Shown piece after piece: positions 1-64,000 of a DNA stretch of 64,000 nucleotides; the first letter of the stretch is position 1; the number at the start of each line of letters is the position of its first letter. Made by a program: the position numbers and the translations under genes. Source of the DNA: Pristiophorus japonicus (Eukaryota); NCBI RefSeq assembly GCF_044704955.1, contig NC_091993.1:111104001-111168000 (forward strand). Reading direction: 5' to 3'. A model generated the notes under the pieces. It searched no databases and was not told where the DNA came from. It worked only from the letters and a program-made list of their open reading frames with translations.

Positions 1-295
1 GACAGTTTCTGTAATGACTCACTTCAGAGATACAAATACAGCAATATCAATGATATTTGGAATATCTGCCTTTATAGTCATTACAGAAAATATTACCCTG
101 TCCCCTAGTCCATGACAAAACATGAATGAAGCAATATTCATGCAGAGGTAGCAGTGGACCTGTGGGCATTTTCACAATTTTGGAAGATCCTTTTTGCATT
201 CAGTTCAGGGCCGTTGTAAATCTTAAATATATTTGGGATAAAACTTGCTTGGAAACAAGATTTGCAAAATAAATTTGTGAACAATTGCCTTCCAG

Positions 296-1579
296 GTTGA
301 GTGGCTGAAGAAAAACAACTATGGAGGAGCGATGGTGTGGGATCTTGCTCTGGATGATTTCTCTGGTGCTTTCTGCAACCAGGGGCCTTACCCTCTCATT
401 AACAAACTGCACACCGGGCTTGGAATTTCTGCAGGTAAATGTCAGGATTATTTATACTTGGAGCTGATTACTTGTTGCTTACCACAAAGTCAGCATGGAA
501 AGCCATTAATGGCTAAAATCATTCAGAAATTGTTTGGATTACCTCAGTGTATTTCAAATTCAATACTTTTAAAGTGGCAAAAATTCTGACCACTAGAATA
601 TTGCTGAGCGTCTATGAGCATAAAGTTCCTCAGACAGGACGAGCAATGCAGCAAAATACTGAAACATGTATATGTGTTAACAGAATAAGACACAAATCCA
701 TGCTGGATGTTGCATCCAGTATGTAATGGCACTAAAAAATAGTGACGATGTGCATTGTAATATTGTGTCATTTAAAGGGACAATGTATTGCGATACAACT
801 TTACCAAGTTTTTTTTAAATGAAAGGAAGTTCAGTAACATCTGCCACAAATGTTGTGTATTCAAAACAGAAAATGCTGGCAGTACTCAGCAGGCCAGGCA
901 GCAGCTTTGGAGAGAGAAGCAGAGTTAACGTTTCAGGTCTGTGACTCTGTTTCTCTCTCTCTCTCCACAGATGCTGCCTGGTCTGCCGAGTGTTTCCAGA
1001 ATTTTCTCTTTAGATTTCAGATTCCAGATTCCAGCATCTGCAGTATTTTGCTGTTGGAGTAATGTTGTGTAACTTGACTTAAAATAGAACTATAATTAAA
1101 TCACACTTCAAATACACTCCAGACACAATGTGCCACATCACAAGATTTCCTCAGTGGCCCTTATTGAGCTGAACTTCACAAACATCTTGTTCCTGATAAC
1201 GCAAGGAACTGAGTTCACCCTGAAGATATTCAATGCAGCAACATCCCTTGAACTTGCAATGCTTAGCTTCAGTTGATATCAATTTTGAAGCAAGCAATGA
1301 ATGAATGAACTTTATTTCCTTCCAGCTTGTGTTCCATCGAAAACAACACTACGACCAAATGTTCCTCCTACTCATGTCCCCAGTGGTGGTGGCGGTGGCG
1401 GGAGTGGTGGTGGTGGCGGTGGTGGCAGTGGGTTCTGCGCTGGCAGATCTAACGGTACCTACCCTGATCCAAAGGATAAGAACAAATTTTATCAATGTGT
1501 CTATGGAGTGACCTACGAGAAGCATTGCGCTGTTGGATTAATCTTTGATACTTCCTGTAACTGTTGCAACTGGGCTTAA
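296..1579 (+). CDS. chia: GH18 acidic chitinase (CHIA-like), copy A, 3' part (exons 10-11)
   Basis: Exon 10 at 296-434 encodes [38 protein letters not shown]. Exon 11 at 1326-1579 encodes a Gly-rich hinge plus CBM14 [11 protein letters not shown]...FYQCVYG...[16 protein letters not shown] splice sites are present. Confidence 0.93.
863..1052. repeat. Palindromic (hairpin-forming) interspersed repeat in intron 10 (also at 22367-22556 and 43864-44053; half copy at ~16720-16860)
   Basis: aaaatgctggcagtactcagcaggccaggcagc...ggagagagaagcagag is followed by its imperfect reverse complement ctctgtttctctc...gctgcctggtctgccgagtgtttccagaatttt. Confidence 0.7.
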
Positions 1580-2104
1580 CGTGAAAGCAGAAGGTAAGCA
1601 TGATTATTATTCTAAGTAACCGATCAAAGCGGGCACCCTGCGTAAAACAATTATGTTCAGGTGGTGTAAAGTACCAGTGTAGTCTTCATTAGCAGCCCCT
1701 AAAGGAATACAGCTGGATTTGAAAGTAGACAGGTAAAAATAAACAAAATGCAGTTGGCTGGGTGTAAAATTTCAACACATCCTGACAATGTAGCAGCACA
1801 TTGAGTGCTGGCCACTGAGTTGTAGGTTCATTTATAGTTTCAGTTGGGTTGAAATGGGTGGAATAATGGGTGGTATGCCCCTGCAGTTCACAGTCACTGC
1901 AGCGCTGTGGTGTCATTGACTTCTGCAGTGACATTAGGGCACATTGACAAGACAGGGTTACTGAGTTATATTTGTGCCTAAGCTGTTTTTACACATGTTC
2001 CAGAAATTGGTTGCAAAGTGGAATTGGGCGGAGGTCTGTGAGTGAGTTTCTGGTCAGTCCAGTTGTGTGATGAACTTGTATTGTTGAAGGAGAAGAAAGG
2101 AGAG

Positions 2105-2336
2105 TGTAATGTATGCACCTGTGAGTCAGCTCACATGATGTAAACAAGCCTCACTAACCTCAGTCAGTCGATTCTAGGTCATCCATGATGAGGTATGCAG
2201 TTGTGAGCCCAGTGGATGAACTGGTAATGTGTAGAGTATTTATTAAACCTTTGTTAATAAACCAACTAGTTCTTAATAGCAATCTGTTGTTATGAATTCT
2301 TAAGCAAAGAAGCCATGAAATAATTTCTAATTTAAC
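2105..2336. repeat. Short LTR-like interspersed repeat; related copy at 19338-19527
   Basis: Both copies start tgtaatgtatgcacctgtgagt and share atccatgatgagg...gttgtgagcc.agtgg.tgaactggtaatgtgt. The right end is uncertain. Confidence 0.45.
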
Positions 2337-2440
2337 ATTAAGAAATAGACATAATATATAAGTTGTTTGTATGCATCTGATGTCACATTAAAATATTATT
2401 GTTCAATAAGAGAACACAAAGATGCTCTTTATTTTTCCAG

Positions 2441-2620
2441 CCTGCAATCAATCTTTGTTGAATACCGATGAGGCTGTAACTGGCCTTCAGTTTAATTACG
2501 GAAATGACACCACTTTGCGGATAAAGACCATTAAACTACAACATCTAATTTGTCTCAACTGAAGATAGCAATTGCAGTTAAAGCAGCAAAATAAAATAAT
2601 TGATTCCTGAAGATAACAGT
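2441..2620 (+). other. Putative non-coding terminal (3'UTR) exon and poly(A) signal of copy A
   Basis: Donor AAG|GTAAGC at 1594, acceptor ctctttatttttccAG ending at 2440, AATAAA at 2590-2595 followed by the GT-rich tract ttacttgtgttttgttt. Confidence 0.55.
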
Positions 2621-3409
2621 TTACTTGTGTTTTGTTTATAAATTAAATGCAACAATTTTTGGTGAAAAGAATTTTGCTGCATGAATCCACTTCTGATGTA
2701 ACTGTTAACTGCAGAAGCAGCATTTCAAACCTTCACACAAACTCAAATCACAGCAATCTGATGTCTATAGGGATTCCTGCACTTCACAGGGAAAATATTG
2801 TTGGGTTCGCCTCAGGAAGGAAAACTGGACTTAACTGAGTTTTCGTATTCTGCTTTCTACCAACTTTAATCCTGTTTCCACTATAAATTGATACCAATCA
2901 TTTACATAGTGGATTGACTAAGTGTTTGGGAGACAGATACTGGCGATGGAGGGTTGTGGGACAGGGTGGGGGTTGGGGAGAGGATTTTAATTGCCAGCAG
3001 CTTTCTGATTCACATCTGCCTGTGGCAAAATGCGGCTACATTATGATTGATGCTGCTTTCTCTTGTCTGTGCAGGATATAGGTGCAAGCTACAGAGTATT
3101 GTGCCAATGTATTTATCCACCCCTCCACCTGAAGGTTTGTGTGTGGTGCAAGTAACTATGAGACAAAGGGAATTAAAAATCCAAAACAAAATAGCAGAAA
3201 ATCTTCATTCCAAGATTGCATCTCATTTTATTTTGTTTTTGTGCTCAAGGAAAGAGAAGTGTTACAGAGAGAGCAAAGGAATACAGGGGAAACAAGACAG
3301 CTTGAACAAATCAAGCAGGATCATTGTTTACTGTGTCCAGAGACTGATTAGAAAATCACACAAATATTATGCTCAGGTTCTTAGTTGACACCATTGCACC
3401 TGTTTCCAG

Positions 3410-3568
3410 TCCCACCCACCCCTTCCTTCGACGACTCTCTGTTCCACCTGTGACAGAGTCTGTGGCTCTTGTATTGGACTGTTCAGCTACCAAAGAACTC
3501 ACTTCAGGAGTGGAAGCAAGTCTTCCTCGATTCTGAGGGACTGCCAATGATGATGATGATGATGATGT
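3410..3568 (+). mobile_element. RTE 3'-end fragment with (gat)n tail (also at ~24913-25071 and ~46413-46571)
   Basis: Reverse-complement homolog of 14286-14440, ending gggactgccaatgatgatgatgatgatgatg. Confidence 0.8.
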
Positions 3569-4056
3569 TTCTATTGACAAATACTCAAATTATTCAATGG
3601 TCTCTGATTCTCTGCTACTTTTTTTTAGTCATGAAACAACTTTTCTCTTAGACAAGTAATTTATCAAACAATCAGTTTAATAAAATGAAAATATAGCTGT
3701 GCTTACTGACAGCGCAATCTTACACAGCCACATTGAATTCCGATAAATACAATGACGGCCTAGCAGATTATCAAGTTCATTTTCATTTTACGTGCTTTTA
3801 ATTTTCATTTATAGTTTGAGGCAATGTGTTGCAATCAAATCTATTTATTACTGTTACATTAATTAAGTAATAAATCTGATGGTAGGATTATCCCCAATAC
3901 ACTGGTAATATTTACTACGAACATTTGGACCAACATATAATCTGTCAGGCTTGCTTTGGCACCCTGCCTCCAAATTGCCTCCAGAAATAGTAGTTGTAGT
4001 AATGGTGGTTGGAGTGGTGGTAGTGGGAATAGTGGTTATAGGTGGTGATGCTGTAC

Positions 4057-5000
4057 TGTTAGAAATTTAAGACTATCTCTGGTCACTTTAATAATCAGGA
4101 TCGACTGTAAAACCAATCTGGTGGATATATTGTGCTTAATCAGAGGTTAAGACGGAATATAACACATTAGTTTTATAGCAAAAACATACAACCGTAACAG
4201 GTAGTTGATACCGATTCTGACCGGACAAATGGCTGGCGCATGTGAGCAGTTCCCTGGCTTGCAGTCTCTTTCTCTCATCTCGAGCTTCCTTCGGTGAAGC
4301 ATGGGATCAGTCTCGAAAAGTGTTCGACCAGCTAAACTTCTGTTTCGCCCTTCCCTCATACCACCTTTGAGATCAATCTTGAGGAGGCTACTTTTATTCC
4401 ATTTTTAGGGGTGGGCCTGACCCTGGATATTGACAAGACCTTTTGACCTTTAGAGGTTTCTCTAAAAACTTACTATCCAATAAGACTTCTAGTTCTTTGC
4501 CTCGATTCTTGTTTCAAGAACCCGCCTAAAAGATGTCTTATTTTGGCCACGTGTCACTCTGCACTAACACAGGGTTTCTTCCTGTGGAAATCACTCTCAT
4601 CTCTCTCTTCCTGATCCTCTCCTTTGATCCCATGAAGCCAAATCATAAAACTGCTCGTTATCTCTTTTACGACGTAGCTACATTTTTATGTTAACACTCT
4701 CAACTTCCATCCATTATTTTCGCCAGCAGTTTTGTTAAGGCAACTTCAAACTCTACCCTTCGTATTATACATAAAATACATAAACAAGGTTCAAGTCTTA
4801 CCTTAAAAGCAACAGATAATCACATAGCAACAGGGATGGTACATAGTACAAAGAACTATACCCTCCATTTCTAAGCATGTCTCTGATTCGAATAGACAGT
4901 CCGTCTGCAGTTTAAAACAATGAATTAAACACAGCATTCGTATCAGTTTTATACATTCGTAACAGTTTTATACATTTTTAGGCATCCCTGATTTCTAACA
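4057..5000. mobile_element. Solo-LTR-like insertion, 944 bp
   Basis: TG...CA ends with a perfect 10-bp inverted repeat (tgttagaaat/atttctaaca) and a 4-bp target-site duplication GTAC at 4053-4056 and 5001-5004. Confidence 0.8.
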
Positions 5001-6391
5001 GTACCTGATGGTAGCTCACATTCTGTAAAACAAAATGTGAATAGTATTTTAATGATTTGGATTTGATTATGTTGATTAAGATTTTCATTCTCTTGTCATA
5101 CTCGGTTGACCTCGCACATAAATACATTGTGAGAACAGGACAAGTGGGCACAAAGTCCGAGAATGCAAATTCAGGCCTGATATCGCAAATTTATCCTTCA
5201 CAACAATTTACACTTACATAGCACCTTGAATGGAAAATATGCTGCACAGAGTCAGAAAACGATATTGAGCAGCAGCAGGAGAAACATCTGGAGGTGACTG
5301 AGGCCATGGCGAAAGAGGAAGGATTTGAGGCTCTGTAGAGGGACAGGATGAAGAAGGCTTTAGGAACAGAGCTCCAGAGTGTAGGGCCAAGACAATTGAA
5401 TGGACTGCCATTGTAGGTGGATTGGAGGAAGGGAGAATACAGAGACAAGAGCTGGACGAGTAGAGGATGCATGTGAGCACGTTGGCCTGAAGGAGGTTGC
5501 AGAGGAAGAATGGGTTGAGGCCATGGAGGGATTTGTAAATCAGGTTGAGAACTTTGCTTTTGCATTTGACACAACACCTTCTCCCAACTAACTTACACCA
5601 TCATTTGTAATTTACAATCTCGACATATTGATAGAGCTTGACATTGCCATTATTTGTGTAATATTTAACTGTTTGCAATAATACTACACAATCTCCCATG
5701 ACATTGCACACGGGCAGTGAAGACCAAGTGTAGCCTTTCGGCAGGAGCTGGGTTAGCGGGTGGGGATAATTGGACCAGGGACCGCTGATGCAATGCGGTC
5801 CTCAATGAAAGTCATGCATTATGTCATTTTCATAAAAATACTTTTGTTTTATATTAATTATAGTAAAACAGAAAAAATTATGACAAATTTGAAGGAGAGA
5901 AGTAGAGTTTGTCAGTACAGAAGTGTTTCTCTGCAGTGCAGCTGAGGAATGGAGATGCCGATCAGAGGCGTATCAGCGCCACCACTGATGGGAGTGTGTA
6001 ATTACAGTCTGAGAAGTTGATAGAGGCAGTTTCCTTTAGAACTGTGGACAGGGGAGTTTAAAATGGAAAAGGTAGGCACGAGCATGAGAACAAGAAGCGA
6101 GGCTTTGCATACAGGAAATGCATGCAGACATAAGGTTTGTTAACAGATTATAGATAGGAGCAATAGGATACATGTTAAAAATAATCTCTTTACCAATATC
6201 TCTTCACTTTAAATAATCAGGTTTGAGTGCAATCCAATATGGTGGGTAGATTGTGTTTAAGACGAAATATCACACATTAGTTATACAGCAAAACATATGA
6301 CCGTGACGAGTATCTGACACCAATCTGATCGTACAGATGTTTGACACACTTGACCATCATCATCATAGGCAGTCCCTTGGAATCGAGGAAA

Positions 6392-7010
6392 CACAGAAAC
6401 ATAGAAAATAGATGCAGGAGTAGGCCATTCGGCCCTTCGAGCCTGCATCGCCATTCAATAAGATCATGGCTGATCATTCCTTCAGTACCCCTTTCCTGCT
6501 TTCCCTCCATACCCGTTGATCCCCTTAGCCGTAAGGGCCATATCTAACTCCCTCTTGAATATATCCAATGAACTGGCATCAACAACTCTCTGCGACAGGG
6601 AATTCCACAGGTTAACAACTTTCTGAGTGAAGAAGTTTCTCCTCATCTCAGTCCTAAATGGCCTACCCCTTATCCTAAGACTATGTCCCCTGGTTCTGGA
6701 CTTCCCCAACATCGGGAACATTCTTCCCGCATCTAACCTGTCCAGTCCCGTCAGAATCTTATACGTTTCTATGAGATCCCTTCTCATTCTTCTAAACTCC
6801 AGTGAATAGAGGCCCAGTTGATCCAGTCTCTCCTCATATGACAGTTCAGCCATCCCTGGAATTAGTCTGGTGAACCTTCGCTGCACTCCCGCAATAGCAA
6901 GAATGTCCTTCCTCAGATTAGGAGACCAAAACTGAACACAATATTCCAGGTGAGGCCTCATTAAGGCCCTGTACAACTGCAGTAAGACCTCCCTGCTCCA
7001 ATACTCAAAT
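6392..7010 (-). mobile_element. CR1 LINE 3' fragment (also at ~27895-28513 and ~49396-50014)
   Basis: ORF 6482-7108 (-) contains the CR1 ORF2 C-terminus (LYRALMRPHLEYCVQFWSP...TRGHSLRI...FFTQKVVNLWNSL), followed by a 3'UTR with a tttctatg-type tail. Confidence 0.9.
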
Positions 7011-8172
7011 CGCTGAGGGGATTTGTAGGATCTTGCGGAGACATCGCTGGTGGTATTACTCCAGCGACTTGAGGTGTCTATTGCACATGGTGCACGTCTC
7101 TGAGCCATACAGGAGGGTGGGTATTACCACAGCCCAGTAGACCATGAGCTTGGTGACAGTTTTGAGGGCTTGATCTTCAAACACTCTCTTCCTCAGGCAG
7201 CCGAAGGCTGCACTGGCGCACTGGAGGCGGTGTTGGATCTCGTCGTCACTGTCTGCCCTTGTTGCTAGGAGGCTCCCAAGATAAGAGAAGTGGTCTACGT
7301 TGTCCAGGGCCGCGCCGTGGATCTTGATGATTGGGGGGTAATGCTATCCGCTGAGGATAGGCTGGTGGAGGACCTTTGACTTACTGATGTTTAGCGTAAG
7401 GCCCATGCTTTCATACGCCTCGGTAAATACGTCGACTATGTCCTGGAGTTCACCCTCTGTGTGTGCACAGACGCAGGTGCCGTCCGCATACTGTAGCTCG
7501 ATGACAGAGGTTGGAGTAGTCTTGGGCCTGGCCTGGAGATGGCGAAGGTTGAACAGCTTCCCACTGGTTCTGTAGTTTAGTTCCACTCCAGCGTGGAGCT
7601 CGTCAACTGTGAGGTGGAGCATGGCAGCGCGGAAGATTGAGAAGAGGGTTGGAGCGAAGACGCAGCCCTGCTTCACCCCGGTCCAGATGTGGATTGGGTC
7701 TGTGATGGATCCGTTGGTAAGGACCATGGCCTGCATGTCGTCATGTGGTAACGTACTTTTAGGGGCATCCGAAACAGAGGAGGACGCTCCATGGACCCTC
7801 GCGGTTGACAGTGTCAAAGGCCTTTGTAAGGTCGAAGAAGGCCATGTATAAGGGCTGGCGCTGTACCCTGCATTTTTCCTGCAGCTGTCGTGCTGCAAAG
7901 TTCATGTCCGTTGTGCCCCAGAGGGGATGAAATCTGCACTGCAACTCCGGGAGCAGCTCTTCGGCCATGGGGAGAAGATGGTTGAGGAGGACTCTCGCGA
8001 CAACTTTCCCAGTGGCTGATAGCAGGGCAATTCCTCTGTAGTTGCCGCAGTCCGACTTGTCCCCTTTTTCAAAGATGGTCACAATTACTGCATCTCTAAA
8101 ATCTCCCGGCATGCACTCCACCCTCCAGACGAGAGAGATGAGGTTGTGTATTCGCCTCAGCAGGGATTCCAT
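7011..8172 (-). mobile_element. RTE-clade LINE reverse-transcriptase fragment, frameshifted (also at ~28514-29675 and ~50015-51176)
   Basis: Motifs KGDKSDCGNYRGIALLS, AFFDLTKAFDTVNRE, GVKQGCVFAPTLFSIF and ELQYADG. The (cat)n tail remnant lies at 6355-6391. Confidence 0.88.
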
Positions 8173-9346
8173 CCACTCCCGTAGCTTGTTTGTTAGCTGC
8201 CTTTCAACCTCTTCCTTGCAGCCTCTTTCTCTTAATCTAAAGCTTACTTTGCTTTCTCTCTCTCTTCTATCTGTGAGCTCCCTTTTCCCTCTCTTACTTC
8301 CGTCTGTAAGGCTAAGCTTCTGGGAGGTCACATTTAACCTATTTTTAGGGGTGGGCCTGAACCGGGATATTGACCAGACCTTTTGACCTATAGAGGTTTC
8401 CCTAAAACTTTAATACCCAATGGCGTATTGTGTTCTTTGTCTCGATTCTTGTGTCAAAGCCTGTCATTAATATTTTGGCAACACTTCCTTCTCTGTTTAC
8501 ACTTTCCCAGGCTTCGTTCTTTGAAATTCGTATCTTATGTCTTTCGTCCTTATCCTGCCTTTTGATCTCATGAGGCCCAAGCCAGAAACCTGTTCGCTTC
8601 AGAGTGTTACCTCCTTTATGACATAACAAATTGTCCTGTGTTTACGCTAAATTCTACCAAACTTCCTTCCATTATCTTTGCAAGCAGTTCTGTTAATCAA
8701 ACTTCAAATCCTACCTTAGCATTGTACATAAAATACATAAACAAGGCTCAAGTCTTAACTTAATAAAACAACAGATAATCGCTCAGCAACAGAGAGAATG
8801 TTTCTAGTACAAAGAACCCACGCCATCCACCGGAAACCAAGACATTAGCATTTCTAAGCATCGATCTGGTCCGAAGAGACTTTTTATCTGCAATTTGAAC
8901 ATCAGAGTTTAAACACAGCATTTTTTCACAACACAGCTTTAATCGCATAACCATATGCATTTTTAGGCATCTATAGTTTCTAACATGCAGTTCAGTTTTA
9001 GTTGGGTTACATATAATAATTAATCCAAACCATTGAGGAGCATCAATGTGTTGATCAAAGGGCAAGTTCCGTCATTGAATTTACTTCCACTGAAATCATC
9101 CAGATCCAAAGCCCACACCATGGCACCGCAAAATTTGTTACCCTTCAGCCATTGAGCCGACAGTTAAAAAGATACTAAAATACAATTGAGAAGTGCTTTT
9201 TGTTAAATAAAATTAACATTTTATTGAAAATCTAATGCTTTTCCTGCTAAAATACTGCATGGGTTAAAAACTGATATATAGAAGGTGCTCGAATGACTGG
9301 GTGTACTTAAAGCGGATAAGTCACCAGGACTGAATGGGATGCATTC

Positions 9347-10700
9347 AAGGATGTCATAGCAGCGCATTTGGAAAGAGGTAATATGATAGGTTCAAGTCAG
9401 CATGGATTTGTGAAAGGGAAATCATGCTTGACAAATCTTCTGGAATTTTTTGAGGATGTTTCCAGTAGAGTGGACAAGGGAGAACCAGTTGATGTGGTAT
9501 ATTTGGACTTTCAGAAGGCTTTCGACAAGGTCCCACACAAGAGATTAATGTGCAAAGTTAAAGCACATGGGATTGGGGGTAGTGTGCTGACATGGATTGA
9601 GAACTGGTTGTCAGACAGGAAGCAAAGAGTAGGAGTAAATGGGGATTTTTCAGAATGGCAGGCAGTGACTAGTGGGGTACCGCAAGGTTCTGTGCTGGGG
9701 CCCCAGCTGTTTACACTGTACATTAATGATTTCGACGAGGGGATTAAATGTAGTATCTCCAAATTTGCGGATGACACTAAGTTGGGTGGCAGTGTGAGCT
9801 GCAAGGAGGATTCTATAAGGCTGCAGAGTGACTTGGATAGGTTAGGTGAGTGGGCAAATGCATGGCAGATGAAGTATAATGTGGATAAATGTGAGGTTAT
9901 CCACTTTGGTGGTAAAAACAGAGAGACAGACTATTATCTGATTGGTGACAGATTCGGAAAAGGGGAGGTGCAAAGAGACCTGGGTGTCATGGTACATCAG
10001 TCATTGAAGGTTGGCATGCAGGTACAGCAGGCGGTTAAGAAAGCAAATGGCATGTTGGCCTTCATAGCGAGGGGATTTGAGTACAAGGACAGGGAGGTGT
10101 TGCTACAATTGTACAGGGCCTTGGTGAGGCCACACCTGGAGTATTGTGTACAGTTTTGGTCTCCTAACCTGAGGAAGGACATTCTTGCTATTGAGGGAGT
10201 GCAGCGAAGGTTCACCAGACTGATTCCCGGGATGGCGGGACTGACCTATCAAGAAAGACTGGATCAACTGGGCTTGTATTCACCGGAGTTCAGAAGAATG
10301 AGAGGGGACCTCATAGAAACGTTTAAAATTCTGACGGGGTTAGACAGGTTAGATGCAGGAAGAATGTTCCCAATGTTGGGGAAGTCCAGAACCAGGGGAC
10401 ACAGTCTAAGGATAAGGGGGAAGCCATTTAGGACCGAGATGAGGAGGAATTTCTTCACCCAGAGAGTGGTGAACCTGTGGAATTCTCTACCACAGAAAGT
10501 TGTTGAGGCCAATTCACTAAATATATTCAAAAAGGAGTTAGATGAAGTCCTTACTACTAGGGGAATCAAGGGGTATGGTGAGAAAGCAGGAATGGGGTAC
10601 TGAAGTTGCATGTTCAGCCATGAACTCATTGAATGGCGGTGCAGGCTAGAAGGGCCGAATGGCCTACTCCTGCACCTATTTTCTATCCATGTTTCTATGT
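9347..10700 (+). mobile_element. CR1 LINE, 5'-truncated and chimeric; open 411-codon RT/C-terminal frame at 9368-10603
   Basis: Motifs QHGFVKGKSCLTNL, YLDFQKAFDKVPH, SGVPQGSVLGP and KFADDTKL, followed by a CR1 3'UTR and tttctat tail. Confidence 0.93.
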
Positions 10701-11118
10701 TATGATGAACCTTTATAAAACACTGGTTCGGCCTTAACTGGAGTATTGTGTCCAATTGTGGGAACTGCAGTTTAGGAACAATGTGAAGGCCTTAGAGGGG
10801 GTGCAGAAAAGATTTACAAGACTGATTCCAGGAATGAGGGACTTCAGTTACGTGGATAGACTGGAGAAGCTGGGGTTGCTCTACTTCGAGCAGGGAAAGC
10901 TGAGAGGAAATTTGATACAGGTGTTCAAAATCTTGAGGGGTCGAGATAGAGTAGATAGAGAGAAATTGTTCCCATTGGCAGAATGACCGAGACCAGAGGA
11001 CACAGATTTAAGGTGATTGGCAGAAGAACCAAAGGCGACATGAGGAAAAACCTTTTTTCGCAGTGGGTGGTCAGGATCTGGAATTCACTTCCTGAAAGGG
11101 TGATGGGGGCAGATGCAA
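10701..11118 (+). mobile_element. 3' segment of the older CR1 (also at ~32203-32620 and ~56685-57102)
   Basis: Degenerate ORF2 C-terminus: ALEGVQKRFTRLIPGM...TRGHRFKV...VVRIWNSLP. Confidence 0.8.
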
Positions 11119-11265
11119 TTCCGATGCCGAGCCTGCCTACAGGTCGGTCTGGGGATGGTGGGGGAGTGAAGCTACTGGGTGCGGGACTGGACCGGCAATA
11201 ATGTTGTGGAGCCAGGAGCAGCACGTTACCCTCCTGGGCCAACAGAACAACTGGGTGGAGCCAAC

Positions 11266-11893
11266 TGCAAAGGGGATGGAGTATAAAAGCAGGGAAGTCT
11301 TGCTACAGTTGTACAGGGTATTGACGATGCCACACCTGGAATACTGCGTGCAGTTTTGGTTTTCATATTTACGAAAGGATATACATGCTTTGGAGGCAGT
11401 TCAGAGAAGGTTCACAAGGTTGATTCCGGAGATGAGGGGGTTGACTTATGAGAAAAGATTGAGTAGGTTGGGCGTCTACTCATTGGAATTCGGAAGAATG
11501 AGAGGCAATCTTATCGAAGCGTATAAGATAATGAGGGGGCTTGAATAGGTGGATGTAGAGAGGATGTTTCCACTGATGGGGGAGACTAGAACTAGAGGGC
11601 ATGATCTTAGAATAAGGGGCCACCCATTTAAAACTGAGATGAGGAGAAATTTCTTCTCTCAGAGGGTTGTAAATCTGTGGAATTCGCTGCCTCAGAGAGC
11701 TGTGGAAGCTGGGACATTGAATAAATTTAAGATAGAACTAGGCAGTTTCTTAAACGATAAGGGGATAAGGGGTTATGGGGAACGGAGCTGAGACCATGAC
11801 CAGATCAGCCATGGTCTTATTAAATGGCGGAGCAGGCTCGAGGGGCAGTATGGCCTACTCCTGTTCCTATTTCTTATGTTCTTATGTTCTTAT
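11266..11893 (+). mobile_element. CR1 3' fragment of another subfamily (also at ~32768-33395 and ~57250-57877)
   Basis: Reads GMEYKSREVLLQLY...PHLEYCVQFW...TRGHDLRI, with a (ttcttatg)n tail. Confidence 0.85.
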
Positions 11894-12147
11894 TAGCTCC
11901 GCACATTTGCAAATCAATTTTGATCGGGATCCTAAACCTGGCAGAAAGATTTGAATCTGCGAGGTGCTTAACTTATGTTTCAGGCAGATGCCCTGCACAC
12001 CTAGTCGCTGCTTCCAATCAATGGTTTCATAAAGCAAAAATGTATGAAAATACATGTTAAGCCAAAGATGCCCCTGCCAAGCCAGCAACTTTGGGCAGAA
12101 AAATATATAAAGCAAGTGGGTACACTGTGAAAATGAGATAATTGAAA

Positions 12148-12460
12148 GGCAGAAGCGTCAGTAACCAGAGGACACCGATTTAAGGTGATTGCCAAAAGAA
12201 GCAGAGGTGACATGAGGAAACATTTTTTTACACAGCAAGTTGTTGTGCTCTGAACTGCACTGCCTGAAAGGGTGGTGGAAGCAGATTTAATTGTAACATT
12301 CAGAAGAGAATTGGATGAATACTTAAAGAGAAAACATTTACAGGGCTAGGGGGACAGAGCAAGGGAGTGAGATTAATTGGATAGCTCTGTGAAAGAGCCT
12401 GGCACAGGCACGATAGGCTAAAGGGTCACCTTCTGTGCTGTATCATTCTACGATTCTATG
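12148..12460 (+). mobile_element. Short CR1 3'-end fragment (also in units 2 and 3)
   Basis: accagaggacaccgatttaaggtgattg... resembles 10992-11110 and ends in an attcta-type tail. Confidence 0.7.
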
Positions 12461-13190
12461 ATAAGCAGGCCTGTGCTGACAGTCCTTGTTATCACCAGAA
12501 ATAGGAGCAGGTGTTGCCTCGAGCCCGCTCTGCATGCTTCATTTTATTTATCAACCATTTTCTTGGCACTTACATGTACCTTATCTTCATGTTTACATAT
12601 TGTTCTGAGCACCTTGTTTGGAAAACTGTTCCTTCATAACAGTAATCAGGATTTTTTTCCCTAAGTTTTCAGAGCACTGTGACCCAGAAATTCAGCTGCA
12701 GAGCACCGTTTTTCAGGCGCTAAATGGCCTACTATGCAGGCAGGAAGCATGTGCACATTTCCGGCTGGAAGTGCGCCGCTCGCTACATGAGATTAACTGG
12801 CTACTCTGGTGTCAGGAACGCACGTCGGGAACATTGAAAGGGGGAAATAATTCATTTATATTCGGGTCCCGCATGTCTTGCCGGATCAGTTTGCGATTTC
12901 CAAATTGCCCAGCGCTTCACTCGCCCCGTGCTGAACTTGCACAGCGCAGCGTGATGCTAACCAGCAGGAAGGCCCCCATACTTACCTGGACGTGGAGCCT
13001 GCAGTTTTCCTGCTCCTCCCCATCCCGCATTAAAGGAACGTAGGCCGCTCGCTCTCCCCACCGATTCCTAGGCCTCTGTCTTTAGTCCAAAAGCAGGTTT
13101 GAGGTTACAGTGAAGGTTGGCAATCTAGATGACATTGCCGAGGGAATAACGTGTTATTCAAGAGAAGGTAAAGATCACATTATGTAGGTA

Positions 13191-13294
13191 AGATAAGAAC
13201 TGTTATTTTTCCATTAAGACTGGTCTTTTTCCAGTGATAACGTACTATAGCGTATGGGATTATTTATCACTAAAATAAACTCAGTGTATAAAAG
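13191..13294 (+). promoter_or_regulatory. Proximal promoter of copy B: TATA box plus three GATA motifs
   Basis: TATAAAAG at 13287-13294, 42 nt before the ATG. AGATAA at 13191, TGATAA at 13235, TTATCA at 13264. Confidence 0.7.
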
Positions 13295-13328
13295 AGGGAG
13301 TTGATCTCCACAACACACCAGTTACAAG

Positions 13329-16300
13329 ATGGCAAAGCTCCTGGTTGCAACAGGTAAGCATGTTTTACCATTTCATTACTTTCGATGTTGTAAGATTTTT
13401 CAGAAAATTTAGCTCTAAGATACCAATGGGGAATAGAACAAAGTGAAGACTCTTTTCTCAAATTCAAGTCTAATTAAAAAAGATTTGATTTTCTTTCTGT
13501 GTTATCTGAAGATACGTTACTGTTGATAGCACGCTGCTAAGTGCATGTTTTGACCAAAATTAACAGCAACAACAACAACTTGTATTTATATAGTGCCTTT
13601 AACATAGTGAAACATCCCAGGGTGCTTCACAGGAGTATTGAGAGACAAAAAGTTTGACCCCAAGCCACATATTAAGGCAGGTGACCAAAAGCTTTGTCAA
13701 AGAGGAAGGTTTTAAGGATGGTCTTGAAGAAGGAAAGAGAGGTAGAGAGGCACTCCAAATGACCCAACCCCATCGGATTATCTCCCTCCTGTTCCCCAAT
13801 AAATGCTCTTTAACTGTACCGTGCATCATTATACTTCTGTTGTGATCAGATACAAGCAAGCAGGTGACCAAAAGTGATTCTGAGTCAATTCTCAGGTCTA
13901 CCAGCTTCAGTTTTTAACTAATTGCGAAATGAACGTGAACAAATGGGGTTAAATTGTAATGAGTGATAGCAGTAGAATTGCATGAAGTGGAAGGAGGCTG
14001 TCTGTGTGATGGAGAGAATATGGGCTTGGAAGTTCCATTTGTGATTGAATACGACACGCGTTTGCGAGCAGTCTGGTTCAGCCTGAGACTGTAGCCAGGA
14101 ACGAGTTGATGGCAAAATTGGGGATGGGAGCCAAAGATGAAAACTTCGCTCATTCCAATGTTTAGCTGGAAAAAAATTGTGACTCATCCAAAACTGGTTG
14201 TTGGACAAGTTATCAGACAGTACAGGGGCACTGGAGGTGTGAAGAAGGTTGGTGGTGAGGTAGAGCCGATGTCATCAACGTACATCATCATCATCATCAT
14301 AGGCAGTCCCTCGGAATCGAGGAAGACTTGCTTCCACTCTTGAAGTGAGTTCTTTGGTGGCTGAACAGTCCAATACGAGAGCCACAGACTCTGTCACAGG
14401 TGGGACAGATAGTTGTTGAGGGAAGGGGTAGGTGGGACTGCTTTGCCGCATGCTCTTTCCGCTGTCTGCGCTTGATTTCTGCATGCTCTCGCCATTGAGG
14501 CTTGAGATGCTCAGCAGCCTCTCGGATGCACTTCCTCCACTTAGGGCGGTCTTGGGCCAGGGACTCCCAGGTGTCAGTGGGGATGTTGCACTTTATCAGG
14601 GAGGCTTTGAGGGTGTCCTTGTACTGTTTCCGCTGCCCACCTTTGGCTCGTTTGCCATGAAGGAGCTCCGAGTAGAGCACTTGCTTTGGTAGTCTCGTGT
14701 CTGGCATGCGGACTATGTGGCCTGCCCAGCGGAGCTGATCGAGTGTGGTCAGTGCTTCAATGCTGGGGATGTTAGCCTACATCAACGTACATGTGGATGC
14801 TGACCCCATGTCTGCAGATTATGTCGTTAAAGGGCAGCATATAGGTGAGGTAAAGGATTGTGCCAAGGATAGGTTCTTGTGGGCTCCCAGCCACACATAT
14901 AATAGGCTCATTGTGTATCCTTGAATCTTTAAGCATATTTTGATCATAATTCTAAAACTTACTTTATATCCTTTATTGCAGTGGTGGTCTTGTTGGCGTG
15001 CCTGGAACTGGGTAAGTCTTTGTGCATTTCAAGCGTTCCTTTATTTTAATGTAATGTGTGGAAGCACTGTCCTGATTTCCATTTCTCCCCACTCACAGGC
15101 TCTGCCTACAGACTGGTTTGTTACTTTACAAACTGGGCTCAGTACAGGCCAGGAGCGGGGAAGTACAAGCCGGAGAATGTGGACCCTTGCTTGTGCACAC
15201 ATCTGATCTACGCTTTTGCTGGGATGAAGGACAATCAAATCGCCACCTATGAATGGAACGATGTTACTCTCTACCACTCATTCAATTCCCTTAAAAACAA
15301 GTATAATTATGCTATAAATATTGACAATGTACCTGAAATACTAAGCATTGTTTGATGTCTGTGTTATATTTTGTTTTATATTCCAAAATTGTGCCCATTT
15401 ATATATAAATATAACTTGTCTGACCCAGCCAGAGAGGTGATATATGTGTAGAATTGGCTTACGATTTGCGTCTCACAAGTGGAGATTGAGTCAATGCCCA
15501 ATGGTTCTGACAATGCCCAATGTAGAATGAAGCATATCATGATATCACCACGTAAACAAAAACACCTATTCATTCAACAACGCAATGCGCAACCCTTAGG
15601 CCGGTCTATCAAAGTAACAAGTTGTTTTAATGGGTGTGCAGCTAGATTATACTTGCCACATGCACTGAACTTTGCACTTGCTTCTGAATCTCAGAGTACA
15701 CTGGAGCACATGCAGACATGTGTGCCGTGCAAAGTGCAGTGCGTACACACCTGCATATATACAGTGACACTGGGTATCGGAGATAGCTGGAACAATCAGT
15801 CTGCTCACCAACACCGGGTGAGTGAGATGACATTATTTAATGCACTTTAATTGTTCCAGACTGCTACAAAGGCACAGATCAACTCATATTTTCACAAAAA
15901 ACCACCCCGCCCCAGTTTTGTATCCCCAATTGTTAGTGATTCTGTCCCCCTGTTTTAAAACTCCTCTCTTGTCATTTTCCCTACTCTGCCTTAGAGGACA
16001 GCTAGGTGACTTGCTCCCAGGGCTATGCAGGTGATGTTCATTGGAAGCTGCATAAATGTGGTGCAGAGAGATTTGTCAGTAAATGTGTGTTCTGCATTCA
16101 GGTACTTCCATTCAACCAAATTCAGCAGCACAAGGAGAAAGCAGTTAAAGATGAGAACAGTAATGATTTTCAGCAATTACTGAAGTGTTATTAAATGCAT
16201 TTGCTTATGTTCTAATTTTACAACAGAAATGGAAACCTTAAGACACTTCTGTCCATCGGAGGCTGGAACTTTGGAACTCAGAAGTAAGATGGAAATATTT

Positions 16301-19300
16301 TATTTTGGTATTGAGTGAAAAGTGATTCTTTTCCAATTGCTTGTGATGCAAAGTGAACTGGGGACAGACATATTGTGGGCAATGATAACCATGCAGTTTT
16401 CGATAAATATATCGGAGGTTAGCTTATAGTATTTCTTGAATGAGTGATTAAGCTGGGCTGTCTGTAAAATGTAAATCAAACAATATTTAGGGGCTGATAT
16501 TTGTCTGAAAGGAAAGATTGCAACATTTTCAGAAAGAATCATTTCAAGTTAATACACTTGGTGAAGATTGATTGAACTGATTACTGAGAGCAGCAACAAT
16601 ACAACACTTAGCAATTATATTTTTGTAAATTCCTGGTATATCTTGAAATGATAAAAATTATGGAGCTCTTTCAGGTACAGGCTGAAATGACTAAATCAAA
16701 AATGCATCTGTTCTGAAATAAAAACAGAGCATGCTGGAAACACTCAGCAAGTCGGGCAGCTTCTGTGGAGCGAGAAACAGGGTTAAGGTTTCAGGCCAAT
16801 GACACTTCCTCAGCACTGGAAAAAGTTAGAGATGTAACAGGTTTTAAGCAAGTACAGAGGCAGTGAAAGTTGATGGGAGGAGTGATTAAATGACAAAAGA
16901 GATGACGGTGTTCTGATTTTTCTTTAACATTATCCTCTCCTCCAGATTCAGCGCTATGGTTTCCTCATCAGCAACTCGCCAAACATTCATAAAGTCTGTG
17001 ATTAGCTTCCTGCGCGGTTATGGGTTTGATGGTTTGGATATAGATTGGGAATATCCCGGGTCAAGGGGAAGCCCCCCACAAGACAAACATCTCTACACTC
17101 TGTTGACACAGGTGGGATTTAAAATACGATTTCATCAATTCCATGTAAATGGAATATTCAAAGTAGAAATATATGTATTTACTTCGCAAAACACTTTAAT
17201 CGCAGCTTCATTAACCACTGTGATAAGAAAAAAATGTTTGTTGTGACTCTGTGCAATAACTGCTATCCATCTAGGCTCTGTTGAAACCTGGTTCTACCTC
17301 TGGCTATACCCTTGTATTCGATACATTATTATGCAACACTTGGGCATGGATACATTTTATAATTCTTTAGTCGGTGATTGAAACCCTCTGTTTTGCGTGG
17401 ACCAGTTGCTAAGAGAACCTTTATTCACTTTCAACTTTTAGGAAATGATGGCAGCCTTCGAGGCTGAGGGGAAAAGTTCCGGGACTCCAAGACTCTTGCT
17501 CTCAGTTGCAGTTGCTGGTGGGAAGAGCAACATTGATACCGGCTATGAGGTTCCTCAGGTTGGACAGTAAGTATCCATGCCAGTCCTACAGGACTTTCTG
17601 ATTTTTTTGTGCTTCCTTGGTAGTTCAGCAAATTTAACTAGTTAGTAGCTGGGCCATACAGCCCTGGAAAGTCCCAGGTTCCATCTCCAGTCTGTACTGA
17701 GTGGAACTGTCTTTCGAATGACACATTAAACCAAGGCCCCATCTGCTCTTTCAGCTCGACATAAAAGATCCCATGGCACTATTTTAAAGAAGAGCAGAGG
17801 AGTTATCCCCGATGTCCTGGCCATTATTTATCCCTCAACCAACATCACTAAAAAACAAATTATCTGGTCATTATCACATTGCTGTTTGTGCGAGCTTACA
17901 GTGTTCAAATTGGCTGCCGCGTTTCCTACATTACAATAGTGACTACACTTCAAAAGTACTTCATTGGCTATAAAGTGCTTTGGGACGTCCGGTGATCGTG
18001 AAAGACACTATATAAACACACGCCTTTCTCAATTTTTCTTTGAGTTGGCTGAACCCAGCTGAGGCAATGTTAGAGATGCTAAAGATGTTCTTGGTATTGC
18101 TGTTCTGATTCCTGATTGCAAGCAGGGAATGTGAAGAAGAGAGGGGCAGAGTGCAGGGCGGGTGAAGGAGAGAAGGTCAGTATTTGCCAATTTGACAACC
18201 ATTCATAAAATCTGAGCTTAGCTTCTTGCACGTTATGGGTTTGATGGTTTGGACATAGACTGGGAATATCCCATCAGTGCTGCATTCACAACGTGAGTCA
18301 TGCTGAGAAAGCAGTACAAATGATTCTTTCTTTCCATGAGTAATAAAATATGAATGGCAAATGTAGTCAATGTTACAGTTCATGGAAATGCAGCACTAAC
18401 TTGTTCACACCAAGGACCCAGAAAAAGCAATGAGATAATAACCAGATATTTTGTGGGTTATTTTGGTGGTGATGATTCAGGGATAAATATTGTTCAGGAT
18501 ACAAGGACAACTCCTTGCTCATCTTTAAATAGTGTTATGGGATATTTTACATCCATCTGAGAAGGAACATTCTGGCATAATATTTCATCTGAATGACAAC
18601 ATCTCTAACAGTGGAACACTCCCTCAGTTTTGACATCCTGACACATGAATAATGGGTTTTGATAATAAGGAAATAATTTATAGTTAAAATGCACCATAAC
18701 AATGAATAGAAAGGTATGTCTAAATGATATAGGAATTGCCCACACATTAAGACTCCCTCTTCAATCATCTTTCAGTCTATAGTTCTTGGTATTGTGTTCT
18801 CATTTAGATCCCATGAAGGTAAAGACCCTGCTCTGATCTGTTGGACATAAATGTCACATGGCACACATCAAGCTGTACAGTCCTCTGGGCAGACCAAGCC
18901 CCACCTGAGGACTTGAACACATAATCTCAGCTGTCCCACCAGTGCAGTACCAAGGGAGCACGGCACTACCATTCTTTGGATGAGACGTTAAACTGAGGTC
19001 CTGTCTACCCTCTCAGATGGATGTAAACGGTCCCATGACGCTATTAGAAGAGCTGTTCTCCCAGTGCCCTGGCCATCATTTTATCCCTCAGACAACAGCA
19101 TTAATGTAGTTTCAGACACTTCAAAAGTAATTCATCAGCTGTAAAGTACTTTGGGATGTCCCGAGGCCATGAATGGTCCTGTTTAAATGCAGCATCTTTC
19201 TTTGCTTTGCTCTATAGCTTCAATTGTCAGAACTTCTTTGTGCAATGATTCAGATCATTGTCATTAAATTTAGCAACCAGGAAAATAAGAAATAGGAGCA

Positions 19301-22300
19301 GGAGCAGGCCATTTGGCCCCTTGAGCGAGAACATCAATGTAATGTATGCACCTGTGAGTATGCTCACAGGTTGGTAGAGCTGTTGAGTTGGGAGTGGCTT
19401 AGCTATCCACAAGATGTTCACAAGACTCAATAAAACCCCAGCCAGTTGGGTTCAGGGGATCCATGATGAGGCAGGTGGTTGTGAGCCTAGTGGTTGAACT
19501 GGTAATGTGTCGTGTGATTGTTTAACAAAGTATCAGTGTAACTTGGATCTTTTCTCATACAGAGTCGTGGACTTTTTCAATGTGATGACGTACGATTTCT
19601 TTGGTCCCTGGAGCCATGTCACTGGAGAAAATAGCCCTCTTTATCCTCTCCCAAATAACCAAGACACTACAAACCTGTACTTCAATGTGGTAAGTACTCA
19701 TGATAATAGAATCCCATCATGCTAATTATTTCCATTTATAAATAGATAACTATCTTTTACCAGAGGTTTTGCAGAGTCCTTCTTGCGTGAACATGAATGT
19801 TAATGCTTTCTCTGCAGAACTATGCAATGAAATACTGGAAAGATAAAGGAGCTCCTGCAGAGAAACTGAATGTTGGATTTCCTACATATGGCCATGCCTT
19901 GAGACTGGCCTCCTCCAACACTGGGCTTGGAGCCCCAACAGCAGGTCCTGGACCAGCTGGGAAGTACACCAGACAGGCTGGATTTTTGGCCTATTATGAG
20001 GTATTGATACTGATGCAGTTTCTTTACGTTTTAATATCTTATATTTTTAAATACAAAATAACCAAGTACCACATTCTACCCCCAAATACCTCAAGCTTTA
20101 CTGCAACATCTGCATTATTGCAATCATACGAATTTCCTGAGGTAGATTAATTAACATATTATAATGTATCAGAAAAGCCTGTGCTACCTTTGTGATGTTC
20201 AGGTGATGGAAGTCTCAAATTTGTGTCATGAAACTCTGATGAACAGAGATATAATGCCACACCTTTCATCATTGGATGGCACTTGACTATCTTCCTCTGG
20301 CCATTGTTGTCAGTCCTGGAAATTATATAAAGAGGTAAGATATAATCTTTTATATCCCCCTCCCCTCCCCTCCCCCCCTTAACGGAACATCCAGGGTTTC
20401 ATGCACAAAGATTACAGTCAATCCTTACCAGCTTGTATCCCGATCTCTTGTACTATTTACCCACTGACGGAATGGGTAAGGAACTTGGTGTTGATGTCAT
20501 CTCTTCAGCCAGTCTCTTTATCTCCCCTGTGAGTAAAGTCCAGGTGCCTCTTTGGCTCCTCCACAGCCTCAGATTGGGAAGTTGCAGTGTGAGGAATCAT
20601 TCATAACCTTTTAAGAAAAGGTAGTGCTACTTAATGAACATCTGAGGATGTATTGGTCAGCATTTGCTCAGACCATATTCGGAATATGAATTAAAATAGT
20701 TTTCAGCAGCAAAAGAAAAGAACAGTGCCTCCTGTTTCAAGATTATATTTGAGAGAAAATGATAGCTGAATAAAACAAACAATGAAAAATGACGTGAGTA
20801 AGGTCGTTAACATCACGTAGAGCACTGCGAACCACTGATGATTTGTCCCACTGATGTTTGTAGCCTAATGTCTCACTCTTCTGTCAGATCTGCACATTTT
20901 TGAATGGTGCCACCATGAAATGGGATGCTGCTCAGATGGTTCCGTATGCCTATAAAGGAAATGAATGGGTTGGATATGACAACGTGCAAAGCTTTGGAGA
21001 CAAGGTAACTTCGATAAACTCTGCTGTTCGACACCTTTTACTTGTTGCTTTGATGCAATATTTATTGTAATATACAACTAGTTTGTGCGAGTAAGCATTA
21101 GAATCATTTTGTTATATTGATCGATTGAATAACTGGAACACACATTCCCTGTCATTACACCATTACTTATAGGATGCTTGGAGCATTCTGCGCTCAAAGA
21201 CTTCTGCACAGTTGTAAAATGTATCTAACATTGGTCTTCCATCCTGGTGATGAGGCCAGGAAAAAACACACCAAAAGTTTCCAGTGAGACAACAGAATGA
21301 AAACAGTTCCTTCATGTCCCAAATGCCTGGTGATTTAGCGGTTTGAGTGGTTATTCATTTAAAATGGATGCGACATCTTTTTTGAAGTGTTTGAACCGCA
21401 GCTTGTATTTCTGATTTAGTCCCTTACACACAAATATCGAGAGAAGTTCATATTTCTGTCAACTCACCTCTTTGCGGCCAAAATACACTCAGTGACAGAA
21501 ACAGAGACAGTTTCTGTAATGACTCACTTCAGAGATACAAATACAGCAATATCAATGATATTTGGAATATCTGCCTTTATAGTCATTACAGAAAATATTA
21601 CCCTGTCCCCTAGTCCATGACAAAACATGAATGAAGCAATATTCATGCAGAGGTAGCAGTGGACCTTTGGCATTTTCACAATTTTGGAAGATCCTTTTTG
21701 CATTCAGTTCAGGGCCGTTGTAAATCTTAAATATATTTGGGATAAAACTTGCTTGGAAACAAGATTTGCAAAATAAATTTGTGAACAATTGCCTTCCAGG
21801 TTGAGTGGCTGAAGAAAAACAACTATGGAGGAGCGATGGTGTGGGATCTTGCTCTGGATGATTTCTCTGGTGCTTTCTGCAACCAGGGGCCTTACCCTCT
21901 CATTAACAAACTGCACACCGGGCTTGGAATTTCTGCAGGTAAATGTCAGGATTATTTATACTTGGAGCTGATTACTTGTTGCTTACCACAAAGTCAGCAT
22001 GGAAAGCCATTAATGGCTAAAATCATTCAGAAATTGTTTGGATTACCTCAGTGTATTTCAAATTCAATACTTTTAAAGTGGCAAAAATTCTGACCACTAG
22101 AATATTGCTGAGCGTCTATGAGCATAAAGTTCCTCAGACAGGACGAGCAATGCAGCAAAATACTGAAACATGTATATGTGTTAACAGAATAAGACACAAA
22201 TCCATGCTGGATGTTGCATCCAGTATGTAATGGCACTAAAAAATAGTGACGATGTGCATTGTAATATTGTGTCATTTAAAGGGACAATGTATTGCGATAC

Positions 22301-23083
22301 AACTTTACCAAGTTTTTTTTAAATGAAAGGAAGTTCAGTAACATCTGCCACAAATGTTGTGTATTCAAAACAGAAAATGCTGGCAGTACTCAGCAGGCCA
22401 GGCAGCAGCTTTGGAGAGAGAAGCAGAGTTAACGTTTCAGGTCTGTGACTCTGTTTCTCTCTCTCTCTCCACAGATGCTGCCTGGTCTGCCGAGTGTTTC
22501 CAGAATTTTCTCTTTAGATTTCAGATTCCAGATTCCAGCATCTGCAGTATTTTGCTGTTGGAGTAATGTTGTGTAACTTGACTTAAAATAGAACTATAAT
22601 TAAATCACACTTCAAATACACTCCAGACACAATGTGCCACATCACAAGATTTCCTCAGTGGCCCTTATTGAGCTGAACTTCACAAACATCTTGTTCCTGA
22701 TAACGCAAGGAACTGAGTTCACCCTGAAGATATTCAATGCAGCAACATCCCTTGAACTTGCAATGCTTAGCTTCAGTTGATATCAATTTTGAAGCAAGCA
22801 ATGAATGAATGAACTTTATTTCCTTCCAGCTTGTGTTCCATCGAAAACAACACTACGACCAAATGTTCCTCCTACTCATGTCCCCAGTGGTGGTGGCGGT
22901 GGCGGGAGTGGTGGTGGTGGCGGTGGTGGCAGTGGGTTCTGCGCTGGCAGATCTAACGGTACCTACCCTGATCCAAAGGATAAGAACAAATTTTATCAAT
23001 GTGTCTATGGAGTGACCTACGAGAAGCATTGCGCTGTTGGATTAATCTTTGATACTTCCTGTAACTGTTGCAACTGGGCTTAA
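13329..23083 (+). CDS. chia: GH18 acidic chitinase (CHIA/AMCase-like), copy B, complete, 11 coding exons, 474 aa
   Basis: Exons: 13329-13353, 14982-15011, 15099-15300, 16227-16283, 16946-17111, 17442-17566, 19563-19689, 19818-20000, 20888-21004, 21800-21938, 22830-23083. Total 1425 nt, open frame, all introns GT-AG. Signal peptide [21 protein letters not shown], then [15 protein letters not shown], catalytic [11 protein letters not shown] (Glu140), and a C-terminal 6-Cys chitin-binding domain. Exon sizes 25/30/202/57/166/125 match the vertebrate CHIA/CHIT1 layout. Confidence 0.95.
13563..14890 (-). mobile_element. Degenerate L2-like LINE remnants in intron 1, hosting the RTE insertion
   Basis: An L2-type 3' tail (caacaacaacttgtatttatatagtgcc) and an antisense HMYVDD motif (YADD-like) spanning the RTE insertion site. 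Confidence 0.5.
14286..14779 (-). mobile_element. RTE-clade LINE 3' fragment in intron 1 (also at 35788-36281 and 60282-60775)
   Basis: [18 protein letters not shown]...[21 protein letters not shown], a (gat)n tail, and a 13-bp target-site duplication catcaacgtacat at 14273-14285 and 14780-14792. Confidence 0.88.
17708..18035 (+). mobile_element. Deu-domain SINE (SacSINE1/AmnSINE-like) fragment in intron 6 (also at ~39209-39536 and 63704-64000)
   Basis: Contains aaagatcccatggcactatt...cctggcca..atttatccctcaaccaaca, recalled as a Deu-domain-like core, and an L2-like 3' tail. It appears nested in an older tRNA-derived SINE (~17640-18170). Confidence 0.65.
18196..18272 (+). pseudogene. Degenerate partial duplicate of catalytic exon 5 inside intron 6 (copy B)
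   Basis: Aligns to 16980-17057 with 8 substitutions and a 1-nt deletion by manual count. The 3' part still reads [13 protein letters not shown]. Confidence 0.85.
18870..19205 (+). mobile_element. Second, more diverged Deu-domain SINE in intron 6 (also at ~40371-40706)
   Basis: ggatgagacgttaaactgaggtcc...cccatgacgctatt...ttatccctca is homologous to 17708-18035. Confidence 0.6.
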
Positions 23084-23944
23084 CGTGAAAGCAGAAGGTA
23101 AGCATGATTATTATTCTAAGTAACCGATCAAAGCGGGCACCCTGCGTAAAACAATTATGTTCAGGTGGTGTAAAGTACCAGTGTAGTCTTCATTAGCAGC
23201 CCCTAAAGGAATACAGCTGGATTTGAAAGTAGACAGGTAAAAATAAACAAAATGCAGTTGGCTGGGTGTAAAATTTCAACACATCCTGACAATGTAGCAG
23301 CACATTGAGTGCTGGCCACTGAGTTGTAGGTTCATTTATAGTTTCAGTTGGGTTGAAATGGGTGGAATAATGGGTGGTATGCCCCTGCAGTTCACAGTCA
23401 CTGCAGCGCTGTGGTGTCATTGACTTCTGCAGTGACATTAGGGCACATTGACAAGACAGGGTTACTGAGTTATATTTGTGCCTAAGCTGTTTTTACACAT
23501 GTTCCAGAAATTGGTTGCAAAGTGGAATTGGGCGGAGGTCTGTGAGTGAGTTTCTGGTCAGTCCAGTTGTGTGATGAACTTGTATTGTTGAAGGAGAAGA
23601 AAGGAGAGTGTAATGTATGCACCTGTGAGTCAGCTCACATGATGTAAACAAGCCTCACTAACCTCAGTCAGTCGATTCTAGGTCATCCATGATGAGGTAT
23701 GCAGTTGTGAGCCCAGTGGATGAACTGGTAATGTGTAGAGTATTTATTAAACCTTTGTTAATAAACCAACTAGTTCTTAATAGCAATCTGTTGTTATGAA
23801 TTCTTAAGCAAAGAAGCCATGAAATAATTTCTAATTTAACATTAAGAAATAGACATAATATATAAGTTGTTTGTATGCATCTGATGTCACATTAAAATAT
23901 TATTGTTCAATAAGAGAACACAAAGATGCTCTTTATTTTTCCAG

Positions 23945-24124
23945 CCTGCAATCAATCTTTGTTGAATACCGATGAGGCTGTAACTGGCCTTCAGTTTAAT
24001 TACGGAAATGACACCACTTTGCGGATAAAGACCATTAAACTACAACATCTAATTTGTCTCAACTGAAGATAGCAATTGCAGTTAAAGCAGCAAAATAAAA
24101 TAATTGATTCCTGAAGATAACAGT
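23945..24124 (+). other. Putative non-coding terminal exon and poly(A) signal of copy B
   Basis: Donor at 23098, acceptor ending at 23944, AATAAA at 24094-24099 with a downstream GT-rich element. Confidence 0.55.
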
Positions 24125-25365
24125 TTACTTGTGTTTTGTTTATAAATTAAATGCAACAATTTTTGGTGAAAAGAATTTTGCTGCATGAATCCACTTCTGA
24201 TGTAACTGTTAACTGCAGAAGCAGCATTTCAAACCTTCACACAAACTCAAATCACAGCAATCTGATGTCTATAGGGATTCCTGCACTTCACAGGGAAAAT
24301 ATTGTTGGGTTCACCTCAGGAAGGAAAACTGGACTTAACTGAGTTTTCGTATTCTGCTTTCTACCAACTTTAATCCTGTTTCCACTATAAATTGATACCA
24401 ATCATTTACATAGTGGATTGACTAAGTGTTTGGGAGACAGATACTGGCGATGGAGGGTTGTGGGACAGGGTGGGGGTTGGGGAGAGGATTTTAATTGCCA
24501 GCAGCTTTCTGATTCACATCTGCCTGTGGCAAAATGCGGCTGCATTATGTTGATGCTGCTTTCTCTTGTCTGTGCAGGATATAGGTGCAAGCTACAGAGT
24601 ATTGTGCCAATGTATTTATCCACCCCTCCACCTGAAGGTTTGTGTGTGGTGCAAGTAACTATGAGACAAAGGGAATTAAAAATCCAAAACAAAATAGCAG
24701 AAAATCTTCATTCCAAGATTGCATCTCATTTTATTTTGTTTTTGTGCTCAAGGAAAGAGAAGTGTTACAGAGAGAGCAAAGGAATACAGGGGAAACAAGA
24801 CAGCTTTAACAAATCAAGCAGGATCATTGTTTACTGTGTCCAGAGACTGATTAGAAAATCACACAAATATTATGCTCAGGTTCTTAGTTGACACCATTGC
24901 ACCTGTTTCCAGTCCCACCCACTCCTTCCTTCGACGACTCTCTGTTCCACCTGTGACAGAGTCTGTGGCTCTTGTATTGGACTGTTCAGCTACCAAAGAA
25001 CTCACTTCAGGAGTGGAAGCAAGTCTTCCTCGATTCTGAGGGACTGCCAATGATGATGATGATGATGATGTTTCTATTGACAAATACTCAAATTATTCAA
25101 TGGTCTCTGATTCTCTGCTACTTTTTTTTAGTCATGAAACAACTTTTCTCTTAGACAAGTAATTTATCAAACAATCAGTTTAATAAAATGAAAATATAGC
25201 TGTGCTTACTGACAGCGCAATCTTACACAGCCACATTGAATTCCGATAAATACAATGACGGCCTAGCAGATTATCAAGTTCATTTTCATTTTACGTGCTT
25301 TTAATTTTCATTTATAGTTTGAGGCAATGTGTTGCAATCAAATCTATTTATTACTGTTACATTAA

Positions 25366-28300
25366 TTAAGTAATAAATCTGATGGTAGGATTATCCCCAA
25401 TACACTGGTAATATTTACTACGAACATTTGGACCAACATATAATCTGTCAGGCTTGCTTTGGCACCCTGCCTCCAAATTGCCTCCAGAAATAGTAGTTGT
25501 AGTAATGGTGGTTGGAGTGGTGGTAGTGGGAATAGTGGTTATAGGTGGTGATGCTGTACTGTTAGAAATTTAAGACTATCTCTGGTCACTTTAATAATCA
25601 GGATCGACTGTAAAACCAATCTGGTGGATATATTGTGCTTAATCAGAGGTTAAGACGGAATATAACACATTAGTTTTATAGCAAAAACATACAACCGTAA
25701 CAGGTAGTTGATACCGATTCTGACCGGACAAATGGCTGGCGCATGTGAGCAGTTCCCTGGCTTGCAGTCTCTTTCTCTCATCTCGAGCTTCCTTCGGTGA
25801 AGCATGGGATCAGTCTCGAAAAGTGTTCGACCAGCTAAACTTCTGTTTCGCCCTTCCCTCATACCACCTTTGAGATCAATCTTGAGGAGGCTACTTTTAT
25901 TCCATTTTTAGGGGTGGGCCTGACCCTGGATATTGACAAGACCTTTTGACCTTTAGAGGTTTCTCTAAAAACTTACTATCCAATAAGACTTCTAGTTCTT
26001 TGCCTCGATTCTTGTTTCAAGAACCCGCCTAAAAGATGTCTTATTTTGGCCACGTGTCACTCTGCACTAACACAGGGTTTCTTCCTGTGGAAATCACTCT
26101 CATCTCTCTCTTCCTGATCCTCTCCTTTGATCCCATGAAGCCAAATCATAAAACTGCTCGTTATCTCTTTTACGACGTAGCTACATTTTTATGTTAACAC
26201 TCTCAACTTCCATCCATTATTTTCGCCAGCAGTTTTGTTAAGGCAACTTCAAACTCTACCCTTCGTATTATACATAAAATACATAAACAAGGTTCAAGTC
26301 TTACCTTAAAAGCAACAGATAATCACATAGCAACAGGGATGGTACATAGTACAAAGAACTATACCCTCCATTTCTAAGCATGTCTCTGATTCGAATAGAC
26401 AGTCCGTCTGCTGTTTAAAACAATGAATTAAACACAGCATTCGTATCAGTTTTATACATTCGTAACAGTTTTATACATTTTTAGGCATCCCTGATTTCTA
26501 ACAGTACCTGATGGTAGCTCACATTCTGTAAAACAAAATGTGAATAGTATTTTAATGATTTGGATTTGATTATGTTGATTAAGATTTTCATTCTCTTGTC
26601 ATACTCGGTTGACCTCGCACATAAATACATTGTGAGAACAGGACAAGTGGGCACAAAGTCCGAGAATGCAAATTCAGGCCTGATATCGCAAATTTATCCT
26701 TCACAACAATTTACACTTACATAGCACCTTGAATGGAAAATATGCTGCACAGAGTCAGAAAACGATATTGAGCAGCAGCAGGAGAAACATCTGGAGGTGA
26801 CTGAGGCCATGGCGAAAGAGGAAGGATTTGAGGCTCTGTAGAGGGACAGGATGAAGAAGGCTTTAGGAACAGAGCTCCAGAGTGTAGGGCCAAGACAATT
26901 GAATGGACTGCCATTGTAGGTGGATTGGAGGAAGGGAGAATACAGAGACAAGAGCTGGACGAGTAGAGGATGCATGTGAGCACGTTGGCCTGAAGGAGGT
27001 TGCAGAGGAAGAATGGGTTGAGGCCATGGAGGGATTTGTAAATCAGGTTGAGAACTTTGCTTTTGCATTTGACACAACACCTTCTCCCAACTAACTTACA
27101 CCATCATTTGTAATTTACAATCTCGACATATTGATAGAGCTTGACATTGCCATTATTTGTGTAATATTTAACTGTTTGCAATAATACTACACAATCTCCC
27201 ATGACATTGCACACGGGCAGTGAAGACCAAGTGTAGCCTTTCGGCAGGAGCTGGGTTAGCGGGTGGGGATAATTGGACCAGGGACCGCTGATGCAATGCG
27301 GTCCTCAATGAAAGTCATGCATTATGTCATTTTCATAAAAATACTTTTGTTTTATATTAATTATAGTAAAACAGAAAAAATTATGACAAATTTGAAGGAG
27401 AGAAGTAGAGTTTGTCAGTACAGAAGTGTTTCTCTGCAGTGCAGCTGAGGAATGGAGATGCCGATCTGAGGCGTATCAGCGCCACCACTGATGGGAGTGT
27501 GTAATTACAGTCTGAGAAGTTGATAGAGGCAGTTTCCTTTAGAACTGTGGACAGGGGAGTTTAAAATGGAAAAGGTAGGCACGAGCATGAGAACAAGAAG
27601 CGAGGCTTTGCATACAGGAAATGCATGCAGACTTAAGGTTTGTTAACAGATTATAGATAGGAGCAATAGGATACATGTTAAAAATAATCTCTTTACCTAT
27701 ATCTCTTCACTTTAAATAATCAGGTTTGAGTGCAATCCAATATGGTGGGTAGATTGTGTTTAAGACGAAATATCACACATTAGTTATACAGCAAAACATA
27801 TGACCGTGACGAGTATCTGACACCAATCTGATCGTACAGATGTTTGACACACTTGACCATCATCATCATAGGCAGTCCCTTGGAATCGAGGAAACACAGA
27901 AACATAGAAAATAGATGCAGGAGTAGGCCATTCGGCCCTTCGAGCCTGCATCGCCATTCAATAAGATCATGGCTGATCATTCCTTCAGTACCCCTTTCCT
28001 GCTTTCCCTCCATACCCATTGATCCCCTTAGCCGTAAGGGCCATATCTAACTCCCTCTTGAATATATCCAATGAACTGGCATCAACAACTCTCTGCGACA
28101 GGGAATTCCACAGGTTAACAACTTTCTGAGTGAAGAAGTTTCTCCTCATCTCAGTCCTAAATGGCCTACCCCTTATCCTAAGACTATGTCCCCTGGTTCT
28201 GGACTTCCCCAACATCGGGAACATTCTTCCCGCATCTAACCTGTCCAGTCCCGTCAAAATCTTATACGTTTCTATGAGATCCCTTCTCATCCTTCTAAAC

Positions 28301-30660
28301 TCCAGTGAATAGAGGCCCAGTTGATCCAGTCTCTCCTCATATGACAGTTCAGCCATCCCTGGAATTAGTCTGGTGAACCTTCGCTGCACTCCCGCAATAG
28401 CAAGAATGTCCTTCCTCAGATTAGGAGACCAAAACTGAACACAATATTCCAGGTGAGGCCTCATTAAGGCCCTGTACAACTGCAGTAAGACCTCCCTGCT
28501 CCAATACTCAAATCGCTGAGGGGATTTGTAGGATCTTGCGGAGACATCGCTGGTGGTATTACTCCAGCGACTTGAGGTGTCTATTGCACATGGTGCACGT
28601 CTCTGAGCCATACAGGAGGGTGGGTATTACCACAGCCCAGTAGACCATGAGCTTGGTGACAGTTTTGAGGGCTTGATCTTCAAACACTCTCTTCCTCAGG
28701 CAGCCGAAGGCTGCACTGGCGCACTGGAGGCGGTGTTGGATCTCGTCGTCACTGTCTGCCCTTGTTGCTAGGAGGCTCCCAAGATAAGAGAAGTGGTCTA
28801 CGTTGTCCAGGGCCGCGCCGTGGATCTTGATGATTGGGGGGTAATGCTATCCGCTGAGGATAGGCTGGTGGAGGACCTTTGACTTACTGATGTTTAGCGT
28901 AAGGCCCATGCTTTCATACGCCTCGGTAAATACGTCGACTATGTCCTGGAGTTCACCCTCTGTGTGTGCACAGACGCAGGTGCCGTCCGCATACTGTAGC
29001 TCGATGACAGAGGTTGGAGTGGTCTTGGACCTGGCCTGGAGATGGCGAAGGTTGAACAGCTTCCCACTGGTTCTGTAGTTTAGTACCACTCCAGCGTGGA
29101 GCTCGTCAACTGTGAGGTGGAGCATGGCAGCGCGGAAGATTGAGAAGAGGGTTGGAGCGAAGACGCAGCCCTGCTTCACCCCGGTCCAGATGTGGATTGG
29201 GTCTGTGATGGATCCGTTGGTAAGGACCATGGCCTGCATGTCGTCATGTGGTAACGTACTTTTAGGGGCATCCGAAACAGAGGAGGACGCTCCATGGACC
29301 CTCGCGGTTGACAGTGTCAAAGGCCTTTGTAAGGTCGAAGAAGGCCATGTATAAGGGCTGGCGCTGTACCCTGCATTTTTCCTGCAGCTGTCGTGCTGCA
29401 AAGTTCATGTCCGTTGTGCCCCAGAGGGGATGAAATCTGCACTGCAACTCCGGGAGCAGCTCTTCGGCCATGGGGAGAAGATGGTTGAGGAGGACTCTCG
29501 CGACAACTTTCCCAGTGGCTGATAGCAGGGCAATTCCTCTGTAGTTGCCGCAGTCCGACTTGTCCCCTTTTTCAAAGATGGTCACAATTACTGCATCTCT
29601 AAGATCTCCCGGCATGCACTCCACCCTCCAGACGAGAGAGGTGAGGTTGTGTATTCGCCTCAGCAGGGATTCCATCCACTCCCGTAGCTTGTTTGTTAGC
29701 TGCCTTTCAACCTCTTCCTTGCAGCCTCTTTCTCTTAATCTAAAGCTTACTTTGCTTTCTCTCTCTCTTCTATCTGTGAGCTCCCTTTTCCCTCTCTTAC
29801 TTCCGTCTGTAAGGCTAAGCTTCTGGGAGGTCACATTTAACCTATTTTTAGGGGTGGGCCTGAACCGGGATATTGACCAGACCTTTTGACCTATAGAGGT
29901 TTCCCTAAAACTTTAATACCCAATGGCGTATTGTGTTCTTTGTCTCGATTCTTGTGTCAAAGCCTGCCATTAATATTTTGGCAACATTTCCTTCTCTGTT
30001 TACACTTTCCCAGGCTTCGTTCTTTGAAATTCGTATCTTATGTCTTTCGTCCTTATCCTGCCTTTTGATCTCATGAGGCCCAAGCCAGAAACCTGTTCGC
30101 TTCAGAGTGTTACCTCCTTTATGACATAACAAATTGTCCTGTGTTTACGCTAAATTCTACCAAACTTCCTTCCATTATCTTTGCAAGCAGTTCTGTTGAG
30201 CTAACTTCAAATCCTACCTTAGCATTGTACATAAAATACATAAACAAGGCTCAAGTCTTAACTTAATAAAACAACAGATAATCGCTCAGCAACAGAGAGA
30301 ATGTATATAGTACAAAGAACCCATGCCATCCACCGGAAACCAAGACATTAGCATTTCTAAGCATCGATCTGGTCCGAAGAGACTTTTTATCTGCAATTTG
30401 AACATCAGAGTTTAAACACAGCATTTTTTCACAACACAGCTTTAATCGCATAACCATATGCATTTTTAGGCATCTATAGTTTCTAACATGCAGTTCAGTT
30501 TTAGTTGGGTTACATATAATAATTAATCCAAACCATTGAGGAGCATCAATGTGTTGATCAAAGGGCAAATTCCGTCATTGAATTTACTTCCACTGAAATC
30601 ATCCAGATCCAAAGCCCACACCATGGCACCGCAAAATTTGTTACCCTTCAGCCATTGAGC
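25366..30660 (-). pseudogene. Inverted chitinase pseudogene fragment, unit 2
   Basis: Exon-10 relic at 30514-30660 and exon-11 relic at 25366-26525, split by the LTR at 25560-26503. Confidence 0.88.
25560..26503. mobile_element. Solo-LTR-like insertion, unit 2 copy
   Basis: Same termini and GTAC target-site duplication as 4057-5000. Confidence 0.8.
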
Positions 30661-30849
30661 CGACAGTTAAAAAGATACTAAAATACAATTGAGAAGTGCT
30701 TTTTGTTAAATAAAATTAACATTTTATTGAAAATCTAATGCTTTTCCTGCTAAAATACTGCATGGGTTAAAAACTGATATATAGAAGGTGCTCGAATGAC
30801 TGGGTGTACTTAAAGCGGATAAGTCACCAGGACCGAATGGGATGCATTC

Positions 30850-32200
30850 AAGGATGTCATAGCAGCGCATTTGGAAAGAGGTGACATGATAGATCCAAGT
30901 CAGCATGGATTTGTGAAAGGGAAATCATGCTTGACAAAGCTTCTGGAATTTTTTGAGGATGTTTCCAGTAGAGTGGACAAGGGAGAACCAGTTGATGTGG
31001 TATATTTGGAGTTTCAGAAGGCTTTCGACAAGGTCCCACACAAGAAATGAATGTGCAAAGTTAAAGCACATGGGATTGGGGGTAGTGTGCTGACATGGAT
31101 TGTGAACTGGTTGTCAGACAGGAAGCAAAGAGTAGGAGTAAATGGGGACTTTTCAGAATGGCAGGCAGTGACTAGTGGGGTACCGCAAGGTTCTGTGCTG
31201 GGGCCCCAGCTGTTTACACTGTAAATTAATGATTTAGACGAGGGGATTAAATGTAGTATCTCCAAATTTGCGGATGACACTAAGTTGGGTGGCAGTGTGA
31301 GCTGCGAGGAGGATGCTATGATGCTGCAGAGCGACTTGGATAGATTAGGTGAGTGGGCAAATGCATGGCAGATGAAGTATAATGTGGATAAATGTGAGGT
31401 TATCCACTTTGGTGGTAAAAACAGAGAGACAGACTATTATCTGAATGGTGACAGATTAGGAAGAGGGGAGGTGAACGAGACCTGGGTGTCATGGTACATC
31501 AGTCATTGAAGGTTGGCATGCAGGTACAGCAGGCGGTTAAGAAAGCAAATGGCATGTTGGCCTTCATAGCGAGGGGATTTGAGTACAAGGGCAGGGAGGT
31601 GTTGCTACAATTGTACAGGGCCTTGGTGAGGCCACACCTGGAGTATTGTGTACAGTTTTGGTCTCCTAACCTGAGGAAGGACATTCTTGCTATTGAGGGA
31701 GTGCAGCGAAGGTTCACCAGACTGATTCCCGGGATGGCGGGACTGACCTATCAAGAAAGACTGGATCAACTGGGCTTGTATTCACTGAAGTTCAGAAGAA
31801 TGAGAAGGGACCTCATAGAAACGTTTAAAATTCTGACGGGTTTAGACAGGTTAGATGCAGGAAGAATGTTCCCAATGTTGGGGAAGTCCAGAACCAGGGG
31901 ACACAGTCTAAGGATAAGGGGGAAGCCATTTAGGACCGAGATGAGGAGGAATTTCTTCACCCAGAGAGTGGTGAACCTGTGGAATTCTCTACCACAGAAA
32001 GTTGTTGAGGCCAATTCACTAAATATATTCAAAAAGGAGTTAGATGAAGTCCTTACTACTAGGGGAATCAAGGGGTATGGTGAGAAAGCAGGAATGAGGT
32101 ACTGAAGTTGCATGTTCAGCCATGAACTCATTGAATGGCGGTGCAGGCTAGAAGGGCCGAATGGCCTACTCCTGCACCTATTTTCTATCCATGTTTCTAA
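30850..32200 (+). mobile_element. CR1 LINE, 5'-truncated, chimeric, with stops and a frameshift
   Basis: Same position as 9347-10700. The RT motifs are broken by TGA/TAA stops and a 1-nt deletion near 31474. Confidence 0.92.
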
Positions 32201-34692
32201 GTTATGATGAACCTTTATAAACCACTGGTTCGGCCTTAACTGGAGTATTGTGTCCAATTGTGGGAACTGCAGTTTAGGAACAATGTGAAGGCCTTAGAGG
32301 GGGTGCAGAAAAGATTTACAAGACTGATTCCAGGAATGAGGGACTTCAGTTACGTGGATCGACTGGAGAAGCTGGGGTTGCTCTACTTCGAGCAGGGAAA
32401 GCTGAGAGGAAATTTGATACAGGTGTTCAAAACCTTGAGGGGTCGAGATAGAGTAGATAGAGTGAAATTGTTCCCATTGGCAGAATGACCGAGACCAGAG
32501 GACACAGATTTAAGGTGATTGGCAGAAGAACCAAAGGCGACATGAGGAAAAACCTTTTTTCGCAGTGGGTGGTCAGGATCTGGAATTCACTTCCTGAAAG
32601 GGTGATGGGGGCAGATGCAATTCCGATGCTGAGCCTGCCTGCAGGTCGGTCTGGGGATGGTGGGGGAGTGAAGCTACTGGGTGCGGGACTGGACCGGCAA
32701 TAATGTTGTGGAGCCAGGAGCAGCACGTTACCCTCCTGGGCCAACAGAACAACTGGGTGGAGCCAACTGCAAAGGGGATGGAGTATAAAAGCAGGGAAGT
32801 CTTGCTACAGTTGTACAGAATATTGACGATGCCACACCTGGAATACTGCGTGCAGTTTTGGTTTTCATATTTACGAAAGGATATACATGCTTTGGAGGCA
32901 GTTCAGAGAAGGTTCACAAGGTTGATTCCGGAGATGAGGGGGTTGACTTATGAGAAAAGATTGAGTAGGTTGGGCGTCTACTCATTGGAATTCGGAAGAA
33001 TGAGAGGCAATCTTATCGAAGCGTATAAGATAATGAGGGGGCTTGAATAGGTGGATGTAGAGAGGATGTTTCCACTAATGGGGGAGACTAGAACTAGAGG
33101 GCATGATCTTAGAATAAGGGGCCACCCATTTAAAACTGAGATGAGGAGAAATTTCTTCTCTCAGAGGGTTGTAAATCTGTGGAATTCGCTGCCTCAGAGA
33201 GCTGTGGAAGCTGGGACATTGAATAAATTTAAGATAGAACTAGGCAGTTTCTTAAACGTTAAGGGGATAAGGGGTTATGGGGAGCGGAGCTGAGACCATG
33301 ACCAGATCAGCCATGGTCTTATTAAATGGCGGAGCAGGCTCGAGGGGCAGTATGGCCTACTCCTGTTCCTATTTCTTATGTTCTTATGTTCTTATTAGCT
33401 CCGCACATTTGCAAATCAATTTTGATCGGGATCCTAAACCTGGCAGAAAGATTTGAATCTGCGAGGTGCTTAACTTATGTTTCAGGCAGATGCCCTGCAC
33501 ACCTAGTCGCTGCTTCCAATCAATGGTTTCATAAAGCAAAAATGTATGAAAATACATGTTAAGCCAAAGATGCCCCTGCCAAGCCAGCAACTTTGGGCAG
33601 AAAAATATATAAAGCAAGTGGGTACACTGTGAAAGTGAGATCATTGAAAGGCAGAAGCGTCAGTAACCAGAGGACACCGATTTAAGGTGATTGCCAAAAG
33701 AAGCAGAGGTGACACGAGGAAACATTTTTTTACACAGCAAGTTGTTGTGCTCTGAACTGCACTGCCTGAAAGGGTGGTGGAAGCAGATTTAATAGTAACA
33801 TTCATAAGAGAATTGGATGAATACTTAAAGAGAAAACATTTACAGGGCTAGGGGGACAGAGCAAGGGAGTGAGATTAATTGGATAGCTCTGTGAAAGAGC
33901 CTGGCACAGGCACGATAGGCTAAAGGGTCACCTTCTGTGCTGTATCATTCTACGATTCTATGATAAGCAGGCCTGTGCTGACAGTCCTTGTTATCACCAG
34001 AAATAGGAGCAGGTGTTGCCTCGAGCCCGCTCTGCATGCTTCATTTTATTTATCAACCATTTTCTTGGCACTTACATGTACCTTATCTTCATGTTTACAT
34101 ATTGTTCTGAGCACCTTGTTTGGAAAACTGTTCCTTCATAACAGTAATCAGGATTTTTTTCCCTAAGTTTTCAGAGCACTGTGACCCAGAAATTCAGCTG
34201 CAGAGCACCGTTTTTCAGGCGCTAAATGGCCTACTATGCAGGCAGGAAGCATGTGCACATTTCCGGCTGGAAGTGCGCCGCTCGCTACATGAGATTAACT
34301 GGCTACTCTGGTGTCAGGAACGCACGTCGGGAACATTGAAAGGGGGAAATAATTCATTTATATTCGGGTCCCGCATGTCTTGCCGGATTAGTTTACGATT
34401 TCCAAATTGCCCAGCGCTTCACTCGCCCCGTGCTGAACTTGCACAGCGCAGCGTGATGCTAACCAGCAGGAAGGCCCCCATACTTACCTGGACGTGGAGC
34501 CTGCAGTTTTCCTGCTCCTCCCCATCCCGCATTAAAGGAACGTAGGCCGCTCGCTCTCCCCACCGATTCCTAGGCCTCTGTCTTTAGTCCAAAAGCAGGT
34601 TTGAGGTTACAGTGAAGGTTGGCAATCTAGATGACATTGCCGAGGGAATAACGTGTTATTCAAGAGAAGGTAAAGATCACATTATGTAGGTA

Positions 34693-34796
34693 AGATAAGA
34701 ACTGTTATTTTTCCATTAAGACTGGTCTTTTTCCAGTGATAACGTACTATAGCGTATGGGATTATTTATCACTAAAATAAACTCAGTGTATAAAAG
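34693..34796 (+). promoter_or_regulatory. Proximal promoter of copy C (TATA + GATA)
   Basis: Same motifs as the copy B promoter, with TATAAAAG at 34789. Confidence 0.7.
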
Positions 34797-34830
34797 AGGG
34801 AGTTGATCTCCACAACACACCAGTTACAAG

Positions 34831-37800
34831 ATGGCAAAGCTCCTGGTTGCAACAGGTAAGCATGTTTTACCATTTCATTACTTTCGATGTTGTAAGATTT
34901 TTCAGAAAATTTAGCTCTAAGATACCAATGGGGAATAGAACAAAGTGAAGACTCTTTTCTCAAAGTCAAGTCTAATTAAAAAAGATTTGATTTTCTTTCT
35001 GTGTTATCTGAAGATACGTTACTGTTGATAGCACGCTGCTAAGTGCATGTTTTGACCAAAATTAACAGCAACAACAACAACTTGTATTTATATAGTGCCT
35101 TTAACATAGTGAAACATCCCAGGGTGCTTCACAGGAGTATTGAGAGACAAAAAGTTTGACCCCAAGCCACATATTAAGGCAGGTGACCAAAAGCTTTGTC
35201 AAAGAGGAAGGTTTTAAGGATGGTCTTGAAGAAGGAAAGAGAGGTAGAGAGGCACTCCAAATGACCCAACCCCATCGGATTATCTCCCTCCTGTTCCCCA
35301 ATAAATGCTCTTTGACTGTACCGTGCATCATTATACTTCTGTTGTGATCAGATACAAGCAAGCAGGTGACCAAAAGTGATTCTGAGTCAATTCTCAGGTC
35401 TACCAGCTTCAGTTTTTAACTAATTGCGAAATGAACGTGAACAAATGGGGTTAAATTGTAATGAGTGATAGCAGTAGAATTGCATGAAGTGGAAGGAGGC
35501 TGTCTGTGTGATGGAGAGAATATGGGCTTGGAAGTTCCATTTGTGATTGAATACGACACGCGTTTGCGAGCAATCTGGTTCAGCCTGAGACTGTAGCCAG
35601 GAACGAGTTGATGGCAAAATTGGGGATGGGAGCCAAAGATGAAAACTTCGCTCATTCCAATGTTTAGCTGGAAAAAAATTGTGACTCATCCAAAACTGGT
35701 TGTTGGACAAGTTATCAGACAGTACAGGGGCACTGGAGGTGTGAAGAAGGTTGGTGGTGAGGTAGAGCCGATGTCATCAACGTACATCATCATCATCATC
35801 ATAGGCAGTCCCTCGGAATCGAGGAAGACTTGCTTCCACTCTTGAAGTGAGTTCTTTGGTGGCTGAACAGTCCAATACGAGAGCCACAGACTCTGTCACA
35901 GGTGGGACAGATAGTTGTTGAGGGAAGGGGTAGGTGGGACTGCTTTGCCGCATGCTCTTTCCGCTGTCTGCGCTTGATTTCTGCATGCTCTCGCCATTGA
36001 GGCTTGAGATGCTCAGCAGCCTCTCGGATGCACTTCCTCCACTTAGGGCGGTCTTGGGCCAGGGACTCCCAGGTGTCAGTGGGGATGTTGCACTTTATCA
36101 GGGAGGCTTTGAGGGTGTCCTTGTACTGTTTCCGCTGCCCACCTTTGGCTCGTTTGCCATGAAGGAGCTCCGAGTAGAGCACTTGCTTTGGTAGTCTCGT
36201 GTCTGGCATGCGGACTATGTGGCCTGCCCAGCGGAGCTGATCGAGTGTGGTCAGTGCTTCAATGCTGGGGATGTTAGTCTACATCAACGTACATGTGGAT
36301 GCTGACCCCATGTCTGCAGATTATGTCGTTAAAGGGCAGCATATAGGTGAGGTAAAGGATTGTGCCAAGGATAGGTTCTTGTGGGCTCCCAGCCACACAT
36401 ATAATAGGCTCATTGTGTATCCTTGAATCTTTAAGCATATTTTGATCATAATTCTAAAACTTACTTTATATCCTTTATTGCAGTGGTGGTCTTGTTGGCG
36501 TGCCTGGAACTGGGTAAGTCTTTGTGCATTTCAAGCGTTCCTTTATTTTAATGTAATGTGTGGAAGCACTGTCCTGATTTCCATTTCTCCCCACTCACAG
36601 GCTCTGCCTACAGACTGGTTTGTTACTTTACAAACTGGGCTCAGTACAGGCCAGGAGCGGGGAAGTACAAGCCGGAGAATGTGGACCCTTGCTTGTGCAC
36701 ACATCTGATCTACGCTTTTGCTGGGATGAAGGACAATCAAATCGCCACCTATGAATGGAACGATGTTACTCTCTACCACTCATTCAATTCCCTTAAAAAC
36801 AAGTATAATTATGCTATAAATATTGACAATGTACCTGAAATACTAAGCATTGTTTGATGTCTGTGTTATATTTTGTTTTATATTCCAAAATTGTGCCCAT
36901 TTATATAAAATATAACTTGTCTGACCCAGCCAGAGAGGTGATATATGTGTAGAATTGGCTTACGATTTGCGTCTCACAAGTGGAGATTGAGTCAATGCCC
37001 AATGGTTCTGACAATGCCCAATGTAGAATGAAGCATATCATGATATCACCACGTAAACAAAAACACCTATTCATTCAACAACGCAATGCGCAACCCTTAG
37101 GCCGGTCTATCAAAGTAACAAGTTGTTTTAATGGGTGTGCAGCTAGATTATACTTGCCACATGCACTGAACTTTGCACTTGCTTCTGAATCTCAGAGTAC
37201 ACTGGAGCACATGCACACATGTGTGCCGTGCAAAGTGCAGTGCGTACACACCTGCATATGTACAGTGACACTGGGTATCGGAGATAGCTGGAACAATCAG
37301 TCTGCTCACCAACACCGGGTGAGTGAGATGACATTATTTAATGCACTTTAATTGTTCCAGACTGCTACAAAGGCACAGATCAACTCATATTTTCACAAAA
37401 AACCACCCCGCCCCAGTTTTGTATCCCCAATTGTTAGTGATTCTGTCCCCCTGTTTTAAAACTCCTCTCTTGTCATTTTCCCTACTCTGCCTTAGAGGAC
37501 AGCTAGGTGACTTGCTCCCAGGGCTATGCAGGTGATGTTCATTGGAAGCTGCATAAATGTGGTGCAGAGAGATTTGTCAGTAAATGTGTGTTCTGCATTC
37601 AGGTACTTCCATTTAACCAAATTCAATCGCACAAGGAGAAAGCAGTTAAAGATGAGAACAGTAATGATTTTCAGCAATTACTGAAGTGTTATTAAATGCA
37701 TTTGCTTATGTTCTAATTTTACAACAGAAATGGAAACCTTAAGACACTTCTGTCCATCGGAGGCTGGAACTTTGGAACTCAGAAGTAAGATGGAAATATT

Positions 37801-40800
37801 TTATTGTGGTATTGAGTGAAAAGTGATTCTTTTCCAATTGCTTGTGATGCAAAGTGAACTGGGGACAGACATATTGTGGGCAATGATAACCATGCAGTTT
37901 TCAATAAATATATCGGAGGTTAGCTTATAGTATTTCTTGAATGAGTGATTAAGCTGGGCTGTCTGTAAAATGTAAATCAAACAATATTTAGGGGCTGATA
38001 TTTGTCTGAAAGGAAAGATTGCAACATTTTCAGAAAGAATCATTTCAAGTTAATACACTTGGTGAAGATTGATTGAACTGATTACTGAGAGCAGCAACAA
38101 TACAACACTTAGCAATTATATTTTTGTAAATTCCTGGTATATCTTGAAATGATAAAAATTATGAAGCTCTTTCAGGTACAGGCTGAAATGACTAAATCAA
38201 AAATGCATCTGTTCTGAAATAAAAACAGAGCATGCTGGAAACACTCAGCAAGTCGGGCAGCTTCTGTGGAGCGAGAAACAGGGTTAAGGTTTCAGGCCAA
38301 TGACACTTCCTCAGCACTGGAAAAAGTTAGAGATGTAACAGGTTTTAAGCAAGTACAGAGGCAGCGAAAGTTGATGGGAGGAGTGATTAAATGACAAAAG
38401 AGATGACGGTGTTCTGATTTTTCTTTAACATTATCCTCTCCTCCAGATTCAGCGCTATGGTTTCCTCATCAGCAACTCGCCAAACATTCATAAAGTCTGT
38501 GATTAGCTTCCTGCGCGGTTATGGGTTTGATGGTTTGGATATAGATTGGGAATATCCCGGGTCAAGGGGAAGCCCCCCACAAGACAAACATCTCTACACT
38601 CTGTTGACACAGGTGGGATTTAAAATACGATTTCATCAATTCCATGTAAATGGAATATTCAAAGTAGAAATATATGTATTTACTTCGCAAAACACTTTAA
38701 TCGCAGCTTCATTAACCACTGTGATAAGAAAAAAATGTTTGTTGTGACTCTGTGCAATAACTGCTATCCATCTAGGCTCTGTTGAAACCTGGTTCTACCT
38801 CTAGCTATACCCTTGTATTCGATACATTATTATGCAACACTTGGGCATGGATACATTTTATAATTCTTTAGTCGGTGATTGAAACCCTCTGTTTTGCGTG
38901 GACCAGTTGCTAAGAGAACCTTTATTCACTTTCAACTTTTAGGAAATGATGGCAGCCTTCGAGGCTGAGGGGAAAAGTTCCGGGACTCCAAGACTCTTGC
39001 TCTCAGTTGCAGTTGCTGGTGGGAAGAGCAACATTGATACCGGCTATGAGGTTCCTCAGGTTGGACAGTAAGTATCCATGCCAGTCCTACAGGACTTTCT
39101 GATTTTTTTGTGCTTCCTTGGTAGTTCAGCAAATTTAACTAGTTAGTAGCTGGGCCATACAGCCCTGGAAAGTCCCAGGTTCCATCTCCAGTCTGTACTG
39201 AGTGGAACTGTCTTTCGAATGACACATTAAACCAAGGCCCCATCTGCTCTTTCAGCTGGACATAAAAGATCCCATGGCACTATTTTAAAGAAGAGCAGAG
39301 GAGTTATCCCCGATGGCCTGGCCATTATTTATCCCTCAACCAACATCACTAAAAAACAAATTATCTGGTCATTATCACATTGCTGTTTGTGGGAGCTTAC
39401 AGTGTTCAAATTGGCTGCCGCGTTTCCTACATTACAATAGTGACTACACTTCAAAAGTACTTCATTGGCTATAAAGTGCTTTGGGACGTCCGGTGATCGT
39501 GAAAGACACTATATAAACACACGCCTTTCTCAATTTTTCTTTGAGTTGGCTGAACCCAGCTGAGGCAATGTTAGAGATGCTAAAGATGTTCTTGGTATTG
39601 CTGTTCTGATTCCTGATTGCAAGCAGGGAATGTGAAGAAGAGAGGGGCAGAGTGCAGGGCGGGTGAAGGAGAGAAGGTCAGTATTTGCCAATTTGACAAC
39701 CATTCATAAAATCTGAGCTTAGCTTCTTGCACGTTATGGGTTTGATGGTTTGGACATAGACTGGGAATATCCCATCAGTGCTGCATTCACAACGTGAGTC
39801 ATGCTGAGAAAGCAGTACAAATGATTCTTTCTTTCCATGAGTAATAAAATATGAATGGCAAATGTAGTCAATGTTACAGTTCATGGAAATGCAGCACTAA
39901 CTTGTTCACACCAAGGACCCAGAAAAAGCAATGAGATAATAACCAGATATTTTGTGGGTTATTTTGGTGGTGATGATTCAGGGATAAATATTGTTCAGGA
40001 TACAAGGACAACTCCTTGCTCATCTTTAAATAGTGTTATGGGATATTTTACATCCATCTGAGAAGGAACATTCTGGCATAATATTTCATCTGAATGACAA
40101 CAGCTCTAACAGTGGAACACTCCCTCAGTTTTGACATCCTGACACATGAATAATGGGTTTTGATAATAAGGAAATAATTTATAGTTAAAATGCACCATAA
40201 CAATGAATAGAAAGGTATGTCTAAATGATATAGGAATTGCCCACACATTAAGACTCCCTCTTCAATCATCTTTCAGTCTATAGTTCTTGGTATTGTGTTC
40301 TCATTTAGATCCCATGAAGGTAAAGACCCTGCTCTGATCTGTTGGACATAAATGTCACATGGCACACATCAAGCTGTACAGTCCTCTGGGCAGACCAAGC
40401 CCCACCTGAGGACTTGAACACATAATCTCAGCTGTCCCACCAGTGCAGTACCAAGGGAGCACGGCACTACCATTCTTTGGATGAGACGTTAAACTGAGGT
40501 CCTGTCTACCCTCTCAGATGGATGTAAACGGTCCCATGACGCTATTAGAAGAACTGTTCTCCCAGTGCCCTGGCCATCATTTTATCCCTCAGACAACAGC
40601 ATTAATGTAGTTTCAGACACTTCAAAAGTAATTCATCAGCTGTAAAGTACTTTGGGATGTCCCGAGGCCATGAATGGTCCTGTTTAAATGCAGCATCTTT
40701 CTTTGCTTTGCTCTATAGCTTCAATTGTCAGAACTTCTTTGTGCAATGATTCAGATCATTGTCATTAAATTTAGCAACCAGGAAAATAAGAAATAGGAGC

Positions 40801-43800
40801 AGGAGCAGGCCATTTGGCCCCTTGAGCGAGAACATCAATGTAATGTATGCACCTGTGAGTATGCTCACAGGTTGGTAGAGCTGTTGAGTTGGGAGTGGCT
40901 TAGCTATTCACAAGATGTTCACAAGACTCAATAAAACCCCAGCCAGTTGGGTTCAGGGGATCCATGATGAGGCAGGTGGTTGTGAGCCTAGTGGTTGAAC
41001 TGGTAATGTGTCGTGTGATTGTTTAACAAAGTATCAGTGTAACTTGGATCTTTTCTCATACAGAGTCGTGGACTTTTTCAATGTGATGACGTACGATTTC
41101 TTTGGTCCCTGGAGCCATGTCACTGGAGAAAATAGCCCTCTTTATCCTCTCCCAAATAACCAAGACACTACAAACCTGTACTTCAATGTGGTAAGTACTC
41201 ATGATAATAGAATCCCATCATGCTAATTATTTCCATTTATAAATAGATAACTATCTTTTACCAGAGGTTTTGCAGAGTCCTTCTTGCGTGAACATGAATG
41301 TTAATGCTTTCTCTGCAGAACTATGCAATGAAATACTGGAAAGATAAAGGAGCTCCTGCAGAGAAACTGAATGTTGGATTTCCTACATATGGCCATGCCT
41401 TGAGACTGGCCTCCTCCAACACTGGGCTTGGAGCCCCAACAGCAGGTCCTGGACCAGCTGGGAAGTACACCAGACAGGCTGGATTTTTGGCCTATTATGA
41501 GGTATTGATACTGATGCAGTTTCTTTACGTTTTAATATCTTATATTTTTAAATACAAAATAACCAAGTACCACATTCTACCCCCAAATACCTCAAGCTTT
41601 ACTGCAACATCTGCATTATTGCAATCATACGAATTTCCTGAGGTAGATTAATTAACATATTATAATGTATCAGAAAAGCCTGTGCTACCTTTGTGATGTT
41701 CAGGTGATGGAAGTCTCAAATTTGTGTCATGAAACTCTGATGAACAGAGATATAATGCCACACCTTTCATCATTGGATGGCACTTGACTATCTTCCTCTG
41801 GCCATTGTTGTCAGTCCTGGAAATTATATAAAGAGGTAAGATATAATCTTTTATATCCCCCTCCCCTCCCCTCCCCCCCTTAACGGAACATCCAGGGTTT
41901 CATGCACAAAGATTACAGTCAATCCTTACCAGCTTGTATCCCGATCTCTTGTACTATTTACCCACTGACGGAATGGGTAAGGAACTTGGTGTTGATGTCA
42001 TCTCTTCAGCCAGTCTCTTTATCTCCCCTGTGAGTAAAGTCCAGGTGCCTCTTTGGCTCCTCCACAGCCTCAGATTGGGAAGTTGCAGTGTGAGGAATCA
42101 TTCATAACCTTTTAAGAAAAGGTAGTGCTACTTAATGAACATCTGAGGATGTATTGGTCAGCATTTGCTCAGACCATATTCGGAATATGAATTAAAATAG
42201 TTTTCAGCAGCAAAAGAAAAGAACAGTGCCTCCTGTTTCAAGATTATATTTGAGAGAAAATGATAGCTGAATAAAACAAACAATGAAAAATGACGTGAGT
42301 AAGGTCGTTAACATCACGTAGAGCACTGCGAACCACTGATGATTTGTCCCACGATGTTTGTAGCCTAATGTCTCACTCTTCTGTCAGATCTGCACATTTT
42401 TGAATGGTGCCACCATGAAATGGGATGCTGCTCAGATGGTTCCGTATGCCTATAAAGGAAATGAATGGGTTGGATATGACAACGTGCAAAGCTTTGGAGA
42501 CAAGGTAACTTCGATAAACTCTGCTGTTCGACACCTTTTACTTGTTGCTTTGATGCAATATTTATTGTAATATACAACTAGTTTGTGCGAGTAAGCATTA
42601 GAATCATTTTGTTATATTGATCGATTGAATAATTGGAACACACATTCCCTGTCATTACACCATTACTTTTCGGATGCTTGGAGCATTCTGCGCTCAAAGA
42701 CTTCTGCACAGTTGTAAAATGTATCTAACATTGGTCTTCCATCCTGGTGATGAGGCCAGGAAAAAACACACCGAAAGTTTCCAGTGAGACAACAGAATGA
42801 AAACAGTTCCTTCATGTCCCAAATGCCTGGTGAATTAGTGGTTTGAGTGGCTATTCATTTAAAATGGATGCGACATCTTTTTTGAAGTGTTTGAACCGCA
42901 GCTTGTATTTCTGATTTAGTCCCTTACACACAAATATCGAGAGAAGTTCATATTTCTGTCAACTCACCTCTTTGCGGCCAAAATACACTCAGTGACAGAA
43001 ACAGAGACAGTTTCTGTAATGACTCACTTCGGAGATACAAATACAGCAATATCAATGATATTTGGAATATCTGCCTTTATAGTCATTACAGAAAATATTA
43101 CCCTGTCCCTAGTCCATGACAAAACATGAATGAAGCAATATTCATGCAGAGGTAGCAGTGGACCTTTGGCATTTTCAAATTTTGGAAGATCCTTTTTGCA
43201 TTCAGTTCAGGGCCGTTGTAAATCTTAAATATATTTGGGATAAAACTTGCTTGGAAACAAGATTTGCAAAATAAATTTGTGAACAATTGCCTTCCAGGTT
43301 GAGTGGCTGAAGAAAAACAACTATGGAGGAGCGATGGTGTGGGATCTTGCTCTGGATGATTTCTCTGGTGCTTTCTGCAACCAGGGGCCTTACCCTCTCA
43401 TTAACAAACTGCACACCGGGCTTGGAATTTCTGCAGGTAAAAGTCAGGATTATTTATACTTGGAGCTGATTACTTGTTGCTTACCACAAAGTCAGCATGG
43501 AAAGCCATTAATGGCTAAAATCATTCAGAAATTGTTTGGATTACCTAAGTGTATTTCAAATTCAATACTTTTAAAGTGGCAAAAATCTGACCACTAGAAT
43601 ATTGCTGAGCGTCTATGAGCATAAAGTTCCTCAGACAGGACGAGCAATGCAGCAAAATACTGAAACATGTATATGTGTTAACAGAATAAGACACAAATCC
43701 ATGCTGGATGTTGCATCCAGTATGTAATGGCACTAAAAAATAGTGACGATGTGCATTGTAATATTGTGTCATTTAAAGGGACAATGTATTGCGATACAAC

Positions 43801-44580
43801 TTTACCAAGTTTTTTTTAAATGAAAGGAAGTTCAGTAACATCTGCCACAAATGTTGTGTATTCAAAACAGAAAATGCTGGCAGTACTCAGCAGGCCAGGC
43901 AGCAGCTTTGGAGAGAGAAGCAGAGTTAACGTTTCAGGTCTGTGACTCTGTTTCTCTCTCTCTCTCCACAGATGCTGCCTGGTCTGCCGAGTGTTTCCAG
44001 AATTTTCTCTTTAGATTTCAGATTCCAGATTCCAGCATCTGCAGTATTTTGCTATTGGAGAAATGTTGTATAACTTGACTTAAAATAGAACTATAATTAA
44101 ATCACACTTCAAATACACTCCAGACACAATGTGCCACATCACAAGATTTCCTCAGTGGCCCTTATTGAGCTGAACTTCACAAACATCTTGTTCCTGATAA
44201 CGCAAGGAACTGAGTTCACCCTGAAGATATTCAATGCAGCAACATCCCTTGAACTTGCAATGCTTAGCTTCAGTTGATATCAATTTTGAAGCAAACAATG
44301 AATGAATGAACTTTATTTCCTTCCAGCTTGTGTTCCATCAAAAACAACACTGCGACCAAATGTTCCTCCTACTCATGTCCCCAGTGGTGGTGGCGGTGGC
44401 GGGAGTGGTGGTGGTGGCGGTGGTGGCAGTGGGTTCTGCGCTGGCAGATCTAACGGTACCTACCCTGATCCAAAGGATAAGAACAAATTTTATCAATGTG
44501 TCAATGGAGTGACCTACGAGCAGCATTGCGCTGTTGGATTAATCTTTGATACTTCCTGTAACTGTTGCAACTGGGCTTAA
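34831..44580 (+). CDS. chia: GH18 acidic chitinase (CHIA/AMCase-like), copy C, complete, 11 coding exons, 474 aa
   Basis: Exons: 34831-34855, 36484-36513, 36601-36802, 37728-37784, 38447-38612, 38943-39067, 41064-41190, 41319-41501, 42388-42504, 43298-43436, 44327-44580. The only protein differences from B that I saw are in the CBM14 ([11 protein letters not shown] vs [11 protein letters not shown]). Confidence 0.95.
39697..39773 (+). pseudogene. Degenerate partial duplicate of catalytic exon 5 inside intron 6 (copy C)
   Basis: Same sequence as 18196-18272. Confidence 0.85.
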
Positions 44581-45443
44581 CGTGAAAGCAGAAGGTAAGC
44601 ATGATTATTATTCTAAGTAACCGATCAAAGCGGGCACCCTGCGTAAAACAATTATGTTCAGGTGGTGTAAAGTACCAGTGTAGTCTTCATTAGCAGCCCG
44701 TAAAAGAATACAGCTGGATTTGAAAGTAGACAGGTAAAAATAAACAAAATGCAGTTGGCTGGGTGTAAAATTTCAACACATTTCAACACAATGTAGCAGC
44801 ACATTGAGTGCTGGCCACTGAGTTGTAGGTTCATTTATAGTTTCAGTTGGGTTGAAATGGGTGGAATAATGGGTGGTATGCCCCTGCAGTTCACAGTCAC
44901 TGCAGCGCTGTGGTGTCATTGACTTCTGCAGTGACATTAGGGCACATTGACAAGACAGGGTTACTGAGTTATATTTGTGCCCAAGCTGTTTTTACACATG
45001 TTCCAGAAATTGGTTGCAAAGTGGAATTGGGCGGAGGTCTGTGAGTGAGTTTCTGGTCAGTCCAGTTGTGTGATGAACTTGTATTGTTGAGGGAAAAGAA
45101 AGGAGAGTGTAATGTATGCACCTGTGAGTCAGCTCACATGATGTAAACAAGCCTCACTAACCTCAGTCAGTCGATTCTAGGTCATCCATGATGAGGTATG
45201 CAGTTGTGAGCCGAGTGGATGAACTGGTAATGTGTAGAGTATTTGTTAAACCTTTGTTAATAAACCAACTAGTTCTTAATAGCAATCTGTTGTTATGAAT
45301 TCTTAAGCAAAGAAGCCATGAAATAATTTCTAATTTAACATTAAGAAATAGACATAATATATAAGTTGTTTGTATGCATCTCATGTCACATTAAAATATT
45401 ATTGTTCAATAAGAGAACACAAAGATGCTCTTTATTTTTCCAG

Positions 45444-45623
45444 CCTGCAATCAATCTTTGTTGAATACCGATGAGGCTGTAACTGGCCTTCAGTTTAATT
45501 ACGGAAATGACACCACTTTGCGAATAAAGACCATTAAACTACAACATCTAATTTGTCTCAACTGAAGATAGCAATTGCAGTTAAAGCAACAAAATAAAAT
45601 AATTGATTCATGAAGATAACAGT
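45444..45623 (+). other. Putative non-coding terminal exon and poly(A) signal of copy C
   Basis: Donor at 44595, acceptor ending at 45443, AATAAA at 45593-45598. Confidence 0.55.
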
Positions 45624-46865
45624 TTACTTGTGTTTTGTTTATAAATTAAATGCAACAATTTTTGGTGAAAAGAATTTTGCTGCATGAATCCACTTCTGAT
45701 GTAACTGTTAACTGCAGAAGCAGCATTTCAAACCTTCACACAAACTCAAATCACAGCAATCTGATGTCTATAGGGATTCCTGCACTTCACAGGGAAAATA
45801 TTGTTGGGTTCACCTCAGGAAGGAAAACTGGACTTAACTGAGTTTTCGTATTCTGCTTTCTACCAACTTTAATCCTGTTTCCACTATAAATTGATACCAA
45901 TCATTTACATAGTGGATTGACTAAGTGTCTGGGAGACAGATACTGGCGATGGAGGGTTGTGGGGCAGGGTGGGGGTTGGGGAGAGGATTTTAATTGCCAG
46001 CAGCTTTCTGATTCACATCTGCCTGTGGCAAAATGCGGCTACATTATGATTGATGCTGCTTTCTCTTGTCTGTGCAGGATATAGGTGCAAGCTACAGAGT
46101 ATTGTGCCAATGTATTTATCCACCCCTCCACCTGAAGGTTTGTGTGTGGTGCAAGTAACTATGAGACAAAGGGAATTAACAATCCAAAACAAAATAGCAG
46201 AAAATCTTCATTCCAAGATTGCATCTCATTTTATTTTGTTTTTGTGCTCAAGGAAAGAGAAATGTTACAGAGAGAGCAAAGGAATACAGGGGAAACAAGA
46301 CAGCTTTAACAAATCAAGTAGGATCATTGTTTACTGTGTCCAGAGACTGATTAGAAAATCACACAAATATTATGCTCAGGTTCTTAGTTGACACCATTGC
46401 ACCTGTTTCCAGTCCCATCCACCCCTTCCTTCGACGACTCTCTGTTCCATCTGTGACAGAGTCTGTGGCTCTTGTATTGGACTATTCAGCTACCAAAGAA
46501 CCCACTTCAGGAGTGGAAGCAAGTCTTCCTCGATTCTGAGGGACTGCCAATGATGATGATGATGATGATGTTTCTATTGACAAATACTCAAATTATTCAA
46601 TGGTCTCTGATTCTCTGCTACTTTTTTTTAGTCATGAAACAACTTTTCTCTTAGACAAGTAATTTATCAAACAATCAGTTTAATAAAATGAAAATATAGC
46701 TGTGCTTACTGACAGCGCAATCTTACACAGCCACATTGAATTCCGATAAATACAATGACGGCCTAGCAGATTATCAAGTTCATTTTCATTTTACGTGCTT
46801 TTAATTTTCATTTATAGTTTGAGGCAATGTGTTGCAATCAAATCTATTTATTACTGTTACATTAA

Positions 46866-49800
46866 TTAAGTAATAAATCTGATGGTAGGATTATCCCCAA
46901 TACACTGGTAATATTTACTACGAACATTTGGACCAACATATAATCTGTCAGGCTTGCTTTGGCACCCTGCATCCAAATTGCCTCCAGAAATAGTAGTTGT
47001 AGTAATGGTGGTTGGAGTGGTGGTAGTGGGAATAGTGGTTATAGGTGGTGATGCTGTACTGTTAGAAATTTAAGACTATCTCTGGTCACTTTAATAATCA
47101 GGATCGACTGTAAAACTAATCTGGTGGATATATTGTGCTTAATCAGAGGTTAAGACAGAATATAACACATTAGTTTTATAGCAAAAACATACAACCGTAA
47201 CAGGTAGTTGATACCGATTCTGACCGGACAAATGGCTGGCGCATGTGAGCAGTTCCCTGGCTTGCAGTCTCTTTCTCTCATCTCGAGCTTCCTTCGGTGA
47301 AGCATGGGATCAGTCTCGAAAAGTGTTCGACCAGCTAAACTTCTGTTTCGCCCTTCCCTCATACCACCTTTGAGATCAATCTTGAGGAGGCTACTTTTAT
47401 TCCATTTTTAGGGGTGGGCCTGACCCTGGATATTGACAAGACCTTTTGACCTTTAGAGGTTTCTCTAAAAACTTACTATCTAATAAGACTTCTAGTTCTT
47501 TGCCTCGATTCTTGTTTCAAGAACCCGCTTAAAAGATGTCTTATTTTGGCCACGTGTCACTCTGCACTAACACAGGGTTTCTTCCTGTGGAAATCACTCT
47601 CATCTCTCTCTTCCTGATCCTCTCCTTTGATCCCATGAAGCCAAATCAGAAAACTGCTCGTTATCTCTTTTACGACGTAGCTACATTTTTATGTTAACAC
47701 TCTCAACTTCCATCCATTATTTTCGCCAGCAGTTTTGTTAAGGCAACTTCAAACTCTACCCTTCGTATTATACATAAAATACATAAACAAGGTTCAAGTC
47801 TTACCTTAAAAGCAACAGATAATCACATAGCAACAGGGATGGTACATAGTACAAAGAACTATACCCTCCATTTCTAAGCATGTCTCTGATTCGAATAGAC
47901 AGTCCGTCTGCAGTTTAAAACAATGAATTAAACACAGCATTCGTATCAGTTTTATACATTCGTAACAGTTTTATACATTTCTAGGCATCCCTGATTTCTA
48001 ACAGTACCTGATGGTAGCTCACATTCTGTAAAACAAAATGTGAATAGTATTTTAATGATTTGGATTTGATTATGTTGATTAAGATTTTCATTCTCTTGTC
48101 ATACTCGGTTGACCTCGCACATAAATACATTGTGAGAACAGGACAAGTGGGCACAAAGTCCGAGAGTGCAAATTCAGGCCTGATATCGCAAATTTATCCT
48201 TCACAACAATTTCCACTTACATAGCACCTTGAATGGAAAATATGCTGCACAGAGTCAGAAAACGATATTGGGCAGCAGCAGGAGAAACATCGTGGAGGTG
48301 ACTGAGGCCATGGCCAAAGAGGAAGGATTTGAGGCTCTGTAGGGCGACAGGATGAAGAAGGCTTTAGGAACAGAGCTCCAGAGTGTAGGGCCAAGACAAT
48401 TGAATGGTCTGTCATTGTAGGTGGAGTGGAGGAAGGGAGAAAACAGAGACAAGAGCAGGACGTGTAGAGGATGCATGTGAGCACATTGGCCTGAAGGAGG
48501 TTGCAGAGGAAGAATGGGTTGAGGCCATGGAGGGATTTGTAAATCAGGTTGAGAACTTTGCTTTTGCATTTGACACAACACCTTCTCCCAACTAACTTAC
48601 ACCATCATTTGTAATTTACAATCTCGACATATTGATAGAGCTTGACATTGCCATTATTTGTGTAATATTTAACTGTTTGCAATAATACTACACAATCTCC
48701 CATGACATTGCACACGGGCAGTGAAGACCAAGTGTAGCCTTTCGGCAGGAGCTGGGTTAGCGGGTGGGGATAATTGGACCAGGGACCGCTGATGCAATGC
48801 GGTCCTCAATGAAAGTCATGCATTATGTCATTTTCATAAAAATACTTTTGTTTTATATTAATTATAGTAAAACAGAAAGAATTACGACAAATTGGAAGGA
48901 GAGAAGTAGAGTTTGTCAGTACAGAAGTGTTTCTCTGCAGTGCAGCTGAGGAATGGAGATGCCGATCTGAGGCGTATCAGCGCCACCACTGATGGGAGTG
49001 TGTAATTACAGTCTGAGAAGTTGATAGAGGCAGTTTCCTTTAGAACTGTGGACAGGGGAGTTTAAAATGGAAAAGGTAGGCACGAGCATGAGAACAAGAA
49101 GCGAGGCTTTGCATACAGGAAATGCATGCAGACATAAGGTTTGTTAACAGATTATAGATAGGAGCAATAGGATACATGTTAAAAATAATCTCTTTACCAA
49201 TATCTCTTCACTTTAAATAATCAGGTTTGAGTGCAATCCAATATGGTGGGTAGATTGTGTTTAAGACGAAATATCACACATTAGTTATACAGCAAAACAT
49301 ATGACCGTGACGAGTATCTGACACCAATCTGATCGTACAGATGTTTGACACACTTGACCATCATCATCATAGGCAGTCCCTTGGAATCGAGGAAACACAG
49401 AAACATAGAAAATAGATGCAGGAGTAGGCCATTCGGCCCTTCGAGCCTGCATCGCCATTCAATAAGATCATGGCTGATCATTCCTTCAGTACCCCTTTCC
49501 TGCTTTCCCTCCATACCCGTTGATCCCCTTAGCCGTAAGGGCCATATCTAACTCCCTCTTGAATATATCCAATGAACTGGCATCAACAACTCTCTGCGAC
49601 AGGGAATTCCACAGGTTAACAACTTTCTGAGTGAAGAAGTTTCTCCTCATCTCAGTCCTAAATGGCCTACCCCTTATCCTAAGACTATGTCCCCTGGTTC
49701 TGGACTTCCCCAACATCGGGAACATTCTTCCCGCATCTAACCTGTCCAGTCCCGTCAGAATCTTATACGTTTCTATGAGATCCCTTCTCATCCTTCTAAA

Positions 49801-52161
49801 CTCCAGTGAATAGAGGCCCAGTTGATCCAGTCTCTCCTCATATGACAGTTCAGCCATCCCTGGAATTAGTCTGGTGAACCTTCGCTGCACTCCCGCAATA
49901 GCAAGAATGTCCTTCCTCAGATTAGGAGACCAAAACTGAACACAATATTCCAGGTGAGGCCTCATTAAGGCCCTGTACAACTGCAGTAAGACCTCCCTGC
50001 TCCAATACTCAAATCGCTGAGGGGATTTGTAGGATCTTGCGGAGACATCGCTGGTGGTATTACTCCAGCGACTTGAGGTGTCTGTTGCACATGGTGCACG
50101 TCTCTGAGCCATACAGGAGGGTGGGTATTACCACAGCCCAGTAGACCATGAGCTTGGTGACAGTTTTGAGGGCTTGGTCTTCAAACACTCTCTTCCTCAG
50201 GCAGCCGAAGGCTGCACTGGCGCACTGGAGGCGGTGTTGGATCTCGTCGTCACTGTCTGCCCTTGTTGCTAGGAGGCTCCCAAGATAAGAGAAGTGGTCT
50301 ACGTTGTCCAGGGCCGCGCCGTGGATCTTGATGATTGGGGGGTAATGCTATCCGCTGAGGATAGGCTGGTGGAGGACCTTTGACTTACTGATGTTTAGCG
50401 TAAGGCCCATGCTTTCATACGCCTCGGTAAATACGTCGACTATGTCCTGGAGTTCACCCTCTGTGTGTGCACAGACGCAGGTGCCGTCCGCATACTGTAG
50501 CTCGATGACAGAGGTTGGAGTGGTCTTGCACCTGGCCTGGAGATGGCGAAGGTTGAACAGCTTCCCACTGGTTCTGTAGTTTAGTACCACTCCAGCGTGG
50601 AGCTCGTCAACTGTGAGGTGGAGCATGGCAGCGCGGAAGATTGAGAAGAGGGTTGGAGCGAAGACGCAGCCCTGCTTCACCCCGGTCCAGATGTGGATTG
50701 GGTCTGTGATGGATCCGTTGGTAAGGACCATGGCCTGCATGTCGTCATGTGGTAACGTACTTTTAGGGGCATCCGAAACAGAGGAGGACGCTCCATGGAC
50801 CCTCGCAGTTGACAGTGTCAAAGGCCTTTGTAAGGTCGAAGAAGGCCATGTATAAGGGCTGGCGCTGTACCCTGCATTTTTCCTGCAGCTGTCGTGCTGC
50901 AAAGTTCATGTCCGTTGTGCCCCAGAGGGGATGAAATCTGCACTGCAACTCCGGGAGCAGCTCTTCGGCCATGGGGAGAAGATGGTTGAGGAGGACTCTC
51001 GCGACAACTTTCCCAGTGGCTGATAGCAGGGCAATTCCTCTGTAGTTGCCGCAGTCCGACTTGTCCCCTTTTTAAAAGATGGTCACAATTACTGCATCTC
51101 TAAGATCTCCCGGCATGCACTCCACCCTCCAGACGAGAGAGATGAGGTCGTGTATTCGCCTCAGCAGGGATTCCATCCACTCCCGTAGCTTGTTTGTTAG
51201 CTGCCTTTCAACCTCTTCCTTGCAGCCTCTTTCTCTTAATCTAAAGCTTACTTTGCTTTCTCTCTCTCTTCTATCTGTGAGCTCCCTTTTCCCTCTCTTA
51301 CTTCCGTCTGTAAGGATAAGCTTCTGGGAGGTCACATTTAACCTATTTTTAGGGGTGGGCCTGAACCGGGATATTGACCAGACCTTTTGACCTATAGAGG
51401 TTTCCCTAAAACTTTAATACCCAATGGCGTATTGTGTTCTTTGTCTCGATTCTTGTGTCAAAGCCTGTCATTAATATTTTGGCAACACATCCTTCTCTGT
51501 TTACACTTTCCCAGGCTTCGTTCTTTGAAATTCGTATCTTATGTCTTTCGTCCTTATCCTGCCTTTTGATCTCATGAGGCCCAAGCCAGAAACCTGTTCG
51601 CTTCAGAGTGTTACCTCCTTTATGACATAACAAATTGTCCTGTGTTTACGCTAAATTCTACCAAACTTCCTTCCATTATCTTTGCAAGCAGTTCTGTTAA
51701 TCAAACTTCAAATCCTACCTTAGCATTGTACATAAAATACATAAACAAGGCTCAAGTCTTAACTTAATAAAACAACAGATAATCGCTCAGCAACAGAGAG
51801 AATGTATATAGTACAAAGAACCCATGCCATCCACCGGAAACCAAGACATTAGCATTTCTAAGCATCGATCTGGTCCGAAGAGACTTTTTAGCTGCAATTT
51901 GAACATCAGAGTTTAAACACATCATTTTTTCACAACACAGCTTTAATCGCATAACCATATGCATTTTTAGGCATCTATAGTTTCTAACATGCAGTTCAGT
52001 TTTAGTTGGGTTACATATAATAATTTATCCAAACCATTGAGGAGCATCAATGTGTTGATCAAAGGGCAAGTTCCGTCATTGAATTTACTTCCACTGAAAT
52101 CATCCAGATCCAAAGCCCACACCATGGCACCGCAAAATTTGTTACCCTTCAGCCATTGAGC
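46866..52161 (-). pseudogene. Inverted chitinase pseudogene fragment, unit 3
   Basis: Exon-10 relic at 52015-52161, where the TAA of units 1 and 2 is AAA. Exon-11 relic at 46866-48025, split by the LTR at 47060-48003. Confidence 0.88.
47060..48003. mobile_element. Solo-LTR-like insertion, unit 3 copy
   Basis: Same termini and GTAC target-site duplication as 4057-5000. Confidence 0.8.
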
Positions 52162-52351
52162 CGACAGTTAAAAAGATACTAAAATACAATTGAGAAGTGC
52201 TTTTTGTTAAATAAAATTAACATTTTATTGAAAATCTAATGCTTTTCCTGCTAAAATACTGCATGGGTTAAAAACTGATATATAGAAGGTGCTCGAATGA
52301 CTGGGTGTACTTAAAGCGGATAAGTCACCAGGACCGAATGGGATGCATTCA

Positions 52352-53714
52352 AGGATGTCATAGCAGCGCATTTGGAAAGAGGTGACATGATGGATCCAAG
52401 TCAGCATGGATTTGTGAAAGGGAAATCATGCTTGACAAATCTTCTGGAATTTTTTGAGGATGTTTCCAGTAGAGTGGACAAGGGAGAACCAGTTGATGTG
52501 GTATATTTGGACTTTCAGAAGGCTTTCGACAAGGTCCCACACAAGAAATGAATGTGCAAAGTTAAAGCACATGGGATTGGGGGTAGTGCGCTGACATGGA
52601 TTGTGAACTAGTTGTCAGACAGGAAGCAAAGAGTAGGAGTAAATGGGGATTTTTTAGAATGGCAGGCAGTGACTAGTGGGGTACCGCAAGGTTCTGTGCT
52701 GGGGCCCCAGCTGTTTACACTGTACATTAATGATTTCGACGAGGGGATTAAATGTAGTATCTCCAAATTTGCGGATGACACTAAGTTGGGTGGCAGTGTG
52801 AGCTGCGAGGAGGATGCTATGATGCTGCAGAGCGACTTGGATACTTGGATAGGTTAGGTGAGTGGACAAATGCATGGCAGATGAAGTATAATGTGGATAA
52901 ATGTGAGGTTATCCACTTTGGTGGTAAAAACAGAGAGACAGACTATTATCTGAATGGTGACAGATTAGGAAGAGGGGAGGTGCAACGAGACCTGGGTGTC
53001 ATGGTACATCAGTCATTGAAGGTTGGCATGCAGGTACAGCAGGTGGTTAAGAAAGCAAATGGCATGTTGGCCTTCATAGCGAGGGGATTTGAGTACAGGG
53101 GAAGGGAGGTGTTGCTACAGTTGTACAGGGCCTTGGTGAGGCCACACCTGGAGTATTGTGTACAGTTTTGGTCTCCTAACTTAAAGAAGGACATTCTTGC
53201 TATTGAGGGAGTGCAGTGAAGGTTCACCAGACTGATTCCCGGGATGGCGGGACTGACCTATCAAGAAAGACTGGATCAACTGGGATTGTATTCACTGGAG
53301 TTCAGATGAATGAGAGGGGACCTCATAGAAACGCTTAAAATTCTGATGGGTTTAGACAGGTCAGATGCAGGAAGAATGTTCCCAATGTTGGGGAAGTCCA
53401 GAACCAGGGGACACAGTCTAAGGATAAGGGGTAAGCCATTTAGGACCGAGATAAGGAGAAACTTCTTCACCAAGAGAGTGGTGAACCTGTGGAATTCTCT
53501 ACCACAGAAAGTTGTTGAGGCCAATTCACTAAATATATTCAAAAAGGAGCTAGATGAAGTCCTTACTACTAGGGAGATCAAGGGGTATGGCGAGAAAGCA
53601 GGAATGGGGGACTGAAGTTGCATGTTCAGCCATGAACTCATTGAATGGCGGTGCAGGCTAGAAGGGCCGAATGGCCTACTCCTGCACCTATTTTCTATGT
53701 TTCTATGTTTCTAT
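52352..53714 (+). mobile_element. CR1 LINE 'left' copy in unit 3, degenerate
   Basis: RT motifs with stops, an 8-bp duplication (acttggat) near 52835-52850, and a (tttctatg)n tail. Confidence 0.9.
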
Positions 53715-54636
53715 GATGCTTGGGAAAGAAAGGAAGAAATTGCGCAGGTACTGGCCATAATCTTCCAATCCTTCTTGGAAACGGGACTTGTGCCAGAGGA
53801 CCGGAGAATTGCAAATGTTACACACTTGTTCAAAAAATGGTGTAAGGACAAACCTAGCAACTACAGTCCAATGCGTTTGACTTCGGTACTGGGAAAGATT
53901 TTAGAAGCGACAATCCGGGACAAAATTGATAGGCACTTGGACAAGTATGGATTAATTAAGGAAAGCCAGCACGGATGTATTAAAGGAAAATCATGTTTAA
54001 CTGACTTGATTGAGTTTTTTGATGAGGGTTGATGAAGGCAATGCGGATCATGTGGTGTATAAGGTCTTCTAAAAGGCGTTTGATGAAGTGCCACATAATA
54101 GGCTTGCCAGCAAAGTTGAAGTCCATGGAATAAAAGGGACAGTGGCAGCATGGATACGAATTTGGCTCAGTGAAAGGAAACACAGAGTAGTGGTGAACGG
54201 TTGTTTTTTGGACTGGAGGAAGGTATACAGTGGTGTTCCCCAGGCGTCGGTACGAGGACCACCACTTTTCTCGATGTATGTAAATGACTTAGACTTGGGT
54301 GTACAAGGCAGAATTTCAAAATTTGCGGATGACGCAAAACTTGGAAGTACAGCGAACAGTGAGGAGGATAGTGATAGACTTCAAGAGGCTGTTGGAATGG
54401 ACAGACACGTGGCAGATGAAATTTAATGCAGAAAAGTGCGAGGTGTACATTTTGAAAGGAAGAACGAGGAAAGGCAATATAACCTAAAGGTTACAATTCT
54501 AAAGAGGGTGCAGGAACAGAGAGACCTGGGGGTATATGTGCACAAATCATTGAATGTGGCAGGGCAGCTTGAGAAAGTGGTTAAGAAAACATACGGGATC
54601 CTGGACTTCATAAATAGAGTACAAATGTAAAGAAGT
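53715..54636 (+). mobile_element. Middle segment of an older CR1, present only in unit 3
   Basis: Degenerate RT motifs (ESQHGCIKGKSCLTDLIEFF, SGVPQASVRGP, KFADDAKL). Colinear with the older-CR1 pieces at ~52283-52351 and 56681-57100. Confidence 0.85.
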
Positions 54637-56680
54637 CGTAAAAATAAAAAAGGGAAGGTGGCTCAACCATGGCTATCAAGGGAAATCAGGGATTGCATTA
54701 AAGCCAAGGAGGTGGCATACAAATTGGCCAGAAATAGCAGAGAACCCGGGGACTGGGAGAAATTTAGAACTCAGCAGAGGAGGACAAAGGGTTTGATTAG
54801 GGCAGGGAAAATGGAGTACGAGAAGAAGCTTGCAGGGAACATTAAGACGGATTGCAAAAGTTTCGATAGATATGTAAAGAGAAAAAGGTTAGTAAAGACA
54901 AACGTAGGTCCCCTGCAGTCAGAATCAGGGGAAGTCATAACGGGGAACAAAGAAATGGCTGACCAATTGAACAAGTACTTTGGTTCGGTATTCACTGAGG
55001 AGGACACAAACAACCTTCCGGATATAAAAGGGATCGGAGGGTCTAGTAAGGAGGAGGAACTGAGGGAAATCCTTATTAGTCAGGAAATTGTGTTGGGGAA
55101 ATTGATGGGATTGAAGGTCGATAAATCCCCAGGGCCTGATGGACTGCACCCCAGAGTACTTAAGGAGGTGGCCTTGGAAATAGCGGATGCATTGACAGTC
55201 ATTTTCCAAGTTCCTATGGAGTGGAGTGTAGCCAATGTAACCCCACTTTTAAAAAAAGGAGGGAGAGAGAAAATAGGGAATTACAGACCGGTCAGCCTGA
55301 CATCGGTAGTGGGTAAAATGATGGAATCAATTATTAAGGATGTCATAGCAGTGCATTTGGAAAGAGGTAATATGATAGGTCCAAGTCAGCATGGATTTGT
55401 GAAAGGGAAATCATGCTTGACAAATCTTCTGGAATTTTTTGAGGATGTTTCCAGTAGAGTGGACAAGGGAGAACCTTGTGGTATATTTGGACTTTCAGAA
55501 GGCTTTCGACAAGGTCCCACACAAGAAATTAATGTGCAAAGTTAAAGCACATGGGATTGGGGGTAGTGTGCTGACATGGATTGAGAACTGGTTGTCAGAC
55601 AGGAAGCAAAGAGTAGGAGTAAATGGGGATTTTTCAGAATGGCAGGCAGTGACTAGTGGGGTACCGCAAGGTTCTGTGCTGGGGCCCCAGCTGTTTACAC
55701 TGTACATTAATGATTTCGACGAGGGGTTTAAATGTAGTATCTCCAAATTTGCGGATGACACTAAGTTGGGTGGCAGTGTGAGCTGCAAGGAGGATTCTAT
55801 GAGGCTGCAGAGCGACTTGGATAGGTTAGGTGAGTGGGCAAATGCATGGCAGATGAAGTATAATGTGGATAAATGTGAGGTTATCCACTTTGGTGGTAAA
55901 AACAGAGAGACAGACTATTATCTGATTGGTGACAGATTCCGAAAAGGGGAGGTGCAAAGAGACCTGGGTGTCATGGTACATCAGTCATTGAAGGTTGGCA
56001 TGCAGGTACAGCAGGCAGTTAAGAAAGCAAATGGCATGTTGGCCTTCATAGCGAGGGGATTTGAGTACAAGGGCAGGGAGGTGTTGCTACAATTGTACAG
56101 GGCCTTGGTGAGGCCACACCTGGAGTATTGTGTACAGTTTTGGTCTCCTAACCTGAGGAAGGACATTCTTGCTATTGAGGGAGTGCAGCGAAGGTTCACC
56201 AGACTGATTCCCGGGATGGCGGGACTGACCTATCAAGAAAGACTGGATCAACTGGGCTTGTATTCACTGGAGTTCAGAAGAATGAGAGGGGACCTCATAG
56301 AAACGTTTAAAATTCTGACGGGGTTAGACAGGTTAGATGCAGGAAGAATGTTCCCAATGTTGGGGAAGTCCAGAACCAGGAGACACAGTCTAAGGATAAG
56401 GGGGAAGCCATTTAGGACCGAGATGAGGAGGAATTTCTTCACCCAGAGAGTGGTGAACCTGTGGAATTCTCTACCACAGAAAGTTGTTGAGGCCAATTCA
56501 CTAAATATATTCAAAAAGGAGTTAGATGAAGTCCTTACTACTAGGGGAATCAAGGGGTATGGTGAGAAAGCAGGAATGGGGTACTGAAGTTGCATGTTCA
56601 GCCATGAACTCATTGAATGGCGGTGCAGGCTAGAAGAGCCGAATGGCCTACTCCTGCACCTATTTTCTATCCATGTTTCT
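54637..56680 (+). mobile_element. CR1 LINE 'right' copy in unit 3, ~2.0 kb, 5'-truncated
   Basis: ORF2 pieces 54658-55545 and 55439-56587 are joined by a frameshifting 4-bp deletion near 55476. Flanked by aagt...aagt. Confidence 0.92.
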
Positions 56681-59186
56681 AAGTTATGATGAACCTTTAT
56701 AAAACACTGGTTCGGCCTTAACTGGAGTATTGTGTCCAATTGTGGGAACTGCAGTTTAGGAACAATGTGAAGGCCTTCGAGGGGGTGCAGAAAAGATTTA
56801 CAAGACTGATTCCAGGAATGAGGGACTTCAGTTACGTGGATAGACTGGAGAAGCTGGGGTTGCTCTACTTCGAGCAGGGAAAGCTGAGAGGAAATTTGAT
56901 ACAGGTGTTCAAAATCTTGAGGGGTCGAGATAGAGTAGATAGAGAGAAATTGTTCCCATTGGCAGAATGACCGAGACCAGAGGACACAGATTTAAGGTGA
57001 TTGGCAGAAGAACCAAAGGCGACATGAGGAAAAACCTTTTTTCGCAGTGGGTGGTCAGGATCTGGAATTCACTTCCTGAAAGGGTGATGGGGGCAGATGC
57101 AATTCCGATGCCGAGCCTGCCTACAGGTCGGTCTGGGGATGGTGGGGGAGTGAAGCTACTGGGTGCGGGACTGGACCGGCAATAATGTTGTGGAGCCAGG
57201 AGCAGCACGTTACCCTCCTGGGCCAACAGAACAACTGGGTGGAGCCAACTGCAAAGGGGATGGAGTATAAAAGCAGGGAAGTCTTGCTACAGTTGTACAG
57301 GGTATTGACGATGCCACACCTGGAATACTGCGTGCAGTTTTGGTTTTCATATTTACGAAAGGATATACATGCTTTGGAGACAGTTCAGAGAAGGTTCACA
57401 AGGTTGATTCCGGAGATGAGGGGGTTGACTTATGAGAAAAGATTGAGTAGGTTGGGCGTCTACTCATTGGAATTCGGAAGAATGAGAGGCAATCTTATCG
57501 AAGTGTATAAGATAATGAGGGGGCTTGAATAGGTGGAGGTAGAGAGGATGTTTCCACTGATGGGGGAGACTAGAACTAGAGGGCATGATCTTAGAATAAG
57601 GGGCCACCCATTTAAAACTGAGATGAGGAGAAATTTCTTCTCTCAGAGGGTTGTAAATCTGTGGAATTCGCTGCCTCAGAGAGCTGTGGAAGCTGGGACA
57701 TTGAATAAATTTAAGATAGAACTAGGCAGTTTCTTAAACGATAAGGGGATAAGGGGTTATGGGGAACGGAGCTGAGACCATGACCAGATCAGCCATGGTC
57801 TTATTGAATGGCGGAGCAGGCTCGAGGGGCAGTATGGCCTACTCCTGTTCCTATTTCTTATGTTCTTATGTTCTTATTAGCTCCGCACATTTGCAAATCA
57901 ATTTTGATCGGGATCCTAAACCTGGCAGAAAGATTTGAATCTGCGAGGTGCTTAACTTATGTTTCAGGCAGATGCCCTGCACACCTAGTCGCTGCTTCCA
58001 ATCAATGGTTTCATAAAGCAAAAATGTATGAAAATACATGTTAAGCCAAAGATGCCCCTGCCAAGCCAGCAACTTTGGGCAGAAAAATATATAAAGCAAG
58101 TGGGTACACTGTGAAAGTGAGATCATTGAAAGGCAGAAGCGTCAGTAACCAGAGGACACCGATTTAAGGTGATTGCCAAAAAAAGCAGAGGTGACATGAG
58201 GAAACATTTTTTTACACAGCAAGTTGTTGTGCTCTGAACTGCACTGCCTGAAAGGGTGGTGGAAGCAGATTTAATAGTAACATTCAGAAGAGAATTGGAT
58301 GAATACTTAAAGAGAAAACATTTACAGGGCTAGGGGGACAGAGCAAGGGAGTGAGATTAATTGGATAGCTCTGTGAAAGAGCCTGGCACAGGCACGATAG
58401 GCTAAAGGGTCACCTTCTGTGCTGTATCATTCTACGATTCTATGATAAGCAGGCCTGTGCTGACAGTCCTTGTTATCACCAGAAATAGGAGCAGGTGTTG
58501 CCTCGAGCCCGCTCTGCATGCTTCATTTTATTTATCAACCATTTTCTTGGCACTTACATGTACCTTATCTTCATGTTTACATATTGTTCTGAGCACCTTG
58601 TTTGGAAAACTGTTCCTTCATAACAGTAATCAGGATTTTTTTCCCTAAGTTTTCAGAGCACTGTGACCCAGAAATTCAGCTGCAGAGCACCGTTTTTCAA
58701 GCGCTAAATGGCCTACTATGCTCCCAATATGGCAGGCAGGAAGCATGTGCACATTTCCGGCTGGAAGTGCGCCGCTCGCTACATGAGATTAACTGGCTAC
58801 TCTGGTGTCAGGAACGCACGTCGGGAACATTGAAAGGGGGAAATAATTCATTTAAATTAGGGTCCCGCATGTCTTGCCGGATTAGTTTGCGATTTCCAAA
58901 TTGCCCAGCGCTTCACTCGCCCCGTGCTGAACTTGCACAGCGCAGCGTGATGCTAACCAGCAGGAAGGCCCCCATACTTACCTGGACGTGGAGCCTGCAG
59001 TTTTCCTGCTCCTCCCCATCCCGCATTAAAGGAACGTAGGCCGCTCGCTCTCCCCACCGATTCCTAGGCCTCTGTCTTTAGTCCAAAAGCAGGTTTGAGG
59101 TTACAGTGAAGGTTGGCAATCTAGATGACATTGCCGAGGGAATAACGTGTTATTCAAGAGAAGGTAAAGATCACATTATGTAGGTA

Positions 59187-59290
59187 AGATAAGAACTGTT
59201 ATTTTTCCATTAAGACTGGTCTTTTTCCAGTGATAACGTACTATAGCGTATGGGATTATTTATCACTAAAATAAACTCAGTGTATAAAAG
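59187..59290 (+). promoter_or_regulatory. Proximal promoter of copy D (TATA + GATA)
   Basis: Same motifs as the copy B promoter, with TATAAAAG at 59283. Confidence 0.7.
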
Positions 59291-59324
59291 AGGGAGTTGA
59301 TCTCCACAACACACCAGTTACAAG

Positions 59325-62300
59325 ATGGCAAAGCTCCTGGTTGCAACAGGTAAGCATGTTTTACCATTTCATTACTTTCGATGTTGTAAGATTTTTCAGA
59401 AAATTTAGCTCTAAGATACCAATGGGGAATAGAACAAAGTGAAGACTCTTTTCTCAAATTCAAGTCTAATTAAAAAAGATTTGATTTTCTTTCTGTGTTA
59501 TCTGAAGATACGTTACTGTTGATAGCACGCTGCTAAGTGCATGTTTTGACCAAAATTAACAGCAACAACAACAACTTGTATTTATATAGTGCCTTTAACA
59601 TAGTGAAACATCCCAGGGTGCTTCACAGGAGTATTGAGAGACAAAAAGTTTGACCCCAAGCCACATATTAAGGCAGGTGACCAAAAGCTTTGTCAAAGAG
59701 GAAGGTTTTAAGGATGGTCTTGAAGAAGGAAAGAGAGGTAGAGAGGCACTCCAAATGACCCAACCCCATCGGATTATCTCCCTCCTGTTCCCCAATAAAT
59801 GCTCTTTGACTGTACCGTGCATCATTATACTTCTGTTGTGATCAGATACAAGCAAGCAGGTGACCAAAAGTGATTGTGAGTCAATTCTCAGGTCTACCAG
59901 CTTCAGTTTTTAACTAATTGCGAAATGAACGTGAACAAATGGGGTTAAATTGTAATGAGTGATAGCAGTAGAATTGCATGAAGTGGAAGGAGGCTGTCTG
60001 TGTGATGGAGAGAATATGGGCTTGGAAGTTCCATTTGTGATTGAATACGACACGCGTTTGCGAGCAGTCTGGTTCAGCCTGAGACTGTAGCCAGGAACGA
60101 GTTGATGGCAAAATTGGGGATGGGAGCCAAAGATGAAAACTTCGCTCATTCCAATGTTTAGCTGGAAAAAAATTGTGACTCATCCAAAACTGGTTGTTGG
60201 ACAAGTTATCAGACAGTACAGGGACACTGGAGGTGTGAAGAAGGTTGGTGGTGAGGTAGAGCCGATGTCATCAACGTACATCATCATCATCATCATAGGC
60301 AGTCCCTCGGAATCGAGGAAGACTTGCTTCCACTCTTGAAGTGAGTTCTTTGGTGGCTGAACAGTCCAATACGAGAGCCACAGACTCTGTCACAGGTGGG
60401 ACAGATAGTTTTTGAGGGAAGGGGTAGGTGGGACTGCTTTGCCGCACGCTCTTTCCGCTGTCTGCGCTTGATTTCTGCATGCTCTCGCCATTGAGGCTTG
60501 AGATGCTCAGCAGCCTCTCGGATGCACTTCCTCCACTTAGGGCGGTCTTGGGCCAGGGACTCCCAGGTGTCAGTGGGGATGTTGCACTTTATCAGGGAGG
60601 CTTTGAGGGTGTCCTTGTACTGTTTCCGCTGCCCACCTTTGGCTCGTTTGCCATGAAGGAGCTCCGAGTAGAGCACTTGCTTTGGTAGTCTCGTGTCTGG
60701 CATGCGGACTATGTGGCCTGCCCAGCGGAGCTGATCGAGTGTGGTCAGTGCTTCAATGCTGGGGATGTTAGCCTACATCAACGTACATGTGGATGCTGAC
60801 CCCATGTCTGCAGATTATGTCGTTAAAGGGCAGCATATAGGTGAGGTAAAGGATTGTGCCAAGGATAGGTTCTTGTGGGCTCCCAGCCACACATATAATA
60901 GGCTCATTGTGTATCCTTGAATCTTTAAGCATATTTTGATCATAATTCTAAAACTTACTTTATATCCTTTATTGCAGTGGTGGTCTTGTTGGCGTGCCTG
61001 GAACTGGGTAAGTCTTTGTGCATTTCAAGCGTTCCTTTATTTTAATGTAATGTGTGGAAGCACTGTCCTGATTTCCATTTCTCCCCACTCACAGGCTCTG
61101 CCTACAGACTGGTTTGTTACTTTACAAACTGGGCTCAGTACAGGCCAGGAGCGGGGAAGTACAAGCCGGAGAATGTGGACCCTTGCTTGTGCACACATCT
61201 GATCTACGCTTTTGCTGGGATGAAGGACAATCAAATCGCCACCTATGAATGGAACGATGTTACTCTCTACCACTCATTCAATTCCCTTAAAAACAAGTAT
61301 AATTATGCTATAAATATTGACAATGTACCTGAAATACTTAGCATTGTTTGATGTCTGTGTTATATTTTGTTTTATATTCCAAAATTGTGCCCATTTATAT
61401 ATAAATATAACTTGTCTGACCCAGCCAGAGAGGTGATATATGTGTAGAATTGGCTTATGATTTGCGTCTCACAAGTGGAGATTGAGTCAATGCCCAATGG
61501 TTCTGACAATGCCCAATGTAGAATGAAGCATATCATGATATCACCACGTAAACAAAAACACCTATTCATTCAACAACGCAATGCGCAACCCTTAGGCCGG
61601 TCTATCAAAGTAACAAGTTGTTTTAATGGGTGTGCAGCTAGATTATACTTGCCACATGCACTGAACTTTGCACTTGCTTCTGAATCTCAGAGTACACTGG
61701 AGCACATGCAGACATGTGTGCCGTGCAAAGTGCAGTGCGTACACACCTGCATATGTACAGTGACACTGGGTATCGGAGATAGCTGGAACAATCAGTCTGC
61801 TCACCAACACCGGGTGAGTGAGATGACATTATTTAATGCACTTTAATTGTTCCAGACTGCTACAAAGGCACAGATCAACTCATATTTTCACAAAAAACCA
61901 CCCCGCCCCAGTTTTGTATCCCCAATTGTTAGTGATTCTGTCCCCCTGTTTTAAAACTCCTCTCTTGTCATTTTCCCTACTCTGCCTTAGAGGACAGCTA
62001 GGTGACTTGCTCCCAGGGCTATGCAGGTGATGTTCATTGGAAGCTGCATAAATGTGGTGCAGAGAGATTTGTCAGTAAATGTGTGTTCTGCATTCAGGTA
62101 CTTCCATTTAACCAAATTCAATCGCACAAGGAGAAAGCAGTTAAAGATGAGAACAGTAATGATTTTCAGCAATTACTGAAGTGTTATTAAATGCATTTGC
62201 TTATGTTCTAATTTTACAACAGAAATGGAAACCTTAAGACACTTCTGTCCATCGGAGGCTGGAACTTTGGAACTCAGAAGTAAGATGGAAATATTTTATT

Positions 62301-63562
62301 TTGGTATTGAGTGAAAAGTGATTCTTTTCCAATTGCTTGTGATGCAAAGTGAACTGGGGACAGACATATTGTGGGCAATGATAACCATGCAGTTTTCAAT
62401 AAATATATCGGAGGTTAGCTTATAGTATTTCTTGAATGAGTGATTAAGCTGGGCTGTCTGTAAAATGTAAATCAAACAATATTTAGGGGCTGATATTTGT
62501 CTGAAAGGAAAGATTGCAACATTTTCAGAAAGAATCATTTCAAGTTAATACACTTGGTGAAGATTGATTGAACTGATTACTGAGAGCAGCAACAATACAA
62601 CACTTAGCAATTATATTTTTGTAAATTCCTGGTATATCTTGAAATTATAAAAATTATGAAGCTCTTTCAGGTACAGGCTGAAATGACTAAATCAAAAATG
62701 CATCTGTTCTGAAATAAAAACAGAGCATGCTGGAAACACTCAGCAAGTCGGGCAGCTTCTGTGGAGCGAGAAACAGGGTTAAGGTTTCAGGCCAATGACA
62801 CTTCCTCAGCACTGGAAAAAGTTAGAGATGTAACAGGTTTTAAGCAAGTACAGAGGCAGCGAAAGTTGATGGGAGGAGTGATTAAATGACAAAAGAGATG
62901 ACGGTGTTCTGATTTTTCTTTAACATTATCCTCTCCTCCAGATTCAGCGCTATGGTTTCCTCATCAGCAACTCGCCAAACATTCATAAAGTCTGTGATTA
63001 GCTTCCTGCGCGGTTATGGGTTTGATGGTTTGGATATAGATTGGGAATATCCCGGGTCAAGGGGAAGCCCCCCACAAGACAAACATCTCTACACTCTGTT
63101 GACACAGGTGGGATTTAAAATACGATTTCATCAATTCCATGTAAATGGAATATTCAAAGTAGAAATATATGTATTTACTTCGCAAAACACTTTAATCGCA
63201 GCTTCATTAACCACTGTGATAAGAGAAAAATGTTTGTTGTGACTCTGTGCAATAACTGCTATCCATCTAGGCTCTGTTGAAACCTGGTTCTACCTCTAGC
63301 TATACCCTTGTATTAGATACATTATTATGCAACACTTGGGCATGGATACATTTTATAATTCTTTAGTCGGTGATTGAAACCCTCTGTTTTGCGTGGACCA
63401 GTTGCTAAGAGAACCTTTATTCACTTTCAACTTTTAGGAAATGATGGCAGCCTTCGAGGCTGAAGGGAAAAGTTCCGGGACTCCAAGACTCTTGCTCTCA
63501 GTTGCAGTTGCTGGTGGGAAGAGCAACATTGATACCGGCTATGAGGTTCCTCAGGTTGGACA
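59325..63562 (+). CDS. chia: GH18 acidic chitinase (CHIA-like), copy D, 5' part (exons 1-6; continues beyond window)
   Basis: Exons: 59325-59349, 60978-61007, 61095-61296, 62223-62279, 62942-63107, 63438-63562. Frame and splice sites are intact and the catalytic DIDWEYP is present. Confidence 0.93.
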
Positions 63563-64000
63563 GTAAGTATCCATGCCAGTCCTACAGGACTTTCTGATTT
63601 TTTTGTGCTTCCTTGGTAGTTCAGCAAATTTAACTAGTTAGTAGCTGGGCCATACAGCCCTGGAAAGTCCCAGGTTCCATCTCCAGTCTGTACTGAGTGG
63701 AACTGTCTTTCGAATGACACATTAAACCAAGGCCCCATCTGCTCTTTCAGCTCGACATAAAAGATCCCATGGCACTATTTTAAAGAAGAGCAGAGGAGTT
63801 ATCCCCGATGTCCTGGCCATTATTTATCCCTCAACCAACATCACTAAAAAACAAATTATCTGGTCATTATCACATTGCTGTTTGTGGGAGCTTACAGTGT
63901 TCAAATTGGCTGCCGCGTTTCCTACATTACAATAGTGACTACACTTCAAAAGTACTTCATTGGCTATAAAGTGCTTTGGGACGTCCGGTGATCGTGAAAG

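Follow-up and report, generated by a model that had tools for sequence, protein, structure and literature searches.

A tandem array of near-identical CHIA-type chitinase genes with recombined LINEs in the sawshark Pristiophorus japonicus

In mammals, the tandem chitinase paralogs CHIA1-5 are reported to track an insect diet (Emerling et al. 2018, PMC5955627). According to the same report, conversion between the tandem genes CHIA4 and CHIA5 occurs widely among mammals, secondary CHIA duplications in placentals are rare and non-chitinolytic, and the cause of this rarity is unclear, duplication seeming a simple route to more chitinase. Rodents are described as mostly retaining one CHIA copy (PMC13391239). 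In teleosts the CHIA genes are reported to be stomach-specific (PMC10234404), and a chitinase cloned from blue shark stomach is cited in PMC4728518. Amylase offers a parallel in another digestive hydrolase, for which lineage-specific retrotransposons beside the copies are described in the mammalian copy-number bursts (Pajic et al. 2019, PMC6516957).

We analysed a window of 64 kb of the genome of the sawshark Pristiophorus japonicus, that is, the whole stretch of 64,000 nucleotides, and found four chitinase genes of the GH18+CBM14 type arranged head-to-tail. The locus resembles the mammalian CHIA1-5 genes in its tandem chitinases, in a proposed link between gene number and diet and in gene conversion between neighbours. 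However, the mammalian paralogs are given as ancient and varying by loss (PMC5955627), whereas the sawshark copies are more than 99% alike, introns included, and keep their catalytic residues. As in the amylase bursts, a digestive hydrolase is present in near-identical copies specific to one lineage, and the same retrotransposon lies near every copy, but here two LINE copies recombined and changed the length of the unit; and while copy number, activity and diet have been measured for amylase (PMC6516957), the sawshark array is known from sequence alone. The array copies already carry automatic annotation as named protein entries. Our search of the openly available literature found no description of the array or of a shark chitinase expansion. 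On balance, we favour the view that this is an array of at least four CHIA copies, likely at least five, which likely spread by unequal crossing-over and was likely kept for chitinase output in the gut.

Gene copies and the encoded chitinase

Self-BLAST aligned positions 1-32209 with 21506-53718 at 99.2% identity, giving a 21.5-kb direct repeat across 1-53718, and a further repeat copy was found between 9347-18004 and 55336-64000 (99.25%). Exons were placed by eye and then checked by script. The gene-to-gene spacing is 21504 bases between copies A and B, 21502/21497 between B and C and 24494 between C and D, and the head-to-tail array of four copies at 21.5-24.5 kb proposed in the initial annotation is thus borne out by both the self-BLAST and the exon placement. 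All copies lie on the plus strand. Copy B (13329-23083) is complete, with 11 exons, 1425 nt and 474 aa in a script-checked model with the Pfam domains GH18 and CBM_14; its exons are 13329-13353, 14982-15011, 15099-15300 and 16227-16283 (exons 1-4), 16946-17111, 17442-17566, 19563-19689 and 19818-20000 (exons 5-8), and 20888-21004, 21800-21938 and 22830-23083 (exons 9-11). Copy C (34831-44580) is also complete with 11 exons, 1425 nt and 474 aa and has four coding differences from B, all in exon 11, of which two are synonymous and the others, Y450N and K456Q, fall within the chitin-binding domain. Exons 10-11 of copy A (296-434 and 1326-1579), covering the end of GH18, the linker, CBM14 and the stop, are visible, the 5' part lying outside the window, and agree with B at all 393 coding bases. 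Exons 1-6 of copy D (59325-63562), whose 3' part lies outside the window, have a single synonymous difference from B.

Both window edges lie within a gene copy, and the array therefore reaches past both of them, as had been claimed. The visible introns of all copies are GT-AG throughout and the visible exons hold no stop and no frameshift; the coding exons and splice sites are intact as first described, with the whole gene visible in two of the four copies (B and C) and A and D cut by the window edges. The description of the units as near-identical stands for the 99.2% repeats, but has to be qualified in that the third spacer is 3 kb longer and copy C has its four coding changes. Upstream of copies B, C and D the proximal 430 bases are identical. 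The promoters visible in these three copies, initially described as intact, share a TATA motif at -42 and WGATAA motifs at -138, -94 and -65 (13191-13328, plus strand, for copy B), all of them motif matches only. Twelve bases at 58720-58731, about 600 bases upstream of copy D, have no counterpart in front of B and C. The GATA sites would suit a gut promoter. When they were counted in 150-bp bins, one other bin had four sites and the placement of the bins missed the promoter, and the motif evidence is weak.

The predicted protein consists of a signal peptide, placed by alignment to residues 1-21 of mouse AMCase, followed by GH18, a linker and CBM14. In Pfam searches, each of the three exons of the catalytic domain that were submitted matched GH18 and exon 11 matched CBM14, and PF00704 matched the database entry P0124 with an E value of 1.5e-107. 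The catalytic D136, D138 and E140 (DxxDxDxE / DxDxE) are present and unchanged in B, C and D, and D213 is present as in AMCase. Mouse and human AMCase were the best PDB matches by sequence and by fold (Foldseek), and an AlphaFold model (pLDDT 72.5) confirmed the AMCase-like fold. In a quick maximum-likelihood tree of 89 domains, with outgroup domains cut from fused database entries, the 52 elasmobranch rows formed one group (99) that joined the bony-vertebrate CHIA (99) in a group of 71 rows (SH-aLRT 99), and the CHIA group of the window chitinase was separated from CHIT1, CHI3L and CHIO-like sequences. The CHIA-type identity assigned initially is thus upheld, with the gene on the shark branch of CHIA. 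It resembles the vertebrate CHIA/AMCase enzymes, its sister group, in signal peptide, D136/D138/E140, D213, R145, H269, linker and CBM14, and has 11 coding exons as given for bird CHIA (PMC13029220).

One difference from the bony CHIA concerns the residues cited for activity in acid, for which the triad R145, H208 and H269 is reported (PMC11182645, PMC10761930). R145 and H269 (H270 in window numbering) are present in the window chitinase. Position 208, encoded in exon 7 (19563-19689), is Asn in the window and in every one of the 52 elasmobranch rows, whereas the 18 bony CHIA rows all have His; at position 215 His is replaced by Phe, and a pI of about 8 was computed, compared to about 5 in tetrapod CHIA. 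His208 is likely to be a gain of the bony vertebrates, judging from this alignment. The name acidic chitinase therefore holds for the CHIA family, R145 and H269, but with Asn at position 208 it is a family label, and the acid optimum of the enzyme would probably be milder than that of mouse AMCase. His269 is reported to favour low pH in chicken enzymes (PMC13029220), and stomach chitinases with Asn208 that are abundant in the gastric mucosa are reported from teleosts (PMC10761930); a stomach role is therefore compatible with these residues. In the outgroups, position 208 is mostly Asn or Ser. Arg145 is gapped in eleven shark rows (P0030, P0034, P0037, P0041, P0043, P0055, P0059, P0116, P0159, P0160 and P0162) by a short deletion just past the catalytic motif, and all eleven belong to one subgroup of 12 rows.

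Copy number, age and selection

Private substitutions number 13, 14 and 69 in the three copies of the segment 1-9346, and 15, 21 and 19 in those of the segment 10708-18004; pairwise distances range from 0.29% (A-B) to 0.89%. Differences in the first segment comprise 57 transitions, 39 transversions and 8 gap columns, and are thus mostly substitutions with few indels. Three distinct lineages per segment require more than one diploid locus. We also aligned public contigs of four of the seven runs listed on 12900-24800, of which the DNA-type contigs all come from one sample and runs X1 and X3 are possibly from the assembly's own sample. Variant letters were taken from the 40 of 86 rows listed, and after 15 rows of repeat depth and six of the spliced X5 contig were set aside, 17 of the remaining 19 low-depth letters among the rows listed were the letter of another window copy. 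The main contigs had depths of 32-53, as against about 5-13 for the minor contigs at matching positions, depth here being no measure of copy number; run X6 gave repeat-derived pieces only, among the pieces listed. False duplication is unlikely in view of the private substitutions of each copy and the 17 of 19 letters recurring in public contigs.

Named Pristiophorus japonicus proteins match the window copies at 99.4-100%, which agrees with the cartilaginous fish origin suggested at first, and the nearest cluster representatives are shark proteins at 80-84%. P0122 is of the copy C type, and its extra residues agree with a base that C alone carries close to the donor of exon 10. At 43437-43442, a change seen in C only occupies +6 of this donor; P0122 splices at a donor six bases further on and gains two residues. 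P0126 agrees with B and A from Met61 on, while the 3' ends of P0124 (N450/K456) and P0125 (I435) are unlike those of A, B and C, and copy D can account for at most one of these two. At least five copies therefore exist, provided that the entries share one haploid assembly; the entries themselves are silent on this point. P0125 and P0126 have 414 aa and begin at Met61 without a signal peptide, the first 60 residues missing, and P0123 is a partial entry of 206 aa (a 92% partial). Given these 414-aa and 206-aa entries, some copies beyond the window may be broken.

Coding differences among the copies total five, namely three synonymous changes and the two replacements in copy C. With all non-coding DNA as the baseline, 8.0 non-synonymous changes would be expected where two are seen (P 0.014), and with introns as the only baseline 6.2 (P 0.052). 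None of them falls in exons 1-10, against 4.9 expected on the intron baseline (P 0.007; 4.9-6.0 across baselines). Synonymous changes were as many as expected (3 vs 2.3). The counts are small, and the total coding deficit on the intron baseline was not significant (5 vs 8.05, P 0.19). These numbers lend modest support to purifying selection among the copies; the same pattern could also arise from gene conversion, or from selection before the duplication.

For the epaulette shark, a mutation rate of 7e-10 per generation and an allelic diversity of 0.2% are reported (PMC10587355). At this rate, distances of 0.3-0.9% correspond to about 2-6 million generations (range 1-31) in the absence of gene conversion, and the smallest distance between copies (0.29%) is close to the diversity of 0.2%. 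The array is real and is young relative to other chitinase paralogs; in this relative sense it was rightly called recent, but its age in absolute terms would be about 2-6 million generations (range 1-31), again in the absence of gene conversion.

Spacers, LINEs and chitinase relics

The longer spacer between C and D holds two young LINEs with a piece of an older LINE between them. Within it, a young 5'-truncated LINE (LINE-A, 52351-53718, plus strand) lies inside an older LINE, is 96.4% identical to LINE-C and is followed by a middle piece of the older LINE (53719-54640, plus strand), which occurs in this spacer only and has no close copy elsewhere in the window. LINE-C (54641-56690, plus strand), a second young LINE of the same family, carries RVT_1 with the reverse transcriptase in two broken frames, and the two young LINEs are 3.2-4.0% apart. 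We take the family to be CR1, from the tail repeat. By tblastn the older LINE continues in collinear order past the two young insertions, and its stubs lie at 52310-52357 and 56683-57110: its residues 161-176 lie before LINE-A, the next stretch between the LINEs and the remainder after LINE-C. The upstream stub is a protein match of 16 aa (E 5e-4); at the DNA level its score of 45 is below the shuffle maximum of 49.5, so that the protein match alone supports it. Since the older LINE is collinear in this spacer, the 24.5-kb form is ancestral.

The A-B and B-C spacers are 3 kb shorter, with one LINE each and without the middle piece of the older LINE. In the B-C spacer this is a recombinant (30850-32209, plus strand), of which the first half is like LINE-A and the second like LINE-C, with a switch near 31540-31590; informative sites to the left are 17 of A type and 6 of C type, and to the right 3 and 26 (Fisher p 3e-6; 0 of 300 permutations as good). 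The LINE of the A-B spacer (9347-10707, plus strand) has the start point of LINE-A and is of LINE-C type at 44 of 52 informative sites. Its switch-point test did not reach significance (190 of 300 permutations as good), and the grounds for a recombinant origin are the 5' start in common with LINE-A and a single site. Overall, the LINE rearrangements are well supported. We considered the extra 3-kb piece as a seam of the duplication and ruled this out, as the older LINE runs collinear through it; no duplication seam was identified within the window, in keeping with unequal crossing-over within a tandem cluster that was already old.

Such a cluster is also supported by exon relics of other chitinases in each unit. 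An antisense exon-10 relic of a different chitinase paralog (8981-9172, 30484-30675 and 51985-52176, minus strand) gave tblastn E values of about 1e-9 to 1e-12, and a relic of exon 5 with the catalytic motif (18188-18272 and 39689-39773, plus strand; 86% to exon 5) lies in intron 6. Among the fetched proteins, the best matches of the exon-10 relic were tetrapod CHIA and not shark. These dead fragments in the spacers and in intron 6 had gone unlisted in the initial annotation. The spacers also contain two segments of about 480 bases (4383-4856 and 8323-8817, with copies in the other units), 73% alike and 3.9 kb apart, which are possibly the ends of an old mobile element.

From these observations we propose that a 24.5-kb unit of gene plus spacer, with an old LINE broken by two young LINEs, would have been amplified, or its copies made uniform, through unequal exchange. 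The young LINEs would then have recombined with each other and so deleted 3 kb at least twice, or once with a conversion tract, to give the 21.5-kb units, whose switch points differ. Such LINE-LINE exchanges would shorten the units and would not themselves mark the event that duplicated the gene.

Why the copies persist

Digestive dosage is the most likely reading, and we lean towards it. A benefit of dosage is inferred from the near-identical proteins and promoters and from the deficit of amino-acid changes. The enzyme would be a secreted endochitinase acting on crustacean cuticle or squid pen, and extra copies would raise the output of secreted chitinase in the gut, by analogy with extra amylase genes in starch eaters. 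The separate sample of run X5 provided a spliced contig of 1199 nt, whose listed pieces correspond to exons 3, 5, 6, 8 and 10 and sit at the offsets predicted by the spliced exon model. It has a depth of 9.6 and is neither on record as RNA nor labelled by tissue. Its six listed differences are all synonymous and match no window copy, and four of them are also present in X3 contigs; the contig may come from another copy or may be mixed. It supports the gene model and some transcription, while fitting no window copy. In the tree, the window gene shares a subgroup of 21 rows (support 91) with a blue shark chitinase, which we assume to be the protein cloned from stomach.

Other elasmobranchs have chitinase clusters of the same clade, with several entries per species, often on one contig. 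A non-identical chitinase pair at 96% or more was found in at least five of the 20 elasmobranch species listed (the sawshark and four others), and Mustelus has up to 8 entries among the matches listed. This species count was made from protein entries among the matches listed (15 of 27 members for one cluster), with isoforms removed by name only. Young pairs are present in Amblyraja (97-98%), Rhinoraja (99.4%), Hypanus (96.5%) and Hemitrygon (97.6%). The sets in question, from two skates and two stingrays, are P0087/P0139/P0141/P0230, P0229/P0234, P0085/P0138 and P0135/P0136 (96.5-99.4%). The sawshark set is the most uniform among those listed, with four entries at 99.0-99.8%, the other species being compared as proteins. 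The comparison suggests that the skate and stingray sets may be parallel amplifications. The skates, rays and sawshark concerned eat crustaceans, and a literature search for the diet of Pristiophorus japonicus found no paper.

The main rival, and a serious one that is possible without being likely, is neutral birth-and-death turnover, in which copy number drifts in a LINE-rich, unstable cluster liable to conversion and unequal exchange, and the genes are intact because they are young or homogenised. The dead chitinase fragments within each unit and two independent LINE-LINE rearrangements in three spacers are what such turnover would leave, and the A-B distance of 0.29% is close to the allelic diversity of another shark. 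Pairs at 96% or more in at least five of the 20 species listed, with up to 8 entries in Mustelus, and the reported CHIA4-CHIA5 conversion in mammals (PMC5955627) also agree with it, and near-identical paralogs in four skates and rays fit repeated adaptation or ordinary turnover alike. However, drift alone would not readily account for exons 1-10 free of amino-acid change where 4.9-6.0 were expected while synonymous changes were as expected, nor for the identical 430 bases upstream of B, C and D. If turnover is neutral, this is an ordinary multigene cluster, already annotated automatically.

Dosage might instead have been selected in a role outside digestion, either mucosal defence against chitin-bearing parasites or chitin turnover in the electrosensory ampullae. 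The missing His208, the basic pI and the fact that the sole spliced contig is of low depth and from a sample without a tissue label would suit this, as would chitin reported in the ampullae of Lorenzini (bioRxiv 10.1101/687301). We consider such a role improbable, because the gene lies in the CHIA clade, CHIA expression is reported as stomach-specific in fishes (PMC10234404) and Asn208 is reported in teleost stomach chitinases abundant in gastric mucosa (PMC10761930). The GATA sites, as motif matches, also fit a gut promoter. Least probable of all, and hardly to be credited, is an assembly artefact in which one or two true copies were written several times from haplotypes or noisy reads: the units are indeed 99% identical, none of the contigs aligned crosses two units and X1/X3 may be the assembly's own sample, but against it stand at least three lineages per segment with private substitutions and few indels, three spacers that differ in structure, copy-diagnostic letters that reappear in independently built contigs (17 of 19) and, as a hint only since depth is no copy number, the depths of main and minor contigs.

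Returning to digestive dosage, a broader proposal is that elasmobranchs respond quickly and repeatedly to crustacean-rich diets by amplifying a stomach chitinase gene in intact form, the sawshark array being a case that is still moving, polymorphic in copy number, reshaped by recombination of LINEs and based on an enzyme active in the stomach although it lacks His208; we hold this tentatively and regard it as rather unlikely as a whole. The array itself is a young and intact case of CHIA duplication in a vertebrate group other than placentals. Its copy-diagnostic sites make expression per copy and copy number directly measurable, and the young pairs of four skates and rays allow diet to be compared across species. 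If repeated, diet-driven amplification is true, it would be for chitin what the amylase bursts are for starch, and would provide secondary CHIA duplications of the sort reported as missing in placentals by Emerling et al. (PMC5955627).

Follow-up and report, generated by a model that had tools for sequence, protein, structure and literature searches.

A probable chitinase pseudogene fragment, split by a solo-LTR-like insertion, in a recent tandem array of CHIA-like genes of the sawshark Pristiophorus japonicus

The window analysed here is a stretch of 64,000 nucleotides from P. japonicus (contig NC_091993.1, positions 111,104,001 to 111,168,000) and consists of three copies of a 21.5-kb unit that are 98.6–99.3% identical. 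Each unit contains one intact 11-exon GH18 chitinase gene on the plus strand. The window opens on exons 10–11 of such a gene, CHIA-like and with a poly-Gly linker (296..1579, stop at 1579), while the gene of the next unit is complete (13329..23083, 474 amino acids, introns all GT-AG). The plus-strand gene corresponds to P. japonicus AMCase-like proteins, with identities of 414/414 to P0143, 473/474 to P0141, 471/474 to P0139 and 413/414 to P0142. The units are near-identical and the CHIA-like tandem array is recent. Four copies of the gene are represented, at least in part, within the window (1–64000); the two complete coding sequences have 4 differences in 1425 bases, which change two amino acids, both in the CBM14 domain. 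Intron 6 of the plus-strand gene also harbours, on the same strand, an 85-bp piece that is 86% identical to catalytic exon 5 (18188–18272 and 39689–39773).

On the minus strand of each unit, tail-to-tail with the intact gene, lies the remnant of a second chitinase gene, of which the last coding exon (exon 11) is split by an insert of 944 bp. In the first unit, an 18-nucleotide 5' piece (5005..5022) follows an intact polypyrimidine-AG acceptor in phase 1, and the main piece (3898..4056), which encodes a Thr-rich linker and the first half of a CBM14 domain, is 81% identical to the P. japonicus protein P0016. A frameshifted tail (3872..3897) with the loss of one nucleotide and a TAA at 3890–3888 completes the exon, the end of which lies 2.3 kb from the stop codon of the intact gene. 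The same split exon with the same lesions recurs on the minus strand at 25366..26525 and 46866..48025. An earlier note, made from the letters alone, had proposed that excision of the insert and one GTAC would restore this exon in the phase of exon 11 of the functional gene. Excision reproduced the peptide that it quoted, and the phase is shared (AG|AA TGT on the minus strand, AG|CT TGT on the plus strand). The exon had been called invisible among the open reading frames, yet a stop-to-stop frame at 3863–4066 is listed once the start codon is waived. The tetrapeptide SYHQ that was expected after a one-nucleotide shift is present, but the TAA at 3890–3888 stands just before it; its supposed counterpart TYEQ is TYEK in the plus-strand gene of the first unit and occurs as TYEQ in the copy ending at 44580.

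Kinship with chitinases, which the note proposed to check by similarity search, is firm: the segment 3893–4054 has a sole protein match among 235 candidates, P0016 (81% identity, E = 6.7e-16), a complete GH18 protein with a six-Cys CBM14 domain that is continuous across the insertion site. The 30-residue non-repetitive part of the exon scores 113 against P0016, compared with a mean of 24 and a maximum of 44 for 2000 shuffles. The six codons on the acceptor side of the insert agree with P0016 at five positions, a score equalled by 3 of the 127,964 18-mers of the window, the same number as there are units. A Pfam search for the predicted CBM_14 domain did find its first half (positions 1–27 of the 53 of the model, E = 0.01), but at 16.4 bits, below the cut-off of 22.1. 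A search of 50% cluster representatives gave 11 distant repeat proteins, six with CBM14 and five without; they are 30–44% identical in 3–26 stretches each, and none rivals P0016, which was itself absent from the output of that search.

The earlier note was right about the exon 11 remnant and missed that the paralog also retains exon 10, encoding the end of the GH18 domain (9031..9157, minus strand; 30534–30660 and 52035–52161 in the other units). This exon is found by tblastn with the plus-strand protein (E = 2e-8) and with P0016 (E = 8e-14, 70% identity); it is 9 nucleotides shorter than exon 10 of P0016, has CG in place of the AG acceptor and has lost a conserved Cys. A motif scan did not detect it, owing to a Gly-to-Cys change, and Pfam returned nothing for the 44-residue piece at E = 0.01. 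A phase 1 GT donor (9030–9029) and the AG at 5024–5023 bound intron 10 of the remnant (5023..9030, minus strand), which carries another LTR-like element as well as pieces of LINEs. Beyond exon 10, intron 9 passes after ∼140 bp into LINE fragments. Searches of the minus strand of the window for exons 1–9 with six queries from the remnant's own clade (described below) and with the plus-strand protein gave none, save a chance-level match at E = 0.4; these covered exon 5 with its catalytic DxxDxDxE motif, which is absent from the remnant within the window.

The lesions of the remnant comprise the CG acceptor and nine lost nucleotides of exon 10, a stop within the insert, the frameshift, the TAA and a truncation of CBM14. 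Translation continued from the exon 11 acceptor into the insert meets an in-frame stop at 4951–4949. In the frame that follows the shift, nine further codons, which take in the TAA at 3890–3888, match P0016, with no similarity beyond, and two of the six cysteines of its CBM14 domain are kept. Contigs of sequencing runs X1 and X5 have 111 letters where the window has 57, a net absence of 54 nucleotides; this is consistent with the one lost in the frameshift together with the final 17 codons and the stop codon of P0016, minus a single base. From this arithmetic of lengths, rather than from the letters themselves, we infer that ∼53 nucleotides of CBM14, with four cysteines, were deleted after the frameshifted tail. 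Since the insert, the frameshift, the stop and the CG acceptor are common to all three units (∼99% identical), decay came before amplification. A functional gene of this type would have 11 coding exons, canonical splice sites, the catalytic exon 5 and a six-Cys CBM14 domain, a set that the remnant lacks; it shows instead the homology, the retained intron and flank and the lesions of a duplicated pseudogene. The still intact acceptor of exon 11 counts against full decay. To judge from these features of the sequence, the remnant is likely to make no protein.

Downstream of the exon extends a probable former 3' UTR and 3' flank (2474..3871, minus strand). The AATAAA reported at 3844–3849 is real (3849–3844 as read on the minus strand) but is one of nine AATAAA or ATTAAA hexamers on the minus strand of 1580–3900; with nine such hexamers and a related contig that continues past it, the signal was rejected as proof of a gene end. 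A repeat insertion at 3400–3667 in this flank (93% inverted match to 14283–14440) is skipped by contigs of runs X5 and X6, which cover 3078–3399 and 3667–3861.

The insert (4057..5000, entered without strand) begins with TGTTAGAAAT and closes with the exact reverse complement of that sequence, giving TG...CA ends and an inverted repeat that stops after 10 bp, and it is flanked by a GTAC target duplication (4053–4056 and 5001–5004). Identical ends delimit the copies in the other units (25560–26503 and 47060–48003), the three being 99.4–99.9% identical. Its longest stop-free frame is 85 codons. The family is multi-copy: bin depths in run X1 are 2,973–15,698 inside the insert against 46–112 in repeat-free bins, up to 119 contigs of that run cover a single position, and family members also occur among contigs of runs X5–X7. 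Solo LTRs of vertebrate LTR retrotransposons, of the Gypsy or ERV families, have TG...CA ends, a short inverted repeat and a 4–6 bp duplication and are non-coding. The insert resembles them in its ends, its 4-bp duplication, its size of ∼0.9 kb, its copy number and its lack of coding capacity. All local features tested (ends, duplication, empty site in P0016, multiple copies, non-coding content) are thus consistent with the solo LTR label that it had been given, and we regard that label as probably correct, on features of the sequence. Its orientation is taken from two weak motifs, a minus-strand TATAAA at 4177 and an ATTAAA at 4092. The second LTR-like copy, in intron 10 (6173..8985, likewise without strand), is ∼73% identical to the insert, is split by LINE fragments at ∼6350–8320 (RVT_1 at 7344–8409) and is flanked by TACA and TGCA; it is older, has the same orientation and lies at most 1.2 kb from the insert.

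The closest intact relatives of the remnant are the P. japonicus acidic mammalian chitinase-like isoforms X1 and X2 (UniRef100_UPI00398ECEDA and UPI00398F3E29, here P0018 and P0016), so that the annotation of this species already contains a close, intact relative. The remnant shares with them 70% amino-acid identity in exon 10, 79–81% in exon 11 and nearly the same Thr-rich linker, and differs from them in comprising exons 10–11 only, with the insert, the frameshift, the stops and two of six cysteines. In a tree of exons 10–11 (25 proteins chosen from 162 plus the remnant with X at the breaks, 26 rows), the remnant and P0018 are sisters (SH-aLRT 98), with branch lengths of 0.24 and 0.042, respectively; this tree and the one described below are quick IQ-TREE runs with SH-aLRT support only. 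Compared with P0016, 10 of the 52 codons encode another amino acid, in each case through one base. Record 10 of run X5 matches the main piece of exon 11 with 12 differences and ends at 4056, the edge of the insert. This contig appears to be the P0016 gene; if so, at least 10 of the 12 differences are non-synonymous, compared with 75% expected without selection. The branch lengths and this conditional count, which are not a formal dN/dS, indicate relaxed selection.

Contigs were drawn from four of the seven listed runs, those of X5–X7 being of unrecorded kind; they carry no strand, and no ranking of genes was based on depth. Among the matches listed, contigs of run X1 with a depth of ∼10.5–11 are 83–91% alike to the window at 2474–2905 and 3047–3338 (88–91%) and at 5033–5328 and 5679–6128 (83–86%), and stand beside near-identical contigs with a depth of 39–48. 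The depths differ by a factor of about 4; as depth is not copy number, this is no more than a hint, in agreement with the four near-identical annotated proteins. Because the lower-copy relative shares intron and flank, the remnant is a genomic duplicate and not a retrocopy; a retrocopy origin is ruled out by the retention of intron 10. The proposal that a separate chitinase paralog, its linker rich in Thr, lies tail-to-tail with the intact gene in all three units is upheld.

A tree of 55 chosen full-length proteins places 20 of them, 19 named as shark or ray, in one clade (SH-aLRT 100), here called the Thr-linker clade. It stands apart from the elasmobranch clade with poly-Gly linkers (SH-aLRT 100), which groups with AMCase-like proteins of bony fish, amphibians and birds. 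Four P. japonicus members of the Thr-linker clade group together (98), and the exon 10–11 tree places the remnant inside this clade with a support of 97. The 55-protein tree is without experimentally labelled CHIO or CHIT1 references, and its deep nodes have supports of 83–88. The linker of the remnant is 43% Thr and 7% Gly; Gly makes up at most 10% of the linker in 14 of 14 parsed Thr-linker members, all with Ser/Thr/Pro-rich linkers, and at least 21% in nine of ten poly-Gly members. Linkers rich in Thr are found in proteins of coelacanth, bowfin and lungfish as well (10 of the 12 outside proteins parsed). The linker does differ from poly-Gly, as the note had it, but its 'mucin-like' character is the ordinary state, since a Ser/Thr/Pro-rich linker marks the elasmobranch-wide clade as a whole. 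For six species, proteins of the Thr-linker and of the poly-Gly clade are recorded on contigs of equal length, which suggests that they form one shared cluster there.

Members of the Thr-linker clade include P0016–P0018, P0030, P0031, P0034, P0036, P0037, P0043, P0045, P0046, P0048, P0053, P0055, P0058 and P0072, and its proteins bear generic names, mostly 'AMCase-like'. P0017, P0068, P0048, P0064, P0081 and P0097 end at or just after exon 10, without CBM14; loss or mis-annotation of the last exon appears to recur in the clade. The three annotated members with a full exon 10 and P0055 are 65–74% identical to the remnant in that exon. P0017 was considered as the remnant's own 5' part and rejected, its exon 10 being only 65% identical, although its read-through tail is similar to the beginning of intron 10 of the remnant.

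Between the truncated intron 9 of the remnant and the promoter of the following intact gene lies a cluster of LINE 3' fragments (9300..12450, plus strand; RVT_1 at 9320–10600, E = 2e-26) that is likely to hold the junction between units. LINE copies are found at 9347–10707 (junction 1), 30850–32209 (junction 2) and 52351–53718 and 55336–56691 (junction 3); the two at junction 3 are 95% identical and 3 kb apart, and that junction is 3 kb longer. Junctions 1 and 2 each have one LINE, which begins as the first of these two copies does and finishes as the second does; the switch points differ (near 9370 and near 10000). At 13 informative sites within 9380–10339 unit 1 agrees with the second copy and unit 2 with the first, and one site shows the opposite. 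Such a mosaic suggests that the LINE pair underwent separate crossovers or gene conversion; it favours LINE-mediated unequal crossing-over but is no proof of it.

Taken together, the remnant is very probably a lineage-specific duplicate that decayed, was hit by insertions, was passively co-amplified with the intact gene and does nothing. A genomic duplication in the sawshark lineage would have produced a second copy of a Thr-linker chitinase gene, introns and flank included, the copies now being ∼83–92% alike in DNA. One copy would then have decayed free of selection and received two insertions of one LTR-like family; the insert in exon 11 would be the solo LTR that remained when the two LTRs of a retrotransposon recombined. 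The 21.5-kb block that holds the intact poly-Gly CHIA-like gene and the fragment would subsequently have been amplified, probably by unequal crossing-over between the LINE copies at the junctions. Any selection on the array would act on the dose of the intact gene and not on the remnant.

Other readings concern separate parts of this account. The view that a Thr-rich stretch of low complexity produced the match by chance is practically untenable: it could appeal to the sub-threshold CBM_14 score and to the five cluster-representative matches without CBM14, but the non-repetitive part of the exon far exceeds the best shuffle, an exon 10 is found in the right phase further upstream on that strand, and the 11 matches are distant and multi-stretch, with CBM14 in six of them. 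The P0016 match, exon 10 and the shuffle test together refute it. For the insert, we consider it unlikely that it is instead a non-autonomous Ginger-like DNA transposon. Such elements have TG ends and a 4-bp duplication, with longer inverted repeats than LTRs. The duplication, the TGT...ACA ends and the lack of a coding frame would all suit that identity, as would a window without internal retrotransposon sequence, whereas the inverted repeat ends after 10 bp, as in LTRs, and the target sites of both copies are RY-alternating tetramers.

The possibility that the fragment is the 3' end of a damaged but complete gene, severed when the array formed, with exons 1–9 beyond the last unit, is a serious one, although we lean against it. 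Intron 9 does stop in LINE fragments at the apparent junction, and at least four annotated P. japonicus proteins belong to the Thr-linker clade; judged by the exon 10 identities given above, none of the four proteins compared there is the remnant's 5' part. This version differs from decay of a duplicate followed by passive co-amplification in history only. Very improbable, by contrast, is a regulatory role in which the insert would act as a minus-strand promoter and non-coding transcription, crossing the dead exon and the old 3' UTR toward the 3' end of the intact gene, would tune that gene, one such promoter per unit. The TATAAA and ATTAAA motifs lie near the end of the insert, the old UTR and flank are retained tail-to-tail with the gene in every unit, and insert-family contigs occur in runs X5–X7 of unrecorded kind. 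Both motifs, however, are missing from the second element copy, no contig among those listed is identical to the remnant exon, such a transcript would have 2.3 kb and nine polyA-like hexamers of its own strand to cross before the stop of the plus-strand gene, and the young array accounts for the occurrence in all units. Were it true, the dose of a stomach-type chitinase gene and an LTR-driven antisense brake on it would have been amplified together.

The remnant is thus most likely a duplicated chitinase pseudogene fragment, an ordinary passenger of a recent CHIA array, and of little importance in itself. As a marker it orders the events at the locus (duplication of the paralog, decay, two insertions, then amplification) and shows two elasmobranch chitinase lineages lying tail-to-tail. 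Specialist interest may lie in the context, a near-identical CHIA-like array in a shark and a well-supported elasmobranch clade. No description of sawshark chitinases or of the Thr-linker clade was found in the accessible literature, most subscription papers being outside that scope. A study by Hussain and Wilson (2013), cited in this literature along with one by Suzuki et al. (2014), may already deal with genes of sharks.

Known systems offer several points of comparison. Linkers followed by CBM14 are described for salmon stomach chitinases in one report (PMC10761930), and linker variation is treated in another, which cites a stomach chitinase of blue shark (PMC4728518). Vertebrate GH18 proteins have been divided into the clades CHIA, CHIO and CHIT1, with CHIA stomach-specific, in a study whose main text does not contain the word 'shark' (PMC10234404); in our 55-protein tree, the Thr-linker elasmobranch genes form a clade of their own, which may or may not be orthologous to CHIO or CHIT1. 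The CHIA genes of placental mammals share the 11-exon structure, are frequently pseudogenes and occur as tandem copies (PMC5955627). The mammalian losses described there are of whole orthologs and accompany shifts in diet, whereas the sawshark remnant is a redundant recent duplicate from another clade, beside an intact gene that is expanding.
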